The notes under the pieces were generated by a model that saw only the letters and a program-made list of their open reading frames with translations, ran no database searches and was not told the DNA's origin. A stretch of DNA of 64,000 nt from a virus: positions 10,485 to 74,484 of IMG/VR virus record IMGVR_UViG_3300042904_000196; one strand, 5' to 3'. Of this stretch, positions 1 to 64,000 are shown piece by piece. The position numbers were made by a program, and so were the translations under genes. The stretch's first letter is position 1, and every line of letters starts with the position of its first letter.

Positions 1-183
1 GCTGTTGATATTGTGGTTCTCTATGAACCCACGTGTGCTGGTGCTGGAATCACCAACGAAATCGAAACCATTACACTGGTTGAGTTCCGTTGGGAAAGCA
101 TCGAACACGATCTTCGCGGTGGTCAGATTTCCGTCACTGGAAACTGCAATACGACGCTTGCACAGGTTGTTCGGTCTACGTAA
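1..183 (+). CDS. C-terminal fragment of probable major tail (tube) protein, 5'-truncated by window
   Basis: Frame 1 open from base 1 to TAA 181-183 (AVDIVVLYEPTC...QISVTGNCNTTLAQVVRST); followed by a terminator and the tail chaperone, as in siphovirus gene order. Confidence 0.6.
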   Translation, partial: AVDIVVLYEPTCAGAGITNEIETITLVEFRWESIEHDLRGGQISVTGNCNTTLAQVVRST

Positions 184-189
184 TCAGAT

Positions 190-220
190 GGGGCGATCCT
201 TCGGGGTCGCCCCTTTCTTC
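190..220 (+). terminator. Intrinsic terminator
   Basis: GGGGCGATCC-TTCG-GGGTCGCCCC hairpin followed by TTTCTTC. Confidence 0.8.
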
Positions 221-231
221 TCAAAGGGTAA

Positions 232-768
232 GTGATGAAAATTAAAGGTAAAGAAATCAAGTCGTCCAATATCGAGTTTGTTGTCCTACCGCGAAACGAC
301 GGCGACATTGTGTTCGAGTGCCATGCGGTCTTGGACTACAAGCCTTTCGATCTTATGTGTCCCGAGCCGAAGCCTCCCTTTAAGATGCTTCCCGGTGGTC
401 AGAAGCTTATTAACGTTGAGGATGCCAAGTACAAGGAAAAGCTTTCGGCCATCAATCTTAGGAAGATCAGTTGGATGGTTCTGAAATCTTTGGAACCCAC
501 TGGTATCGAGTGGGACACGGTCAAAATGGATGACCCCGAAACGTGGGGCAACTACATTGCTGACCTACAGAAATCAGGTTTCTCTGAGGTTGAAATCAAT
601 CGCATTGTCATGGGTGTCATGGCTGCGTGTTCTCTGGACGAGGCCAAGATTGAAGAGGCTCGTCAGCGTTTTTTGACTTCTCGCCGGGATACGGCAGAAA
701 ATTCGTCTATCCAAATGGACGCACAGCAGAATACTCCGTCTGGCGAGTCTGCGAACGTTTCGGCCTAA
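232..768 (+). CDS. Tail assembly chaperone (gpG-like)
   Basis: 178 aa between tail tube and tape measure; in-frame slippery heptamer T TTT TTG at 669-675. Confidence 0.75.
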   Translation: MMKIKGKEIKSSNIEFVVLPRNDGDIVFECHAVLDYKPFDLMCPEPKPPFKMLPGGQKLINVEDAKYKEKLSAINLRKISWMVLKSLEPTGIEWDTVKMDDPETWGNYIADLQKSGFSEVEINRIVMGVMAACSLDEAKIEEARQRFLTSRRDTAENSSIQMDAQQNTPSGESANVSA

Positions 769-902
769 GACCGCCAAACGTTAAAGAAACGTTCGATGAG
801 TGCGATGTTATGACACGGGCTGCCCTCTTAGCTTATGAGGTAATCCGTGAGCATGAAGAATATACAGAAACTGCTCTTGTAGCAGGTGCTAAGATGGCCT
901 GA
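669..902 (+). CDS. -1 frameshift extension of the tail chaperone (gpGT-like)
   Basis: -1 frame from the slippery site reads FDFSPGYGRKFVYPNGRTAEYSVWRVCERFGLRPP...AGAKMA to TGA 900-902. Confidence 0.7.
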   Translation, partial: FFDFSPGYGRKFVYPNGRTAEYSVWRVCERFGLRPPNVKETFDECDVMTRAALLAYEVIREHEEYTETALVAGAKMA

Positions 903-931
903 TTGATTCCCGAATCAATCAGGCCATTTTT
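894..931 (+). terminator. 16-bp perfect hairpin plus T-tract, centred on the dispersed palindrome
   Basis: ATGGCCTGATTGATTC-CC-GAATCAATCAGGCCAT followed by TTTT. Confidence 0.6.
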
Positions 932-942
932 GGAGGTAGCTA

Positions 943-1527
943 ATGGATGATTTCAAAGTTGTATTTGAAATCCCTGACCTGCGAGGGCTTGAAGAGGAAC
1001 TGCGGCGTGAAGCCAAAGAAGTATGGCTTTGGGCCATTGAGCAGGTGATACGTAATATTGTGCAGGATGCCCCGGACGGTATTCCTGTATTCACTGGACG
1101 CACAAAACAGACTCTCCAAGCGGCTATCGATGAACTGGTTGCTTTGGGTGGTGATGATATTCCTCTGACGTATATGTATAATCCGAACTACACCTTCACG
1201 TTTCTTATGAATCGTAAGGCGTATAAGGATTCTGTATATGGTCCGCCAGAGGATGCTGAGCTTAGATTTGATAACGATATCTTTTTGACATCGTTCACGT
1301 TGAACATACCTGATGAAGTCTTCGATGTTCAAAACATCGTAGGTGATTCCGGGCACAAAAACCCGCAACGATATGAGCCTTGGGACTTGTTGACGCAAGC
1401 CCGGCTAGATATTATTGACGAGCTTAAAGATCGTCTTGTTGCTTTGTATAAAAAGAGGGTACGTTCGCGGCTCAAGATACGTGTACGTGACACTCGTTCA
1501 CCACTTCGCAGGTCTTATGAGGAATAA
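943..1527 (+). CDS. Virion morphogenesis protein, HK97 gp10-like (tentative)
   Basis: GGAGG RBS; IPVFTGRTKQTL resembles the PVxTGxLxxSI motif. Confidence 0.4.
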   Translation: MDDFKVVFEIPDLRGLEEELRREAKEVWLWAIEQVIRNIVQDAPDGIPVFTGRTKQTLQAAIDELVALGGDDIPLTYMYNPNYTFTFLMNRKAYKDSVYGPPEDAELRFDNDIFLTSFTLNIPDEVFDVQNIVGDSGHKNPQRYEPWDLLTQARLDIIDELKDRLVALYKKRVRSRLKIRVRDTRSPLRRSYEE

Positions 1528-1529
1528 CG

Positions 1530-4500
1530 ATGGCTGACCTAACACTTACAGGAGACAGTCGAAGTGCTGTCAGAGCTATAGCGGAAATCCGTCTTGCTAT
1601 CTCACGTGCAACGGCAGGTAGCCTGACCATGGCGAAGGCTATGCGGGACGCTACAGCAGACATCAGGCGAATGAGCCGAAGCGGTGCCGTGCTAAATACG
1701 CTCGGTGCCTCAGCCGACAGATTGGCTGAAAAGATTCGGAAATCAACTGCCGAGTACAAGCTTCAGGCTAAGGAGATTGCAAACACCGCTCGAAGTATTC
1801 GCACGACACTTAATCGTTCGAGTGCAAAAGTCAGTTTCCTACCTGATGCGGGACAAAAAGGCCAAATCACGACTCTGATTGATAATGTCCGCGTCAAGAT
1901 GGATGAACTGGGACTAAAAGCTGCTCCGGTTAAGCGGCTGTTCAGTGAACTGTTCGCAGGTCAAACGCCTACGAAAATGACCGATGAAATGAGGAAGATT
2001 GAGCCACTCCTCAGCAGAATCGTGAATCTGCAAACTGGCTACATTAACAAACAGAAACAATCCATTGAAGTTGGCAAAAAGCTTGTGCAGACGACCAAGG
2101 ATCGTTTGGATGCCGAAGCCAAAGCGTCCCTCGGTGAACGCCGCGGTAGAATCTTTGCTGAAGCATCCAGCCCGAACCAGTCGAAGATTTTCGCTGCAAG
2201 AGCAACTGATACTGAAGTCGGCAAGCTTAATCGTGCTAACTTGGCAATTGCTGAAGCAAACAGGAAAGCACAGTTAAGTACACGGCAACTAACGCAGCTT
2301 CAGAATGATTATGTAAGTGGTGTGAAACGTTCCTTCAGTGCTGCTGAAGCTATCATGCTGCCGCATATCGAGCGACGTATAAATGCTATTCGAAGATTGG
2401 GTAACGAGCATGTTAAGGCTGAAGCCAAAGCCGCTGCCGCTGCCGCCGCTGCTGCCCGAAAAATTGCCACCAGTTATGAAGCCGCCAATAATCACTTGAA
2501 TAATCTTGTGCTTAGCTGGCGATCCATTATTAGGTTAGCGTCTATTCAGACATTGCACCTTGCCTTCGGTCGTTTGGTTAGTACGGCATTTGAAGCCTCA
2601 AGAGCTTTGGCCCAGTTACAGACTCAAATTGCCCTCATTCAATCGATTTCGCAAGATGCCCAGCTATCGCAGGAACAGTGGTCTGACTCCATTTTGGCTC
2701 TTTCAAGCAATAAGGGTTTTGACGCTGTTGAAGTTGCTGCTGCCACCTATGAAGCAATCTCGAATCAGGTGACCCGTGGTGCTGAAGCTGTGACCTTCAT
2801 GGGTCAGGCACTTGACTTTGCACGTGCTACAGGCTCGTCTACGACGGACGCTGTCAACTTGCTGTCTTCGGCTATTAACTCGTTCGGTAAATCGTCTGCT
2901 GACGCTGAACAGTTGGCCTCCGAGTTGTTTGCTGTTATTGACTTGGGCCGTGTCAAGGCTGAAGACTTGGCAAATACTTATGGCCGTGTGGCTCCTGCTG
3001 CAAAGCAATTAGGTCTTTCCACGGCGGAGTTTGGTGCATCCATTGCTGTCTTGACCCGAATCGGTGTCAAGCCGCGTGAAGTGCTTACACAGATTTCTGG
3101 TATCGTCACTAAGTTGATTGCCCCTACCGAAGAAATGACTGAACTTTTCGGTGAGTGGGGTGTTGCTTCCGGTGAAGCTGCTGTCAGAACGTTTGGATTC
3201 TTGGGTGTGTTGCAGAAATTGCAAATCGCTGCGGAATCCGGCGATAGCCGTTTGACGGAATTGGCACAACTCTTTAACGAAGTGCGTGGCTTGCGTGGTG
3301 CAGCGTTCCTTTCTTCCGATCAGGGTATTAAGGAATTTAGTGATACCCTTAGTCAGATTACGGGACGCATTGAAAATTATAAGGAAGCTGTTCGCGTTAC
3401 CTCGGAGTCAAACGCTGCTGTTCTGAAAAAGTCAACAGAAGAATTCAAGAACTATGTCTTGAAGAATATTGTTGAACCGATTCAGAATTTCATTGTCGGT
3501 ATGATCCGTAACGGTACAACGTTAACGAGTCTTTTCGTTTCGTTGCGTGCTGCTATACTTCCTTTGCTCACATCATATGCTGCTTGGCGTATTGCTATCA
3601 TATTGGCTAATGGTGGTTTGGCTAGAGCTATTCAGTTAGTTCGGACGCGGACACAATTGGCTTTGCTTGAAACCCAAGTATTGTCCAAGAATATTGTTGT
3701 CCAGAAAAAAGCAGAACAGGCTTTAGCAGATTATGCTAGAGCCGGTGCCGTTTTCAAAAGTCTTGGTATCGGTGTTGCAATATCCGTTATTACGGCGGCT
3801 TGGGTTACGTATGCCCAAGTGCAAGCAGAGATTGCCGAATCTGAAAGAGCCCGTGCCGAAGTTATTAAGCGTTTAACGGCTGTCGAAAACCAGCAGGCAA
3901 TTCGCCAGCAACAGATTCTTGAGAAATTGTCTGGTGCGTTCAGGAAAGCGCTAGATGCTCGCTATCAGGCTTTGCGTCAATATGCTGCTGCGGTTTCTCG
4001 TTTGGCTGGCACCATAGAATCTAATCTTGCTGAGGCACTCGAAGACGCCATTGATCGCTCAAAAGACAGCATGAAAGATTTTGTGAGTGATCTGGACAAG
4101 AGTATCACTGATATTGGTTCCAGAATCAAAGAGCTGAATTCGGAAATTGATAAGGCCACCAAGAACCGTGCTAAGAGCGGTGAGACATTCCAGAAGCGTA
4201 TCTTTGACCAGCTTCTGAAAAATGTTGAGAAGGAAGATGATCCGGCTAAAACGATTAAGCTTATCGAAGAACGCAAGAAACAACTTGAGGCAGCCGCCAA
4301 GCTTGCACAAGCTAACATTGTACAACCTAATGGCACTATCAATGAAGATGCCCATGAGGTTGTTGTTAAGAATCTTGAAGAGGCAGCAAATCTCCAAGAG
4401 CGTATCGCTGATATTATGCGTGAGACTGGTGATGATACCGGTTTGAGGAAATTACTTTCCCCGGCAGGTGAATTTGCTCGCATACAGAAACTCTTGAACC

Positions 4501-5813
4501 AGTATCAAGATGACTACATTGCTAAGTTGAAACGTGCTGAACAGCTTGAGCAAGCTAAGCTTGACAGGCAGAAACAGGCTGTCGAGGCTGTCAAGGAACA
4601 GTTCAAAGTTCTTGAGAAAATCAATTCCAAGACGCCTGAAACCTCGGAAGATCGTCGGCAACAAATTAATGCCACGATGGATCAAGTCGGTACCATATTG
4701 CGGACTTTGGTTGGTGCAGGTATTGATCTAAATACTGCAACAAAGCTATTTTCTACGTTTGAAGATCAGCTTAGGACGCAAGGTCAAGCTCTTGTTACTG
4801 CTCGTCAATCTGAGAAGTTGTCTGGTACGCAGAAAGATATCGATGCTCTGGAAGCAGACAAACAGGCAGAAGCTAAAAAGCTTCTAGACATACAGTCTAA
4901 CACTGTGGCCGAATCGAAAAAAGCATTCGGTGAGATTTCATCGTTTGCTGATGCTTTCTCGGTTTCGAGTCTTTTGAATGTAAGTGTGTCTGCGGCTAAA
5001 GAGGCTTTTGGCCGTGCAGAAGCTAAGGGTCTCCCGAAAAGATTCTTTGAAGGCGGGGACGTTGACGTAGATCAGCTTTTACAGAATCTGCGAACGGCTA
5101 CAGCCACGGCTGCCATAGAGCCCTCGGCCGGTAACCTGTCGGCTGTCGATGCTTCGTTAAAGAATTTTGCTATACTGGTTGATAGCTTCACTGAAGCATC
5201 GCCTCAAAATGCTGATTTTGTAACCATGATGCAACAAGTTAGCACGTTACAAAATCAATTGAATAAGGTTTTTGCAGGGACAGCGGCAGCAAAAACAGCC
5301 GAAACTGCTTTGCAAAATATAACTACAAACTTGGCTGCTCAACAGCAATCTTTCACAGCACAAATTGCTACTTTGGATAAGCTGTCTCAAGCTGAAATCA
5401 AACATGCTCAAGATCGCCAAAGAATGATTCAAGCTTTGGATCAGGCAAATAATTATCTACGTAGCATCGCTGGGCTTCCCAAGAAAGCTGCTGGCGGCTG
5501 GATATCTGGTGGCATCCCCGGTCGCGATAGCGTACCTATCCTTGCTCAGCAAGGTGAGTTTGTTGTCAATGCACGGGCTGCTCAACGTAATGCTGCTTTG
5601 CTCACGGCCCTGAACAGTGGTCGTGGATTCCGGGGATATGCTCAGGGTGGATTTGTTTCACCTAAGGGCGGTAGCTCGTCGTCTTCTGTGTCGTTTGATT
5701 TTAGTGGTATGGCGATATCCGTTCAGGGCGGTTCTAGTGACCGCGAAACGGCTATGAACATCGGTCGTATCCTTGAGCGTGAAGTACGCCGTGGCACGAT
5801 TAAGTTAAATTAA
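1530..5813 (+). CDS. Tail tape measure protein
   Basis: 1427 aa, Ala-rich and helical; TP901-type core (AVNLLSSAINSFG...LFAVIDLG); C-terminal AAGG...RDSVPILAQQGEFVVNARA motif. Confidence 0.93.
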   Translation: MADLTLTGDSRSAVRAIAEIRLAISRATAGSLTMAKAMRDATADIRRMSRSGAVLNTLGASADRLAEKIRKSTAEYKLQAKEIANTARSIRTTLNRSSAKVSFLPDAGQKGQITTLIDNVRVKMDELGLKAAPVKRLFSELFAGQTPTKMTDEMRKIEPLLSRIVNLQTGYINKQKQSIEVGKKLVQTTKDRLDAEAKASLGERRGRIFAEASSPNQSKIFAARATDTEVGKLNRANLAIAEANRKAQLSTRQLTQLQNDYVSGVKRSFSAAEAIMLPHIERRINAIRRLGNEHVKAEAKAAAAAAAAARKIATSYEAANNHLNNLVLSWRSIIRLASIQTLHLAFGRLVSTAFEASRALAQLQTQIALIQSISQDAQLSQEQWSDSILALSSNKGFDAVEVAAATYEAISNQVTRGAEAVTFMGQALDFARATGSSTTDAVNLLSSAINSFGKSSADAEQLASELFAVIDLGRVKAEDLANTYGRVAPAAKQLGLSTAEFGASIAVLTRIGVKPREVLTQISGIVTKLIAPTEEMTELFGEWGVASGEAAVRTFGFLGVLQKLQIAAESGDSRLTELAQLFNEVRGLRGAAFLSSDQGIKEFSDTLSQITGRIENYKEAVRVTSESNAAVLKKSTEEFKNYVLKNIVEPIQNFIVGMIRNGTTLTSLFVSLRAAILPLLTSYAAWRIAIILANGGLARAIQLVRTRTQLALLETQVLSKNIVVQKKAEQALADYARAGAVFKSLGIGVAISVITAAWVTYAQVQAEIAESERARAEVIKRLTAVENQQAIRQQQILEKLSGAFRKALDARYQALRQYAAAVSRLAGTIESNLAEALEDAIDRSKDSMKDFVSDLDKSITDIGSRIKELNSEIDKATKNRAKSGETFQKRIFDQLLKNVEKEDDPAKTIKLIEERKKQLEAAAKLAQANIVQPNGTINEDAHEVVVKNLEEAANLQERIADIMRETGDDTGLRKLLSPAGEFARIQKLLNQYQDDYIAKLKRAEQLEQAKLDRQKQAVEAVKEQFKVLEKINSKTPETSEDRRQQINATMDQVGTILRTLVGAGIDLNTATKLFSTFEDQLRTQGQALVTARQSEKLSGTQKDIDALEADKQAEAKKLLDIQSNTVAESKKAFGEISSFADAFSVSSLLNVSVSAAKEAFGRAEAKGLPKRFFEGGDVDVDQLLQNLRTATATAAIEPSAGNLSAVDASLKNFAILVDSFTEASPQNADFVTMMQQVSTLQNQLNKVFAGTAAAKTAETALQNITTNLAAQQQSFTAQIATLDKLSQAEIKHAQDRQRMIQALDQANNYLRSIAGLPKKAAGGWISGGIPGRDSVPILAQQGEFVVNARAAQRNAALLTALNSGRGFRGYAQGGFVSPKGGSSSSSVSFDFSGMAISVQGGSSDRETAMNIGRILEREVRRGTIKLN

Positions 5814-5823
5814 GGAGATTCCC

Positions 5824-6318
5824 TTGAAACGTTTCAAAGTCATGCATAATGTCGAAGTCACCAATGTCGGTTCCGATGGTAAGGTGAAGTGGAAGGAAAC
5901 TGTCCACAACGAAATCACCACGGTCGGATTTAACAAGCTTCTGGATGTTATGTTCGGTGCCGTTACAGCCATCAGTGCATGGTTCTGTGGCCTTGTGAAC
6001 AACAGCGGTTTTGTTGGTTTCGCCGTAGGCGATACTATGGCGTCCCATGCAGGGTGGACGGAGTTCACTGACTATACCGGTGAACGCCAAGAATGGACGG
6101 TCGGAACAGCGGCTGCTGCAAGCATTACGAATGCAGCGGCTATGGCGTTCCCGATCACCGGAACGGGAACCCTGAAAGGTATTATGATTACCAGTGAGGA
6201 AGACAACTCTCTTTCCACGGGTACGCTTTGGTCTACGGCAGCCTTTAGTTCGGCTCAAGCTGTAGGCAGCGGCGATACTGTGAATGTGACGTACACTGTT
6301 ACGGCGTCTGAAGTCTAA
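5824..6318 (+). CDS. Minor tail/virion structural protein
   Basis: AAGGAG RBS with TTG start; beta-rich (N.ITTVG...GDTVNVTYTV) like phage tail-associated proteins. Confidence 0.6.
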   Translation: MKRFKVMHNVEVTNVGSDGKVKWKETVHNEITTVGFNKLLDVMFGAVTAISAWFCGLVNNSGFVGFAVGDTMASHAGWTEFTDYTGERQEWTVGTAAAASITNAAAMAFPITGTGTLKGIMITSEEDNSLSTGTLWSTAAFSSAQAVGSGDTVNVTYTVTASEV

Positions 6319-6749
6319 TGGCTATTTACGACCTCAGCGTATCTCATACGCTGGGCTTGGAGGGAACACCCTCTCGGGTGTTCTCCTTCAATATTACTCA
6401 CGGGCTCGGAATGTCGGGACCTCTCATTAAAGGGGTCCCGACTTCCGCGGCTAGTAACCTAGGTCTTTCCGGTGTTGCCCTCATGGTTAATGCCGGTCTG
6501 ATTCTGGAATCATTTTTGGGCATAGCACACTCTGTCACAAGAACTGTGACAGCCGCCCGAGCCCTTGTAAGTCTTTTAGGGCTGGGTCACACGGTGTCTG
6601 TGTACAAATTACCGTATGTTGAAACAGACTTCATTGATGCCTCAGCTACGTTCGAGATTGATGTAATTTCTCAAACGTGGGTTACGCTGCACTTTGGCGA
6701 GTGGTCGCTGCTTACGATGGCTGAATGGCAAGCCCTAGAAATGGAGTAA
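6318..6749 (+). CDS. Putative tail protein
   Basis: TAATG coupling; repeated S(H)xLG(L/M) motifs; tail module context. Confidence 0.5.
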   Translation: MAIYDLSVSHTLGLEGTPSRVFSFNITHGLGMSGPLIKGVPTSAASNLGLSGVALMVNAGLILESFLGIAHSVTRTVTAARALVSLLGLGHTVSVYKLPYVETDFIDASATFEIDVISQTWVTLHFGEWSLLTMAEWQALEME

Positions 6750-6752
6750 GCT

Positions 6753-7091
6753 ATGGCTTTCGTTTTGAAGAATCCAGATTTCGGCAGTAGCCTTTCCCTT
6801 GTGACAAATACTATCACAAGGAACACTGCCGGAGGAAAGCTTAACCAAGCTCGCGGTGTCGCATGGTTCAAGGCTCGCGTGTATGAGTGGCAGTTCACTC
6901 TCCAGAAGACACCCCTCGATGCTTTCCTTGCATTTGCTATAGAGAATGCCGGGAAGCTTGTTCAGATAACCGACGAGTACGGCATTAACCGTAATGGTGT
7001 TATTCACTCTTTGATACGTTATCAGCAGATCAGTCGCGGACCCTGCCCCATGTACAAGCTGTCTTTTACGTTTGAGGGGGTAGCCGAATGA
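6753..7091 (+). CDS. Distal tail protein (gpM/Dit-like, tentative)
   Basis: 112 aa beta-rich ORF downstream of tape measure. Confidence 0.5.
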   Translation: MAFVLKNPDFGSSLSLVTNTITRNTAGGKLNQARGVAWFKARVYEWQFTLQKTPLDAFLAFAIENAGKLVQITDEYGINRNGVIHSLIRYQQISRGPCPMYKLSFTFEGVAE

Positions 7092-7438
7092 TCGTTCTTG
7101 AATTTGCTAATGAATCGGTCGTCCTTCGGGAGGTCGGTTTTCCCGCCCGTACCCTAGATATTAAGGTGGACATAAAGCGTTCAATGGATGGTCAAATTAG
7201 AACCACCAAACAAACGCCCGTGACAACCTCCCATGAGCAAGAAATTGTTTTCCTCTCCAAGGTGAACATGGACGCTTTTATCGAGTTCATCTTCGATAGT
7301 ATGGGAGGGACGATCAAATATACCGACGGTGATAGTGTTGTGTGGTATGTAAAAATTACGAGCGAGCCAGCACAGATTGTTGATGCTGCCCGTAGCCGTA
7401 GAACGTGCACCTTACAGATGGTGAGTGTCGATGGTTAG
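7088..7438 (+). CDS. Distal tail protein (gpM/Dit-like, tentative)
   Basis: ATGA overlap; RSMDG..RT and F..F...S.G..IKY pattern typical of minor tail proteins. Confidence 0.5.
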   Translation: MIVLEFANESVVLREVGFPARTLDIKVDIKRSMDGQIRTTKQTPVTTSHEQEIVFLSKVNMDAFIEFIFDSMGGTIKYTDGDSVVWYVKITSEPAQIVDAARSRRTCTLQMVSVDG

Positions 7439-10400
7439 ATTCAATTTGCCGGGTGAAGCCATAGCACTCCGTGCACAGGAACCCATGATCCTTGTGCAGG
7501 TCAACTGGCCGGGTGCCGGTCAACGTTTCTACGCTGACCGAGATTATGGTGTTTGGAAAGGTCGTGTAATCAATTTCAGCGGCATTGTTTCCGAGAAGAC
7601 TCGGGACAGTTCCGGTAACGTTTCGCAGTGCAACATCATTTTGGATGATTTTGATTCCGAAATCAAAGTGATCGTTGATCTGGTTTCGACGGAAGGTGCT
7701 GAAGCTTACATCTACCACCAGTACAAAGATGGTTCGCAGAATGAGCTTTTCCGTGGTAGAGTCACAAACCTAACGTGGGACGAGGGCCAGCGTCAAGCTT
7801 CCTTTGAGGTTGTTTCGGTTATCGAAAGTCTTCAGGTTGGCTTCATGGCAACCGAAGACGATACCCTTGACCCGAACAACGAAGTGGCTATCGGTAAGCA
7901 GTGGCCGCTTGTCTTTGGAAAAGTGGCTCATGTCCCTGCTGTCCTAGCTCAGACATGCCCGCGTGGTAAGCTTCAGGATGCCATTCATCTAACGCCGACA
8001 CTGTCTAAAATCTATCAGATGGTTGGCGGTGGAACGTCCACGACGGATTATCCGAAAGGGGTTGAGCTTCTCAAGGAAACGGATGTTGCTCGTATCGTCG
8101 ATGCTCCCATGGTTGAAGGAAGTGTCGAGGTCACCGAGTTAAAGAAATTCCGCGTCAAAGAGAGTAAGCGGTTCCGCCACAACACCGACATTATTTTGTC
8201 CATTGGTGGTGTGCTGTTCGGTGGCAAGTTTCTAATCTCTGATAATACTCATGCGGACTACGATGTCTTCACAGTTGCTATGCCCAACCTGCCGAAGTTC
8301 TACGATGTGCTTTTTGCTGCTCGCCAAGTTGGGAAAGACTACGATAATCCCAAGGTAGCTTGGCTCAAAGATTCCAATATCGATTTGAGCGGTTGCTATG
8401 TGTACGTGAAGTACACGCAGACATACCGCGATCCCGAAACCCACACCGTTAAAAGTCGGGAAATGATCGATGAAAATATCTGTGTCCGGCAAGAGGGGCT
8501 CAAGTGCTGGTTCAAGTATCCCTTCAAGATGAAGACATGTCCCGGTGCTCTTGAATCTGAAATCAATCCTGAGTGGGGATTGCCTACGCAGAACAGTTCA
8601 CTGGTGGCTGTCTACAACATCGCTCGCAATGGCATGGTCATTGAGATTGAAGCTTTCGTTAACGAAATGAAAGAACGCCTCGAAGGGCTCCGCAAGGATA
8701 TCCGCACAAATGAGGCCGGAATCAAATCGCCCTATTCCCCGCTGCTCAGACAGCTTGACATGATGCAGTTTGTGAAGAATGCTTTCTGGTCTGCTCACGC
8801 GGGCTCGCTGGTTATCGAATGGGTTCCCGTAACAGGTGACATTTACGTTGCTAACGCTACGGAGTCCGACGAGGTTCACGCCGTGCACGCTTTGCGAACC
8901 ATGCCCAATGGCGAGCAAGTCCTTACGGCTGTGCCTAAGTCGTTCTACACCGTGAACACCAGCCGTAACGTGAACGTTGAAGAACCCTTCACATGCACAA
9001 CGATAGAGTTCAATCGTCCGCTTGACAGTTATGACTTGAACTTCGATGCCAGTGAAATCTTCGTTACGCTTACATCGTCCGTTGGAAGTAACACGGCCAA
9101 CATCATCCGTTGGCTTATTGAAACCTATACAGGCTATGATGTCGATGAAATCTCCTTTGATGCTGTCGAAGCTATGGTGGAACAGTATCCATCGAACTTT
9201 GCATACTTCAATAACGTTGACGCTCTGTCACTCATTAAGGAGATTGCTTGGCAGGCTCGCTGTGCCATTATAACGGATAATGAGTTTGTCAAAATTCGTT
9301 ACCTTAGTGCTGTCCCGGTAACACAAGGTTTGATTACGGAATCAAATGTGGAGTTTGGCAACCTTGAGTTGTCTACGACACCGGTTGATTTTATCTATAC
9401 CCAGTTGAAGGCGAATTACCAGACATCCTACGATCCGACCGTGGTGTTTCCGCTTAGACTGATTTACAGTAACAACATCGATTTGTATGGGCTCCGAGAG
9501 CAAGAGGTCGATTTCTACATCTACAATCACCCCGCTTTGATTCGGAAATCAATGCAGTTTTGGGGTGTAAGGCTATCGAATTCGTGGCGGTTCCTGAGGT
9601 TGAAGAGTTTCACGAACCTAATGAACCTCGAAGTCTTTGATGCTGTTACGGCCACATTCTTCACAGGCATCGTGCCGGGTTCCAACACGCTGGGCACTAT
9701 TGAAGCTACACGCTTTGACCCTGTGAATACGAGCGTCGATTTGACGGTATGGCTGTCCGCTATCGCTGGAACAACAAACCAGCACGCATACGCTTGGCTC
9801 GATGAAGGTCTTGACGAAGAGTATGTGAATGAAGCGGATAAGTACACTGAAACAGATGTATGTCTCTTTTATACGATTGACAAGTTGGACATCAACGAAA
9901 CTATGCGTGAGTTTCGTAAGATGGAAATGGGCTCCTACTCACTTGGTAAAATTGTCGGAGTCGATTCTGTCCGTCCAACTCGAAAGCGTGTTCTGGTGTA
10001 TAACCGCGGGCCATTCCGCCCACCGCAACCCGTGAAGTATGTATGGATGTGGGATACTACCCCACACCATGACCTGAAGATTGGTGATTGGGTACAGTGT
10101 CAATCAGGCCAAGACGGTATTGATTACACAACCAAATACGAACTGCCCGTTCACCTTGCTAAGGTGGTTTCGTATGGTGCCGGTAAGTATACCCTTGAAC
10201 TGGTACGCCCCTACGATGGGCCTAACAATGTTTGGCCGTGGCGTGTCGAAGAGAATGCACGCGGCTCTGAGGCTTCGGCTCCTGCTGAAACCATCGAAGC
10301 ATATAACCTTGCTGAAATCGGTAAGGAAAATGCTGGTGAACTTGAACCGGACACATTGGTTGCTGTCCACCACGCTGCGAACGATACGCAGACGGACAAC

Positions 10401-10811
10401 GATCCGGGTTTCTGGTGGTTCAGTAGCGGTGGCTCGGGTGGAGGTACAACGCATTTTTACGGGCGTGTGGTAAGTGCCACACTCGTACCCGGCCACAACG
10501 CTAAGTGGAAATACACCCTCACTAAAATTGATAAAGATGGGTGGCTTGAAGATGGGGCATCCGTTGATCTTGTAGGTGAACACGCTCAAACGTTCACTAA
10601 CTGTTACAATATTTGGGAAGCCAATAACCCGTCCGTAGGTTACGGGGCTATGGGCTGTGGAATGTACATTAGCTCGGCACAGTTTGCTGCCGATGAAAAG
10701 ATGTTACCGGTTGTTGTTAATACCATTGTTGAAGTGCGTATAACAACCGACTGTAATGATGTTGTGCGTTGGAATTTCACTGGCATGAATCGGCCTCCGG
10801 AGTGTTCATAA
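7425..10811 (+). CDS. Tail tip/hub protein
   Basis: 1128 aa; N-terminal hub-like region (FRGRV...W; WPLVFG); position after distal tail genes. Confidence 0.7.
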   Translation: MSMVRFNLPGEAIALRAQEPMILVQVNWPGAGQRFYADRDYGVWKGRVINFSGIVSEKTRDSSGNVSQCNIILDDFDSEIKVIVDLVSTEGAEAYIYHQYKDGSQNELFRGRVTNLTWDEGQRQASFEVVSVIESLQVGFMATEDDTLDPNNEVAIGKQWPLVFGKVAHVPAVLAQTCPRGKLQDAIHLTPTLSKIYQMVGGGTSTTDYPKGVELLKETDVARIVDAPMVEGSVEVTELKKFRVKESKRFRHNTDIILSIGGVLFGGKFLISDNTHADYDVFTVAMPNLPKFYDVLFAARQVGKDYDNPKVAWLKDSNIDLSGCYVYVKYTQTYRDPETHTVKSREMIDENICVRQEGLKCWFKYPFKMKTCPGALESEINPEWGLPTQNSSLVAVYNIARNGMVIEIEAFVNEMKERLEGLRKDIRTNEAGIKSPYSPLLRQLDMMQFVKNAFWSAHAGSLVIEWVPVTGDIYVANATESDEVHAVHALRTMPNGEQVLTAVPKSFYTVNTSRNVNVEEPFTCTTIEFNRPLDSYDLNFDASEIFVTLTSSVGSNTANIIRWLIETYTGYDVDEISFDAVEAMVEQYPSNFAYFNNVDALSLIKEIAWQARCAIITDNEFVKIRYLSAVPVTQGLITESNVEFGNLELSTTPVDFIYTQLKANYQTSYDPTVVFPLRLIYSNNIDLYGLREQEVDFYIYNHPALIRKSMQFWGVRLSNSWRFLRLKSFTNLMNLEVFDAVTATFFTGIVPGSNTLGTIEATRFDPVNTSVDLTVWLSAIAGTTNQHAYAWLDEGLDEEYVNEADKYTETDVCLFYTIDKLDINETMREFRKMEMGSYSLGKIVGVDSVRPTRKRVLVYNRGPFRPPQPVKYVWMWDTTPHHDLKIGDWVQCQSGQDGIDYTTKYELPVHLAKVVSYGAGKYTLELVRPYDGPNNVWPWRVEENARGSEASAPAETIEAYNLAEIGKENAGELEPDTLVAVHHAANDTQTDNDPGFWWFSSGGSGGGTTHFYGRVVSATLVPGHNAKWKYTLTKIDKDGWLEDGASVDLVGEHAQTFTNCYNIWEANNPSVGYGAMGCGMYISSAQFAADEKMLPVVVNTIVEVRITTDCNDVVRWNFTGMNRPPECS

Positions 10812-13357
10812 TGCGTTGCCTATGCAGGTACATTTTGGCTACAAACTGTGATGGACCCGGTAGTCCGCCAACAGTCTATGTAACACTCAAAGCCCTTGAG
10901 GGTATTGTTACGGAGAAGTGGTTCGGCCTTCAAACGAAGGATGGATTCTGGTGCTACAGCATCGATCCTTCCGATCCTTCGGTATGCGAAACACCGGCCA
11001 ATGCTGTAATCATTCGGACCTTAGGAAGTGTTACGCTGTATGACGACTGTGACTGTGCTCTCGGTGATCCCCATGCTTACCCTCGCGGGTATGTGATACC
11101 GGGACAGAAAACAGGCGATCCGATTTTAGGTGGTACGGGCGGTACCCCGGTTCCGGGAAACACTGGAAACGATGGAACCGGGGTGCCTGCACTGGGTATT
11201 GAAGGTACACCTTGCGATGATACCTTGGACAATCCCCCGGAAGTGTGGGGTGTCATCCTTGGAACGACCACAGGATCGGTGGTCTACAGGGTTGGTCGTT
11301 GGTGTTACTCGTTTGACTTAACCGATACGCCGACGACGATCCCCGGAACGGCCATGAAAATCTGGCTCACCAACAACGATCAGACATGTGAAGAATGTGT
11401 TTTCGGTATCCCGGTCGAGTATTGCGGACGTGGCGGAGCAAGCAATGTCCCGCTCTTTGTTCACATTCCCGACGCACCTGCAACGGAAATGTTCTTTGTC
11501 TATAACGGGGCCTGTGTCCGGTTTGATCCGGACCGGGCTCCCGAGGTTGTACCCGCTACGGGTCGCTTTGTGACTCCGAGGGACGAGTACACCGATTGTG
11601 AGGATTGTGATTCCGGAATCATTTCGACTCCTTGCTCAGGCCAAGATAGTAACTATCCTAAGCTATGGGTACGGGAGCCGTATATTCCTTTGGAAGATTG
11701 TGTTGACCGGGTTAGTGGTTACTTAATGCATTTTAATGCCGAGGGTACACGGGTTGCAAAACCCGCTAACTATGTCGATTACATTCCCCGAAGAGACTTT
11801 GAGACATGCGACGATGCTCGTTGCGGTGTAAAACGCAAAGGCAAAGGGAAGCAGTGGTACATCTGTCCGACGTTTGCAGGTAAGGAATACGTTAAGAATT
11901 TTTGGTCCATCGAGGAAGATATTCCTGATTTGGATACAGCGTATTTCAGGGTCATTAACAACGTCCCTTACTACATGCCTGCCGGACCCTTGCACGAGTT
12001 GCCGAATGATGCCAGAATCATTGCGGTGATTGCAGAGTACGAAGATTGTATTGAAGCCATCGACGACGGGAGTAACTTTCCAACCGATCCTGATGACGAT
12101 GATGATAATGATAGACCTGACGACGATCAGGACGGTGATCCTGATGCCGATGAAGACGAGGATGAAGATGGTACACCGGATGGGCCTCCCGGTGGTCCGG
12201 GTACCGGCGGTGAAAACAACGGCGGTGAAGACGATTCTGATGATGGCAATGAAACGCCTAATTCGTATTGTCAAGAACATAAGATAGCGTGCTACAATAA
12301 AACACGCGATTGTTTCGATGGAAGTATCCTCAATTGCAGGATGCCAAACATCAAACGTGGTTCCGTTGCACACCTGAACAACGATGAATGTTTTGAATCC
12401 ATTGCCCATAACGGTGATCTGTTGCCGAGTTGCTTCGATGCCGGGCAACCACTTGAGGGCCTCGCGGTTGCTTATACGGCTTCGTCGTGTACATCGTGCA
12501 AGCCACCCAAGAGGTGCTATACGTCGTGGAGGTTCCAGTGTGACCCGCCCACCATGACGTACCTTGCAACATACTGTAGCGATAGTGACCTTAGCACAGA
12601 CTGGGTTCCAGATGGCGACGATTTCATTAAGTTCGTTCAGGGTGGAGTATGTAACTTAACGTCGCATTGTCAGACACCTTCGTCTGATCCGCCTTTGGCT
12701 CCGCCTGCGAACCCGACACATCTGTGCCCGAAAGATTGCTATGTGCAGTGGAAGTACGATTGCCAAACTGAGGCCATAACGGTTGTCAGCAAAACGTGCA
12801 CGGCAACAGATTTGACTAGTGACTGGACCCTCGTAGGTGAACACTTCTACAAGACCGTAAAGGGTGCAACGTGCAGCGTTGACGGAGACTGTGTCGATGG
12901 CACGACTCCGAGTCCGCCTGTTTCGGTTGTCGGGTGTGCAAACTGTGCATGTCCGGGTGCGGTGTTCATGGAAGACATTACGATCAGCCCGGATGGATCG
13001 GTTGAATACTTCAATGGTGGTGCCCCGCTACCTGCGGGCAATTATCGATTGTGTTATTTGAGCGGTGGTTACTTTCATACGCCCTCAGGTGAATATACCC
13101 TTGGCGATGAAACTGATTTTGAAACAACCTCAGCGTTCTTCCCTGCGGCTGGTACGCGAAGCTGGGGCGGTAGTTTCGGCAGTAACCACGCATCGATGGC
13201 TGCTCTTGAAGCCTATCACCGTGACCCGGCTAACATACCGTGTGAATGTTTCGTTGGAGATGATTCCGGAATCGGTTATATGCAGTTTGTTTTGGCCAAT
13301 GGCGATTATGCAGACTACTCAGGTACCTGCGTGTTCAGATTGTGGAGTTGCGACTAA
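10811..13357 (+). CDS. Cys-rich repeat protein with acidic linker, putative tail fibre/adhesin
   Basis: ATG 10811 overlaps the upstream TAA (TAATG); repeated YxxCxxC modules, D/G/P-rich linker and duplicated C-terminal modules. Confidence 0.6.
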   Translation: MRCLCRYILATNCDGPGSPPTVYVTLKALEGIVTEKWFGLQTKDGFWCYSIDPSDPSVCETPANAVIIRTLGSVTLYDDCDCALGDPHAYPRGYVIPGQKTGDPILGGTGGTPVPGNTGNDGTGVPALGIEGTPCDDTLDNPPEVWGVILGTTTGSVVYRVGRWCYSFDLTDTPTTIPGTAMKIWLTNNDQTCEECVFGIPVEYCGRGGASNVPLFVHIPDAPATEMFFVYNGACVRFDPDRAPEVVPATGRFVTPRDEYTDCEDCDSGIISTPCSGQDSNYPKLWVREPYIPLEDCVDRVSGYLMHFNAEGTRVAKPANYVDYIPRRDFETCDDARCGVKRKGKGKQWYICPTFAGKEYVKNFWSIEEDIPDLDTAYFRVINNVPYYMPAGPLHELPNDARIIAVIAEYEDCIEAIDDGSNFPTDPDDDDDNDRPDDDQDGDPDADEDEDEDGTPDGPPGGPGTGGENNGGEDDSDDGNETPNSYCQEHKIACYNKTRDCFDGSILNCRMPNIKRGSVAHLNNDECFESIAHNGDLLPSCFDAGQPLEGLAVAYTASSCTSCKPPKRCYTSWRFQCDPPTMTYLATYCSDSDLSTDWVPDGDDFIKFVQGGVCNLTSHCQTPSSDPPLAPPANPTHLCPKDCYVQWKYDCQTEAITVVSKTCTATDLTSDWTLVGEHFYKTVKGATCSVDGDCVDGTTPSPPVSVVGCANCACPGAVFMEDITISPDGSVEYFNGGAPLPAGNYRLCYLSGGYFHTPSGEYTLGDETDFETTSAFFPAAGTRSWGGSFGSNHASMAALEAYHRDPANIPCECFVGDDSGIGYMQFVLANGDYADYSGTCVFRLWSCD

Positions 13358-13959
13358 TGCTTATCAAAGAGGATTATCTAAAGGACATGTGGGGTAAGCT
13401 TTGGCGTGCCAAACATACTCCACTATCTGAGCGTGATGGCTTTGTTGAGTTCTCCGATAGCTACGAGCCAGCGGCGAAGCTGGTTGGTCTAAAGGTTGAT
13501 CCGCTGCCTGCGGACGCCTTGCAGGTGCCCCTAGACAAACTGCAAGAAACGGCTAAGGTAAGTAGGAAAGGCTACCTTAATACCATCATCAAAAAGGCCA
13601 TCAAAGTAACCGATACGTATGTTATACTCCGTGAAAAGGATTACCACGAACTGAGCAAACAGTTCGGTATACCCGTGGGTACACGACCCAAGATCGGCGT
13701 AGGTGGAGCCATGAAAGCTGCCTATGCCATAGCGACCTCGAAGGTTGTACCTCTTGAAGTCTACGATGAGCGGCAAGCGGTTTGTCGCGAATGTTCCTAT
13801 GCACGGAAAGATGATTCCGGAATCTTTTGCGGTGTTTGTGGCTGTGCTGTTTTGCGTGAGAAGAAAGCCATTGTTAATCTGGCTAAGTACGAAGAAAACT
13901 TACCCCACTGGGGGTGCAAGCACCCTGAACGAAGTAAGGGTAAAGGCTGGCTACGATGA
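13357..13959 (+). CDS. Hypothetical protein with C-terminal Cys-rich Zn-binding domain (DUF6171-like)
   Basis: TAATG coupling; RQAVCRECS...CGVCGC...K...GCKHP...W. Confidence 0.55.
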   Translation: MLIKEDYLKDMWGKLWRAKHTPLSERDGFVEFSDSYEPAAKLVGLKVDPLPADALQVPLDKLQETAKVSRKGYLNTIIKKAIKVTDTYVILREKDYHELSKQFGIPVGTRPKIGVGGAMKAAYAIATSKVVPLEVYDERQAVCRECSYARKDDSGIFCGVCGCAVLREKKAIVNLAKYEENLPHWGCKHPERSKGKGWLR

Positions 13960-14741
13960 AAGCTATACTGCTCATTGTGTGTCTGTTACTGGGCGGTTGT
14001 TCACAGGCGGCCAAGAAAGAATTCTTGGCAACCATGAATCAACTGACTATTGCTAAGCGTGAAGTGCCCAAGGTTGTGGAATCTATCAAAACAGGTCAGA
14101 AAGCTGTTAATGAAATTCCTAACCTGATAAAATCTATTGATCCGGTTATCCGCTCCAGTGTTGAGTCCAAGATCAATGAGGCGAATGTCTCATTTGATGC
14201 GGGAATCAAAGCCAGTGAGGATCTGCGGTTAGCCATTGACGAGGCTATTGTTTCTTCAGGTAACGATGCTAAGGTCATTGAGGGGCATGTAGCTACCATT
14301 GTGAAGCAGAAAGAAGCCTTACAAAATGATACGTTAAAACGTAACATCGAGAAAGGCTCCTACGTTGCCCTCTTTGCCGGGATTGTTTTGATTATTGCGG
14401 GGTTCGTACTCATTACGCGACTAGGACCCATTGCAGGCTGGCTTAGAGACATCGGGTTTGTGCTATTCGGTGCCGGGCTCTTTGGAGCTATGCTTGCCTA
14501 CTACTTCGTTGAGATACGTTTGCTGTTACTCGGCATAACACTATGCGTCGTGGTAATAGCTTTGATTCTGGTATCAATTAAGGTGTTTCATTATAAGAGG
14601 GCCGGATATTCGATTGTTGGTTCCGTAGAAAAGCTTTTCAATGAGGGCTTTCTACAGAAGACACCTGATGTGCTTGCTACGCTTAAAAAGTCGCAGAACA
14701 AAGCTGCGGCCAAGTTAGTCGACCGCTTTCAAGGCAAATAA
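13956..14741 (+). CDS. Lipoprotein with coiled coil and three C-terminal TM helices, candidate lysis/spanin protein
   Basis: Signal peptide with lipobox LGGC; helical middle; three hydrophobic segments; last gene of the late operon. Confidence 0.5.
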   Translation: MKAILLIVCLLLGGCSQAAKKEFLATMNQLTIAKREVPKVVESIKTGQKAVNEIPNLIKSIDPVIRSSVESKINEANVSFDAGIKASEDLRLAIDEAIVSSGNDAKVIEGHVATIVKQKEALQNDTLKRNIEKGSYVALFAGIVLIIAGFVLITRLGPIAGWLRDIGFVLFGAGLFGAMLAYYFVEIRLLLLGITLCVVVIALILVSIKVFHYKRAGYSIVGSVEKLFNEGFLQKTPDVLATLKKSQNKAAAKLVDRFQGK

Positions 14742-14779
14742 AAAAGGCCCCGGATACCGTAAGGTGTCCGGGGCCTTTT
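14741..14779. terminator. Bidirectional intrinsic terminator
   Basis: AAAAAGGCCCCGGATACC-GTAA-GGTGTCCGGGGCCTTTT between convergent operons. Confidence 0.9.
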
Positions 14780-14782
14780 GCG

Positions 14783-14905
14783 TTATAGGAAGATCGTTAG
14801 GAAGTAGGCGACACCGCCTATGCACGTGAAAAGCAACACAAGATAAATCAGCGTCAATATCCACTCAAAGAACGAGGATTCATTGTCGTCGTCATAGTCG
14901 ATCAT
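14783..14905 (-). CDS. 40-aa single-TM membrane peptide
   Basis: MIDYDDDNESSFFEWILTLIYLVLLFTCIGGVAYFLTIFL; ATGA overlap with the upstream gene; below the ORF-track cutoff. Confidence 0.55.
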   Translation of the reverse strand: MIDYDDDNESSFFEWILTLIYLVLLFTCIGGVAYFLTIFL

Positions 14906-15132
14906 TCAAAATCCTTATGCACGATACGCGGGAAGATAGCTTGCTCCTGCAAGATAGCAATAGATATCCCAAGCCACTGCTTCGGGATAAGTTGTTCCTG
15001 CGGAAAAAACGAGCGAATCTTACCGTAGAGACTTTGCGTCCAAACCTCAAGAATCATAATAAATAGTGGTGCACGGTATTCACCCTGCTCTGATTCCGCA
15101 ATCATTCGAGCTTGTGCCCACGTAATCATCAA
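14902..15132 (-). CDS. Hypothetical protein
   Basis: Overlap-coupled ORF in the leftward operon. Confidence 0.55.
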   Translation of the reverse strand: MMITWAQARMIAESEQGEYRAPLFIMILEVWTQSLYGKIRSFFPQEQLIPKQWLGISIAILQEQAIFPRIVHKDFE

Positions 15133-15767
15133 TTACCCATATACATGGTTAGCATTTTCTTATACACAGCAATAGTCGTCAAACAGTCACCCAAGGCATC
15201 GTGCGATTTGGGATTATCGATGGAAAGCTGCGAAGCAAGGTATTTCAAATTCACCTTGGGGAAGGGGGGTGCAACTTCCAAAAAGGATGCACGATCATTT
15301 AGATACAGAGCAGCACACATGGTATCGCGGTAGTGGTAATCGATGCGATGGCTGTACGACTCTTCACCAAGCCAGTCAACCAAGAAATTCTTGTCGAACT
15401 GGTAGTTCTGTCCGAGCGGAGTAATTTTCTTATTGTGGGCCAACTGCAAAGAATCACACCACTCATCGAACATGTCCGCCAGCTTATACGGCTCGACACC
15501 ATGCTGCATGATGTCAGCCAAGGTGCGATTGTTCACTCCCAAGGCTTTCGGATCGGCGTTCTCAGGTCGCTTCGGTTTGATGTCGTAGACAAACGGCATA
15601 ATAAGCTTATCACCGATCATCTTTAAGACGTTCAGGTTGCTATCCAAAGGAACGATAGCCACCTGAATAATGTCGTGGTACCCGGCAACGAGGCCAGTCG
15701 TTTCAGTATCAATGGCACACAGGAGATTGCCATTGAGATGTTTCATCCTATCCATGATAGTGTCCAA
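15129..15767 (-). CDS. DEDDh 3'-5' exonuclease (DnaQ/RNase T-like)
   Basis: ExoI AIDTETTG, ExoII GQNYQFD, ExoIII HDALGD. Confidence 0.9.
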   Translation of the reverse strand: MDTIMDRMKHLNGNLLCAIDTETTGLVAGYHDIIQVAIVPLDSNLNVLKMIGDKLIMPFVYDIKPKRPENADPKALGVNNRTLADIMQHGVEPYKLADMFDEWCDSLQLAHNKKITPLGQNYQFDKNFLVDWLGEESYSHRIDYHYRDTMCAALYLNDRASFLEVAPPFPKVNLKYLASQLSIDNPKSHDALGDCLTTIAVYKKMLTMYMGN

Positions 15768-16311
15768 TCTGCTTCAAAATTTCCATAAGGTTGTTGTAAA
15801 GATCACGCAGCGTACCATTATTCTTGACAATGAAATCCCAAGGTGCATCCTCAGGAATTTCATGGTCCACACTTAGTCCTGTTCTTAGGGGAGCGGAATC
15901 CCTGTCAATGCGTATCAAAACGCCCTTGCGTTGCTTGACAGTGTTGAACTCTTCCATGAAACGGGTGTCACTGAACAGGATGATTCCGGAATCATTTAGC
16001 CCATGGAGAGCAGACCGGGCAAATGTCTCCGTATGAATTTGTCTACAGTGGTGCGTACCGAAGACGATCCAGAGTTCAACGACATTCATGTTGAGTGCTG
16101 GGATAATCTTTTTCCGTTCCTCGGGGTTCTTCTCATAGTAGTCAGCACTCTGAACACCGGCCCAACCATACAGCTTGTGGCAAGCATCCTTCAAAGGTGA
16201 TGCCCATGCTGTCTTGATACTGGGGATGTTCTTGGAACGGAAGTACGTGAGAAGCAATTCACACGCGGCGTCTTTGCCGGTGCGACTTCGTTGTCCGAAA
16301 GCAATAATCAT
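15748..16311 (-). CDS. Deoxynucleoside monophosphate kinase
   Basis: N-terminal P-loop GQRSRTGKD, ASPLK, SDTRFMEE and NNGT motifs. Confidence 0.85.
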   Translation of the reverse strand: MIIAFGQRSRTGKDAACELLLTYFRSKNIPSIKTAWASPLKDACHKLYGWAGVQSADYYEKNPEERKKIIPALNMNVVELWIVFGTHHCRQIHTETFARSALHGLNDSGIILFSDTRFMEEFNTVKQRKGVLIRIDRDSAPLRTGLSVDHEIPEDAPWDFIVKNNGTLRDLYNNLMEILKQIGHYHG

Positions 16312-16319
16312 GTTATCCT

Positions 16320-16757
16320 TTACTTGCCTGTGCTACCGAAACCGCCTTCGCCGCGTCCGGTTACAGTCAGTGTTTCCAATTCCGAAACATCACCAACACA
16401 ATGCGGGATAAGCACCATTTGTGCCACCCGATCACCGGGTATTAGGTAAGCCGTTTGGATGCCGCAATGCCACAAAGCAAGTTTCACCTCGCCACGGTAA
16501 TCACTATCAACGATATTGCTACTGCGTAGCATGATGCCTTGCTTGGTAGCCATACCACTCCGGGGAGCGATTAGGCCAAAATAACCTTTAGGGATTGCAA
16601 CAGCGATCCCGGTGGAGGCCATTTTGAATTCGCCCGGATTCATAGTAACGTCTTCGTCCAAGTAAAGATCGTACCCGGCGGCTTCCGGGGTTCCTCTCGT
16701 GGGTAGCTTAGCCGTTTCCGTTAGTCGCTTCACGTAGAGTACCAATTGACCAACCAT
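16320..16757 (-). CDS. dut: Trimeric dUTPase
   Basis: AAGYDL, PRSG, VDSDYRGE, RVAQ and RGEGGFGSTG motifs; start placed at ATG 16757. Confidence 0.95.
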   Translation of the reverse strand: MVGQLVLYVKRLTETAKLPTRGTPEAAGYDLYLDEDVTMNPGEFKMASTGIAVAIPKGYFGLIAPRSGMATKQGIMLRSSNIVDSDYRGEVKLALWHCGIQTAYLIPGDRVAQMVLIPHCVGDVSELETLTVTGRGEGGFGSTGK

Positions 16758-16920
16758 TTTGTTCCTCTTTGATTCTGAAATCATTATTGAGTTTTGGAAT
16801 GTTGACCCCGATGAACTTACCGGGCTCGTATTCAATATAACGCATATTACCAAGCTCAAGGGCGTACATAAGAATTTTCTTGTCGCCGTCTTTCAGAGAT
16901 TTGAGAATTTCTCTTAACAT
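16708..16920 (-). CDS. Hypothetical protein
   Basis: ATG coupled to the primase stop (TAATG); MLREILKSLKDG... Confidence 0.5.
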   Translation of the reverse strand: MLREILKSLKDGDKKILMYALELGNMRYIEYEPGKFIGVNIPKLNNDFRIKEEQNGWSIGTLREATNGNG

Positions 16921-19616
16921 TATTCTGCACCCGGACGCAGCCAACCCAACTTATCGACAACCCAAGGCTTGCCAGCAGGAGTCTCTGCTTTGAAGCTTAT
17001 GTTGCCGATGTAGTTTTGGCCTCCATCGAAGGTCGCCTTACCGTAGGGGTATTGTGGCGGTAAGGATTCCTTAATCTTTTTGCGGGTCCATGCCGGTACG
17101 TCTTCCGGTTCAAGGGTAAGCACAAAGCGTTCTGAAAATTCCAAGAACGAGATACTAGCTCCCTTGATTGGGAAACAGTTTTCATCAATAAAGCGTTCAA
17201 GCTCTGTCCTGTTGCCTGCTTGAACCTGAAACTTCATATCGGACATGATAACAGGCAAATTCAATCTATCATTGCTCTTGGGCAACTCTAATCGTAACAA
17301 GTCGGCCAAAAGGTCCGGGGCTTCCTTTTCAAGGAGAGGAAAAAGGTCTTTCTTAGGAATCAAATTGAGCATATCCAGTGGAGGCACATGCAACATCGTT
17401 ATCCGGGTGTCGCCGGGGAAGATTGGACAGTACCGGTGGTCATTCGCACATTGCACCCAGTGGGTACAATTGGGAACATGAAAGGGGGCCTGATACATGT
17501 GTCTAACGTTGAGATGCTTACTGGTGACCCAGTCTTTGATTCGGTTGTAAGCAACCTTATTTCCCTGAAGGTCGGTTTCTTCAACAACACATAGGACCGC
17601 ATGTTGCAACTCTCCGTTGAAGCCGCTTGAATTCGTAAGAGCCAAGTCCGCACGCTGATATCCACTTGTGACGAGAAGTGCAATAGCTTCGTGAAAAGAT
17701 GACTTTCCAGTATTTTGCTCGCCATAGAAAAAGAGATATGGGAGCGGTTCAAGAGGTTCTTTGAGAAGTGAAGCGAGCCAACATTTAAGATAATCCGCTC
17801 CGGTGGCAAGTCCGTTAGCTTGGCACCAAGGGTGAGATTTGATTGCGGAATCAATTGACTGTCCGCAATGCTGAAAGATACGGGACCATGTGGGGTAGGA
17901 GTAACTGTCTTTACCCACAGAAGGGAGGAAGCGTAACTGAGCTGCGTTTCGATTCCATTTTCTATCTCCGGGGTACTCGGGTTGAAAAGGCCGATTAACG
18001 AGTTGCCAGCAACGCATAACGGAAGCACCGAGAATATCCTTAATTTGCCCGGCGTCTTTTCCCATGTAGTTGAGGGCATCCTTAACATTGTCTTTAGACT
18101 CGTTATGCCATTCTCCGGTTTTATTGAGATACCATCCAAAGTCTTCTCCTTTTTCGGTAACCACGTGACGGAGCAAGTCGTCGGTATTTTCTACCTCGGA
18201 CTCGGTACTCGGGGTGACACTCATACGTTCTATACGTGACCAAAAACCTTTCTTCTCAAGGTAGCCTTCCATCTCTGATGGGGCATCCTTGTCGGAGGCT
18301 TCGATCTTAAAAATCAAACGGCCATCTTTGTGCTGGCTCAACATAGCGGATCGGTGTTCCAACTTTTTGGGATAGGGAATCTTGACGCCTAGGGCTTTAG
18401 CGGCTTGCTCGGCTTTGGTGACGGAGGGGAACACAAAATTGCCCTTTTCATCCTCGACGCCTGAAAACGATCTGCAAGCGGTTCGGAAGTCGGGGTCAAC
18501 ATTATAAAGACACCGGGTCCATCCAGAAGTGTCCTGATCCCATGTGGTAGCTTCGGCCACACCACGAGTATGACGCCGGATTGACCATCCGCCCTTACGC
18601 AACGGGAAAGCGAAACAGTTCTGGTCTGATCCTCGCTCGGTTCCTTGGGCAAGGGTGTCAAAGATTCCTCGCAAGCCGAGTTCACTGTGTGCCCGCTTGA
18701 GGTCGGCTGTATGACAGACGAGCATGTTCCGGTCACTGTCCCACCAGAAAAGGCAGTTTTCTTTTTGAAGCCAGACAATAAGAGCCTTATGTTCTTCATC
18801 GCGTTGGAGAATCGTTTGCTGACCACAGACAAGATCAAAGTCAGTCACCTCTTTATCATTTGATTCCGGCATCAAAGATGTCGTTGCACGCTTACGCTTA
18901 TTGGTAACAACGCCAATATGGTCTTTCCAGTTAAGCGGAACCTGCGTCAAAGGGACGCCTTCCTTAATAACTTTCAGACCTTCGGGGTTGTTCAGCATCT
19001 TGCGATGCCACACCCACATATTGCCGCCGCACGTATCCACCTTAGCGAGGAAGTCGTAGCCCGTTAAAGCGCTCAGGTGCCCCAAAATTGATCGGGCAAG
19101 GGCTGCGTGCTCAGTGTGATTACTCGTTGGTACAGGAGGATCGAGGGTGACATATAGATGTAGCCCTTTACCACCTGTAGATCGTCTGACCGTGATCCAT
19201 GGAATTGATGTGACGGCAGACTGAACGGCACCCAATTCTTCCGTGGTGAGCTTTTTCTCGTGTTTGTCAGAATGGCCTGTAATAGCGTCGAAGTCGTAAG
19301 CCACCCAACGGGAAGCGCGTTCTCGCCAATTCCAGCCAGTGAGTCCGATACCTTCAACATGCTTCTCCAAATCGAATTTGATTTCGGAATCAGTATACTC
19401 AGGTTCGCTGGCCGCGTTCCAAGGGATTCTGAAAGCCTTCCACGTGGTGAGCCCGTCAGAGTATCCCCGCCACACGCGGCCATTAAATTCACCTGTGACC
19501 ATTTCTCCGTTATCTTGTGCGACATTCACCTGACATTCCATACCTAGATTGTATGCGTCTGCCAACGGTGAATAGTGTTTCAGGAAGCGTTGTACAGCTT
19601 CACTACGTGTAGGCAT
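16920..19616 (-). CDS. Primase-helicase (AEP/PrimPol N-terminus plus SF3/D5-like helicase)
   Basis: YDFD and RRSTGGKGLHLY primase motifs; Walker A GEQNTGKS, Walker B VVEE, IFPGDTRI. Confidence 0.88.
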   Translation of the reverse strand: MPTRSEAVQRFLKHYSPLADAYNLGMECQVNVAQDNGEMVTGEFNGRVWRGYSDGLTTWKAFRIPWNAASEPEYTDSEIKFDLEKHVEGIGLTGWNWRERASRWVAYDFDAITGHSDKHEKKLTTEELGAVQSAVTSIPWITVRRSTGGKGLHLYVTLDPPVPTSNHTEHAALARSILGHLSALTGYDFLAKVDTCGGNMWVWHRKMLNNPEGLKVIKEGVPLTQVPLNWKDHIGVVTNKRKRATTSLMPESNDKEVTDFDLVCGQQTILQRDEEHKALIVWLQKENCLFWWDSDRNMLVCHTADLKRAHSELGLRGIFDTLAQGTERGSDQNCFAFPLRKGGWSIRRHTRGVAEATTWDQDTSGWTRCLYNVDPDFRTACRSFSGVEDEKGNFVFPSVTKAEQAAKALGVKIPYPKKLEHRSAMLSQHKDGRLIFKIEASDKDAPSEMEGYLEKKGFWSRIERMSVTPSTESEVENTDDLLRHVVTEKGEDFGWYLNKTGEWHNESKDNVKDALNYMGKDAGQIKDILGASVMRCWQLVNRPFQPEYPGDRKWNRNAAQLRFLPSVGKDSYSYPTWSRIFQHCGQSIDSAIKSHPWCQANGLATGADYLKCWLASLLKEPLEPLPYLFFYGEQNTGKSSFHEAIALLVTSGYQRADLALTNSSGFNGELQHAVLCVVEETDLQGNKVAYNRIKDWVTSKHLNVRHMYQAPFHVPNCTHWVQCANDHRYCPIFPGDTRITMLHVPPLDMLNLIPKKDLFPLLEKEAPDLLADLLRLELPKSNDRLNLPVIMSDMKFQVQAGNRTELERFIDENCFPIKGASISFLEFSERFVLTLEPEDVPAWTRKKIKESLPPQYPYGKATFDGGQNYIGNISFKAETPAGKPWVVDKLGWLRPGAE

Positions 19617-19957
19617 TAATTTTTCACCTTAAAAGTGTGTCCGTTCCTCAAATAGATATCACAAATGCGGGCAGCCCATGCACCCGCTATCGCGGCACGC
19701 TCAAAAGCCGAGTGCCCATGGTAAATCGAGATGAGCCATTCGGGTAATGTGATTCTGGAATCAATATGCCCGGAAATCATATAGCCAGCGTAGGCTTCCA
19801 AGGTACGCAGACTGTAGGTGTTACGGTCGTGGTCCAGCGTATAACCCTGCATAATCTGCTTAAAGTGCTCATATGTGATGAGCGTGATGCCCGATAGCCC
19901 ATCTGTTGACGATAATTGGTTGAAAACAGCTCTCTTCTCAGTCATTCGTTTTGCCAT
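19616..19957 (-). CDS. Hypothetical protein
   Basis: First gene of the leftward operon, TAATG-coupled to the primase. Confidence 0.6.
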   Translation of the reverse strand: MAKRMTEKRAVFNQLSSTDGLSGITLITYEHFKQIMQGYTLDHDRNTYSLRTLEAYAGYMISGHIDSRITLPEWLISIYHGHSAFERAAIAGAWAARICDIYLRNGHTFKVKN

Positions 19958-20107
19958 AAGTGATTCCCGGAATCAAAAGTAACCTTTGAAACGCATAAAA
20001 TTCGCATTTGTCAATCTTCGGTTGACGGAATCAAATCAAATTCGCATTTGTCAATTGCGAAATTGCGGAATCGAATCAAACAGTTCAGTACAGCTTGGCC
20101 CTTCACC

Positions 20108-20124
20108 TATACTACGCTCAAAAG
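20108..20124 (-). promoter_or_regulatory. Shared box CTTTTGAGCGTAGTATA, oriented toward the primase operon
   Basis: Reverse complement of TATACTACGCTCAAAAG; same box at 20352 (+) and 57992 (+). Confidence 0.6.
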
Positions 20125-20175
20125 GTGCCTTTTTGCCGCGAAAATCCATAATTCGTAATTATAAAATTAAATTCC

Positions 20176-20253
20176 CCTTACTCTAACCATATTTTCTTTT
20201 TTTTTTTTTTTTTCTAAAAACATAATATAGGTATAATGTCGAGATTCACAATT
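20176..20253. repeat. Copy A of a ~78-bp long-range inverted repeat with T17 tract
   Basis: Reverse complement matches 55038-55114 with only a few differences. Confidence 0.9.
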
Positions 20254-20351
20254 GGGGAGATTGACACGTGCGAATTTGGCCCTCGCGCGCGTGTTCCTTA
20301 TAGGTGGCGGTTTTCCGGAAAATTCTTTTGACCCTATTGGCACGTCAGAGG

Positions 20352-20368
20352 CTTTTGAGCGTACTATA
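20352..20368 (+). promoter_or_regulatory. Shared box CTTTTGAGCGTACTATA upstream of the ParB-1/replication operon
   Basis: Three near-identical copies, each at an operon head. Confidence 0.6.
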
Positions 20369-20461
20369 TAATGCTAGGGGACTATACTGATTGTACTATT
20401 TGATTCGATTCCTTCACTTCTCCGGATTGATTCCGGAATCAGCCCAACGGAGTTACTTTTC

Positions 20462-21424
20462 ATGTCCGAAACCACCAACCTCATTAATGTTCCTGTTGAC
20501 AGCATCATTGAAAGCGAATCTTCCTTGCGTCCCGTGCAACGCGACACCGAAGCCTATCAGGGGCTTGTGGCGTCGATGCGTGAGAAGGGTTTCATCGGGT
20601 CCATCAGCGTGCGTCCCGTGAAGACCATCGTTGACGGTGTCACCGTTGACCGTTACGAAATCCTTGACGGTCTGCACCGCTGGAATGCCGCTCGTGATAC
20701 TGGAATCAAAACGATCCCTTGCTTCGTCAAGCAGATGGACAAGGCAGACGTTCTTGAGTGGCAGATGATGGCGAACTATCACAAGGTTGATACGAAGCCC
20801 GCCGCGTATGCCCAGCAGCTTCAGAAGCTCATTGTTCTGAATCCCGCCCTGACCCTGAACGAAATCGCCACGAAGCTCGGTATGAGCACGGCGACCATCA
20901 TGCAGCGTCTTGACCTGCTCAAGCTTTCTGATTCGATTCAGAAGCTTGTCGATGATGGCAAGATCACCCTGACCAATGCCCACACCCTGAGCAAGCTTCC
21001 CGAAGAGGAACAGGCTGGCTTTGTTGATTTTGCGGTCGGCAAGTCCCCGAAGGAATTCGCGGAGCTTGTCAACAATCGCAAGAAGGAAATCAACGAGGCT
21101 CGCAAGGCGGGCAAGGTTGCCGGTCCCCCGGTGTTTGCTCCCATCTCGATCCTGCGTAAGAAGGATGAACTCGAAACCGAGTTGAACAATCCCATCGTGG
21201 TTATGTCCCTCATTGAAGAGAGCGGCGTCAACACGATCAAGGGTGCGGTTCAGATGGCGATTTCGTATGCCCTTAGCCTCGATCCCCGTACCATTGCCAC
21301 GAAAAAGGCGGAGTGGGAGCAGCGTGAGAAGGATAAGGCAGCCGACGCCGAGAAGCGGAAGACTGAACGTGAGGCCAAGAAAATCAAGGATGCACAGGAA
21401 TTCCTTGCCAAGGCCGGTGTCTAA
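20462..21424 (+). CDS. ParB/Spo0J-family protein (ParB-1)
   Basis: LVASMREKGFIGSISVRP...YEILDGLHRWNAA (GxxR box), followed by HTH LNEIATKLGMSTATIMQRLDLLKL. Confidence 0.88.
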   Translation: MSETTNLINVPVDSIIESESSLRPVQRDTEAYQGLVASMREKGFIGSISVRPVKTIVDGVTVDRYEILDGLHRWNAARDTGIKTIPCFVKQMDKADVLEWQMMANYHKVDTKPAAYAQQLQKLIVLNPALTLNEIATKLGMSTATIMQRLDLLKLSDSIQKLVDDGKITLTNAHTLSKLPEEEQAGFVDFAVGKSPKEFAELVNNRKKEINEARKAGKVAGPPVFAPISILRKKDELETELNNPIVVMSLIEESGVNTIKGAVQMAISYALSLDPRTIATKKAEWEQREKDKAADAEKRKTEREAKKIKDAQEFLAKAGV

Positions 21425-21429
21425 TCTGC

Positions 21430-21461
21430 GGCCCCGGACAGCGATGTCCGGGGCCTATTTT
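21430..21461 (+). terminator. Intrinsic terminator
   Basis: GGCCCCGGACA-GCGA-TGTCCGGGGCC followed by TATTTT. Confidence 0.8.
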
Positions 21462-21504
21462 ACCTATTTTGATTCTGGAATCATTTCATCTCTAAGGAAA
21501 TCAC

Positions 21505-22149
21505 ATGACTGACATTGCTCTCGTTGACCTCGGTGCCCTCGGTTTGCCTAACTCTGAAGAATTTGCTCTTGTTTCGACTGCTGGTGGAGCCTATCTGCCA
21601 CGCCTCCAACTCGGTGGCTCGACATCGGACGCCGTGAAGCAACGCAAAGTGCAGATGGGCAACCACTATCTCGTTGAGAACGATACGCCTACCGATTTGG
21701 GGAGTTCCGTTGATGTTATCGTGTTGGGCTGGATGTCCAAAGCTTTGGACGTTTCTGGTGCCAAGCCGATTTCAAATTTCGATGTCCACAGCGAAGGGTT
21801 CAAGAAAATTCAGGCTAAGTCTGCTGTCAAGGATAGCAACTGCATGTATGGCCCGAGCTATCTGGTGTACATTCCTTCGGTCGGCAAGTTCGCGGAGTAT
21901 TTCATGTCGTCCAAGACGGCACGGAAAGAATCCAAGAATATGCAAGCCCGACTGGGGATGGCCGCTACCCTTAGCTCTGAACTGATTGAAACCACGGAAT
22001 ATTCATGGTTTGGTCCGATTATTCGGCCGTGTTCGACGCCCATTACTCCCCCGAGCAGTGCGGACATCGTATCGGCCAATGAGAAGTTCCAAGCACAGAA
22101 GCAACAGGTTGTGGAAACCGTTGCACCTGCCTCTGACCGCAAACGCTAA
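21505..22149 (+). CDS. Conserved replication-region protein (possible ssDNA-binding protein)
   Basis: AAGGA RBS and its own terminator; LPRLQL...S..V...G pattern. Confidence 0.4.
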   Translation: MTDIALVDLGALGLPNSEEFALVSTAGGAYLPRLQLGGSTSDAVKQRKVQMGNHYLVENDTPTDLGSSVDVIVLGWMSKALDVSGAKPISNFDVHSEGFKKIQAKSAVKDSNCMYGPSYLVYIPSVGKFAEYFMSSKTARKESKNMQARLGMAATLSSELIETTEYSWFGPIIRPCSTPITPPSSADIVSANEKFQAQKQQVVETVAPASDRKR

Positions 22150-22155
22150 TCACCT

Positions 22156-22192
22156 TGTCGGTAGCCGCTTAACCAGCGGCTACCGGCATTTT
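22156..22192 (+). terminator. Intrinsic terminator
   Basis: TGTCGGTAGCCGCT-TAACC-AGCGGCTACCGGCA followed by TTTT. Confidence 0.8.
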
Positions 22193-22202
22193 AGGAGAAA
22201 TC

Positions 22203-22553
22203 ATGCTTTCTGACCTTATCGGCAAGACATTCACTAAGATTGAGAATTTGGGTGATCGCCTTATCTTCCATACTGATTCCGGAATCAAGTACGAAATGTA
22301 CCATGAGCAAGACTGTTGTGAGCAAGTCTCCCTAGAAGATATCGCGGGCGATTTGGACGACCTGATCGGTGTGCCCATTGTGAGGGCCGAAGAATCGTGT
22401 AAGGAAGACCCGGCTGGCCCGGATAGCTGTAGCATGTGGACGTTTTACCTGTTTGCTACGTCCAAAGGTTACGTAACCTTGAGGTGGTACGGCCACTCTA
22501 ACGGTTACTATGGCGTGGGTGTTAGTCTTAAAAGGATGGAGTATGGAACCTGA
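22203..22553 (+). CDS. Conserved phage hypothetical protein
   Basis: HEQDCCE...TFY...GYVTLRWYGHSNGYY, a pattern recalled from phage proteins; AGGAG RBS. Confidence 0.7.
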   Translation: MLSDLIGKTFTKIENLGDRLIFHTDSGIKYEMYHEQDCCEQVSLEDIAGDLDDLIGVPIVRAEESCKEDPAGPDSCSMWTFYLFATSKGYVTLRWYGHSNGYYGVGVSLKRMEYGT

Positions 22554-23067
22554 TGTCGTTTTACTAAGCGTGCCTAATGTGGACTGGCCTGCCCTGATAC
22601 GATTGACAAATCTAGCGGTCAACCCACCTATACGCCGCTTAGACGCCATGCAGGTTGCCCCCGGTAACGTAAAAAGCTTCCTTTTGATTCTGGCATCAAT
22701 CGCCCATCCAAGGGTACAGAATCCCGTGGAGCTACTTAGGAAGAGTGAGATGCTCCGGGGACACGTAGGTTTTACCTTTGGAGTAAGCTGTTCACTTGAA
22801 ACATACGAAGGGTTACTCAACATAAGCCACCCACCGTTGACCAGCACCGATTCTGTTAATGGTGGTAAGCTTTGTATTATGACCGGTTCCTTACAGGACT
22901 GGTACCACTTCTCGCTATCAGCATGTACCCACGATAATTGTTACGAAATCCGCAAGATAGGTTCCAAGGTAGTGTTCTTCCTAGAGAGTGCGGGTTTCGG
23001 TGTCATATGGAACGGCTTACGTAAAACAGGGCTACCGGATACATCATTCATTTTGGAGTCGGCATGA
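22543..23067 (+). CDS. Degenerate ThyX-fold protein (tentative)
   Basis: HVGFTFGVSCS and IMTGSLQDWYHF...YEIRKIG resemble ThyX, but the RHR motif is absent. Confidence 0.4.
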   Translation: MEPDVVLLSVPNVDWPALIRLTNLAVNPPIRRLDAMQVAPGNVKSFLLILASIAHPRVQNPVELLRKSEMLRGHVGFTFGVSCSLETYEGLLNISHPPLTSTDSVNGGKLCIMTGSLQDWYHFSLSACTHDNCYEIRKIGSKVVFFLESAGFGVIWNGLRKTGLPDTSFILESA

Positions 23068-25121
23068 TTAAGGTTGTCAAGCTAACAGTTGGAAATCAAC
23101 GCAAGGAGGGCAAGCTCCACTTTATCGACGGTCGCATTTATATGGACTTCGGTTATTGGCCTGCCCTGAACGACGAAATCAAATCGGGGTTCGAGGGGAG
23201 GAAGTACCATGGCTACGATGAGAACAACCCCAAGAAATGGTGGTCATTCCCAATTTCTCAGCGGAACCTTTTTGCACTTTCGTACCTGCTCGGGCAGAAT
23301 CCTTACAAAGTGTATGAAATGCCATTTGTTCCTTTTGAGCCTACACGCAAGGTGTACAAGCATCAGAAGGAAATGTCACAACACTGGCTGACCGTCAAAA
23401 AGGCTATATGGGCCGTGGAGATGGGTGCCGGTAAAACTCTTGCAGCCCTCGAAGCTTCGGAACACATTTTTGATTCCGAAATCAAATCGAAGACCTATCA
23501 CAAAGGTATGTTCTTTTGGGTCGCTCCGCGTTCAGCTTTGATGAGCGTTGAGATTGAGTTCGAGAAGTGGAAGTCACCGATACGTCCAACATTCTTAACC
23601 TACGAAGGCTTGGTGAAGCTTACCAAGAATTGGATATCTGGTGAACCCGCTCCTAGGGTTGTTGTGTTCGATGAATCATCCTACCTTAAAACTCATTCCG
23701 CACAACGTTCCAGTGCCGCACAGTTTCTCGCTGATGCTGTCCGCAGTGAACACAAGGAGAACGGTCATATTCTCCTGATGTCAGGCACACCAGCACCCAA
23801 GAGCCCGAAAGACTGGTGGAACCAGTGCGAGGTCGCTTGTCCCGGTTATCTGAAAGAGCCGGACATCTTTAAGTTCGAGAAACGGCTTGCCATCATCGAT
23901 GAAAAGGAAAACCCCGTCACAGGTGGCAAGTATCCGCACCTTGTAGCATGGAGAGATTCCACGGAACGTTGCAACATCTGCGGCGAGATGAATACCCATC
24001 CTGTGCACACCCCGCCCAAGGATGATTATGCTGCTCTTGTGGAGAACAAAAACTATCATGTTTTTGAAGCTTGCAAGAATGAAGTGGCCGACCTGTACGA
24101 GCGTATGCGTGGCCTTGTCATGGTGAAGTTCAAGAAAGATTGTCTTGACCTGCCTGACAAGCGTTACGAGCTTATCCGGGTTACACCTACACCCTCTACA
24201 CTGCGTGCCGCGAAGCTTATCGCTAAGACGCAACCAACGGCTATCCGTGTTCTCACAATGCTTAGGGAGTTATCCGATGGGTTCCAGTACGCGGACACCG
24301 TTAGCGGAAGCCACGATTGTCCTACATGTAACGGTACCGGGCAAGCAACACTTTATGTCGATAGTGAAGGCAATCCCATCACTAACGAGACAGCAAACGA
24401 AGATGTTGCTACGTGCATTGACAAAATTACCTGCGGCTGGTCTGGTCTCCTTTCTGATTCTGGAATCAATCAAGGAGAACGATGCTGCCCTAACTGCGGG
24501 TCTCCTGTCCATCTTACGACAGTCTCACAAGTTAGAAATGTCCAAGGCACATGCCCGGAGTGCAATGGCGAAAAGACTGTCCCAACAATTGTCCGCTCCA
24601 CGAAGGAAGTCGAGTCGCCAAAAGACGCGGTCTTCAAAGACCTCTTAGACCGGCACAGTGACGTTGGACGTTTCGTTACATTCGGTGGCTTTACAGGCAC
24701 CATTGATCGCCTTGTACGCATCGCCCTTAGTGAACAGTGGAACGTGATCCGTGTGGATGGTCGCGGCTGGCACACGTTCGCAGTGGGCGGAGGCTGTATG
24801 ACGGGTAAGCCTTTGGATATATTCCAGAATCAACTGGAGAAATATCCTAGGGTAGTCTTCATCGCTCACCCCAAGACTGCTTCAACAGGCCTGACGCTCA
24901 CCGCTTCGCCCGGAATCTTGTATTACAGTAATGACTTCAATGCCCAAGACCGGATTCAGTCTGAAGATCGTATCCACAGACCGGGCATGGACCTGAATCG
25001 TGGTGCTACGATTTACGATATTGTGCATCTGCCAACAGATGAGTTAATTTTGAATAATCTGAAGAAGAAACGTGAACTCCAATCGATATCCCTTGGAGAG
25101 TTCCAAGCTGTTTTAGGTTAG
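23064..25121 (+). CDS. SNF2-family helicase with Zn-finger insertions
   Basis: EMGAGKT, VFDES, MSGTP, GLTLT, QSEDRIHRPG; CxxCxGxG inserts. Confidence 0.9.
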   Translation: MIKVVKLTVGNQRKEGKLHFIDGRIYMDFGYWPALNDEIKSGFEGRKYHGYDENNPKKWWSFPISQRNLFALSYLLGQNPYKVYEMPFVPFEPTRKVYKHQKEMSQHWLTVKKAIWAVEMGAGKTLAALEASEHIFDSEIKSKTYHKGMFFWVAPRSALMSVEIEFEKWKSPIRPTFLTYEGLVKLTKNWISGEPAPRVVVFDESSYLKTHSAQRSSAAQFLADAVRSEHKENGHILLMSGTPAPKSPKDWWNQCEVACPGYLKEPDIFKFEKRLAIIDEKENPVTGGKYPHLVAWRDSTERCNICGEMNTHPVHTPPKDDYAALVENKNYHVFEACKNEVADLYERMRGLVMVKFKKDCLDLPDKRYELIRVTPTPSTLRAAKLIAKTQPTAIRVLTMLRELSDGFQYADTVSGSHDCPTCNGTGQATLYVDSEGNPITNETANEDVATCIDKITCGWSGLLSDSGINQGERCCPNCGSPVHLTTVSQVRNVQGTCPECNGEKTVPTIVRSTKEVESPKDAVFKDLLDRHSDVGRFVTFGGFTGTIDRLVRIALSEQWNVIRVDGRGWHTFAVGGGCMTGKPLDIFQNQLEKYPRVVFIAHPKTASTGLTLTASPGILYYSNDFNAQDRIQSEDRIHRPGMDLNRGATIYDIVHLPTDELILNNLKKKRELQSISLGEFQAVLG

Positions 25122-25130
25122 GGTGAATAC

Positions 25131-25649
25131 ATGCGAAACAACGTGACCTACTTCGCCTACAAAATGACCAAAAGATACCGTGGAACGGTTATCGAGCGTG
25201 AAGACTTCGAGCAGGAAGGCCAGATGGCCCTCCTTAAATCGAAAGAAAAATTTGATCCTGAGCGTGAAGCTACGCTTGAGACGTTTGCACAGCGGCGTGT
25301 GAAGGGTGCCATGTTGGACCTGTTACGTCGCTGGGACCATATCAAACGGCATCAGCGAGCCAAGTCCAAGCTTTCGGGTGAAACACTTCCTACCGTGAGT
25401 GTTCTACGGGAGGACGATGAAGTCCCCGGTGACGAGGATATTATTGTTAATGATTTTGATATCATGTTACGCGGCCTCAAACGGGACGAGAAACTTGCTG
25501 TCAAATTACACTTCATAGAAAACATGAACCACGCTGAGGTAGCCAAAGTTATTGGCTGTTCACCGTGCGGAGCATTTTTCATTTTCAAGCAGGCTATGCG
25601 ATTTTTGAAGGAACGTTATGCACCTAGCACCGATAGACAGCCTCAATAA
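25131..25649 (+). CDS. RNA polymerase sigma-70 family factor (FliA/WhiG-like)
   Basis: Region 2 EDFEQEGQMALL...FDPER...FAQRRVKGAMLDLLR; region 4 HTH HAEVAKVIG. Confidence 0.85.
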   Translation: MRNNVTYFAYKMTKRYRGTVIEREDFEQEGQMALLKSKEKFDPEREATLETFAQRRVKGAMLDLLRRWDHIKRHQRAKSKLSGETLPTVSVLREDDEVPGDEDIIVNDFDIMLRGLKRDEKLAVKLHFIENMNHAEVAKVIGCSPCGAFFIFKQAMRFLKERYAPSTDRQPQ

Positions 25650-26943
25650 TGGAGTTAATGCCACCCAAGCTATTGTAGCCGATTCTTCAGGCAAAGGCAG
25701 AGGGGTGACGTTTCAACGCTACTCTACACGGATTATGAAAACCCTCGTAGAAACCCTTTATGTTGTTGAAGACATCTACGTAACCATTAAGGCGTACAGC
25801 AATGGTAACATGATCTTCAACATACAGAATGGATTCCGGAATCATTTGAGGCAAATTGACTTCAGACTCCAAGAGGTCTACATTCAAGGTGAAACTAACA
25901 TCCACCATCCTGTGAACGGTGGAGCCACCTATCAGTTGCCCTCAGATGTTTGGGAACCCGGTAACGCGGCCCTGTGGCCGATAACAGCTTTCAGTCCTAT
26001 ACTGACGGTCTGGAATAGTATGGGCACCTATGCTCTTACGTACTTCAATGATGCCTTGGTGCCTGTTGGTGCTTACTGGTTTTCGGGTCCCGGTGCTTTT
26101 AATCCCTTCCTACGTTACAAGGTGGACCTGCTACCGGGGGAATCCATCACGTTAACTGCCACCGCCAAGGTGACCACAGGCGGGCGTGAGGCCCACTGGC
26201 AAGCCTACCGTAAGACCTTAGCAGCTTTCATGGAAAAGCTTGGTGTGCCCGAGGCCGTAGGCAAGATCAAAGGAACCACAATCAGTGATGATTGGTCCCC
26301 TTACCTTGCTACGAAGCTTCAAAGAGTCGTTGATTCCGGAATCAAATCCTTCATAATGTGGGCTCCGGGTGACGACTACAGCGAGCTATATAATCCTTAC
26401 CCTCCATCGCTTCCTTGGTATAAGACATTCTATAAGCCAGAGGGTTTGGATGTTTTCGGTGTGCTGCTTAATCCGAACATAACACCCTTCATACTTTGTG
26501 ATGAACTTTTCATAAAGGGTGGTTACACTGAGATGGGTTCTGTAAGACCCTATACCAATTTCTATGTTAATCCCATGCATCCCAAGAACATTGCATTTGT
26601 TGACAGTCTACTAAGTGACCTTGAGAGTCGCGGTGTTAATCTGGCATTTTGGGATATGGGTAATGGGCCTGACCATTACAAAGGTATGGTGTGGGTTTCA
26701 ATACTCTTACATGCCCGATCCAAGGGCATAGCGTTCATGTGTGAAACATCCAACGATATTGCAGCTTGGATAACCGGATACTATCTTGAGTGGCCGCCTG
26801 ACGAGCTAAGTAACACCATGATCCGGGCGATATGTCCCAAGGCAAGTATCTGTACTATCGTAAAGGGTACGTGGCCTCCGTTCAGTTACCTATACGATGC
26901 GGACCCCATTATTGATTACGAGGATTACTTTGGACAAGGTTAA
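25618..26943 (+). CDS. Hypothetical protein, possible glycoside hydrolase-like TIM barrel
   Basis: NPMHP...LESRGVNLAFWDMG resembles the clan GH-D nucleophile strand; aromatic-rich. Confidence 0.35.
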   Translation: MHLAPIDSLNNGVNATQAIVADSSGKGRGVTFQRYSTRIMKTLVETLYVVEDIYVTIKAYSNGNMIFNIQNGFRNHLRQIDFRLQEVYIQGETNIHHPVNGGATYQLPSDVWEPGNAALWPITAFSPILTVWNSMGTYALTYFNDALVPVGAYWFSGPGAFNPFLRYKVDLLPGESITLTATAKVTTGGREAHWQAYRKTLAAFMEKLGVPEAVGKIKGTTISDDWSPYLATKLQRVVDSGIKSFIMWAPGDDYSELYNPYPPSLPWYKTFYKPEGLDVFGVLLNPNITPFILCDELFIKGGYTEMGSVRPYTNFYVNPMHPKNIAFVDSLLSDLESRGVNLAFWDMGNGPDHYKGMVWVSILLHARSKGIAFMCETSNDIAAWITGYYLEWPPDELSNTMIRAICPKASICTIVKGTWPPFSYLYDADPIIDYEDYFGQG

Positions 26944-27196
26944 GGCTGCTCAGGTAGCCAAATGCATCGAGAAAGTGTTTCCTGAATTGCGGGTAGTGAT
27001 TATGGTCCAACCCCAAGGGGTAGGCGGACCGATGGTTATTATCCATGGTGGTGGCAAAGGTTATTCCTTTGCAATACGAGTTAAGTTGAATGATTTTGAA
27101 CGATTACCGCCAAAGGCGGTTGCTGAAGCGTTCATAGAAAAGTTGACCCAAGTGCAAAGGGAAAAGAAACATGGGACCGTTCTTCGAAGAAGATGA
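26897..27196 (+). CDS. Hypothetical protein
   Basis: ORF filling the gap in the operon. Confidence 0.5.
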   Translation: MRTPLLITRITLDKVKAAQVAKCIEKVFPELRVVIMVQPQGVGGPMVIIHGGGKGYSFAIRVKLNDFERLPPKAVAEAFIEKLTQVQREKKHGTVLRRR

Positions 27197-27317
27197 CGAG
27201 CTTTTCGACACTGGCGAATTCACCGATCCTGCTTTAGGTGAAGATTTTGAGGATGATGAAGAGGATTTTGATGAATTTGATGAAGATGATATTGATGATG
27301 AAGAGTTCGAGTTCTAA
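27171..27317 (+). CDS. 48-aa hyper-acidic peptide (candidate DNA mimic)
   Basis: MGPFFEEDDELFDTGEFTDPALGEDFEDDEEDFDEFDEDDIDDEEFEF; 27 D/E, 9 F, no K/R. Confidence 0.6.
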   Translation: MGPFFEEDDELFDTGEFTDPALGEDFEDDEEDFDEFDEDDIDDEEFEF

Positions 27318-27331
27318 CCCAAGGGAAACCA

Positions 27332-28171
27332 ATGAGCAACGCTACTATCGCCACCATGAACATTCCTATCGCCGATATTGACATCGACGATAATTTCAAT
27401 TGCCGCGGTAAGCTGCTTCCGATTGATGTCGAGGAGCTTGCGAAAGACATTCAGGCGAATGGGCAACATCAGCCTGTTGTCGTGATGCCTTACAATGAGT
27501 CCGAGAAGCTTATCAAAGGCAAGAGTTACAAACTCCTTGCGGGCTTCCGGCGTACCTACGCTCATATCATTCTGAAGTTGCCGACCGTGTTGGCAGTTGT
27601 CAAGAATCACATGAGTGATATCGAAGCACGCCTATTGAATTTGTCTGAAAATCTGAAGCGTGAAGACCTGAACATTCTCCAAGAGGCCAAAGCTCTTGAA
27701 GCGCTTATGTATGCTGGCGTACCCCGTGAAGAGGTCGCCCGTAGGGTAGGTAAATCGGGCGGCTGGGTTCAGGCACGCTGGGCATTGCTCACGCTTCCCA
27801 AGGATATTCAGGATGTTGCGGCTGCCGGTCTGCTTAATCAGTATCAACTGAAGCGGTTAGCAGGTATCCGCAAGCCCGAGGAACTGTATGCTACGGTGAA
27901 GCAGATTAAGACACGGCTTGCCAATGCACAGAGCTTGAACATCATCCAACGTAAGCCGCCCAAGAAACACGAGAAAAAGAAACGCACGACGACCGAGATT
28001 GCGAACATGCGTAACTATATCTTGGACAACATCGGTTCTAATCCTTATTCTCGTGCTTTGGCGTGGGCTGCCGGTGGCACCTCCGACAAGGAACTGGAAG
28101 ACGCTATCCGTGAAACGCATCCGGCATTTGTGATTCCGGAACCAAAAGAGGTCGAACTAACCCACGAGTAA
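27332..28171 (+). CDS. ParB/Spo0J-family protein (ParB-2)
   Basis: FNCR...ELAKDIQANGQHQPVVV...YKLLAGFRRTYA, ENLKREDL, HTH REEVARRVGKSGGWVQAR. Confidence 0.9.
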   Translation: MSNATIATMNIPIADIDIDDNFNCRGKLLPIDVEELAKDIQANGQHQPVVVMPYNESEKLIKGKSYKLLAGFRRTYAHIILKLPTVLAVVKNHMSDIEARLLNLSENLKREDLNILQEAKALEALMYAGVPREEVARRVGKSGGWVQARWALLTLPKDIQDVAAAGLLNQYQLKRLAGIRKPEELYATVKQIKTRLANAQSLNIIQRKPPKKHEKKKRTTTEIANMRNYILDNIGSNPYSRALAWAAGGTSDKELEDAIRETHPAFVIPEPKEVELTHE

Positions 28172-28179
28172 GGGTAAGA

Positions 28180-30534
28180 ATGTTCTATATCGACACTGAG
28201 ACATGTGGCTTGACTGGTCCATTAACTCTTTTACAATATGCTGAGAATGATTCCGAAATCAAATTGCATGATGCTTGGAAACAGCCTGTAGGCGATACCG
28301 TTGACCTCTTGGATGCTATTGCTAAGGAAGATGTTTGCGGGTTCAATCTAGCCTTCGATTGGTTCCAAATTAGTAAGCTTCGCAATATCTTCGATATGGT
28401 TCCAAGGGACTGGATACCTGAAGACCATATCGAGGAAATCGCTTTGCTTGAGCCCGAGGCCCGGACACGCTTATGTATAAAGCCTAAGCGTGCCCTAGAT
28501 TTGATGCTTGTTGCTCGTAAGGGCAAGTATCAATCGCTCATGGATCGCAAAGACATCCGTATCCGCAAAGTGCCAACTGTTTTAGCGTATAAGCTGGCCG
28601 AGGAACTTGAGAACCGTATTGAAATTGACGATGTCTACTTTTCACGTAGGAAGGATAAGTTCGCACCTAAGTGGAAAGTCTATGATATCGTTCGCAAGGG
28701 AATCATTGATCCTAATTTCAAAGACGTTGTTCTCAAATTCGCTGCCTCGGGCTCATTGAAGAATCTAGCTGTTCATGCTGGCATTGCTGATCCTAACTCG
28801 CTCTTGCGTTGGGGCGATGTTGGCTGTAAAGAATACCCTGTTGAATGTGGCTGGGCACCCTTTGCTTTGGCTATAGGAAAACCCGGCAACTGGAAAGGAG
28901 CATGGCCTGATGTTATCCGTAAGCATATTAGCTACTGGGCCTACAATCCCATCGGCCGCCGCTACGCCGAAGATGACGTTAAGAATACCCGCGGGCTCTA
29001 CTATCACCTCGATAAGCCTGAGCCGGGGGATAATGATTCGGAACTCGCCTGCATGGTCGGTGCTGTGCGGTGGCGAGGGTTCAAGATTAATCTTGAAGGC
29101 ATCAAAGAGCTTCGAGCCAACGCCTTCAAGAAATCCCGAACGGCCCCCAAAGATCCCCGACGTGTTTTAGACTACCTTACAGCCGTCATGGATGATACGG
29201 AACAGCTTGCCCTCTTAGGCAGGGATGGTAAAACGTCCACCAAAAAGCCTATGCTTGAGGCTATCTCAAGATGGGAAGATGATTCCGGAATCATTCACCC
29301 TGCCGCTGTAAGGGCCAAGGAGGTTTTGAATGCTCGCGGTGGTAAGAAAGAAGTTGAACTGTACGACAAGCTCTTACAAGCTGGTCGATTCCATGCCAGC
29401 TTCGTGGTGATTGGTGCATTGTCTGGTCGTATGTCCGGCTCCGATGGACTTAATCCTCAAGGAATTAACCATTCCAAAGAGGTTAGACGGATGTTCGACT
29501 TAGCCGACGATGATATGCAACTCAGTGGTGGTGACTTCGATTCGTTCGAGGTTGTTCTTGCGGAAGCCGTCTACCACGACGAAAATCTGCGTAAGGATCT
29601 TACTGAGTGGCACGTATGCGAAATGTGTAATGGCAACGGACATGTTGCACCCTACAAGAATAAAAAAGGTAAAGAGTCTACACTTTGCCCTGTTTGTTCC
29701 GAGGAAGGAAAACCCAATGAATATCTTGGTAAGTACCAGAAAAAGATTCACGCCCTTTTTGCTATGGAGCTATTCCCCGGCAAGACGTATCAGGATATCA
29801 TGCTTTCCAAGGGCTCAGATTTCGATATGTACACCAAGGGAAAACAAGGCGTGTTTTCCCAAATCTATGGCGGTGATGAAAACACCATCGAGCAAAAGCT
29901 TGGCGTGGACATTGAAGTCGCGAGGGGTGCTTGTCAACGTTTCCAAGCGAAGTACGAGGGTGTGCGAGTTGCCCGCCTTAGGATTTTCGATATGTTCTGT
30001 TCGATGCGACAGCCCAAGGGTTTGGGAACAGAAATCACTTGGCGTGAACCTTCAGACTATATCGAGTCGATAACCGGTTTCAAGAGGTACTTTACGCTTG
30101 AAAACAAAATCTGTCGGGCACTGTTTGATCTTAGTCAGAAACCTCCTAAGGAGTGGCGAAGCATTCCCTTGAAGGTGGTTCGCCGCGAAAAGATGCAAAC
30201 AGTTTCCGGTGCTTTGCAGAGTGCCCTTTATGGTGCTGCGTTCCAGATTCAGGCCGCGAACATGCGTGCAGGTGCCAACCATGAAATCCAAGCTTCAGGG
30301 GCTGCCATCACAAAGCATGTTCAACGCCGAGTCTGGGACCACCAGCCATATGGCACAGGTAAATGGCTTGTTGTGCCGTTCAATGTCCACGATGAAGTAT
30401 TGGCTCCTTGCCTTTCAAGCATCGCTGAAGACATTAAGCGGACTGTTAATGAAACTGTTGAATCTTATCGGGAAAAGGTTCCGCTCATCAAAATGGAGTG
30501 GAATACATCACTCCGAAATTGGGCGGACAAATAA
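28180..30534 (+). CDS. Family A DNA polymerase with 3'-5' exonuclease domain
   Basis: IDTET, GFNLAFD, SGRMSG, motif A DFDSFEV, motif B KQGVFSQIYG, motif C VHDEV. Confidence 0.93.
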   Translation: MFYIDTETCGLTGPLTLLQYAENDSEIKLHDAWKQPVGDTVDLLDAIAKEDVCGFNLAFDWFQISKLRNIFDMVPRDWIPEDHIEEIALLEPEARTRLCIKPKRALDLMLVARKGKYQSLMDRKDIRIRKVPTVLAYKLAEELENRIEIDDVYFSRRKDKFAPKWKVYDIVRKGIIDPNFKDVVLKFAASGSLKNLAVHAGIADPNSLLRWGDVGCKEYPVECGWAPFALAIGKPGNWKGAWPDVIRKHISYWAYNPIGRRYAEDDVKNTRGLYYHLDKPEPGDNDSELACMVGAVRWRGFKINLEGIKELRANAFKKSRTAPKDPRRVLDYLTAVMDDTEQLALLGRDGKTSTKKPMLEAISRWEDDSGIIHPAAVRAKEVLNARGGKKEVELYDKLLQAGRFHASFVVIGALSGRMSGSDGLNPQGINHSKEVRRMFDLADDDMQLSGGDFDSFEVVLAEAVYHDENLRKDLTEWHVCEMCNGNGHVAPYKNKKGKESTLCPVCSEEGKPNEYLGKYQKKIHALFAMELFPGKTYQDIMLSKGSDFDMYTKGKQGVFSQIYGGDENTIEQKLGVDIEVARGACQRFQAKYEGVRVARLRIFDMFCSMRQPKGLGTEITWREPSDYIESITGFKRYFTLENKICRALFDLSQKPPKEWRSIPLKVVRREKMQTVSGALQSALYGAAFQIQAANMRAGANHEIQASGAAITKHVQRRVWDHQPYGTGKWLVVPFNVHDEVLAPCLSSIAEDIKRTVNETVESYREKVPLIKMEWNTSLRNWADK

Positions 30535-30758
30535 TGGACCCGAACCAACTCAATATGCAAATGCTGACTGAACTGGTAAATACACTCTGTGTAGTGTCGT
30601 TAAATAGGTCTTTAACAACAAGAGAAGTAACGTTACGTAACCAAGCCAATGTGACGTTACAGAAATACTTCCGCGTGCTGGAGCTACATCTTGATGCAGC
30701 CCTTGAGCAGCTTACAAAAGACCCTCCACCAGAAAATCCTCAACCTCCGAAAGATTGA
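30534..30758 (+). CDS. Hypothetical protein
   Basis: TAATG-coupled to the polymerase. Confidence 0.55.
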   Translation: MDPNQLNMQMLTELVNTLCVVSLNRSLTTREVTLRNQANVTLQKYFRVLELHLDAALEQLTKDPPPENPQPPKD

Positions 30759-31014
30759 GTGGTTTGTGAAGGGTGAGATGTTTTCACGGGCTTATGTTGT
30801 TTCACCGGAAACGTTAACAAGCCTTGTGGAACAAGGTGACTTTAGGGCCTTGGAAAAGCTGTGCCGCGAGATTCTGAAAGACGACCTAGGTACAAAATCT
30901 AGGGATCATCTTTTGTTTCTCGCGGCACGTGCGTCGGTGCCCAACTATACTCGCTTGACGAAAGAAAAACTTATCGAAGCCATAAGGAGGTCGCGTGATA
31001 AAAGTAGCGGATAA
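30691..31014 (+). CDS. Hypothetical protein (C-terminal Rho-N-like helix pair); start uncertain
   Basis: VPNYTRLTKEKLIEAI. Confidence 0.45.
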   Translation: MMQPLSSLQKTLHQKILNLRKIEWFVKGEMFSRAYVVSPETLTSLVEQGDFRALEKLCREILKDDLGTKSRDHLLFLAARASVPNYTRLTKEKLIEAIRRSRDKSSG

Positions 31015-31396
31015 CAGGAAAGTATTACGGAGTCAAATCACTGAAATCATGGCTGAGTACAAGCCGATCCTCATGGTTGCAGGCGTCGTTGAAAGTGCCG
31101 CTACAATCTTAGAGAAGAAATACGAAGAAAAGATTCCGGAATCATTTTTCTTGGATGCCTTGAAATATTTGACCAAGATACGCCCTACCATTCTTGAAAT
31201 GAAGCGTATCTATGAACTGTGTCCACCAAGGTTTTGGACAGGTATGAAAGTTCTCGGAATCACTAATCACCGAGAACAGATTCTTTACCGTAAGCAAGCC
31301 TCGCTCTTACAGAGAACGTGGTCGCTTAGGCCGATTCTTTTGAAACGCAAACAGGTACCACTACCCAAACCTAAAAAGGATGAAGATGTCGAGTAA
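30995..31396 (+). CDS. Hypothetical protein
   Basis: AAGGAGG RBS before GTG. Confidence 0.6.
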   Translation: MIKVADNRKVLRSQITEIMAEYKPILMVAGVVESAATILEKKYEEKIPESFFLDALKYLTKIRPTILEMKRIYELCPPRFWTGMKVLGITNHREQILYRKQASLLQRTWSLRPILLKRKQVPLPKPKKDEDVE

Positions 31397-31709
31397 AGAG
31401 GTTCTTAACCGTCAGATTCAGGAAACGCAAGGTGTTATGGCCCGCCTGCTGGCGGATACCACAAACATTGGGCGAGCACACAATCAGCTTGTAACGGTTG
31501 TGCAACAGATGGTGCACATGGTTAACACGATGAATGATGCTGTAATCATTCTGAAGAAAAAGGGTCTTATCAATGACGACGACATCCGTGAAATCCGTTC
31601 TCCCAAACCAGAAAGCCCTGAACCAAATGTTCAACCGGCACAAGCTCAGCCTGAGGGAGTGGAAGCACAAAGTGCTGATCGAGGTGCAAAACAAATCGTA
31701 CTATCGTGA
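31380..31709 (+). CDS. Hypothetical coiled-coil protein
   Basis: Overlapping ORF in the operon. Confidence 0.55.
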   Translation: MKMSSKEVLNRQIQETQGVMARLLADTTNIGRAHNQLVTVVQQMVHMVNTMNDAVIILKKKGLINDDDIREIRSPKPESPEPNVQPAQAQPEGVEAQSADRGAKQIVLS

Positions 31710-31792
31710 AGCAGCCATCCTTGCCATTAAGGAAGGTGATATTGAGTATGCCATTAGATGCCTCGGGCTTCTCACGTTAATGGAGGATCAGA

Positions 31793-32161
31793 ATGGAACC
31801 ATTTAAGCCTCGCCATGGTGGAGGTAATGGTCCCGAGAGCATCATAGAGGCTCAGATACGGGACATGCTCCATCGCCGGGGTTGGCACACCGAGAAGCTG
31901 CACGGTAATAAGTACCAGCACGGGTTGCCTGATTTGCTCTGTGGTGCCAAAGGCCACGGATTACGTTTGATTGAAGTGAAAGACCCGAGACGTAAGGGTG
32001 AACCGTTTACGAAAGCACAGTTAGCTAAGTTCCCTAAGCTAAGTGCCCACGGTTTGCCAATACACGTTTTGACGGGTGCTTCAGATGATGATTATGCAAA
32101 ATTGATGTCGCCAGAAAACTGGTACCACTTCCTAGCCGTTATGCGAGGTAGGTTTCTTTGA
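31793..32161 (+). CDS. VRR-NUC/PD-(D/E)XK nuclease (Holliday junction resolvase-like)
   Basis: ESIIE...GLPDLL...LIEVK...Q. Confidence 0.8.
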   Translation: MEPFKPRHGGGNGPESIIEAQIRDMLHRRGWHTEKLHGNKYQHGLPDLLCGAKGHGLRLIEVKDPRRKGEPFTKAQLAKFPKLSAHGLPIHVLTGASDDDYAKLMSPENWYHFLAVMRGRFL

Positions 32162-34110
32162 GTATAAATTGGTCGTTTGTTGAAGATTATCGTAATCGCA
32201 GCGTACCGTTCGGGGCTGTAGGTTATATCACATATAAGCGAACTTACGCTCGTATGACTGATTCCGGAATCACTGAAGAGTGGTGGCAGACCATCTACAG
32301 GTGCTTGAGAGGGCTTGTGGATGATCTGGACATGTACGTCACACAGGAAGACGTTGAGGAAATGTTCTACTACGTTTTCAACCTGAAGCTTTGCTTCTCA
32401 GGTAGAGCATTGTGGCAACTTGGAACAGAAACCGTTCGCAAGGTTGGTGCCGATAGCCTCCAGAATTGTTGGCTGGTGCCGATCAATGAACCCATCAGGC
32501 CATTTACGTTCACCATGAATCAGCTTATGCTGGGTGGTGGTGTCGGTTTCAATATGACACCTGAGATGGTGTACAGCTTGCCTGTTATACGTTTTGATCC
32601 TGAAATCAAACGTGTCGATGAGGCTGACGTTGATTTCATTGTTCCCGATAACCGCGAAGGCTGGGTTAAGCTTTTGCATATGACGCTTGATGCTCACTAT
32701 AACACGGGCAAAGGCTTCACGTACAGTACGATATGTGTCCGCCCCAAAGGGCAACGTATAAGCGGCTTTGGAGGTGTTGCGAGTGGCCCGGAAGAACTTG
32801 TCAAAGGTATCCATAACATCTCTGCGATCCTTTCTAATCGCCAGAATGAGAAGCTACGACCCATCGATGCGTTGGACATCCAGAACATCATCGGTGGAAT
32901 CGTCGTCGCAGGAAATGTCCGGCGATCAGCCGAAATCGCCATCGGATCACCGCAGGATACTGCGTTCCTGAACTCGAAGGCATGGGGCCGGAAAGGTATG
33001 CGAGTACCTAACTGGCGAGCCATGAGCAATAATACAGTTTCGACCGACGACCTCCGGGAGCTACCTCCAATATTCTGGGAAAATTACACCGAACGTGATG
33101 CCAAAGGTGACAGTGTTTCGGAGTGCTTCGGGTTATTCAATCAATACAACGCTCGACGCTACGGGCGGATCATAGACGGGGAGGATTATCGCCCCGATCC
33201 TAGGGTCATTGGTATGAACCCCTGCGGTGAAATTACTCTTGAGGCATATGAGGCTTGTAATCTTGCAGAGATTTTCTTGCCCAACATTGCCAACGAGGAA
33301 GAATTCACCGCGGCTGCCCGGTTGTGCCTTATGTTCACGAAGACCATCAGCAAATATCCCTTTTCTGATTCCAGAGTCAATGAGGTCGTTTCCAATAACC
33401 ATCGGCTCGGTATCAGTGTTACAGGCTTTTTGCAGGCCATGCACCTGAAGAATGAAACCATCTTCAATAATGTGTATCGTTCTCTCGAAGAGTTCGACGA
33501 AACATATAGCCGACAGATCGGTGTTAAGCGTTCCATCAAAATGACCACCGTTAAGCCTTCAGGCACGCTTAGCCTGTTGCCGGGTGTAACGCCCGGAGTG
33601 CATCCCGCATTCGCTAAGCACTACATTCGGCGTATCCGGTTTGCTTCGGATGATCCTTTGGTAGCCATGTGCGAGTCGCACGGGTTCCCGGCTGAACCAG
33701 CCATTAACTACGATGGTTCTAAGGATTGGACCACCATGGTTGTTTCGTTCGTGGATAAGTCGCCCGCACTAACGGCCCATGAAATTAGTGCCGTGAAACA
33801 GCTTGAGTACCAGAAGTGGCTACAGACGTATTGGGCCGATAACAGTGTTTCCTGTACGGTCTACTTCAAGGATGAGGAATTGCCGGCAATTAGACACTGG
33901 CTGGGCAAGAACTATAACGAGAACATGAAATCCACCTCCATGCTTCGGCACACAGGCCATGGATTCGTTCAAGCACCGTATGAAGAAATCACCGAAGACA
34001 CTTACAACGGTATTAAGGCGGCCACGAAGCCGATCACACGGATCATCGATACGAAACTCCGTGACCTGAATATGGTTGAGTGTGCTGGCGGTGCGTGTCC
34101 TATCAAGTAA
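32158..34110 (+). CDS. nrdJ: Class II (adenosylcobalamin-dependent) ribonucleotide reductase
   Basis: LQNC, GGGVG, GNVRRSA, NPCGE...ACNL, VKPSGT, DNSVSCT, C-terminal ECAGGACPIK. Confidence 0.93.
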   Translation: MSINWSFVEDYRNRSVPFGAVGYITYKRTYARMTDSGITEEWWQTIYRCLRGLVDDLDMYVTQEDVEEMFYYVFNLKLCFSGRALWQLGTETVRKVGADSLQNCWLVPINEPIRPFTFTMNQLMLGGGVGFNMTPEMVYSLPVIRFDPEIKRVDEADVDFIVPDNREGWVKLLHMTLDAHYNTGKGFTYSTICVRPKGQRISGFGGVASGPEELVKGIHNISAILSNRQNEKLRPIDALDIQNIIGGIVVAGNVRRSAEIAIGSPQDTAFLNSKAWGRKGMRVPNWRAMSNNTVSTDDLRELPPIFWENYTERDAKGDSVSECFGLFNQYNARRYGRIIDGEDYRPDPRVIGMNPCGEITLEAYEACNLAEIFLPNIANEEEFTAAARLCLMFTKTISKYPFSDSRVNEVVSNNHRLGISVTGFLQAMHLKNETIFNNVYRSLEEFDETYSRQIGVKRSIKMTTVKPSGTLSLLPGVTPGVHPAFAKHYIRRIRFASDDPLVAMCESHGFPAEPAINYDGSKDWTTMVVSFVDKSPALTAHEISAVKQLEYQKWLQTYWADNSVSCTVYFKDEELPAIRHWLGKNYNENMKSTSMLRHTGHGFVQAPYEEITEDTYNGIKAATKPITRIIDTKLRDLNMVECAGGACPIK

Positions 34111-34116
34111 CCCTGC

Positions 34117-34152
34117 GGGCCATCTGATTCCGGAATCAGGTGGCCCTTTTTT
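34117..34152 (+). terminator. Intrinsic terminator built around the palindrome
   Basis: GGGCCATCTGATTCC/GGAATCAGGTGGCCC followed by TTTTTT. Confidence 0.8.
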
Positions 34153-34164
34153 CTGGAGAAATAC

Positions 34165-34806
34165 ATGCGTGTAGTAACGGGATGCAACCACAAGCTTGAA
34201 TGGCTGCTCGATCCATGGATATTCTTTTTTAGGAAGTTCAACCCAACCATGCCTTTTACATTTGCTGACTTTGGCCTCACCATTGAAGGAAAGGAAAAGG
34301 TCGAGGCAGCGGGTGGCGTTATCGTGAATCCCGGTGCCCCTAAGGGTACCCACGTGTATGACCTGCTTATGCTGAAGCCTGTAGCCATGCTTATGATACC
34401 GGGTGATAGTGGCCTGTGGCTGGACATTGATGCACAGGTCCATGGGGACGTTAGTGCTTATGACAAGTTCAAGTTTGCTGCACAACTCAACACAGGCACG
34501 TGGAACAGCGGCATATTCAAGTACGTTAAGCATCCCGTGATGGATCTGTGGGCAAACCTTAACCGTAAGGATGGTGAGCACGATGAGCATGTCTTCCTCC
34601 GAGCAACCAAGCAGCACCCCGTGTACGTGCACAGACTTAACTGGCGATGGGCGGGTAATTGGAAGAACATCCACCGAAATGGATCGCTTTGCACGCATTG
34701 GCTCGGCAAATCAGGGAAGCTGTACTTCCGAAAGCTATATGATTCAGCCAAACAGGTGGTCGTGTATGCCGACAGCCCTAGCGATCCTACTGGGTTCAAC
34801 ATTTGA
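34165..34806 (+). CDS. GT-A fold glycosyltransferase-like protein
   Basis: LKP...WLDIDA (DxD), WNSG, DEHVF, LNW, HWLG. Confidence 0.65.
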   Translation: MRVVTGCNHKLEWLLDPWIFFFRKFNPTMPFTFADFGLTIEGKEKVEAAGGVIVNPGAPKGTHVYDLLMLKPVAMLMIPGDSGLWLDIDAQVHGDVSAYDKFKFAAQLNTGTWNSGIFKYVKHPVMDLWANLNRKDGEHDEHVFLRATKQHPVYVHRLNWRWAGNWKNIHRNGSLCTHWLGKSGKLYFRKLYDSAKQVVVYADSPSDPTGFNI

Positions 34807-35179
34807 TTCCGTAATCAAAGCTATCGGGCATGATGGTTCCGATATCGTCCAACCTGAACTGCCTGAGCCTGATGGCAGGCGTGGCTTCCACCCCCAAGAG
34901 CTGATTAAGGCTGCCTACGATCATGGGTTCCACATGGTATGGGTTGAAGCCCAGCCAATATTCTTTCATGGTGGAAAGCTGATGCCGGTTAAGGTAGACC
35001 ACCTGCATAGAGTGTTTGATAAGACCCGCGGAATCGTGCTCGCTATCCGTGACGGTAAGCGTCACGCCTTTGCCAAGATTGATTCTCGAATCATTAACCC
35101 CACATTTGGGAAGGTCTGGTCGCTTCACGACTGGACCATCGAACACTATCTGTATATGATTCCCGGCATCAAAACGTGA
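34739..35179 (+). CDS. Papain-like (C39-type) cysteine peptidase-like protein
   Basis: MIQPNRWSCMPTALAILL (Q...C) and a downstream HAFA...INP. Confidence 0.5.
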   Translation: MIQPNRWSCMPTALAILLGSTFDSVIKAIGHDGSDIVQPELPEPDGRRGFHPQELIKAAYDHGFHMVWVEAQPIFFHGGKLMPVKVDHLHRVFDKTRGIVLAIRDGKRHAFAKIDSRIINPTFGKVWSLHDWTIEHYLYMIPGIKT

Positions 35180-35229
35180 TTTTGCGGAATCGAATCAAAT
35201 TCGACCATCAAAATATTTTGGAAAGTGAC

Positions 35230-35258
35230 TTGCGAAACCATATAGAAGGTGGTAACCT
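35230..35258 (+). promoter_or_regulatory. Sigma70-type promoter
   Basis: TTGCGA, 17-nt spacer, TAACCT with TG extension. Confidence 0.5.
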
Positions 35259-35338
35259 ACTGGTGGGGAACGGAGCGGTGATTCGGGAATCAAATTTGAT
35301 TCGATTCCTGAGTTATTCGTTTTGATTCCCGGCATCAA

Positions 35339-35353
35339 TGTTCTTTGACAATT
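35339..35353 (+). promoter_or_regulatory. boxA-like antitermination element
   Basis: TGTTCTTTGACAATT resembles rrn boxA TGCTCTTTAACA. Confidence 0.5.
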
Positions 35354-35359
35354 GAGAGT

Positions 35360-35860
35360 AAGATTGGAACCGAAACCTAGCCTAGGCTAGGATAGGGAAG
35401 TCCCCCATACCTGTGATATGGTGGTAGAATGAGAATGAAAATCGCCGTGACCCGCAAGGTTGATTCCGGAATCATACCGTCGTGATGACGTTAATGAAGT
35501 CTGGAAAAGATACGGTTTGAAGTCATAAGTGCACCATGCAGTGATTGCTGGGAAGCACGCCAGATGGATAACACGTGGTAGCGAAAAGTAAAATGCTTCT
35601 ATCGAGCCCTTGCACAGGATTGGAACAGGGATGCAACCTGATTCCGGAATCAACGTTAGTAACAGGTTTCAATCGAGTAACTAATCAAACGTGAAGTAAA
35701 GCGGTGTGACATGGCTTAACGAGCCCCCGGCAAACGCTGCACCCCGAAGGGTGGCACATTGTGATACACGTTTGGCTACCAAGGTAATGAGTAGCCTGAA
35801 GATGATGTTACGTTGTGAGCAACCCGTTGGGTTGTGTGTGGTTTGCAACCACAGATCGCA
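35360..35860 (+). ncRNA. Large structured ncRNA, ROOL-like (boundaries approximate)
   Basis: About 600-nt gap in a gene-dense genome with many hairpins; segments AATGAGAATGAAAATCGCCGTGACCCGCAAGGTTG, TCGTGATGACGTTAATGAAG, ATAAGTGCACCATGC and ATAACACGTG resemble ROOL as recalled from memory. Confidence 0.55.
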
Positions 35861-35882
35861 GAATTTGATTCGCAGAATCAAA

Positions 35883-35950
35883 GAGCACGTAGTTCTCGGA
35901 GATAACTCCCCTAACGGGGAACGGTGCGGGTTCGACTCCCGCCGTGTTCT
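35883..35950 (+). tRNA. tRNA-like element lacking a canonical anticodon loop
   Basis: Acceptor GAGCACG/CGTGTTC, T-arm GCGGG-TTCGACT-CCCGC, D stem GTT/AAC; anticodon arm TCCCC-TAAC-GGGGA has a 4-nt loop. Confidence 0.6.
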
Positions 35951-35976
35951 TTTCCCTCTTTTTAATGGAGATTATT

Positions 35977-36174
35977 ATGCTTAAGCAATGTCCGGTATGT
36001 AAGGAACTAGTGTCCTACCTCCAGCCGATCCATGATGCTCGTGGCATCTACGTTGACTGCACATGCGGTAGTGAGGCGTGTGAGAAGGCGATCATGTCCA
36101 AATACCGTTCAGATATTTTCATTGATGCCAACTATGAAACAGACGAACAGATAGACGAAGACCGACCCTTTTAA
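35977..36174 (+). CDS. Small Zn-finger-like protein
   Basis: GGAG RBS; CPVC...CTCG...C. Confidence 0.6.
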   Translation: MLKQCPVCKELVSYLQPIHDARGIYVDCTCGSEACEKAIMSKYRSDIFIDANYETDEQIDEDRPF

Positions 36175-36183
36175 GGAGTCCAC

Positions 36184-37053
36184 ATGTATTTGATGGAACC
36201 GTATGATGATGCCCTTGCTAAGATTCTTACTGAAGGAGTAATAACACCCACCAGAGCCGGACCGACACTTATGATTCCGGGAATCAGTTGCACCTATGAC
36301 CTAAGCACGGGTCACCTGCCGTTGCTAACGGGCCGGAAGATGTTTCCCAAGTCAGTGTTCGCGGAACTGCTTTGGTTCCTCTCGGGCAGCACCATGAATC
36401 AGGCCCTTGAAGCCTTGGGCTGCAAGTTTTGGGGCCGGTGGTGCAACGAAGAGGACCCACGGTACATTGCCTTATGTAAGAGGTACGGGTATCCCAACGG
36501 CGACTTTGGCCCCATCTACGGGTTTCAGTTGCGTCACTTCGGTGCCACGTATGTCAACGGTTTGAGCAACTACCACGGGCAAGGCTTCGACCAGTTGATC
36601 TACATGCTGGACCTCCTTGAACATGATCCGCATAGTAGGCGGAACCTGTTCAGCTTGTGGAATCCCGCACAGTTACCCATGATGGCGTTGCCGCCGTGCC
36701 ACTACACCTATCAGGTGTTGGTGGACGGGAACAAGACCTTGCATGGTGTGCTGACGCAACGCAGTTGTGACTTCCCGGTGGGTGTGCCTGCTAATGTGCA
36801 GTTCTATAGCACCTTGACACGCCTCTTTGCCCGCCATGTTGGGTACAAGGTTGGCACCTTCACCCACAACACCGTGGATGCTCACATTTACGTGAATCAG
36901 GTGGACGCCGTGGAAGAGTACCTTGCAAGGCCCAAGCCCGGTTCGCCGTTCTTTGACCTTGGCAATGATAAGTTCTTCGGTACGACCATGGACAATTTTC
37001 AGGTGTTTGACTACAACCCCGAACCCGTCATTGTGATGCCGGTATCAATTTGA
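36184..37053 (+). CDS. thyA: Thymidylate synthase
   Basis: ELLWFLSG, GPIYGFQLR, MALPPCH, QRSCD, DAHIY. Confidence 0.95.
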   Translation: MYLMEPYDDALAKILTEGVITPTRAGPTLMIPGISCTYDLSTGHLPLLTGRKMFPKSVFAELLWFLSGSTMNQALEALGCKFWGRWCNEEDPRYIALCKRYGYPNGDFGPIYGFQLRHFGATYVNGLSNYHGQGFDQLIYMLDLLEHDPHSRRNLFSLWNPAQLPMMALPPCHYTYQVLVDGNKTLHGVLTQRSCDFPVGVPANVQFYSTLTRLFARHVGYKVGTFTHNTVDAHIYVNQVDAVEEYLARPKPGSPFFDLGNDKFFGTTMDNFQVFDYNPEPVIVMPVSI

Positions 37054-37176
37054 ACCAGTCAGAGGGAACGACGCGCCCCCGTTAGGGCCGGGTAGAAAAC
37101 GTCCCGGGTAATAGAGAGATGCGGGCCCTCTGACCTTTTTTACTGTCTTTTTACTGTTTCTTTTTAAGGAGTGACC

Positions 37177-37416
37177 ATGAGGAACATCTACTACAGGGGC
37201 GAACTGTACCAGTGCCCCAACCACCTCGTCAAGGTGCTTATTTGGGATCTTGAGAAAGGTACCGAGGTAGGCACGGCCATCCGGCGACACTGCAAATGCG
37301 TCGGATCGTGCATGAACTTCACTGACGCTGACCGTCAGGCTGCCGTTGAAGATTTGATGGCAGAATCAGATGACACCGTTTCGTTGGACGACGACCGTAC
37401 CCAACACCCCTCGTAA
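37177..37416 (+). CDS. Hypothetical protein
   Basis: AAGGAG RBS. Confidence 0.55.
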   Translation: MRNIYYRGELYQCPNHLVKVLIWDLEKGTEVGTAIRRHCKCVGSCMNFTDADRQAAVEDLMAESDDTVSLDDDRTQHPS

Positions 37417-37425
37417 GGTAGTACC

Positions 37426-37737
37426 ATGGCAGCCAAATTTGTAACGTTTCAGTATGCTTGCATCAACCCTAAGTGTCCCGAGAGGGTATTTTATGGAGCC
37501 TATGCCCTCGAAGCGGACTACTGGGAAGCTTTCACCAAGCTATGCAACGGTGAGCCCGAGGTTGTTCTTCCGGGCGGTGCCAAGGTAACCTTGGTAGAGC
37601 ACCACAACTGTTTCCCTGATGTCGTTGGTGTGGGACATTTCTGTGGTTTCAGGACATCCTTCGTAGCACCCTACAAGAACACTTACACGCCCGACGACAT
37701 CAAACCCTACAAAACGGACCCAAGCAAGGAGAGCTAA
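37426..37737 (+). CDS. Hypothetical protein
   Basis: Operon continuity; CINPKC. Confidence 0.55.
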   Translation: MAAKFVTFQYACINPKCPERVFYGAYALEADYWEAFTKLCNGEPEVVLPGGAKVTLVEHHNCFPDVVGVGHFCGFRTSFVAPYKNTYTPDDIKPYKTDPSKES

Positions 37738-37738
37738 G

Positions 37739-38266
37739 ATGGTTAGTGTTGGTGACCCCGTAATCGTTCGTGGTTTCAAAGGTATCGTCAAGCGTATCCG
37801 CGATGAGCGTGTGACGATCCAGCCTGACGGACGCAAGAAACCAGAGTTTGTCAACATTCACGAGGTCAAGCTTGACTACAGCAAAAAGCTTGACACCGAG
37901 CTTGACAAGATTTGGGTTCTGAGGCGTTTTGATTCCGGTATCAAAACGTACTACGACGGCTCGGTCTTTAGGTCGTCGATTGGGGACGCCAAGCACTACA
38001 GTCACCGGGGTGCGTTACAGGTTGCCAAACGCCTTGAGGCGAAGACAGTCAAGCTGACGCACGCATTGAATCCCTTGTCCGACACGGAGGTAAGCAAGCT
38101 CGCGGAAGAGATTCAAAAGGTCCATGCTTCGTTAGCCGAGAACATGGCCTTAGAAGAATTGGCTAACCAAGAACATCGAACCCTTATCGCGTCGTTGATG
38201 AAAGAGCGGGCAGAGATTAAGGAAGCTCTGCAAAACCTTAACTTGCGAATGGAGACCATTACCTAG
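37739..38266 (+). CDS. Hypothetical protein (N-terminal KOW-like, C-terminal coiled coil)
   Basis: VGDPVIVRGFKGIVKRI; AAGGAG RBS. Confidence 0.55.
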   Translation: MVSVGDPVIVRGFKGIVKRIRDERVTIQPDGRKKPEFVNIHEVKLDYSKKLDTELDKIWVLRRFDSGIKTYYDGSVFRSSIGDAKHYSHRGALQVAKRLEAKTVKLTHALNPLSDTEVSKLAEEIQKVHASLAENMALEELANQEHRTLIASLMKERAEIKEALQNLNLRMETIT

Positions 38267-38277
38267 TAGGTAGCCAA

Positions 38278-38499
38278 ATGAACGTACATACTGCATGTGA
38301 CCAATCGCGTGATGAGCTTCAGAAGCTGGAGCGAGACGCCAAGGGCCGCTTAGTTGTCGCCGTAAGGGTAGGCAACAAGTGGCAAGACTCCCCAACAAAG
38401 GTAGACACCGCCGACGAAGCCGTGGCACTAGGTGCCCGGATCTTCTCTAACTGGCCCGACGTTAATGCGTTTCGTGTGAAACGGCGTCGTGGCACATAA
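38278..38499 (+). CDS. Hypothetical protein
   Basis: Operon continuity. Confidence 0.5.
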   Translation: MNVHTACDQSRDELQKLERDAKGRLVVAVRVGNKWQDSPTKVDTADEAVALGARIFSNWPDVNAFRVKRRRGT

Positions 38500-38611
38500 T
38501 AATGGCACATAATAATGAGCCATGGGGCGTGCTTCCACAGATTCGTTTGAATCCTGATCTGAGAGCACTAACGGGCACCTTCGCGGTGCCCGTCCCCATT
38601 ATTTTTGGAGC

Positions 38612-39169
38612 ATGAAAATGATTCCAGTATCAGATTACCGTACAGACAAGCTGATGAGCGACTACGAACGCCGCCGCGACACCGTGAAGAAAACGAGCTT
38701 CGCGATACCTTGCATGGAAGCCTTGAACCTCCTAGGTAGGTACGGGCCTCTGCTTGAAGTCGGAGCAGGTACGGGTTACTGGGCCAACCTGCTGCGGCTC
38801 AGGGGCGTGGACATCTATCCCACGGAGCCTGTTCAGGTGGGTAACAAGTACGGCTTCGAAAAAGCGTACCTGCCCATGGAACAGTTGACTGGCGTTGAAG
38901 CCGTTAACAGGTACCGAGACAGAAATCTGTTCATGTGCTGGCCCTCGTATCTGGCAACGTGGCCGTATCATACGCTGAAGTGGTTCAAGCGATTGTCCAC
39001 CATGAACCATGTCATTTACATTGGCGAGGGCCGGGGTGGGTGTTGTGCGGACTACAATTTCTTCCACATGCTCGAATACGACTTTACAGTTAAGGAAGAA
39101 TTGGACATTCCTACGTGGGACTATATTCACGACTCCCTTACGGTCTATGAGAGGAAGGTGCTTCGGTGA
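38612..39169 (+). CDS. Class I SAM-dependent methyltransferase-like protein
   Basis: LLEVGAGTGYWA motif I; LFMCWP; VIYIGE. Confidence 0.75.
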   Translation: MKMIPVSDYRTDKLMSDYERRRDTVKKTSFAIPCMEALNLLGRYGPLLEVGAGTGYWANLLRLRGVDIYPTEPVQVGNKYGFEKAYLPMEQLTGVEAVNRYRDRNLFMCWPSYLATWPYHTLKWFKRLSTMNHVIYIGEGRGGCCADYNFFHMLEYDFTVKEELDIPTWDYIHDSLTVYERKVLR

Positions 39170-39558
39170 AGATTACCTATCAACAGCTAGATCAGTTCGG
39201 TGCCTGCTCCGACGCCTTGGATACTTTTCAAGAGATTTTCGGTAGTGAGGCCGAGATTACCCTTGAAAATTGTCGCAAGGCATATGATGCTGGCCTAAGC
39301 CTGACTTGGCTTATTCAAAAATTCCAAGAGCCTTTGACGACATATTGGTCAGTGTCTCACAGTGCCTATGTAGCGTACAACGAGGCCATTACGGGGCATA
39401 TTAACGACTACTACAAGGCAATCGGCAATCACGAGAACGCAAACAAAGCATCGGAGAAATACTACGCGGCTACGGCTCCTTTTAGGGCCGCTTTGCATGA
39501 GGCCAAGACTCAGGCTGCTTATGCTACTTTGATTCGGGTATCAAAGGAGCTACCATGA
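39166..39558 (+). CDS. Tandem paralogue 1 (MKIT...GAC...F...FG family)
   Basis: N-terminal ~50 aa shared with the next two ORFs. Confidence 0.7.
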   Translation: MKITYQQLDQFGACSDALDTFQEIFGSEAEITLENCRKAYDAGLSLTWLIQKFQEPLTTYWSVSHSAYVAYNEAITGHINDYYKAIGNHENANKASEKYYAATAPFRAALHEAKTQAAYATLIRVSKELP

Positions 39559-39908
39559 AGGTGACGTTGCGAATGCTGCTTGACATGGATGCCTGTCTCA
39601 ACGCCTTGGGAAACTTCGAGCGTATCTTCGGCGACGAGGTCGAAGTTACACCCGAAAGTTGCCTAATAGCTGTTCAGGAAGGCTTAGACGTTGTGTGGTT
39701 CATGAAAAGTATTAATCGTTTGCGGGCAAGACGCTATTTGCACCAAATTAACCGAGCCTTAATAGCCTGCGACGATATTATCGACAAGCACCACAGACGT
39801 TGGGCCGTTGGCGACATAGACGCCACCACGTACTATATGGCGTCAACCAAGGCACATGAAACGTACCAAGAGGCTAAGGCACAGTTTCTTTACGAGGCTC
39901 TACAATGA
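39555..39908 (+). CDS. Tandem paralogue 2
   Basis: MKVT...DAC..AL..FERIFGDEVEVTPESC. Confidence 0.7.
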   Translation: MKVTLRMLLDMDACLNALGNFERIFGDEVEVTPESCLIAVQEGLDVVWFMKSINRLRARRYLHQINRALIACDDIIDKHHRRWAVGDIDATTYYMASTKAHETYQEAKAQFLYEALQ

Positions 39909-40279
39909 AGATTACCTATGACCAGTTGAGGGCACTTGGGGCGTGTGCTTCGGCCCTGTACATCTTCCGCAACATCTTTGGTGAGGAAGTCGAGGTCACC
40001 CCTGAAAATTGTCTCAAGGCATTTGAAGCTGAACTAGCCCTAGGGTGGATCGTTACAAAGCTTTCACCACGTAAAGATCAATACTATGAAGATGTCGATA
40101 AGGCTAAAAAGGTGTATGATCTTGCCACGGAAAAACCCCTAGAGGATTACATGGATACGATGCGGGTAACCGGTAATGCACGTAAGGCCGTGGATGAATA
40201 CTACGTAACCATGACACCTGCTAGGCTTACATATAAAGAGGCTTTGATTCTGGCCGCTTACAATGCTTTGAAGGATTAA
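39905..40279 (+). CDS. Tandem paralogue 3
   Basis: MKITYDQL...GAC..AL..FRNIFGEEVEVTPENC. Confidence 0.7.
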   Translation: MKITYDQLRALGACASALYIFRNIFGEEVEVTPENCLKAFEAELALGWIVTKLSPRKDQYYEDVDKAKKVYDLATEKPLEDYMDTMRVTGNARKAVDEYYVTMTPARLTYKEALILAAYNALKD

Positions 40280-40281
40280 CC

Positions 40282-40479
40282 ATGATGTTTGCTGCACTTA
40301 TGTTGGGTATAGATGGTTATGCTGTTTTCTTATTCACGTGTGAGGGTAAAAAGTTCGACCTGAAACTGATCGAAAAAACCTTAGCCAAGGAACCCTACAC
40401 ACGGCTCGTCGGTCTTTTACATGTTGAAAATTGCCCGCCCGGAACGGATGCCCTCCCACGGATACCGGAGATACCATGA
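40282..40479 (+). CDS. Hypothetical protein
   Basis: AAGGA RBS; ATGA overlap with the next gene. Confidence 0.45.
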   Translation: MMFAALMLGIDGYAVFLFTCEGKKFDLKLIEKTLAKEPYTRLVGLLHVENCPPGTDALPRIPEIP

Positions 40480-41300
40480 AATTCGACGCACTATGCAAGG
40501 TCGTAGAGAGCAACCACCTAGAAAATCAGGAGGGTCTTTTAAGACACACCAAGCTCTTCCTGTTTCCACTGAACAGTAAGCAACTCCCCCAGTCCTACAC
40601 CCCGGACCAAGTGTCGCTCTTCGAGGAACAGTTCTTCCTGCCATTCAGGAACGTGACCATCGAAGATGAAACCGGCTGTACAATGCTGATCGATTCCACC
40701 GAAAACCAGAGTGGCATCGATGGACTACGTTACTTTGTGGATTTTGTTCTCCTAGACAGCAAGACTGATTCCGGAATCAATGACTACGGAATCTGGTCCC
40801 TGTGCTTTGGCCGGGTGAAGGGCTTCAGGATCAGTGATGTGTCCCTCTGGACGCACATCGAAATCGATAGGTGCCTAGGCGGTAGCTTGCGAACGGGTGA
40901 AGTGGCCAACATCGACAAACATGACGAGGTCATGCAGCAAGCGGCTGTGCGTAACGTGCAAACGGCTTATCAGGAGATTATGTACTTCAACACCCCTGAT
41001 AGGTTCATCGTACAGTCAACCCCTCGCAGGGTGCGTGACCCTTTAACAAGCGCCAAGATTCCTCGGGCACAGGACAGGCCCAACTATATTTTGCTTTATC
41101 CAAAGCAAATTCGTGAGCGCTTCGGTATACAGGGGGATGGGGTTAATGCACCGCATCCTGTACGGAGGCACTTTCGTACCCTGAGAAGTGACTATTACAC
41201 CAACAAACAAGGGCAGCGTGTCGCTGTCAAAGGATACTGGACCGGAGACACTGAAAAGGTCGTTGACGGTAGGCACTACAAAATTCTTTTAGATAGGTGA
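40476..41300 (+). CDS. Hypothetical protein with C-terminal HxVRxHxR motif
   Basis: PHPVRRHFRTL...VKGYWTG; GGAG RBS. Confidence 0.65.
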   Translation: MKFDALCKVVESNHLENQEGLLRHTKLFLFPLNSKQLPQSYTPDQVSLFEEQFFLPFRNVTIEDETGCTMLIDSTENQSGIDGLRYFVDFVLLDSKTDSGINDYGIWSLCFGRVKGFRISDVSLWTHIEIDRCLGGSLRTGEVANIDKHDEVMQQAAVRNVQTAYQEIMYFNTPDRFIVQSTPRRVRDPLTSAKIPRAQDRPNYILLYPKQIRERFGIQGDGVNAPHPVRRHFRTLRSDYYTNKQGQRVAVKGYWTGDTEKVVDGRHYKILLDR

Positions 41301-41303
41301 GTT

Positions 41304-41948
41304 ATGATTCCGGAATCACTTTGGAGAAAACGGGCTGAGGAAGCTGAAGCGGCACTCGCGACGCTGCGGGCGCTGATGCCGGAGGTGCGGAATTTCGTAC
41401 AGATGGTTTTTGAGTGGGAAGAGCCTGTCCCGTCAGGTCTTCATGGCTCAGTTTGGAAAAAGAAGTACGGGTGTCATGCGAATGAGCTTGCCGCAAATCT
41501 TATAGGCAAAGCCGCCACTACACTCCTCGCCAAGCTGCCTGCAGAGGACAAATCGGAGTATGCGACGACTGCGGCTAAATGCCACTCGCACGAACACCCG
41601 GCGGGGTGCGGATGCCACGATGGGCCGCCAGAGGTCAAGCCCGCGACTGCCGAGCCGAAGCGGGTGCGGGAGTGGCGGTTTGACCATAAAGACTTTTGGG
41701 CGGAATACCGATTCGATGGCACGCAGGTGTGGTATCAGGAAAGCATAAATCCGATCTGGAAAAAAGTCTTTACAACGATTGAACAAATTGAACAAACGAA
41801 ATGCTACCGCGAAACCACCGTCGCGGGCAACGTGCCGGAGCGGCAGCAATTCGTGGTTGAAGTGTGCGATTCATATGAGCTAGGTGCCTTCCATGTGAAG
41901 ACATCCATCGGTCCTAAATGGCTTCGTTTTGTTGCGAGGAAACCATGA
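41304..41948 (+). CDS. Hypothetical protein, paralogue of 44150-45037
   Basis: Shares FVQMV.W..LHGS.WK.KYGC and WAEYR...CYRETT blocks. Confidence 0.65.
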   Translation: MIPESLWRKRAEEAEAALATLRALMPEVRNFVQMVFEWEEPVPSGLHGSVWKKKYGCHANELAANLIGKAATTLLAKLPAEDKSEYATTAAKCHSHEHPAGCGCHDGPPEVKPATAEPKRVREWRFDHKDFWAEYRFDGTQVWYQESINPIWKKVFTTIEQIEQTKCYRETTVAGNVPERQQFVVEVCDSYELGAFHVKTSIGPKWLRFVARKP

Positions 41949-42142
41949 AGATGTACTGCAAACTCGTTCTCAGTGTCGAGGTCCATATTCCTGAAGATAT
42001 GGACCACGAGGAAATTGAACATTACATTCAGGATGTTCTTAGTTCAGAAAAGAAGGCTGTTGCCAATTATGCGAAGGCTGTACTTCCAGCCGGGCTCCCC
42101 GGCGAGTGTTCTATTCAGAATCCCAGATGGGACATCGAGTAG
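41945..42142 (+). CDS. Hypothetical protein
   Basis: GAGG RBS; ATGA overlap. Confidence 0.5.
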   Translation: MKMYCKLVLSVEVHIPEDMDHEEIEHYIQDVLSSEKKAVANYAKAVLPAGLPGECSIQNPRWDIE

Positions 42143-42150
42143 GTGAAACC

Positions 42151-42381
42151 ATGATACTTGTTCTCTATGAAACAACGGACGATGATAACGATGAAATTTT
42201 TGTAAGGAGTGATATAACCGATCTTGTTAGTAGTTTCACCCGTGAGGCAGCCATCAACGCTGTCCAGAATCATCTCAAGGAAAAGGATATCGAAGGCGAA
42301 TTTTTGATCGTTGAAACTGTTGCCACCATTCACGCGGCACGTGTTACATTGCTCAAGGTTACTGTAAAGGATTCAGAATGA
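42151..42381 (+). CDS. Hypothetical protein
   Basis: Operon continuity. Confidence 0.5.
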   Translation: MILVLYETTDDDNDEIFVRSDITDLVSSFTREAAINAVQNHLKEKDIEGEFLIVETVATIHAARVTLLKVTVKDSE

Positions 42382-43664
42382 TCGTCGTTTCTAACAAAGG
42401 TGAAATCCCCCTACATGGTGTTCGCTTGCTTGGTCAGAGCCGCAAGCGGGCTGACCAGATCGGCCAGTTCGGTACCGGGCTCAAGGAAACCATTGCCTTG
42501 TGTTTGAGGAAGAACTACACCATCGAAATCCTTTCGGGTTCTGATACCAGAATCAAATTCAGTATTCAGGACATCGATGGACAGAACGAAGTCTGCTTCA
42601 TGCTTGTCGGTAAGGGAACCAAGAGTTTCCCGTCGGATACGTGGCACGGCATGGGCTTCAGCCCGGACCTAGGTAAGAGGGACTGGAACAGCGACTGGCA
42701 AATCCTGAGGGAAATCATCTGCAACGCCTACGACGAAGGCGAACTTTTCTTCGGGGATGATTCCCCCTGCGAAGGAAAAACCAAGGTTATCTTGCGTGGC
42801 CCTGAAGCGGAAATGAAAACCATTGATCGTAAGCTGCGGTTCATGCAAGGCGGCTGGAACCCAAGGGAAACCATCATTAAGAAAATGTTCTCGGACAGAA
42901 TGAACATTTTCTGCAAGGGAGTCTTCGTTCAGGAAGTGTCGATGGCTTCCATGTTTGATTACAGCATCAAAGACCTCAAAATGACGGAGTCACGCAGCGT
43001 TGACCCGTACACCGCTTATTGTGGTATGTCGCACATCCTTTCCAAGTGCGACGACGAAATCATCCAACGGCAAATCTTGAAGGCTGTTGCCGACCATGAC
43101 AAGGTTGCCGAGGTTAGTCGTCTTACGTCATACATGGACTTTGACGTATCGTGGAAGCGTACCTTCGATCTTATGCATGGACCCAAGGGTGTCATATGCA
43201 ACGTTGCCCAAGAGGTCAGTCGCCTCTCAGAGCGTGGGTATACCCCGGTGTACATTAAGGCTTACGAGTGGTTCGATGCACTGGTCAAGCTCGGTGTTAA
43301 GCGTGCCAATGATGTCTTAGTAACTTCGCAGGAAGACGGGCTCGACTTCATTGATCCGCCCACGGAAACCAAAGACACCTTCGAGAAGCTCTACCACAGG
43401 CTAGTTATCAATCGTCTCGTGAACAACAAGAGCCGCCCCAAGCTCAAGGTGTTCACGCAAACCGGCTCTGAAGAAAGCGTCACGATAAACGGGTTCTATA
43501 AGGATGGAACTGTTCACGTGAACCAACGCATTTTGGGGAGTCGCGAGGAACGTGTGACCATCCTTGAGGAAATCTGCCACCATGTGACGGGTGCCAATGA
43601 TTGTACCCGAGACTTTCAGAACTGGACCCTCGACGCCTTGGAAACCTTTTTAGGTGTAAAATGA
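42378..43664 (+). CDS. GHKL(HSP90-like) ATPase-domain protein with C-terminal zincin-like motif
   Basis: IGQFGTGLK, ILREIICNAYDE, C-terminal GFY...V.VN...TILEEICHH. Confidence 0.6.
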   Translation: MIVVSNKGEIPLHGVRLLGQSRKRADQIGQFGTGLKETIALCLRKNYTIEILSGSDTRIKFSIQDIDGQNEVCFMLVGKGTKSFPSDTWHGMGFSPDLGKRDWNSDWQILREIICNAYDEGELFFGDDSPCEGKTKVILRGPEAEMKTIDRKLRFMQGGWNPRETIIKKMFSDRMNIFCKGVFVQEVSMASMFDYSIKDLKMTESRSVDPYTAYCGMSHILSKCDDEIIQRQILKAVADHDKVAEVSRLTSYMDFDVSWKRTFDLMHGPKGVICNVAQEVSRLSERGYTPVYIKAYEWFDALVKLGVKRANDVLVTSQEDGLDFIDPPTETKDTFEKLYHRLVINRLVNNKSRPKLKVFTQTGSEESVTINGFYKDGTVHVNQRILGSREERVTILEEICHHVTGANDCTRDFQNWTLDALETFLGVK

Positions 43665-44056
43665 CTTACTCAGAACGTGTGAGCAACTTACTGGCAACGG
43701 ACCCGGAAGTGCTTCGGTCAGCCATGTTGAACGCGGAGTACAACACATTCATCAGTGGCTGTGCCGATAAGGACGATAGCAAGCGGGTGCCCTACATCGG
43801 GTGGTACTGGCGGGACGTTGACTGGTCCGACCTTGAACATATCCCCGTGGCGAGTTGCGGGGAGTTCATCGGTTTCATTATGAACAATAAGTGGGGCTAC
43901 GAGCAGCGTTACCTCACTAAGGATGAAGCCGTTAAAGTGGTGGAAATCATCGACAAAGCCATGGAAAACAAGGGCGGGTTACTTAGCAATATTATTGCTG
44001 AACGTGACAAGCACCTGAAGGAACTTTGGGATTACATGCAAACGCTTGTAATCTAA
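43661..44056 (+). CDS. Hypothetical protein
   Basis: ATGA overlap at 43661. Confidence 0.55.
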   Translation: MTYSERVSNLLATDPEVLRSAMLNAEYNTFISGCADKDDSKRVPYIGWYWRDVDWSDLEHIPVASCGEFIGFIMNNKWGYEQRYLTKDEAVKVVEIIDKAMENKGGLLSNIIAERDKHLKELWDYMQTLVI

Positions 44057-44149
44057 CTTGGACCGGAGCTGGCACCGGTGCTCACGGGGCTCTAGGTGAA
44101 GGAGCCCCACTTGCTTTTGATTCTGGAATCTTTTACTAAGGAAATGACA

Positions 44150-45037
44150 ATGTTCAAGAAAGACGACGCTGTTCTGGTTCGTGGTACCGTTATTGAGTAC
44201 GATGGAAACGATAAGACGGTCCGTGTTCGCTTCTCACCTAACACGTTCTGGTTTCCTGAGGTGGACGTTTTTAGCCGGGATGCTACGACCTTCTTCAATG
44301 AAGTCGATGACCTTAGAGTCAAGCTGAAGGCCGAAACCAAGGAGGTTGCCGACCTGCGGGCAAGATTGGCCGAGGCAATTGCTGAACGTGACGAGGCACG
44401 TGAGATCGTGCGACACGCCAACAATTCCCTGTTCGGGTCCGACGGTTACTTTGTTCTCGCCAACAATATGCGTGCCGTGTCCAATGCCATTGAGGATTTG
44501 AAGCAACGCAGCAATGCGACGTATCGGGAACAGATGGCCGAGATGCGGCGGTTCGTACAGATGGTGTGGGATTGGGAAGCCCCTATCGCACAAGGCGGAC
44601 TTCACGGCTCCACATGGAAAGCGAAGTACGGTTGCGGCGAAAATGATCTTGCCGCAGACCGTATAAGCAAAATCGCCAAGGCATACCTTGACCGGTTGCC
44701 CCCTGCGGAGCAGGTACCTGCGGAGCAGGTACCTGCGGAGCAGGAGCGGTCATGGCGGTACAAGGAGGATAACGGATACTGGGCCGAGTACCGCACGAAA
44801 GACAAACGCATACAGCGGCGTAGCGAAAACCTGTCTGAGTGGTACTTCGATGATTCCTTAACGGTGGAGAGGCTGGAGCAACTTGTTCGTCTTAACCCGT
44901 GTTACCGCGAAACCACCTTGAAGGCCAACCCGCTTCCCGAAAACGTGCCGCTGACGCTGCACGGTCCTGCTTCCCTCAAAGGGAAGAGGGTGCGGCTGTG
45001 GTGTGATGGTGCGGCTTTTGAAGCCGAGGTGGGTTGA
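44150..45037 (+). CDS. Hypothetical protein, paralogue of 41304-41948
   Basis: AAGGA RBS; shared blocks; PAEQV repeat linker. Confidence 0.65.
   Translation: MFKKDDAVLVRGTVIEYDGNDKTVRVRFSPNTFWFPEVDVFSRDATTFFNEVDDLRVKLKAETKEVADLRARLAEAIAERDEAREIVRHANNSLFGSDGYFVLANNMRAVSNAIEDLKQRSNATYREQMAEMRRFVQMVWDWEAPIAQGGLHGSTWKAKYGCGENDLAADRISKIAKAYLDRLPPAEQVPAEQVPAEQERSWRYKEDNGYWAEYRTKDKRIQRRSENLSEWYFDDSLTVERLEQLVRLNPCYRETTLKANPLPENVPLTLHGPASLKGKRVRLWCDGAAFEAEVG
44702..44744 (+). repeat. 15-bp coding tandem repeat, about 3 copies
   Basis: CCTGCGGAGCAGGTA x2 followed by CCTGCGGAGCAGG. Confidence 0.9.
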
Positions 45038-45166
45038 TTCTGGAATCTAAGGAGATGAAGATGCACTGGCCGTAGCGAATAGACATTTCCTCCGCATAGT
45101 CAATGTGCCCGTAGGAGACATTTCTGAGGTGTACCATGACTTGAAACAACTTTACTGCTTGTACTG

Positions 45167-45200
45167 AGGCCCTTGGGGGTTCCAAGGGCCTACCCCTTTT
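45167..45200 (+). terminator. Probable intrinsic terminator
   Basis: AGGCCCTTGG-GGGTT-CCAAGGGCCT then ACCCCTTTT. Confidence 0.55.
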
Positions 45201-45215
45201 AAGAAGGAAACAAGG

Positions 45216-45452
45216 ATGTTAACTCTTATAGCCCCCGAACATATCAAAGGCTTCACAGCCCTAAAGACTCACTTTCACATGAATCGCCCTTTCCGCATAC
45301 AAGGCGACACGAAGCTGGTGCGTAAAATCTCGCTCAAGAGAGGGACGCACGTTACACTCGTTGCGAAGCTTGGAATGACCTCTTACCCGATTTCTAAAAA
45401 GAGGAACCACATGTCCACCACGGAACAACGGAGTGTCGAGCTTGTCGTCTGA
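45216..45452 (+). CDS. Hypothetical protein
   Basis: AAGGA RBS. Confidence 0.45.
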   Translation: MLTLIAPEHIKGFTALKTHFHMNRPFRIQGDTKLVRKISLKRGTHVTLVAKLGMTSYPISKKRNHMSTTEQRSVELVV

Positions 45453-45852
45453 CTACCTTACCAAGGCTTTGATTAATCCCCGCGGCATCGTCAATAGCAT
45501 CACAAAAGCAATGAAAGTGAGGCCATCGTACATTGCATGTACGGGAATCAGCGGACTGCTTATAGCATCTAACGTATCATACAAAACGGGCATACCACTG
45601 GTCATAGTGCGTAATGGCACTACGTCAAAGCACGCACAAACAAAGGTTGAAACCGTCGTTCCCTTGGACGGTGATTACGCCATCATTGATGATCTGGTAT
45701 GCTCTGGTGAAACCGTGGCAGGCATTGTGGATGCTTTGCCCGGAACATGTAAGTGGCTTTACCTCTGGAACGCTAGTCACATTGACGGAGGCAATGTACC
45801 GGATGAAAGATTCCGGAATCAGTTCAGCACAATAAGCATCATCGAATTATAA
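45433..45852 (+). CDS. Type I phosphoribosyltransferase-like protein
   Basis: PRPP-binding loop AIIDDLVCSGET; IPLVIVR. Confidence 0.8.
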   Translation: MSSLSSDYLTKALINPRGIVNSITKAMKVRPSYIACTGISGLLIASNVSYKTGIPLVIVRNGTTSKHAQTKVETVVPLDGDYAIIDDLVCSGETVAGIVDALPGTCKWLYLWNASHIDGGNVPDERFRNQFSTISIIEL

Positions 45853-45867
45853 TTAAAAGGAGGAAGT

Positions 45868-46062
45868 ATGCTGGTAAAACGCATGGAACAACTCATTCAA
45901 GATGTCCGGCGATTGCGAGCCCAATACCATTCTCCGCAAGAGATTGTGAAGATTGTTATTGGTGAACACAATCTCCGGCGTCCGGATGGGACAGTACCGT
46001 CATGGGTAGCCGCGGTGGTTATACACGCCATCGAAGAAAACGAAGGAATCAGTGAATCTTAA
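45868..46062 (+). CDS. Hypothetical protein
   Basis: AAGGAGG RBS. Confidence 0.6.
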   Translation: MLVKRMEQLIQDVRRLRAQYHSPQEIVKIVIGEHNLRRPDGTVPSWVAAVVIHAIEENEGISES

Positions 46063-46678
46063 AGGCCGTAGGATACGTGCCACAAGCTACAAACACTGCT
46101 TAAAGGTGGCACCTCCCCGTGAAAAAGATATCCTTAACCTGACGAAGCGTCTTCGTAACGGAGACTGTTCCGTTATTCATCGTATCGTGGTAGGTCACAT
46201 GGCGATTGCGATGCAGATTGTTGGCAGATATGTGACTGTTAAAGGGAGATTTGACGACGAATGGGTGTCAGTAGCATTTCTGGCAGTCGTTCAGGCTGTT
46301 AAGCGTGCCCAACATACGCTTATTAACGACAACATTACACCGTATATAATTTCAGCAGTACACTCGGCTCTCAGTGAGTTCATGGCGGAGGATAGGGTTA
46401 TACCTATTCCTTATAGCACCCTGAGACGCAATAAGCTTCAACCTCCAACCATAACCAACAAAGGTGATGCTGAAATCTTTTCCCACGAAAAACAGATCGT
46501 TGCTCGCGAATTGCTGGAGAGTGCTTGCATAACTCCCGTGGATCGCAAGATCATCGATATGCGTGTTCGTGGATATACTGATAGTGACATTGCTAAAGCG
46601 ATTGGAATTTCTAGACAGTACGTCCAAACGATACGTGCAAAGCTAGAGAAACGAATCAAGGAACTGTATGAACTGTAA
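46052..46678 (+). CDS. Sigma-70-like factor
   Basis: RNGD...IVVGHMAIAMQIVGRY...DEWVSVAFLAVVQAV (region 2); GYTDSDIAKAIGISRQYVQTIR (region 4). Confidence 0.75.
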   Translation: MNLKGRRIRATSYKHCLKVAPPREKDILNLTKRLRNGDCSVIHRIVVGHMAIAMQIVGRYVTVKGRFDDEWVSVAFLAVVQAVKRAQHTLINDNITPYIISAVHSALSEFMAEDRVIPIPYSTLRRNKLQPPTITNKGDAEIFSHEKQIVARELLESACITPVDRKIIDMRVRGYTDSDIAKAIGISRQYVQTIRAKLEKRIKELYEL

Positions 46679-46699
46679 CACCACCATCAAGAGGATAAT

Positions 46700-47158
46700 A
46701 TGTCGTCTACCGATTGGAAACGGGATTTTAACAAAGCAATCAACACGCCCCCGAACGAGGGGGTTCACCTTAAAACCCTCGATGGATCGCCTGCCAAGAT
46801 CATCATTGAGTTGCACGACGGCAAGGAGCCTTTCATGTATGGGCTTATCTATGTGCCATCGTTGGTTGGTACGCCTGTTGGCTGGTACGCCCGAGGCATT
46901 GCGGACAAAAGCACCTATGGCTGGAAAGCCATTCTGCTACCCAAGGCCCGCCATGCCATTCTTAGGAAGCATGGCTTGAACAGTGTGCAGGTGCCTGTGT
47001 ACGGGCTCAAGGTGGTCAGACCTTCCCGCGAGGGTAAGAGCCTGCTGGTAGAACTTTTGAAGGAGCCGGTTAAGGTCATTGTACCGCTGAAAGATTCCGG
47101 AATCAAAGTGGAGGGAACAGCTACAGGCCCATTGGAGCCCATCAAGGAGGTCGTGTGA
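46700..47158 (+). CDS. Hypothetical protein
   Basis: GAGG RBS. Confidence 0.55.
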   Translation: MSSTDWKRDFNKAINTPPNEGVHLKTLDGSPAKIIIELHDGKEPFMYGLIYVPSLVGTPVGWYARGIADKSTYGWKAILLPKARHAILRKHGLNSVQVPVYGLKVVRPSREGKSLLVELLKEPVKVIVPLKDSGIKVEGTATGPLEPIKEVV

Positions 47159-47530
47159 AAACAATGATAGTTGCGGCGATTTGGATAGCGTATCTCCTTA
47201 TACTGCACAAGTATTGGGGAATGCCTGATATACTGATGTTTGGTGGCGTCTTTATGGGGATCATGTTCATCATTTACAGGGCTATAAATGACAATTCGTG
47301 AACGGTTCAAACAAGAGGCAGAACTTCGTGCTTGGAAGGCTTTCCGTAGGCATGGAGAAAAATCGTACCAGTTTCGGAAAGCCATGAAATCGAGGTGGAT
47401 TAAGTGAGTAAGCCACGGACACACAAACAGAAAGCCAAGCACGAGAAATCCCGGGGACCCCGCCCCAAGGAAATCGGCAAGGCCAGTCAGAACGGCGTAA
47501 CCAAGGGTGTTCTTTACTTCGGTAGGTAAC

Positions 47531-47731
47531 ATGTTGGACTACAGTGTCAAACTAAGTGACTGCCCCTTGGGGGTTCCGCTGGTCACCGAGGATCAGCGAC
47601 TGTCCCAAGAGGTGATTAACAAGATCAGCGAACTTATACATAAGGAGGTTAGAAAGGATTCCGGCGTTTGGTTCTACACTGTTGAATTGAAAATCTCTAC
47701 TACGAGGGCTCTCAATGCGAAAGATCACTAA
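47531..47731 (+). CDS. Hypothetical protein
   Basis: Operon continuity. Confidence 0.45.
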   Translation: MLDYSVKLSDCPLGVPLVTEDQRLSQEVINKISELIHKEVRKDSGVWFYTVELKISTTRALNAKDH

Positions 47732-48230
47732 TGCAACCGCGGCAAGGCTTCTGAAAGAGTACGACAACAGCAAAATCTTCCACGTTACGTTCATCAAGCG
47801 TACCAACGGAGAGATTCGCGAAATGACCTGCCGGAAAGGGGTGAGCAAGTACGTCAAGGGTACGGCTGCCTTTGATCCCAAGCAGGTGGAAGAGGACCAC
47901 CATATTTTGCATGTCTTTGATGTTGAGTTGTTCAACCAGAAGTGTGCCGAGGCCCCCGGCAAGCTTACCGAGGATGCCAAGATCGACATTGGCGTCACCT
48001 GCTACAGGTCCATCAATCTGGATTGCATCATCGCTCTCCGGATGGATGGCAAGGAGTATATTACGAACAACCTGCCGGTGAAGGATTTCACCTGCCAGTG
48101 GCCCGATGGCAAGCTGGTTATCCAGAGGTACATCAAGGGCCGCACGGAGCAGGAGGTCCGGGCGAACTTCAAACGTGTCAGTGGTCTGGACCGCATCCCA
48201 AGAGGTCTTGTGATTCGGGAATCAAAATGA
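47715..48230 (+). CDS. SH3/WYL-like beta-barrel protein (DUF2693-like)
   Basis: FHVTFIKRTNGEIREM...VFDV...YRSINLD. Confidence 0.55.
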   Translation: MRKITNATAARLLKEYDNSKIFHVTFIKRTNGEIREMTCRKGVSKYVKGTAAFDPKQVEEDHHILHVFDVELFNQKCAEAPGKLTEDAKIDIGVTCYRSINLDCIIALRMDGKEYITNNLPVKDFTCQWPDGKLVIQRYIKGRTEQEVRANFKRVSGLDRIPRGLVIRESK

Positions 48231-48448
48231 CCGAATCCTTTGAGAACTACCGCCTCAAAGACAAGGAGACGCTCCAATGGGTAACCGTTGGAGCGTCTCT
48301 TGAGGCCCAGACGACCATAGGTAAGTACAGGATACGTAACGGGTGCTTGTACTTCACCTCAAAAGAAACTCCCGTTGAAGTCCGTATTGGCAGATTCAAA
48401 GACCCTAAAGCAAAGGCACGGTCGCATTTCCTAAATGATGCCGTGTAA
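48227..48448 (+). CDS. Hypothetical protein
   Basis: ATGA overlap. Confidence 0.45.
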   Translation: MTESFENYRLKDKETLQWVTVGASLEAQTTIGKYRIRNGCLYFTSKETPVEVRIGRFKDPKAKARSHFLNDAV

Positions 48449-49889
48449 CTCTATGGAACCTAGTGTGTATCAGAAAGCGATTCTTGACTGGCCCACAAAG
48501 CGGACCGGTAACCTTATCGTTAACGCCTTAGCGGGCAGCGGAAAGACGAAGACCCTAGAGCTTCTTACGCAGAGTGAGGGGCTCGTTGGCAAGCCGACAC
48601 GTGCCATGTCATTCAACAAATCCATCGCAGAGGAACTGGCCCGCAGGCTGCCGTCATGGGTGGAATCGACCACGATGCACAGCTTTGGTTTCGGCATCAT
48701 TCGGAAGCATGGCTGGGTGAAGGTGAACGCACAGAAGCTTGAGAACATCTTGAAGTTCGATGTGTACGACTTCAAGAATGACTCTCAAATGACCAAGAGG
48801 GAGTGCTACAGTATCCAGCACTTCGTGCTTAGGATGTGTTCCCTTTTGAAGAGTCATCTTCACACCAAAGACAAGCTTCCAAAGAACGTGGTTGAGATGG
48901 CCCTCAACTACGGTATCGATTTGCCTAAGGACGTGGAGCTGGCACAGGAGAAGCTCCAAGCTGTCTGGCAAATCGGCAGATCGCGTTTGAAGGTTATTGA
49001 TTACGACGACATGATATATGTCCCCCTAGCAATGGACATGTTGATTCCGAAATCAATGTGGGCTTTAGTGGATGAAGTCCAAGACCTTAACCCCGCACAG
49101 ATTGCCCTTGCCACCAAGATGGGTGAAAGGGCGATATGTGTAGGCGACGTGCATCAGGCCATCTATGGCTTCCGTGGGGCAGATGCCCGAGCCATGGAAA
49201 CGCTTCAGGCGGAGCTAAAGGCTGACTCGCTGCCACTGAACATCTGTTACAGATGCTCGAAGGCAGTGATTCATGCGGCACAAGGGATCGTGCCAGAGAT
49301 TGAGGCTTCGCCTACAGCGAATGAGGGTTCAGTCACATCCATCCGATCCGAGGAACTCATTAGGGTGACTAAGGATGGTGATTTCGTGCTGTGCCGCACG
49401 GCAGCACCATTGATTCAGCACTGTTTGCGGTTCATTGCCAAGGGCAAGAAAGCAACGGTGCTGGGCAAGGAAATCGGTGAGGGACTGATTGGGCTCATAG
49501 AGACATTAGACTGTAACAATGTGGAGGAACTCTTGATGGAGCTTGCCGACTACGAGCAAGCTGAAACCGAGCGTCTCAAGAAACGTGAAGACAGGATTGT
49601 TGAGCTTAACGACACTTGCGAGGTGATACGTGCCTTGTGTGAAGACGCTCTGAGCATCAGGCATGTCGTTGAGAAAATCAATTCACTTTTTTCTAAGGAG
49701 CGAGGTCCGGGCGTAACGTTCTCTACCATACACAAGAGCAAGGGCTTGGAGTCAGACAATGTGTACATACTTTGTCCTGAACTTCTGCCGCATCCACGGG
49801 TTAAGGTCGAGTGGATGGTTGCTCAGGAAATGAACTTGAAGTATGTTGCGATTACACGTGCAAAGAGAAACCTTTTTTGGGTGGAATAA
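48435..49889 (+). CDS. UvrD/Rep-like SF1 helicase
   Basis: ALAGSGKT, VDEVQD, VGDVHQAIYGFRGA, STIHKSKGLE, YVAITRA. Confidence 0.93.
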   Translation: MMPCNSMEPSVYQKAILDWPTKRTGNLIVNALAGSGKTKTLELLTQSEGLVGKPTRAMSFNKSIAEELARRLPSWVESTTMHSFGFGIIRKHGWVKVNAQKLENILKFDVYDFKNDSQMTKRECYSIQHFVLRMCSLLKSHLHTKDKLPKNVVEMALNYGIDLPKDVELAQEKLQAVWQIGRSRLKVIDYDDMIYVPLAMDMLIPKSMWALVDEVQDLNPAQIALATKMGERAICVGDVHQAIYGFRGADARAMETLQAELKADSLPLNICYRCSKAVIHAAQGIVPEIEASPTANEGSVTSIRSEELIRVTKDGDFVLCRTAAPLIQHCLRFIAKGKKATVLGKEIGEGLIGLIETLDCNNVEELLMELADYEQAETERLKKREDRIVELNDTCEVIRALCEDALSIRHVVEKINSLFSKERGPGVTFSTIHKSKGLESDNVYILCPELLPHPRVKVEWMVAQEMNLKYVAITRAKRNLFWVE

Positions 49890-49891
49890 CC

Positions 49892-50236
49892 ATGAAAAAT
49901 TTGCTTGAGGCCATGCTCGGACAGACCGCTAACTTCGATCAGGTGCTGTTCGACATCATGCATCTCCTGCCGAAGATGACTGATTCCAGAATCAATTTAA
50001 TCCGTGAGATATACGCCAAGGCCGTTACCCCCGAGGAAAGTAAGGGGGACATTGAATCGTTCAATAGGTTGCTGGAATTGACGCTGGACTACATGAAGGC
50101 GGCTAGGGTCATTTACATGATCCCCTTGAAGGCGTCCGAGGTCGTGGGGACCGTGGAAGACGAGCCCGGACACTTCGTGTACACCATGAAGGATGGCAGC
50201 ACCAAGTGTTCCTGCGGACACCGCCTTGAAACTTAA
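49892..50236 (+). CDS. Hypothetical protein
   Basis: ATG immediately after the helicase stop. Confidence 0.5.
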   Translation: MKNLLEAMLGQTANFDQVLFDIMHLLPKMTDSRINLIREIYAKAVTPEESKGDIESFNRLLELTLDYMKAARVIYMIPLKASEVVGTVEDEPGHFVYTMKDGSTKCSCGHRLET

Positions 50237-50465
50237 ATACGTCCGGTTGGCCAGCGGTGAGGTTAGATTCTGCTACATCGAGGAGGATCACTCATCGCTG
50301 GTCAACGCCGGGGAGCGTGCTGTTTCTGCTGGTATAGTGATTCGGGAATCAAATGGATGGATATTGTGGTGTCAGGGTTCTGTCACCTGTAAGCTTTTAC
50401 CGCATGAATGTTTGAATGATGATGAAGCGATCAGTAACTACCTTGGACCGAGGAAGAACAAATGA
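50193..50465 (+). CDS. Hypothetical protein (start uncertain)
   Basis: LKYVR...F...H......AVSAG pattern. Confidence 0.45.
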   Translation: MAAPSVPADTALKLKYVRLASGEVRFCYIEEDHSSLVNAGERAVSAGIVIRESNGWILWCQGSVTCKLLPHECLNDDEAISNYLGPRKNK

Positions 50466-50638
50466 AATGGCTTAAAGTCAGTGCTATACTGACTGTAATC
50501 TTTGTGGTTGGTGCATTGATTGTGCCTGCAGGACACGCGAAACAGTGGGACACCGTTGTCGTAGTTACTGGGTTGTTGTACTTTGGGTTTTTGCTTATTG
50601 ATGCTCTTTTCGGGGATGACGACGATGGTAACTTTTGA
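50462..50638 (+). CDS. 58-aa two-TM membrane protein
   Basis: MKWLKVSAILTVIFVVGALIVPAG...VVVVTGLLYFGFLLIDALF; ATGA overlap. Confidence 0.55.
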   Translation: MKWLKVSAILTVIFVVGALIVPAGHAKQWDTVVVVTGLLYFGFLLIDALFGDDDDGNF

Positions 50639-50915
50639 AGAAAGAAAGCCACAGTGCTGGGTCGTTCTCGGCACGGTCAGGCATGGACGGGTCAAGTGGA
50701 ACCCCGACATTGAGCGGTACATATTCTTGCCTGACAGCAGGTATTTGCGTGCCAGTGAGTTGCGTGAGATTATCGAATTCATGGACAAGCAACAGGCCCT
50801 CGCAGAGTGTGGCAAGGTTCGGTGTTCAGAGTGTGACAAGCTTTTTGACTATTCTCTAACTGTAGGAGGAGGTTTCGATGGACCCATCACGTGCAAGCCG
50901 TGCTTCGGACTATAA
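50625..50915 (+). CDS. Hypothetical protein with C-terminal Zn finger
   Basis: CSEC...CKPC. Confidence 0.5.
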   Translation: MVTFEERKPQCWVVLGTVRHGRVKWNPDIERYIFLPDSRYLRASELREIIEFMDKQQALAECGKVRCSECDKLFDYSLTVGGGFDGPITCKPCFGL

Positions 50916-51237
50916 GTGTCTTGAACTCTGGTGCAAGTTTTTGGGCTCACAGGGCTACTACATTCAACAGGAGCAGGAGCGGGCAGCCCGCGACGGGGCT
51001 CCCTTGAATGCCATTTACAAGCAGGGTGAGGCTTGGGTAACAACGTTTGACTGTATCAATTTTGATTTGGCCCGTCGTATCGAAGACAAGGCTAAGATCG
51101 TTGTGCCCCCTAAGCTTAAAATACTTAGGGATGAGTATACCTATCGCGAGAAGCTTCTCGCTAAGGAACATGCTGATAGTATAAGGGCCTTGGGCCAGTT
51201 CTTTGAAAATTACCTGAAGGAGGCGTTAAGTGAGTAA
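50878..51237 (+). CDS. Hypothetical protein
   Basis: AGGAGG RBS; GS..YYI..Q..A..DGAP..AIY. Confidence 0.6.
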   Translation: MDPSRASRASDYKCLELWCKFLGSQGYYIQQEQERAARDGAPLNAIYKQGEAWVTTFDCINFDLARRIEDKAKIVVPPKLKILRDEYTYREKLLAKEHADSIRALGQFFENYLKEALSE

Positions 51238-52270
51238 GCGTGATTTTGTGATGCTTGCAAAGGCATACAGCGAAGATAAGCACAACGTGTTCAAGTGGCT
51301 CATGTCCGAGAAACTGGATGGGTTACGTGCCATATGGGACGGGGGAATATCGGCAGGGAAGAGCCTACTTGAGGTGCCTTACAGCAACAAGAGCATGATC
51401 CATCGCTTCGCTCAAACACCTATTTGTACGGGGCTCTGGTCGAGGTACGGTAACGTTATCCATGCTCCCAAGGATTGGGTAGCTACGCTGCCCAAGGGGA
51501 TATTCTTGGACGGTGAGCTTTACATGGGTCCGGGCAAGTTTCAGGAAACCAGTTCGATAACACGATCCTTCGAGGCTGACTGGACTAAGGTAGAGTATCG
51601 GGTCTTTGACAGTCCACCACCTGAATTGATTCTGGAATCAGGTGTCATTCGGAGCAATGGTGGCGGAGCCTTTACGGTGCCACCTGCGGCCTTGCCTTGG
51701 GCTTTAGAAAGGGGCGTGAAACGTCTGTTTGCAATAGGTGCTCCGTTTCTGGAAAGGCTTAGTGTGCTCAAAGGCTTGGTCAAGGTGCATGAGCAGACCA
51801 TCGTGGATAACAACGTGGATGCCTTCATGGAGCAGGTTTTGCTCAGTGGGGGTGAAGGTGTCATTTTTAAATCGAACAGCCCCTACGTCTGTAAGCGTTC
51901 CGATAGGATGCTGAAGTACAAGCCCTTCTCTGACGACGAGGGAACGGTCAGCGGGTACACGACCGGGCGTGAAACCGAGAGGGGCAGTAAGCTGCTCGGT
52001 ATGATGGGTTCCTTGGAGGTACTCTGGAAAGGTAAGGTGTTTGAAATCAGTGGCTTTACGGAGGCTGAACGCTCGTTGCGGACGGTGGGCGACAAAGATG
52101 GTGTTAAGGCCCTTTCGTGGGCTATGGAGAATCCCGAGAGCAAGGTGCCTGACTGGATCGAGGCAAGCGAATTCCCTAGGGGATCGCGGGTGACATTTAC
52201 CTATCGGGAACTGTCCGATGATGGTATACCCAAGGAGGCAAGGTATCTGCGTAAGCGTGATAGCGAGTAA
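51230..52270 (+). CDS. ATP-dependent DNA ligase
   Basis: SEKLDGLRA (KxDG), LDGEL, VFD, EGVIFK, RSDRMLKYK. Confidence 0.92.
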   Translation: MSKRDFVMLAKAYSEDKHNVFKWLMSEKLDGLRAIWDGGISAGKSLLEVPYSNKSMIHRFAQTPICTGLWSRYGNVIHAPKDWVATLPKGIFLDGELYMGPGKFQETSSITRSFEADWTKVEYRVFDSPPPELILESGVIRSNGGGAFTVPPAALPWALERGVKRLFAIGAPFLERLSVLKGLVKVHEQTIVDNNVDAFMEQVLLSGGEGVIFKSNSPYVCKRSDRMLKYKPFSDDEGTVSGYTTGRETERGSKLLGMMGSLEVLWKGKVFEISGFTEAERSLRTVGDKDGVKALSWAMENPESKVPDWIEASEFPRGSRVTFTYRELSDDGIPKEARYLRKRDSE

Positions 52271-52291
52271 CTTATTTATTTTGGAGATAGC

Positions 52292-52468
52292 ATGAAACCT
52301 ATTTCGATGTTTTTCAGTGTGCTGGCTGCACTTTGTGTGTTCGGGCTCCTGTGTGTCGGTATCTGGACCTACATGGAAGAGAAGCGCTCTATCCGTGAGG
52401 CTCAGAAACAGCAACAGGAGGCTGTCGATAGACTCTTTTGGTACAACAGAGAGAATCGTAACAGATGA
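52292..52468 (+). CDS. 58-aa single-TM protein
   Basis: GGAG RBS; FFSVLAALCVFGLLCVGIWTY. Confidence 0.5.
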   Translation: MKPISMFFSVLAALCVFGLLCVGIWTYMEEKRSIREAQKQQQEAVDRLFWYNRENRNR

Positions 52469-53028
52469 AGAATATGCCATGGTTAGTAATGATAGTGTTA
52501 ATAGGTATTTTCACTTCGTGTAAACGGGAACCGGTACCGGTGCCTCAGGACGAGACACCGGTACTTTGTTTGTATGTTAGCGGTTTGGGTGCGGACCACC
52601 TTGGGAAGGTGTACGACCATCTGGTTCAACGCGAGCCTCTTTGGGGGCACGTTCGGTTCGCTGGTAGGGATAATTATCAGACGGATGTTAGAGACTATGT
52701 GCTTAAAAGTAGGCACAAGAGGCTGGTAGTGATTTGCCACTCTTGGGGTTCGGCTCGGAGTGTGGAGGATTTGAAAGGGGTACCTGTGGACCTGTTGGTC
52801 CTCTACGATCCTGTTGGCTTCGACCAAGGAGCCTTGGTGGTTCCGGAATCAATCAAGCGAACAATTGTCTTTCCTAGGGAGAGAAACAGGTGGTTGGTTC
52901 CTTTTACGGCCCCTATACGGAGCAGCAAGCTGGGTCAAGAGATTGTCACCATAATGCTTCCGGGTGGGCACAGTGATGGTACGCTGAATGAAATGAGCTT
53001 TGGTTACATTCAATTGGAGAATAAATGA
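52465..53028 (+). CDS. Lipoprotein with alpha/beta-hydrolase fold
   Basis: Signal peptide with FTSC lipobox-like site; nucleophile elbow CHSWG; LYDPV; GGHS. Confidence 0.6.
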   Translation: MKNMPWLVMIVLIGIFTSCKREPVPVPQDETPVLCLYVSGLGADHLGKVYDHLVQREPLWGHVRFAGRDNYQTDVRDYVLKSRHKRLVVICHSWGSARSVEDLKGVPVDLLVLYDPVGFDQGALVVPESIKRTIVFPRERNRWLVPFTAPIRSSKLGQEIVTIMLPGGHSDGTLNEMSFGYIQLENK

Positions 53029-53705
53029 GTTATCTAAGAAAACTGCAAAGAGTCTGTAACGTTACCTACAGGGGTGAGTGGCTCATCAACGGTAAGCCCT
53101 TAGCGCATGGGGATAATGCTAAGGTGTTTGATGTTGCTGGTATATTGGTGAGTAACCGGGGAGCGGCTCTGGAGTTTTTGAAACAGAAACTCTGCGAGGA
53201 AGGGTTAGCCGTCATGATACGCTCCGCGGTGCCGTTGGTTTGGGAGGGTGAATGGATCATTGATGGCAAGAAGCTTGAGGATTATAACTTCTGGAACAGG
53301 CTCTTTGCTGTAACCGGTATTCCGGTGCCTCCCTTTCAAACGAGAGACACGATGCTTGCGTGGGTGAAGAGTAGACTGGGCGACTATTATGATACACTCC
53401 CCTATGACGAAGTTACCATTAAGGTGTTGAGGGAGTTCAAGGTCCCGCAAAGCCTGATTGAAATGAACAATATGTGGAAGACCAAGGAGGGTCAACTGAT
53501 TCCGGTATCAAAACTGGGGAACGGGCATCTGGTCAACATTCTTTACATGCTTCGGGACAAGGTGCATCCCTTGAAGGAGGCGCTTATTAATGAGGCGGCT
53601 AAGCGTGGCTTGCCATGGGGCGATGTGTATGTGGCGGGTGATGGGTGGAAGATTGTCGTTACTCGTGATCCCGCCCTTGGGGAGAAAGTGAGCAAGCTGC
53701 TATGA
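53025..53705 (+). CDS. Hypothetical protein
   Basis: Internal repeat GEW.I.GK.L; WKTKEG...V..L...HLVNIL. Confidence 0.55.
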   Translation: MSYLRKLQRVCNVTYRGEWLINGKPLAHGDNAKVFDVAGILVSNRGAALEFLKQKLCEEGLAVMIRSAVPLVWEGEWIIDGKKLEDYNFWNRLFAVTGIPVPPFQTRDTMLAWVKSRLGDYYDTLPYDEVTIKVLREFKVPQSLIEMNNMWKTKEGQLIPVSKLGNGHLVNILYMLRDKVHPLKEALINEAAKRGLPWGDVYVAGDGWKIVVTRDPALGEKVSKLL

Positions 53706-54598
53706 GTGACCTACGGAAGGTGGAATATCTTTCACCGACATCGTTGAAGCTCTTTGAACATTCTACGGAAGACTATTACCTTCGTTACCTAACGCCGAAT
53801 CGGGTTCCCCGCGAGGCTCAAACGCAGCCGATGGCTGCAGGGAGTGCATTCGATGCATACATTAAGAGTCATCTTTATAAGACTGTGTATGGCAATTTTG
53901 GTCCCAGTGACGGTTACCGCCTTGAGAGTCTACTGGAGGCTCAGGTCGAAGCGCCCTTACTAGGTTGGGGCCGGGCGGCGGGGGAGAGATTGTTTTCTGC
54001 CTACGTTAGCTGTGGGGCACTGGCGGATCTTGTTCGGGAGCTTTCGGGAGCGGCCACACCACCACAGTTCGAGTTCTCTGTTCGGGGGAATATAGGTTCA
54101 GCGGTGGTTCTCGGGAAGCCTGATGTGTTTTTTACGTCGTCGTCCGGGGTAAGAGTCGTTGACGACTTCAAGGTCAACGGGTACTGCTCACGGGCTTCGC
54201 CCAAGCCCGGCTACGTGAAGATACGACCTTCGGGTATGATGCACAAGGATTGTGTTTTAGCCTATGAAGGGGACGTTGCCTACAACGGTACGCCTTATGA
54301 GGGCGAATGGGCCGATCAAATGGCTACCTATGCGTTCCTTATGGGTGAACGTGTGGGGGACGGGTGGCTGTTTGGTATTGAACAGTTGGCCTGTGGCCCT
54401 AAGGAGATACGGGTGGCTTCGCATAGGGGCAAGGTGGCAGTGGCCTATCAGGAAGGACTGGTGCGGCGTTATGAGCGACTGTGGCGAATCCTCTCTGAGG
54501 GTTACAGTGAAAACGGTAAGCCACTGGTTGAGCGTGAACTGCTAGACAAACGGGCCGAGGTGATGAGCGATGCGGACTTTGCGGCGTTGTTCTCGTAG
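53702..54598 (+). CDS. PD-(D/E)XK exonuclease (RecB/Cas4-like)
   Basis: YLSPTSL, GSAFD, LGKPDV, VDDFK, QMATY. Confidence 0.8.
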   Translation: MSDLRKVEYLSPTSLKLFEHSTEDYYLRYLTPNRVPREAQTQPMAAGSAFDAYIKSHLYKTVYGNFGPSDGYRLESLLEAQVEAPLLGWGRAAGERLFSAYVSCGALADLVRELSGAATPPQFEFSVRGNIGSAVVLGKPDVFFTSSSGVRVVDDFKVNGYCSRASPKPGYVKIRPSGMMHKDCVLAYEGDVAYNGTPYEGEWADQMATYAFLMGERVGDGWLFGIEQLACGPKEIRVASHRGKVAVAYQEGLVRRYERLWRILSEGYSENGKPLVERELLDKRAEVMSDADFAALFS

Positions 54599-54824
54599 GT
54601 ACCTATCTTTGATTCCGGAATCAGGGTTCTTTGACGAGGCTTTGGGTTTCCTGCAACGTAATGATGAGAGACTGGTCATTGTGTTGCACTATAGGCTTGG
54701 CTATAGTCTGCGGCAGATAGCTAAGGAGTTTCAGTGTTCATATGAGCGTGTAAGACAGATTCACCAAACTGCTTTAGGTAGATTGTTTGCCGTTTATTCA
54801 TGTGCTTATGATTCACTTTCGTGA
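54570..54824 (+). CDS. Stand-alone sigma-70 region 4 HTH (start uncertain, possibly a remnant)
   Basis: ERLVIVLHYRLGYSLRQIAKEFQCSYERVRQIHQTALGRL. Confidence 0.65.
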   Translation: MRTLRRCSRRYLSLIPESGFFDEALGFLQRNDERLVIVLHYRLGYSLRQIAKEFQCSYERVRQIHQTALGRLFAVYSCAYDSLS

Positions 54825-54826
54825 AG

Positions 54827-54869
54827 ATTGATAGGTGCGAATAATACCATGTTATTCGCACCTATCAAT
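54827..54869. terminator. 18-bp perfect hairpin at the end of the operon
   Basis: ATTGATAGGTGCGAATAA-TACCATG-TTATTCGCACCTATCAAT. Confidence 0.6.
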
Positions 54870-55037
54870 ATTGGTGATATTCGCAGGGCGTTTATAGGGC
54901 GTCGGGGAGGGCGATGGACATGTAAGCCGGTTGGGGCCTAGGGCTTCGCCCTAGTGACGGGACGGGGCCAAATTTGCCATTGTAGCGGGTATGCCGCTCC
55001 CCGTTTCCCGGCCACTTGCAGCATGTCCGCAAAACGG

Positions 55038-55114
55038 AATTGTGAATCGCGACATTATATCTATATTATGTTTTTGAAAAAAAAAAAAAAAAAAGAAATA
55101 TGGTTAGAGTAAGG
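55038..55114. repeat. Copy B of the long-range inverted repeat with A18 tract
   Basis: Reverse complement of 20176-20253. Confidence 0.9.
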
Positions 55115-55724
55115 AGAAAATAATTATATAATCGCGAAATTGATAAAAGCGAATATGACCCTGAAATAGAATATCTGGGAAAATCGTGGGAGGCAGTATG
55201 TTGGAAATGATTATGTAACTATTTCGGTGACCCCGAACCACGCGAAGCGTGGAATCAATATACGGGTGTAAATGTGTCGTTTCAGGGTCCTGCGGGAGCT
55301 TTTATTGTCGTTGGTTCGGGTTTCGGGGTCCTGCGAGAGGGCGCCCCGACACCCCGCCGCGTGGCAGGTACTTTAGGGCAAAAATGTTTAAAGTATAGGA
55401 GGTTCACATTATCCTTTATCCTATAGGCAAAAACCGAAAAAGTCGTGGTGCGTTCCTCTTAGAACGACTCTGGCAAGACGGTAAAGTCTTCGAGGACGAA
55501 AAAGGCACCAAATACACCATTGAAAACCCGCCGCCCGGACCCTTCACACTGAAAAGTCGCGATGGCGATTCTTCAGTGATGGTTAAATCGTGCACATGAT
55601 GCCAGAATCAAAATTGGGAATTCAAAACACCTAGGGAAAAGTTGCGGGTGATATAACTGATAATTTTGTCGCAGGCAGTACGTGCCCCCGCTTCACGGGC
55701 ACGCCTGCCCCCGCCGGGGCGGCC

Positions 55725-55795
55725 CCCGAACCGGCGTCCGGCCTAACGGGCCCCGAACCGGCGTCCGGCCTAACGGCACCCGAACCGGCGTCCGG
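55725..55795. repeat. 27-bp-period direct repeats (iteron-like)
   Basis: CCCGAACCGGCGTCCGGCCTAACGG at 55725 and 55752, partial copy at 55779. Confidence 0.9.
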
Positions 55796-55825
55796 GGTCC
55801 GGTGATTCCGGAATCAGAGCGCGAT

Positions 55826-55843
55826 TAGTTGTTGCAACAACTA
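55826..55843. promoter_or_regulatory. 18-bp perfect palindrome (operator-like)
   Basis: TAGTTGTTGCAACAACTA. Confidence 0.45.
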
Positions 55844-56058
55844 TCGTGGGAACGACTATTCGCGGTCGCGAATCTAAAAGATTCTGTAATCAAAGCGTTT
55901 GACTCTGGCGATATTGGAACTAGGATATAGCTCCCGGCTCTTTCTCATCCGAATAGCCAAGCCCGAAAATCGCTTTCGCGATGGCGTCCAGAGTGTCGCC
56001 ATTCCCCAACCGTAGACTATCCGGTTGGGAGCCAATCGCACGAAACGTATCGGCACCC

Positions 56059-56296
56059 CACAACGCGAAGCGAATCCCCCGGAAAGGATTCACCATGCAA
56101 TACGAAATCACTGTAACGTCTACCCTGAATGGTGAAGTTATCTCCACTCACACCATTACCGCCACACCCGAAGAAATGGTAGATATTGTGTCTACCCTTG
56201 GCTCCCTTTGCTGTGCACTGTTTGGTCCCGTCTGCTTGTCCGTTGTTCCTCTCTGCCAGAACTAACCACGTTTCGGGGGATTCGCTTCGCGTTGTG
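56059..56296. repeat. 23-bp perfect inverted repeats flanking a small ORF
   Basis: CACAACGCGAAGCGAATCCCCCG (56059-56081) and its reverse complement (56274-56296). Confidence 0.85.
56095..56265 (+). CDS. 56-aa hypothetical protein
   Basis: AAAGGA RBS; MQYEITVTSTLNGEVISTHT... Confidence 0.5.
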   Translation: MQYEITVTSTLNGEVISTHTITATPEEMVDIVSTLGSLCCALFGPVCLSVVPLCQN

Positions 56297-56366
56297 CCCA
56301 ACGTGCCTTGCAATGTTTGCAAGGCAAATTTTCCCTAACTGCTCCATTGGAGCAAAGGATTCTCTC

Positions 56367-57569
56367 ATGTTGTTTTCTTCTCTCTATCTGTCCGCCATCC
56401 GTACCATGTTTGCCGCTGACACAGCCAACGTCGGAGCGGCAGCCGCGAAGGAAATCGCGGAAGTTCTGCCGATGCCGGGAAACGCCAAACGCACGACGAT
56501 TGATTTCGACAAAATTCGCCGTGTGCACAACGTTCGGACGGTTCGCATGGAAGAGCAGAACGCTAAGCGGTTGCTCCCCAGCATCCGCGACAATGGCTTT
56601 CTTCCGGCGTATCCACTGATGGTTGAGGAAATGGCCGATGGCACATACAACTTGCTGGCAGGGCACGGTAGGACTGCGGCATTGCGGCTCTTGACGAAAG
56701 AGCAACGTGCTACGGCTCTTGCCGAGTTCCATGGCAAGGTCCCCGCCATCGTCTACAAAAACCTCACTGAGGTTGGGCGGGCAGCGGTTCGCTCGCACGA
56801 CTTCACTGCCGCCAGCGACAAAATGAAGGGCGACAAGTGGACTGAGTACCAAATGATTAAGGATTTTATTCTTGCTGGTGGCAAGGATAAAACCCGGAAC
56901 GGCCGGGTCATTGGTGACGCCACCATCGCCGCCTTTATGGGTTGGCTGGACGGCAAGGGTGAACCGAACCGCAATCGCGTCTACGGATTCCGCAAGCTTC
57001 ACGAGTTGTCCGCCAAAGTTCCCGGGCTTGAGGATGAGTACGCGAAGAAATGGGACACTTCCCTCCCTGAGAATGAGCGGCTCACGGCTTTGCCCGACAA
57101 GGCAATCGACAAGCTTTTCCCGCAGCTTAGCCTTGACATGACCGGGGAAACGGCTCGCGAAATGTTCGCGGGCATGATCTCCGGCGACCCCGAATCGGTG
57201 GAAGTGGACACAAAACCACATTCCCTCGACCCGAAAGCGGCTCGCGACTTGGCTAAGAAGCCGTATCCGGCTCGCGTGATTCGGCTCATTCTCGCCTTGA
57301 CGCACCAGCCGACCGGGAAGGATAAGCCGGTCGAATCGGTGGACGACGTCGTTGCAGAAATCGCGGCTCTTGAGACTGCGGCTCTTGCTGCGGGCGTCAA
57401 GGCTGAAGCCAAGGCAATCGCGGCTCATCGTCGCAAGCTTCAGCCGGAAACGCCCGTGCATCCTGCTACGTTGCTCGACAAGGCCCCTAGCGAGCCCGCC
57501 AACGAATCCGAACCGGCAAAGCCGGTTCGCGGTCGCAAGGCCCACGCAAAGGCCCACAGCAAGGCCTAA
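56367..57569 (+). CDS. Divergent ParB-N (sulfiredoxin/CTPase fold) protein (ParB-3)
   Basis: HNVR...LLPSIRDNGFLPAYPLMVEE...YNLLAGHGRTAAL; AAAGGA RBS; basic Ala/Lys-rich tail. Confidence 0.75.
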   Translation: MLFSSLYLSAIRTMFAADTANVGAAAAKEIAEVLPMPGNAKRTTIDFDKIRRVHNVRTVRMEEQNAKRLLPSIRDNGFLPAYPLMVEEMADGTYNLLAGHGRTAALRLLTKEQRATALAEFHGKVPAIVYKNLTEVGRAAVRSHDFTAASDKMKGDKWTEYQMIKDFILAGGKDKTRNGRVIGDATIAAFMGWLDGKGEPNRNRVYGFRKLHELSAKVPGLEDEYAKKWDTSLPENERLTALPDKAIDKLFPQLSLDMTGETAREMFAGMISGDPESVEVDTKPHSLDPKAARDLAKKPYPARVIRLILALTHQPTGKDKPVESVDDVVAEIAALETAALAAGVKAEAKAIAAHRRKLQPETPVHPATLLDKAPSEPANESEPAKPVRGRKAHAKAHSKA

Positions 57570-57624
57570 CGGCGAATCCCGCACCCCCTAGAGATTCCAG
57601 TAGCGGTTCAGCGTGGAATTGATG

Positions 57625-57937
57625 CCCCGCACCCGTCGGGGTGCGGGGTGGGGGTGCGGGGTGCGTCAAGATGCCGTACCCGCCGGACAATCTGACCAAC
57701 TGGTAAAATTGTCCGGACAGGATGGCCGGGGAGTCAAATTCGCGATTCAACATTGCGAATTTGACCCTTCCGGCACGGTCCCCTATCCCCGAAAAATTTT
57801 CCAAAATTTTCAAAACCCCTTTTGGGGACCCCGAATCATGGAGGTACGAAATTTTCCAAAATTTTCAAAACCATCTTTTTAGGGTCCCATCCCCGAACCA
57901 CGATTCAGGGTCCCATTTGCATTGCTTAGGGTCCCAT
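57625..57937. repeat. Repeat-rich region upstream of terminase (candidate packaging site)
   Basis: Four G-runs at 57638-57661; AAATTTTCCAAAATTTTCAAAACC x2 (57794, 57849); AGGGTCCCAT x3 (57881, 57907, 57928). Confidence 0.6.
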
Positions 57938-57991
57938 CGCACAAGAAAACTTGCAGCAAAGATTGTTTTGATTCTGGAATCAAGAAAAGTG

Positions 57992-58008
57992 CTTTTGAGC
58001 GTATTATA
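57992..58008 (+). promoter_or_regulatory. Shared box CTTTTGAGCGTATTATA upstream of the packaging/late operon
   Basis: Third copy of the box; flanked by palindrome copies at 57969 and 58057. Confidence 0.6.
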
Positions 58009-58075
58009 TTATAGAAAGAGAAAACCCCGAACCGGTGTTCAGGGAAAGATAGTCACTGATTCTGGAATCAATACA

Positions 58076-59002
58076 ATGATGCACCTCAAATATCCCATTA
58101 CACGAGCCCAAACAGACGAAGAACGCTGCCACGCTATTGTTGCAGGCAGGCGGCAGTGCCACCTGAAGCGGTGCGATGGTTTCAAGTGGTGCCCCGTCCA
58201 TGGTGGTGCTCGGGCCATTCAGTCAAAAGGCAAGCGCGACCTGTACAAATTTAGGAGCGAACAGTACAGGGGACGTTTCGCTGCCCTCGCTGGTAGCGAC
58301 CACATTAAGAACCTCCGTGATGAAATCGCCGTCCTTAGGATGTTACTGCAGCACAGGATCGACTACTTCGAGAAAGACCTCCTGATCGACAGTTACCAAA
58401 TCACCATGCTGATTCGGTCAATCGCCTCCCTCAGTGAAAGTTGCGCGAAAATTGAACATTCACTCAATGACGTTATGGACAAGCAGTCTGCGGCGGACAT
58501 CGTAGCTACCATGCTGAACGCCTTGCCGGTGGTAAGTGACGACCTCTTTGAAGAAATCACCCGCCTCCTGAGTCGCTTTGACCATGCCGATGAAAAGCCC
58601 CAAGCCTTCAACCTGAACGTTACCAAGTGGAACATCAAAGACTTTTTCACCACCGAGAGGATTATTAGTATACGTTCAGAGATCGGTGTTCTCAGAATCA
58701 TTCTGGAACAGCGTTTGAACGAATGCCATGACCTTCAGGATCTCCTGATGAAATCCTCTGAGATCCTTTCCACGGTTCAGGATATCGAGAAACTCGTGGT
58801 TTCTTGCCATCGCCTTGAAAAGACCCAAGGTATCCTGCTAAATGATGCCGAGTCAGCCCAGTTTGCCAATGAACTCATCGCCCTAATCGGCAAATATGTT
58901 CCCGCTGACCAGCTCGATAAGGTTGCAAATGAGTTTGAAGCTGCATACCGCGAATCTGATAGCGACAGCCCTACGTCGCAAGGGGATAACCAAGTGCTCT
59001 GA
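58076..59002 (+). CDS. Putative terminase small subunit
   Basis: Directly upstream of TerL; RC.A......C......C...WCPVHGG (HGGxSTG-like) domain; internal duplication. Confidence 0.6.
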   Translation: MMHLKYPITRAQTDEERCHAIVAGRRQCHLKRCDGFKWCPVHGGARAIQSKGKRDLYKFRSEQYRGRFAALAGSDHIKNLRDEIAVLRMLLQHRIDYFEKDLLIDSYQITMLIRSIASLSESCAKIEHSLNDVMDKQSAADIVATMLNALPVVSDDLFEEITRLLSRFDHADEKPQAFNLNVTKWNIKDFFTTERIISIRSEIGVLRIILEQRLNECHDLQDLLMKSSEILSTVQDIEKLVVSCHRLEKTQGILLNDAESAQFANELIALIGKYVPADQLDKVANEFEAAYRESDSDSPTSQGDNQVL

Positions 59003-60590
59003 GTACGCCCAAAAATACCGCGTTATGGGCAAGCCTATACCCGGTCCAGTGACCTTTAAGTATCATCCATGGTCGAGGGACATGCATGATTCTGAAGCCT
59101 ACAAGAATGTGGGCCAAAAGTCAGCACAGGGCGGTTTCACCGAGGTATGCATCGACCGCACATTCTTCATGATCGACATTCGACGCACGGATTGTCTCTA
59201 TGTTCTACCCAATAAATCACCCGATGCCTCGGATTTTAGTACCTCACGCTTTGGTGCCGCCCTCGAACTGAGCTCCCACCTGAAGCAACTCTTCAACGAT
59301 GTTCAAAACGTCGGCCATAAGCGTGCCGGGGCCACCAATCTGTATATCCGAGGCTCGCGTTCCAAATCGGGCCTTCGCTCCATTCCTGTTGGCTTCATGG
59401 TGCTCGACGAGTTCGACGAGATGGACCAAGAGCAAGTAGCCCTCGCCATCGAACGTATGTCGGGCCAATTTGAAAAGCAAATTTGGGAAGTATCCACGCC
59501 GACCATTCCTGATTTCGGAATCAATAAGGAGTTCCTGCAATCAACACAGGAACACTTCTTCTTCCCGTGCCCGGCATGTAGTCGCCAAACCGAGCTTATT
59601 TTTCCCGATTGCTTCATTTTGGGCTCCGAGGAGTTGCTCGATCCACGCATATATGATTCCAGAATCATTTGCAAGGAATGCAAGTCCACAATTCATCACC
59701 AAGAGAAGTGGAAAACGCTCGCTAATGGCCTTTGGGTGCCGACCGCCACGAACTTTGATAAGGAAGTCAGAGGCTTCTACGTCAACCAGCTCTATTCCTC
59801 CACCGTTAGCCCGGTTGAGCTTGCTCGCTCAATAATCAATGCCCGCCTGAACCCGGCGGACGAGCAAGAACTCTACAATTCAAAGATGGGCCTCCCACAC
59901 ATCGTTGAAGGTGCCCGCGTCACCGATGCGGAAATTAACCAGTGTCTTTCTGATTACCCCATGCAGCTTGCCGCGGAGCCCCTGAAAATCACCACCTTAG
60001 GGGTCGATGTTGGTAGCTTCCTTCACTTTGAAATCGATGAATGGACAGTCCAGCCCGGACCCGACATAAATACCTCAGCCCTGTGCAGGGTCCTAAGGAT
60101 GGGCAAACTGAGGCATTTTGAGGAACTCGACGATCTGATGCGTGATTACCAAATCAAAGGTTGCATCGTTGACGTTAACCCAGAAAGGCGCTCAGCGAAA
60201 GAGTTTGCGGATCGCTTCTACGGCTACGTCAAGCTCGCTTACTACGGTCGGGGCGTGCAGGCCAAGGGAATCAAGTTAGGAACCGGTGACCATGATATCA
60301 TCGCGGACCACATGATTACCGTTGACCGCACCAGTTGGCTCGATATGGCCCTTGGAAGGTTTCGTCGTAAGACAATCCTTCTCCCAAGGGACACCCCGGC
60401 GGACTACAAGGAACAAATCAAAATCCAAGTTAAAGTCTTTAAGCGAGATGCTGACGGTGGACCCGTTAGCAAGTTCATAACCCCGGACAATCGACCGGAC
60501 CACTATGGACACGCTCGTTGTTATGCTGAAATTGCACTGCCTTTAGCGGCGTCCACAGTTACTAATCAGGACATAAGGAACTTTTTATGA
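58929..60590 (+). CDS. Terminase large subunit (lambda GpA-like)
   Basis: KSAQGGFTE, LDEFDEM, STPT, CPAC/CKEC, nuclease GVDVG, DHYGHA. Confidence 0.92.
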   Translation: MSLKLHTANLIATALRRKGITKCSEYAQKYRVMGKPIPGPVTFKYHPWSRDMHDSEAYKNVGQKSAQGGFTEVCIDRTFFMIDIRRTDCLYVLPNKSPDASDFSTSRFGAALELSSHLKQLFNDVQNVGHKRAGATNLYIRGSRSKSGLRSIPVGFMVLDEFDEMDQEQVALAIERMSGQFEKQIWEVSTPTIPDFGINKEFLQSTQEHFFFPCPACSRQTELIFPDCFILGSEELLDPRIYDSRIICKECKSTIHHQEKWKTLANGLWVPTATNFDKEVRGFYVNQLYSSTVSPVELARSIINARLNPADEQELYNSKMGLPHIVEGARVTDAEINQCLSDYPMQLAAEPLKITTLGVDVGSFLHFEIDEWTVQPGPDINTSALCRVLRMGKLRHFEELDDLMRDYQIKGCIVDVNPERRSAKEFADRFYGYVKLAYYGRGVQAKGIKLGTGDHDIIADHMITVDRTSWLDMALGRFRRKTILLPRDTPADYKEQIKIQVKVFKRDADGGPVSKFITPDNRPDHYGHARCYAEIALPLAASTVTNQDIRNFL

Positions 60591-62245
60591 ACACAATTAG
60601 GCACCCTGATTATGACGCTGCCAATATGGACAGGTGGCGTCTGACCTACGAGGGTGGCAGACGGTTTGTCCAACGGTACCTTGTTAGATTTTCCCAACGT
60701 GAATCCCGGGCCGACTTCATCGATAGAAAGCGTATCACATACTGCCCGGCATTCGCCAAGGCAGCCGTGAACGAAGTAAAGAACAGCATCTTTCAGCGTA
60801 TCGCTGATGTCGTTCGCACTGGTGGCCCCGATAGTTACACTGAAGCCATCCTAGGTAGGAACCGAGGAGTTGACAAGAACGGCTCATCGATCCATGCATT
60901 TATCGGTAAGCAAGTCATCGTGGAGTTGCTTACCATGTCTCGCGTGGGCATTTTCGTTGACCGCCAGCGTTTTGAGGCAACCACCAAGGCGACCAAGTTA
61001 GACCATCCGTATTTGTATGTCTACAAGGCCGAAGACATTTTATCGTGGAACTACTCCGATGAAGGTGACCTTGAAGCCGTCCTACTCAAAGAGGTTACAG
61101 AGACTTTCGATCAAGAAACCGGTCTACCCTCGGGAACCATCGAAAGACTACGGTTTTTGAAGAAAACTGATTCCGGAATCAGTGTCAAAATCTTTGAGAA
61201 CAACACCTTGATCGACGAATTGACCCTGAACCTGAAAAAGATGCCCTTCATCCTACTCAGTATCAGTCAATCTCTCTTGGTGGACGTTGCTGACTACCAA
61301 GCTGCCCTGCTGAACATCGAATCTTCAGACTTAAATTACATTCTGAAGGCCAATTACCCGTTCTACACTGAACAGGTCGATGGAAAGGCCACTGGCACCC
61401 ACCTCAAGAAAGAAAATGCCGAGGAAGATTCTGAAATCACGACGGGTGCCCACCATGGACGCACCTATGGTAAGGATTTGGACCGTCCTGATTTTATTGC
61501 ACCCCCTACAGGGCCTATTGAAGCCTCGATGAAGAAACAGGAACAGATTAAGGCCGACATTCGGCTGCTAATCAACCTGTCTATCACGAATCTTCAGCCA
61601 AAAATGGCCTCGGAAGGCAGTAAAAAGCAAGATGATCGCACCTTGGAAGCCGGTCTAAGCTACATTGGCATGGAACTTGAGGGTGCCGAGCGTCAAATCG
61701 CCACAATCTGGTCGGAGTACGAAGGAAGCGACGAAGTCGCCACGATCAACTACCCGAAACAGTACACAATCAAGTCCGACGAGGAACGTCTCAAGGAAGC
61801 TAAAGAGCTTGAAGAACGTCTTCGGGCCATTCCGAGCGAAACATACAAGCGTGAAGTCGCTAAAATGATCGCCAATGTGATGCTCGGCACCAAAGTCACG
61901 TTTGATGTCATGGAAACCATCCACAAAGAGATCGATTCCACGAAGATTTTGACCACGGACCCGGATATCATCTTCCCCTCCTTGGAAAATAATGTCATAA
62001 CGTTCAAGGATGCTGCTGAAGCCCTTGGATTGCCCAATGATCCGGCCACCCTTGAGCAGGCCGCTAAGGATCACATGGAACGGGCTATGCGGATTGCCAA
62101 AGCACAAGCCTCACAGGACCCCGCAAACCGGGGTAACCCTGCGGGAAGTGCTAATGGCAAAGCCGGTAGCGATGAAAAGCGTGATTCGCGTGATAGTACC
62201 CTTGACCCCGAAACCAAACCAAAGGTCAGAGGTGATGGCAAATGA
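60587..62245 (+). CDS. Portal protein
   Basis: 552 aa after TerL; RHPDY...W...YEGG...YL...RE...F..R N-terminus. Confidence 0.85.
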   Translation: MNTIRHPDYDAANMDRWRLTYEGGRRFVQRYLVRFSQRESRADFIDRKRITYCPAFAKAAVNEVKNSIFQRIADVVRTGGPDSYTEAILGRNRGVDKNGSSIHAFIGKQVIVELLTMSRVGIFVDRQRFEATTKATKLDHPYLYVYKAEDILSWNYSDEGDLEAVLLKEVTETFDQETGLPSGTIERLRFLKKTDSGISVKIFENNTLIDELTLNLKKMPFILLSISQSLLVDVADYQAALLNIESSDLNYILKANYPFYTEQVDGKATGTHLKKENAEEDSEITTGAHHGRTYGKDLDRPDFIAPPTGPIEASMKKQEQIKADIRLLINLSITNLQPKMASEGSKKQDDRTLEAGLSYIGMELEGAERQIATIWSEYEGSDEVATINYPKQYTIKSDEERLKEAKELEERLRAIPSETYKREVAKMIANVMLGTKVTFDVMETIHKEIDSTKILTTDPDIIFPSLENNVITFKDAAEALGLPNDPATLEQAAKDHMERAMRIAKAQASQDPANRGNPAGSANGKAGSDEKRDSRDSTLDPETKPKVRGDGK

Positions 62246-62658
62246 GCGTATACAAAGGTATGATATTGCCTGATGCCGAACCTACCGAGGCTGGTGGTTT
62301 GGCTATTTACGACAACTTCAAGGCTTTGATTGATGCCATATACCGCCTTGGACGCATAGGTGCAGTCACAACGGCAGGCACAATAACCGTTGACACTGCT
62401 GATTACTCGGTGGCCGATATTACAGCGAATGGAAACGTCACCCTTGGTACGTTTCAAAACTCTGTGAACGGCTACAAGCTTCTCTTGCGGATCAAGAACA
62501 ACACCGGCGGTGTTATCACAGTCACCCCTAACTCGGAAGTGCGATTTGGTTCTGGAATCACTTCGCTGTCAAACATCCCAAGCGGTAAAATAGGCTACAT
62601 TGGCTTGGTCTACACCGAATCTAAATGGGATGTTCTTCTGAACGAAGTGGGGTACTGA
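62242..62658 (+). CDS. Virion structural protein (beta-rich, fibre-like)
   Basis: GTITVD...ITANGNVTL...L.L.I...GG..VT pattern. Confidence 0.5.
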   Translation: MSVYKGMILPDAEPTEAGGLAIYDNFKALIDAIYRLGRIGAVTTAGTITVDTADYSVADITANGNVTLGTFQNSVNGYKLLLRIKNNTGGVITVTPNSEVRFGSGITSLSNIPSGKIGYIGLVYTESKWDVLLNEVGY

Positions 62659-64000
62659 TGATAAAGACAATCGGTAGTGGTGGTAACTATGCTACCATCC
62701 AAGACGCCTATGACGATTTGGCGAATCAGGTTGACACGACTCTTACGTGGCGTCTCAAAGCAGGAACCCATGCAGGTGTAAACGGTCTTGAGCTTGCCAA
62801 TTTTCAATGTACCAATTTGATTCTGGAATCAGACATTGGTGTTGTGAAGCCTACCGGTCAGATTATGGCTGACGATGTTGGTCAGGCTATTGTGACCGGT
62901 TTGCTCAACTTCGTTGATACCGCTGGAACAGGCGGACCTTCATCGTTCATAGCACGCAACTTCCAGCTTGGTTCATCTTCGACACGCGGACGCCTTTCAT
63001 GTACAGGTGGCGGTGAAACTGGTGTTGGCTCTGGTGCCATGGATACTATCACTTATGATGGTATCTTTGCTTACGATAATCAGGCACAGTCGTCTGGTAC
63101 GGCAAATCTGATTTCGGTATTTGCAAATAACACCACAACGGCCACCATTCAAAACTGCGGAGCCATATCGACGGGCTCATTCACCGGTGGAACGAAACGC
63201 GGTATCTTGGCTAGTAACAGTGAAGGCACTGGTACGATCAACTTGTACCATAACAGCGTGTACACCGCTAACTTCACGCTCGGTATCGCTCGTAGTTATG
63301 CTGGTACACTGAACCTCGATGTTAGGAACTGTATAGCTGTAGGTTCGGCTACGTCGTCTGTTAGTTACGGAACCACGACAAGCAGTGGAACACTCAACCT
63401 AAATGGTTCTTCTTCAGGAAACCTTGGAAGTGACGCTGTTTGGGGTTCAACGGATTGCACAAGTAGCCTTGCAAGTGCGAGTGTTTTCTCTAACACGTCC
63501 ACGGGCTTAGCAATCTTGGTTAATGCTACAACAAAGCTCGCGGCAACGACCTCGCCCACCTCGTTGGACATTCTTGGACTTGAGCGTCCGCAACGTGGTC
63601 GGGTGTATGCTGGCTTGCAGTGTGCCCTTAGGTATTTTTTCCACGAGCATTTTGATTATTCAAATGGTGCCCTATACACGGTTAGTTCGGGTGTCTGGGA
63701 AACCATCGGCCCCGGACATGATGAGCCTCAAATAACGTCAAAGGCCATTGTTTCGACATCGGAACAAATTGAGTCCTTGGCGTGTATGTTGAGCAATTCT
63801 TACGTAACTGGCTTGCACTTCACTTTGCCGACGCTTGTTCGAGGCATCTTCAATAAGACCCTTGTAACAGACTCCTCAGGCGGTGGCGGTTGCGAATTCA
63901 CGTTTGGCGACCAGATGATCCTTGTGGGAACCCCCGAGGGTCGTCGCTGGTCCCTTGCTCTGTCCATCCCTGAAGGGTGGGGTGCTTCCAATGAAGCACG
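62658..64000 (+). CDS. Right-handed beta-helix (pectin lyase-like) virion protein, 3'-truncated by window
   Basis: TGATG coupling; MIKTIGSGGNYATIQDA; frame open to the window end by manual translation; DILGLERPQ...YAG cap motif; absent from the ORF track because there is no stop. Confidence 0.7.
   Translation, partial: MIKTIGSGGNYATIQDAYDDLANQVDTTLTWRLKAGTHAGVNGLELANFQCTNLILESDIGVVKPTGQIMADDVGQAIVTGLLNFVDTAGTGGPSSFIARNFQLGSSSTRGRLSCTGGGETGVGSGAMDTITYDGIFAYDNQAQSSGTANLISVFANNTTTATIQNCGAISTGSFTGGTKRGILASNSEGTGTINLYHNSVYTANFTLGIARSYAGTLNLDVRNCIAVGSATSSVSYGTTTSSGTLNLNGSSSGNLGSDAVWGSTDCTSSLASASVFSNTSTGLAILVNATTKLAATTSPTSLDILGLERPQRGRVYAGLQCALRYFFHEHFDYSNGALYTVSSGVWETIGPGHDEPQITSKAIVSTSEQIESLACMLSNSYVTGLHFTLPTLVRGIFNKTLVTDSSGGGGCEFTFGDQMILVGTPEGRRWSLALSIPEGWGASNEA

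Follow-up and report, generated by a model that had tools for sequence, protein, structure and literature searches.

What reads a 14-bp palindrome that recurs about once per kilobase along a phage genome, mostly within genes? The question arises from IMG/VR record IMGVR_UViG_3300042904_000196 (here G000), a contig of 74,484 bp, about 80% complete, from an uncultured tailed phage; the whole stretch of 64,000 nucleotides that was analysed is referred to below as the window. A first-pass annotation of this window had proposed that a phage ParB loads at the palindromes and coats the genome.

Selection on the palindrome array at the DNA level

The first-pass annotation had counted 30 exact copies of TGATTCnnGAATCA in the window, and this count is confirmed: exact matches to TGATTCNNGAATCA number 30 in the window, against none in 100 dinucleotide shuffles, and 32 across the whole contig. 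When up to two mismatches from the 14-bp palindrome TGATTCCGGAATCA are allowed, the window contains 69 sites, close to the 70-75 estimated initially, and the contig contains 78, with a mean spacing of about 0.94 kb; the chance expectation for the contig under this definition is approximately 0.24 (862 variants / 4^14 x 74.5 kb). Most copies had been placed inside coding sequences on both strands, and indeed 67 of the 78 sites lie entirely within greedy ORF calls, on both coding strands, where they are read in frame 1 (LIPES-like) or frame 2 (DSGI-like). At least 11 of the 78 are intergenic, whereas non-coding DNA makes up only about 3% of the contig. The details noted at stop codons also hold: two frame-0 copies begin with GGA (at 25831) and AGA (at 45808), and at 34804 and 45035 the TGA of the site supplies the real stop codon. 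In synonymous-codon shuffles that kept all proteins intact, the 78 sites fell to a mean of 20.6 (maximum, 27), and roughly half of the surviving sites lay in unshuffled DNA. Because of the excess over chance, the loss upon shuffling, and the use of two frames and both strands, we conclude that selection on the array acts at the DNA level, as had been claimed.

The gaps of 357-1576 bp reported for the region from 37.9 to 55.6 kb were reproduced, but the evenness of spacing varies with site definition and is only partly robust. Under the two-mismatch definition the coefficient of variation (CV) is 0.64, compared with 0.985 +/- 0.106 for random placement (P<5e-5), whereas under the strict definition TGAT-N6-ATCA it is 0.89 (P=0.18).

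Table 1. Coordinates of the array, selected sites, and genes in the G000 window
Feature	Position	Strand	Remarks
Dispersed array of the 14-bp palindrome	904..62831	.	Scan with at most two mismatches
Intergenic site	904..917	.	Lies within a longer 26-bp palindrome
Primase/helicase (DUF5906)	16920..19616	-	Family marker; contains 3 sites
Divergent control region, primase operon / ParB1	19958..20461	.	AT-rich; run of 21 T; direct repeat of about 40 bp
Perfect palindrome	20428..20441	.	Candidate autoregulatory operator, 20 bp 5' of the ParB1 start codon
ParB1	20462..21424	+	320 aa; ParB N-domain, HTH_ParB, helical C-terminal region with a long final helix
Site between ParB1 and the SSB-like gene	21470..21483	.	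Preceded by the terminator-like hairpin that follows ParB1 (21430-21455), and followed by the SSB-like gene start
SSB-like neighbour of ParB1	21505..22149	+	Predicted OB-fold
ParB2	27332..28171	+	279 aa; ParB N-domain and HTH_ParB
Densest cluster	34804..35652	.	Five sites 178-276 bp apart
Third ParB-N-like protein (doubtful)	56208..57569	+	453 aa; just 5' of the terminase genes

Half-sites and variants accompany the palindrome in control regions (Table 1). The divergent control region upstream of ParB1 contains tandem half-sites TTGATTCGATTC at 20068 (-) and 20400 (+), together with a 15-bp variant site at 19961. A second control region, located at 35150-35340 inside the densest cluster, has inverted tandem half-sites at 35187 (-) and 35296 (+) and also 15-bp variant sites. 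The site at 34125-34138 has the same build as the one at the start of the array, with a longer palindrome around it.

An array that changes dialect within a phage family

The primase/helicase has 297 relatives in IMG/VR, which form a large uncultured family. Of 58 loci of primase relatives with a length of 8 kb or more, 36 have a strong palindrome, and in most of the family members examined a palindrome of this build occurs at high density, in one of at least ten dialects. These include TGAT-N6-ATCA, GATT-N5-AATC, TGAT-N5-ATCA, GATG-N4-CATC, TGAG-N6-CTCA, AGTT-N3-AACT, GTTT-N4-AAAC, GATA-N5-TATC, and GCTC-N4-GAGC, as well as CTTC-N3-GAAG in the locus L197. A syntenic 75-kb relative (G006) combines the dialect TGATTTTAWAATCA with homologues of all three ParB-like genes, and the CCGG centre of the G000 motif is unique in the family. 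Sites in the primase gene coincide across relatives of different dialects (121 coincidences versus 33 expected), and some of the three sites in the G000 gene are at such common positions. The array is a family trait, and its sites switch dialect in place, which supports the view that they make up a system specific to the lineage and co-evolving with the phage. About 17 loci that encode ParB1 (most of them also ParB2) have no strong palindrome by the k=4 test, some of these loci being short or having a TGAT-type palindrome under the threshold of that test. Canonical parS was found neither in G000 nor in its relatives.

ParB-family proteins and the candidate reader

Three ParB-N proteins had been annotated in the window, and two of them, ParB1 and ParB2, are true ParB-fold proteins with a helix-turn-helix (HTH) domain. 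Both score above the cut-off of PF02195 (46-49 bits for ParB1, 32-34 bits for ParB2), both match HTH_ParB (PF17762; E values 2.5e-11 and 9.6e-12, respectively), and both exceed the TIGR00180 cut-off of 58.45 (79.8 and 74.8). The third protein scores 19 bits against a Pfam ParB_N cut-off of 26.3 and has only weak matches to ParB-like PHROGs; no HTH was found in it, and no Pfam or NCBIfam family matched it at E<=0.01. An AlphaFold2 model of ParB1 (pLDDT 89) matches the CTP-bound structures of ParB, Noc, and KorB with E values of 1e-9 to 1e-11, including 7BNK, 7NFU, 6T1F, and KorB 8QA8 and 8QA9. The CTP motifs are canonical in ParB2 (AGFRR, ENLKREDL) and partial in ParB1, where DGLHR (Box II) and ANYHKVDT stand in place of GxxRxxA and ENxxR(E/D)xL; with one arginine of GxRR and the glutamate of ENxxR missing, CTP-driven clamping by ParB1 is uncertain. 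As in the first-pass annotation, no ParA was detected: neither PF13614 nor PF01656 was found in this contig of about 80% completeness. The gene content of the incomplete contig looks lytic (own polymerase, primase, RNR, and ligase), and it contains no tyrosine integrase.

In the ParB/Noc family, changes of specificity involve a small number of residues, located in the HTH and in the helix beside it (PMC7383237). The recognition helix of ParB1 varies across the family and is unique in G000 (MSTATIMQRL); the alignment with Caulobacter ParB spans the HTH and the next helix, and T175, M177, and H204 of ParB1 in G000, the phage with the CCGG centre, are all three unique in the family and correspond in position to the DNA-contact region of that protein (PMC7383237). 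Unusual dialects occur with unusual ParB1 helices (GATG with xGRL, TGAG with QRF, GTTT with MSSTQLAERM). Moreover, in 18 of 29 distinct relatives the 150 bp upstream of ParB1 contain a site in that phage's own dialect, compared with 14% predicted from site density, although this enrichment may partly reflect a large intergenic region; the corresponding figure for ParB2 is only 3 of 22. The core of the ParB2 recognition helix is nearly invariant family-wide, with one helix spanning six dialects, and ParB2 is unlikely to read the variable motif. The neighbouring SSB-like gene adjoins ParB1 in every examined relative whose fetched DNA extends that far, but its product is probably not the reader, because its predicted OB-fold is like that of single-strand DNA-binding proteins from phages.

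On the other hand, the expected covariation between the ParB1 helix and the motif is imperfect. L197, with its CTTC-N3-GAAG dialect, has the kind of ParB1 helix that is usual in TGATT-type relatives, and the helix of L339 (GCTC) is the same as in loci without a strong palindrome. Whether two loci have the same or different half-sites makes only a slight difference to their helix identity, about as much for ParB2 as for ParB1, and gene-tree congruence does not set ParB1 apart from ParB2, SSB, or primase. Besides a sigma-like protein, ParB1 and ParB2 are the only double-strand DNA-binding HTH proteins that we found conserved family-wide. Taken together, the sequence comparisons point to ParB1 as the best candidate reader.

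A docking-site model, its alternatives, and related systems

We see an even chance that the palindromes are loading sites for a phage-encoded dimeric DNA-binding protein, most likely the orphan ParB1. This docking-site mechanism is modelled by analogy on ParB/parS, Noc/NBS, and above all KorB/OB of plasmid RK2. A ParB1 dimer would read the palindrome via its HTH, then shut as a nucleotide-dependent clamp and diffuse along adjacent DNA. KorB is a CTP-dependent sliding clamp that travels up to about 1.5 kb from its sites (PMC11790492); with about one site per kilobase, on the order of this reported range, the entire phage chromosome would be continuously occupied. Promoter-proximal copies, among them the one that precedes ParB1, would serve as operators, and those inside genes would keep up genome-wide occupancy for silencing or timing, compaction, or the marking of phage DNA. 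We infer ParB1 as the reader, together with its nucleotide switch, its spreading, and the purpose of the occupancy. A bolder version, possible but on balance doubtful, is that an apparently lytic and entirely uncultured phage family loads its whole chromosome with an orphan, ParA-less ParB clamp through sites placed about every kilobase within its own genes, reader and sites co-evolving through at least ten dialects, and that the function is new for ParB, for example a condensate restricted to phage DNA (a replication or packaging compartment) or self-marking, rather than partition or simple promoter control. If ParB1 does read the sites, a lytic phage would be using a ParB-family protein genome-wide, at a site density far above that of KorB on RK2 or Noc on the chromosome, and the natural dialects would offer a ready series for how a DNA-binding protein and dozens of sites shift specificity jointly.

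The palindromes could instead be read by a protein other than ParB, either an exploited host DNA-binding protein or a small, fast-evolving phage HTH protein, with the ParB paralogues having a separate job, such as acting in replication or packaging at one site that has escaped recognition. We regard this as rather unlikely, but relatives without ParB that keep the motif had been named in advance as evidence against a ParB reader, and a partial case of this kind exists: G001, a complete 144-kb phage with terminal repeats and no ParB_N, has 38 copies of TTTGATTCCGGAATCAAA, all intergenic and with the same core, and its relatives at 81-99% identity retain the sites. It is not a relative of G000; no common protein was detectable except for a weak terminase match, and the nearly identical GC content (49.3% in G001, 49.5% in G000) is compatible with a shared host. 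As all of IMG/VR was searched for an exact 16-mer, one unrelated lineage with the same 7-bp half-site could be a coincidence. The imperfect covariation of ParB1 and the absence of a strong palindrome from some ParB-bearing relatives also favour another reader. Against a host protein, the 16-mer has at most one copy per bacterial genome or non-viral metagenome contig among the matches listed, and these non-viral matches are single and taxonomically scattered; a HIP1-like host repeat, another objection raised by the first-pass annotation, likewise finds no bacterial genome among the matches listed in which the motif is host-wide. Within the family, moreover, dialect follows phage lineage and sites change in place, and the conserved HTH repertoire described above also counts against another reader.

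It seems to us highly unlikely that a sequence-specific DNA-modifying or restriction-related enzyme acts on the sites and is recruited or activated at or around them by a ParB. Phage ParB-like proteins do activate thymine dioxygenases, but the activating ParBs lack a DNA-binding domain (PMC13229309), which ParB1 and ParB2 have. G000 has a homologue of thymidylate synthase (36184-37053) and an ORF with weak similarity to methyltransferases (38612-39169), whereas the Pfam scans that were run revealed no TET/JBP-type dioxygenase (PF12851 was not among the direct searches). The G000 motif does contain two GANTC sites (GATTC and GAATC), but GANTC is missing from most dialects of its relatives, such as TGATTTTAWAATCA, GATG-N4-CATC, and GTTT-N4-AAAC, and phages normally avoid rather than enrich palindromic restriction targets. 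We consider it extremely improbable that the sites serve replication or packaging directly, for example as Okazaki-spaced primase recognition sites or as condensation signals for packaging proteins. The roughly 1-kb spacing is similar to the length of bacterial Okazaki fragments, the array has its densest clusters in AT-rich control regions adjacent to the primase gene, and ParB1 itself belongs to the replication module, between the primase and SSB-like genes. However, no protein of the family is better conserved than the primase (48-55% identity), and yet the motif changes. The sites recognised by known primases are short and lack symmetry, and a dyad of 14 bp suggests a dimeric reader of the HTH type.

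For ParB1 as the reader, the nearest functional parallel is KorB/OB of the IncP plasmid RK2, where a protein with a ParB N-domain and an HTH is paired with a short palindrome repeated around the replicon at both promoter-near and distal positions. The intergenic sites of G000, including those 5' of ParB1 and of the SSB-like gene, fit this description, and the perfect site before the ParB1 start recalls the autoregulated KorB-OB regulon, the regulation being putative in G000. RK2 has about a dozen OB sites in 60 kb; in G000, by contrast, 74.5 kb hold 78 sites, the majority genic, and the genome is that of an apparently lytic phage with two HTH-ParB paralogues. Unlike in RK2, no IncC/ParA partner was found in the G000 contig, and no KorA- or TrbA-like clamp-locker was recognised in an unsystematic survey of its small ORFs. 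In sequence, the G000 ParBs are less similar to KorB than to chromosomal ParB or Noc, their closest relatives in both sequence and fold (TIGR00180; 6T1F, 7NFU, 7BNK). As an orphan ParB paralogue, Noc recognises many dispersed 14-bp palindromes, but its sites, about 70 in 4 Mb, are far sparser than the G000 array, whose context is a phage genome. By eye, no obvious N-terminal amphipathic membrane helix of the Noc type is present.

Dispersed sites are also known from mycobacteriophages. The stoperators of Cluster A are many dispersed repressor-binding sites, some away from promoters (PMC4351075); however, they lack symmetry, follow the direction of transcription, and are found in temperate phages, whereas the G000 sites are palindromic and accompany no detected integrase. 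We found no paper linking such palindrome arrays to ParB. Nevertheless, Corndog, a non-temperate Cluster O siphovirus of about 70 kb with more than 30 copies of a 17-bp dyad genome-wide, about one-third of them genic, encodes a protein with a ParB-like domain; its authors predicted a dimeric DNA-binding reader and drew no link to ParB (PMC4351075). Reading by ParB1 in G000, if true, would also account for these long-unexplained Cluster O arrays. The two phage families are unrelated. The Cluster O repeats are invariant and occur at about half the density of those in G000, where the copies are degenerate and mostly genic.

A dispersed palindrome under selection at the DNA level

The contig of G000, an uncultured tailed phage (IMG/VR record IMGVR_UViG_3300042904_000196), is linear, approximately 80% complete and 74,484 bp long. 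The first-pass annotation had described a palindrome dispersed along this genome, and our counts confirm it: there are 30 copies of TGATTCNNGAATCA in the window and 32 in the whole contig, and none appeared in 100 dinucleotide shuffles. Relative to the perfect 14-bp palindrome, TGATTCCGGAATCA, the contig contains 78 sites with at most two mismatches (16 perfect, 39 with one and 23 with two mismatches), 69 of them inside the window, against a calculated chance expectation of about 0.24 for the contig. The position matrix of the sites has weak added symmetry, a T before and an A after, giving a full element of tTGATTCCGGAATCAa.

With ORFs called greedily, 97% of the contig is coding and 67 of the 78 sites are wholly intragenic; at least 11 are intergenic, compared with the roughly 3% of the contig that is non-coding. 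Intragenic sites occur on both coding strands, and their translation is x-D-S-G-I-x in one frame and L-I-P-E-S in another. The avoidance of in-frame stops noted earlier is also seen here: the first T is substituted in the two frame-0 copies, at 25831 and 45808, and the TGA is the gene's own stop codon in the copies at 34804 and 45035. After synonymous-codon shuffling of each gene, which preserves every protein and codon usage, the count fell from 78 to an average of 20.6 sites (no more than 27 in any of 30 shuffles), and about half of these lie in unshuffled DNA. Because most sites are lost in these shuffles, selection on the palindromes acts at the DNA level, as had been proposed. A repeated protein motif was rejected as an explanation, since identical DNA appears within unrelated proteins in two frames and on both strands; a hairpin or terminator reading of the intragenic sites was rejected by reasoning, since the stem is not long enough and sites occur in either orientation and in two frames. 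An Rfam search of the window gave no match, and a literature search with the motif string gave chance matches only.

Even spacing, another part of the first description, depends on how a site is defined. Under the two-mismatch definition the spacing is more regular than random (CV 0.64 vs. 0.985 ± 0.106, with 0 of 20,000 simulations as low), whereas strict TGAT-N6-ATCA sites are not more even than random (CV 0.89, P=0.18). Among relatives, arrays of the GATG type are clearly even (CV 0.5-0.6, P≤0.0014) and that of G006, a syntenic 75-kb phage, is clustered. Evenness is real in some genomes and is not universal. The largest gap in the G000 array is the tape-measure gene (window 1530-5813), with a single degenerate site in 4.3 kb; the structural region of G006 is likewise site-poor.

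ParB-like proteins and control regions of G000

The phage is siphovirus-like, encoding a tape-measure protein, a gpA-type large terminase, a DUF5906 primase/helicase, an SNF2-like helicase and a family-A polymerase, together with a class II ribonucleotide reductase, a thymidylate synthase homologue, a UvrD-like helicase, a DNA ligase and a sigma-like HTH protein. In agreement with the earlier observation, ParA (PF13614, PF01656) was not found in the ~80% complete contig; neither was a tyrosine integrase.

Coordinates (window) of ParB-like proteins and associated features of G000
Feature	Position	Length	Remarks
Divergent control region, primase/ParB1	19958-20461		AT-rich, ~500 bp before ParB1
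ParB1	20462-21424	320 aa	ParB N-domain and HTH
SSB-like neighbour of ParB1 (orf214)	21505-22149		OB-type fold, resembles phage gp32-type SSBs (weak match)
ParB2	27332-28171	279 aa	ParB N-domain and HTH
Second such control region	35150-35340		Within densest site cluster
Third 'ParB'	56208-57569		Pfam score below threshold

Three ParB-N proteins had been reported, and two of them stand. Judged by their sequences, ParB1 and ParB2 are true ParB-family members: both passed TIGR00180 and match solved structures of ParB, Spo0J and Noc (E 1e-12 to 1e-18), while KorB was matched by ParB1 only, and weakly (E 6e-4). The third could not be upheld, as it falls short in Pfam and no HTH was detected in it by the Pfam and family profile search. 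ParB2 has the canonical motifs GFRR and ENLKREDL, and ParB1 has DGLHR and ANYHKVDT at the corresponding positions. In an AlphaFold2 model of ParB1 (40-sequence alignment, pLDDT 89), about 200 residues match CTP/CDP-bound ParB, Noc and KorB, and the C-terminal part is helical, ending in a helix of 43 residues. A 48-codon ORF (window 27171-27317) lies immediately upstream of ParB2. At window 56208-57584, two long ORFs on opposite strands overlap almost completely (453 aa on the plus strand and 440 aa on the minus strand), and family matches, weak and ParB-like, were obtained for the plus-strand product alone.

The control region between primase and ParB1 contains tandem half-sites paired in inverted orientation, along with a 15-bp variant site, a stretch of 21 T and a direct repeat of about 40 bp, and it may serve as a replication origin or as the main promoter region. 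Close to the second control region, approximately 550 nt of window 35330-35951 have no credible ORF and contain two perfect palindromes. Next comes a tRNA-like gene (35882-35951) that ARAGORN called with an undefined anticodon; Rfam gave no match to 35330-35951 at gathering thresholds.

Dialects in relatives and the candidate reader

Relatives in IMG/VR were recovered separately by terminase, ParB1 and primase, the primase alone giving 297. Among cultured phages, no primase relative was found by tblastn against 50,697 phage records, nor any DNA nearly identical to G000; this is a large phage family without any isolate. G006 shares its gene order with G000 from the structural genes as far as the replication module and encodes homologues of ParB1 (41%), ParB2 (39%) and the third protein (31%). 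It carries about 50 copies of TGATTTTAWAATCA, and TGATT-N4-AATCA has 58 matches in it within one mismatch, compared with 6.8 in shuffles.

We surveyed the dialect, that is, the form of the palindrome in a given relative, in the 58 loci of primase relatives that reach 8 kb or more, using an exact half-site of 4. In 36 of them a palindrome built on the same plan is strongly over-represented, at 0.4-2.4 per kb, in the forms TGAT-N6-ATCA, GATT-N5-AATC, TGAT-N5-ATCA, GATG-N4-CATC (as many as 38 copies in 22.6 kb), TGAG-N6-CTCA, AGTT-N3-AACT, GTTT-N4-AAAC, GATA-N5-TATC, GCTC-N4-GAGC and CTTC-N3-GAAG. ParB1 and the following gene are adjacent in every locus whose fetched DNA extends there, and ParB2 lies about 5 kb beyond in nearly all loci reaching that far. 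Whether related phages carry the motif had been posed as a check in the first-pass annotation: most of the loci surveyed have a palindrome of this build, and approximately 17 ParB1-bearing loci, most of them also with ParB2, have no strong palindrome by the exact 4-base half-site test, some being short and some having a TGAT-type palindrome under the threshold. In such loci (L336, L352, L353, L358, L359, L368, L373, L381, L385, L386, L390 and L391 are examples), the array may have been lost, or the motif may be invisible to this test.

In the primase gene, site positions in relatives of less than 70% identity coincide 121 times, against 33 by chance, and the coinciding sites include pairs of different dialects (e.g., TGATT-type and GATG-type at alignment column 689). 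Since these positions are common to different dialects, we infer that many sites are old and that the dialect changed in place, which calls for a reader that changed along with the sites.

ParB2 does not vary in this way. Its recognition-helix core, S-R-G-W-V-Q-V-R, is nearly identical across phages of six dialects, and it therefore probably reads something constant; no canonical parS was found in G000 or its relatives, and no other family-wide conserved palindrome was found as a possible ParB2 site. The SSB-like neighbour was rejected as the reader on account of its fold, predicted to resemble phage SSB, and is not a likely dsDNA reader. The ParB1 recognition helix varies at positions that, by alignment mapping, face DNA in Caulobacter ParB, for which they are established (PMC7383237). 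It is mostly K-S-x-x-W-[IV]-x-[QE]-R-L in TGATT-type phages, x-G-R-L in the GATG group, Q-R-F after H-[KR]-S in the TGAG group and M-S-S-T-Q-L-A-E-R-M in the GTTT phage. The G000 helix is M-S-T-A-T-I-M-Q-R-L, plus H at position 204; T175, M177 and H204 (Caulobacter numbering) are found within the family in G000 ParB1 alone, and G000 is also the sole member with a CCGG centre in its palindrome. In 18 of 29 distinct relatives, the phage's own dialect lies no more than 150 bp upstream of ParB1, compared with 14% predicted from density; the SSB-like gene has such a site in 12 of 26 and ParB2 in 3 of 22. The enrichment before ParB1 may be partly due to the large intergenic region.

The covariation of motif and helix, raised in the first-pass annotation, appears in the ParB1 helix and in the residues unique to G000, but it has exceptions. 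The clearest is L197 (IMGVR_UViG_3300037264_000938), where the dialect is CTTC-N3-GAAG and the ParB1 helix is of the ordinary TGATT type; this short palindrome is present there 10 times in 12.7 kb, where about 0.2 copies are expected. In L339 (GCTC), the ParB1 helix is one that also occurs in loci without a strong motif. Pairwise helix-versus-motif statistics were set aside as weak for both ParBs: helix identity is only slightly higher in pairs with the same half-site, about equally for ParB1 and ParB2. Gene-tree congruence cannot discriminate either, as the four trees track dialect equally well (label changes: ParB1 10, ParB2 9, SSB 9, primase 12).

Proposed ParB1 docking, a possible different reader and known systems

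The interpretation that a phage ParB loads at these sites is partly supported, by the ParB1 helix and the upstream sites; the imperfect covariation and a phage without ParB, G001, weaken it. As the most likely mechanism, to which we give an even chance, ParB1 would dock at the palindromes in a KorB-like arrangement, and docked ParB1 would lead to occupancy of the whole phage genome; a biological purpose for such occupancy can only be conjectured. The best working parallel is KorB and the OB operators of RK2: this CTP-dependent clamp is loaded at a palindrome, from which it can slide as far as 1.5 kb (PMC11790492). In sequence, the nearest relative is Noc, a protein with dispersed sites, and the closest phage precedent is in Cluster O mycobacteriophages, which have an unexplained 17-bp dyad repeat and a ParB-like protein, not connected by the authors (PMC4351075). 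Recent surveys describe many orphan phage ParBs, with no mention of arrays like these (PMC12704722). The ParB-like proteins that activate thymine dioxygenases of phages have no DNA-binding domain (PMC13229309).

The main rival, which we consider rather unlikely, is a different reader of the palindromes, possibly a host protein. It draws on G001 (IMGVR_UViG_3300031950_000001, loci L042-L049). This complete phage of 144,055 bp, unrelated to G000, has terminal repeats and came from a scan of 2.9 million IMG/VR viral contigs with an exact 16-mer string. G001 has 38 copies of TTTGATTCCGGAATCAAA, 33 of them perfect and all 38 intergenic, mostly between A-runs and T-runs just ahead of gene starts and often past terminator-like hairpins; its relatives at 81-99% identity retain the sites. 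It contains no ParB_N domain (PF02195) and, by protein search and profile comparison, no ParB1 or ParB2 homologue; the ParB1 DNA-binding profile gave weak generic HTH matches only, and no proteins are common to G000 and G001 beyond a weak terminase match. Either the two phages have a common reader, perhaps from the host, or their readers are unrelated and came independently to the same half-site. Coincidence is not negligible, because all these contigs were searched for exactly this string, while the nearly identical GC content of the two phages keeps a host factor alive as the rival. Against it, no bacterial genome among the matches listed has the motif more than once. A host-wide repeat appears unlikely from the 16-mer scans of genomes and metagenomes, which gave, among the matches listed, single scattered matches plus relatives of G001.

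Among the weak matches to the ParB1 DNA-binding profile is a small HTH ORF of G001 (125211-125492; helix GVSEATALRRI; E 0.002). A 1-kb metagenome contig (L288, PVBE011616918.1) carries four tandem copies of ATTGATTCCGGAATCAAT at positions 43-124 with a 22-bp period; these copies have the same core, and their arrangement resembles that of a centromere or an operator array.
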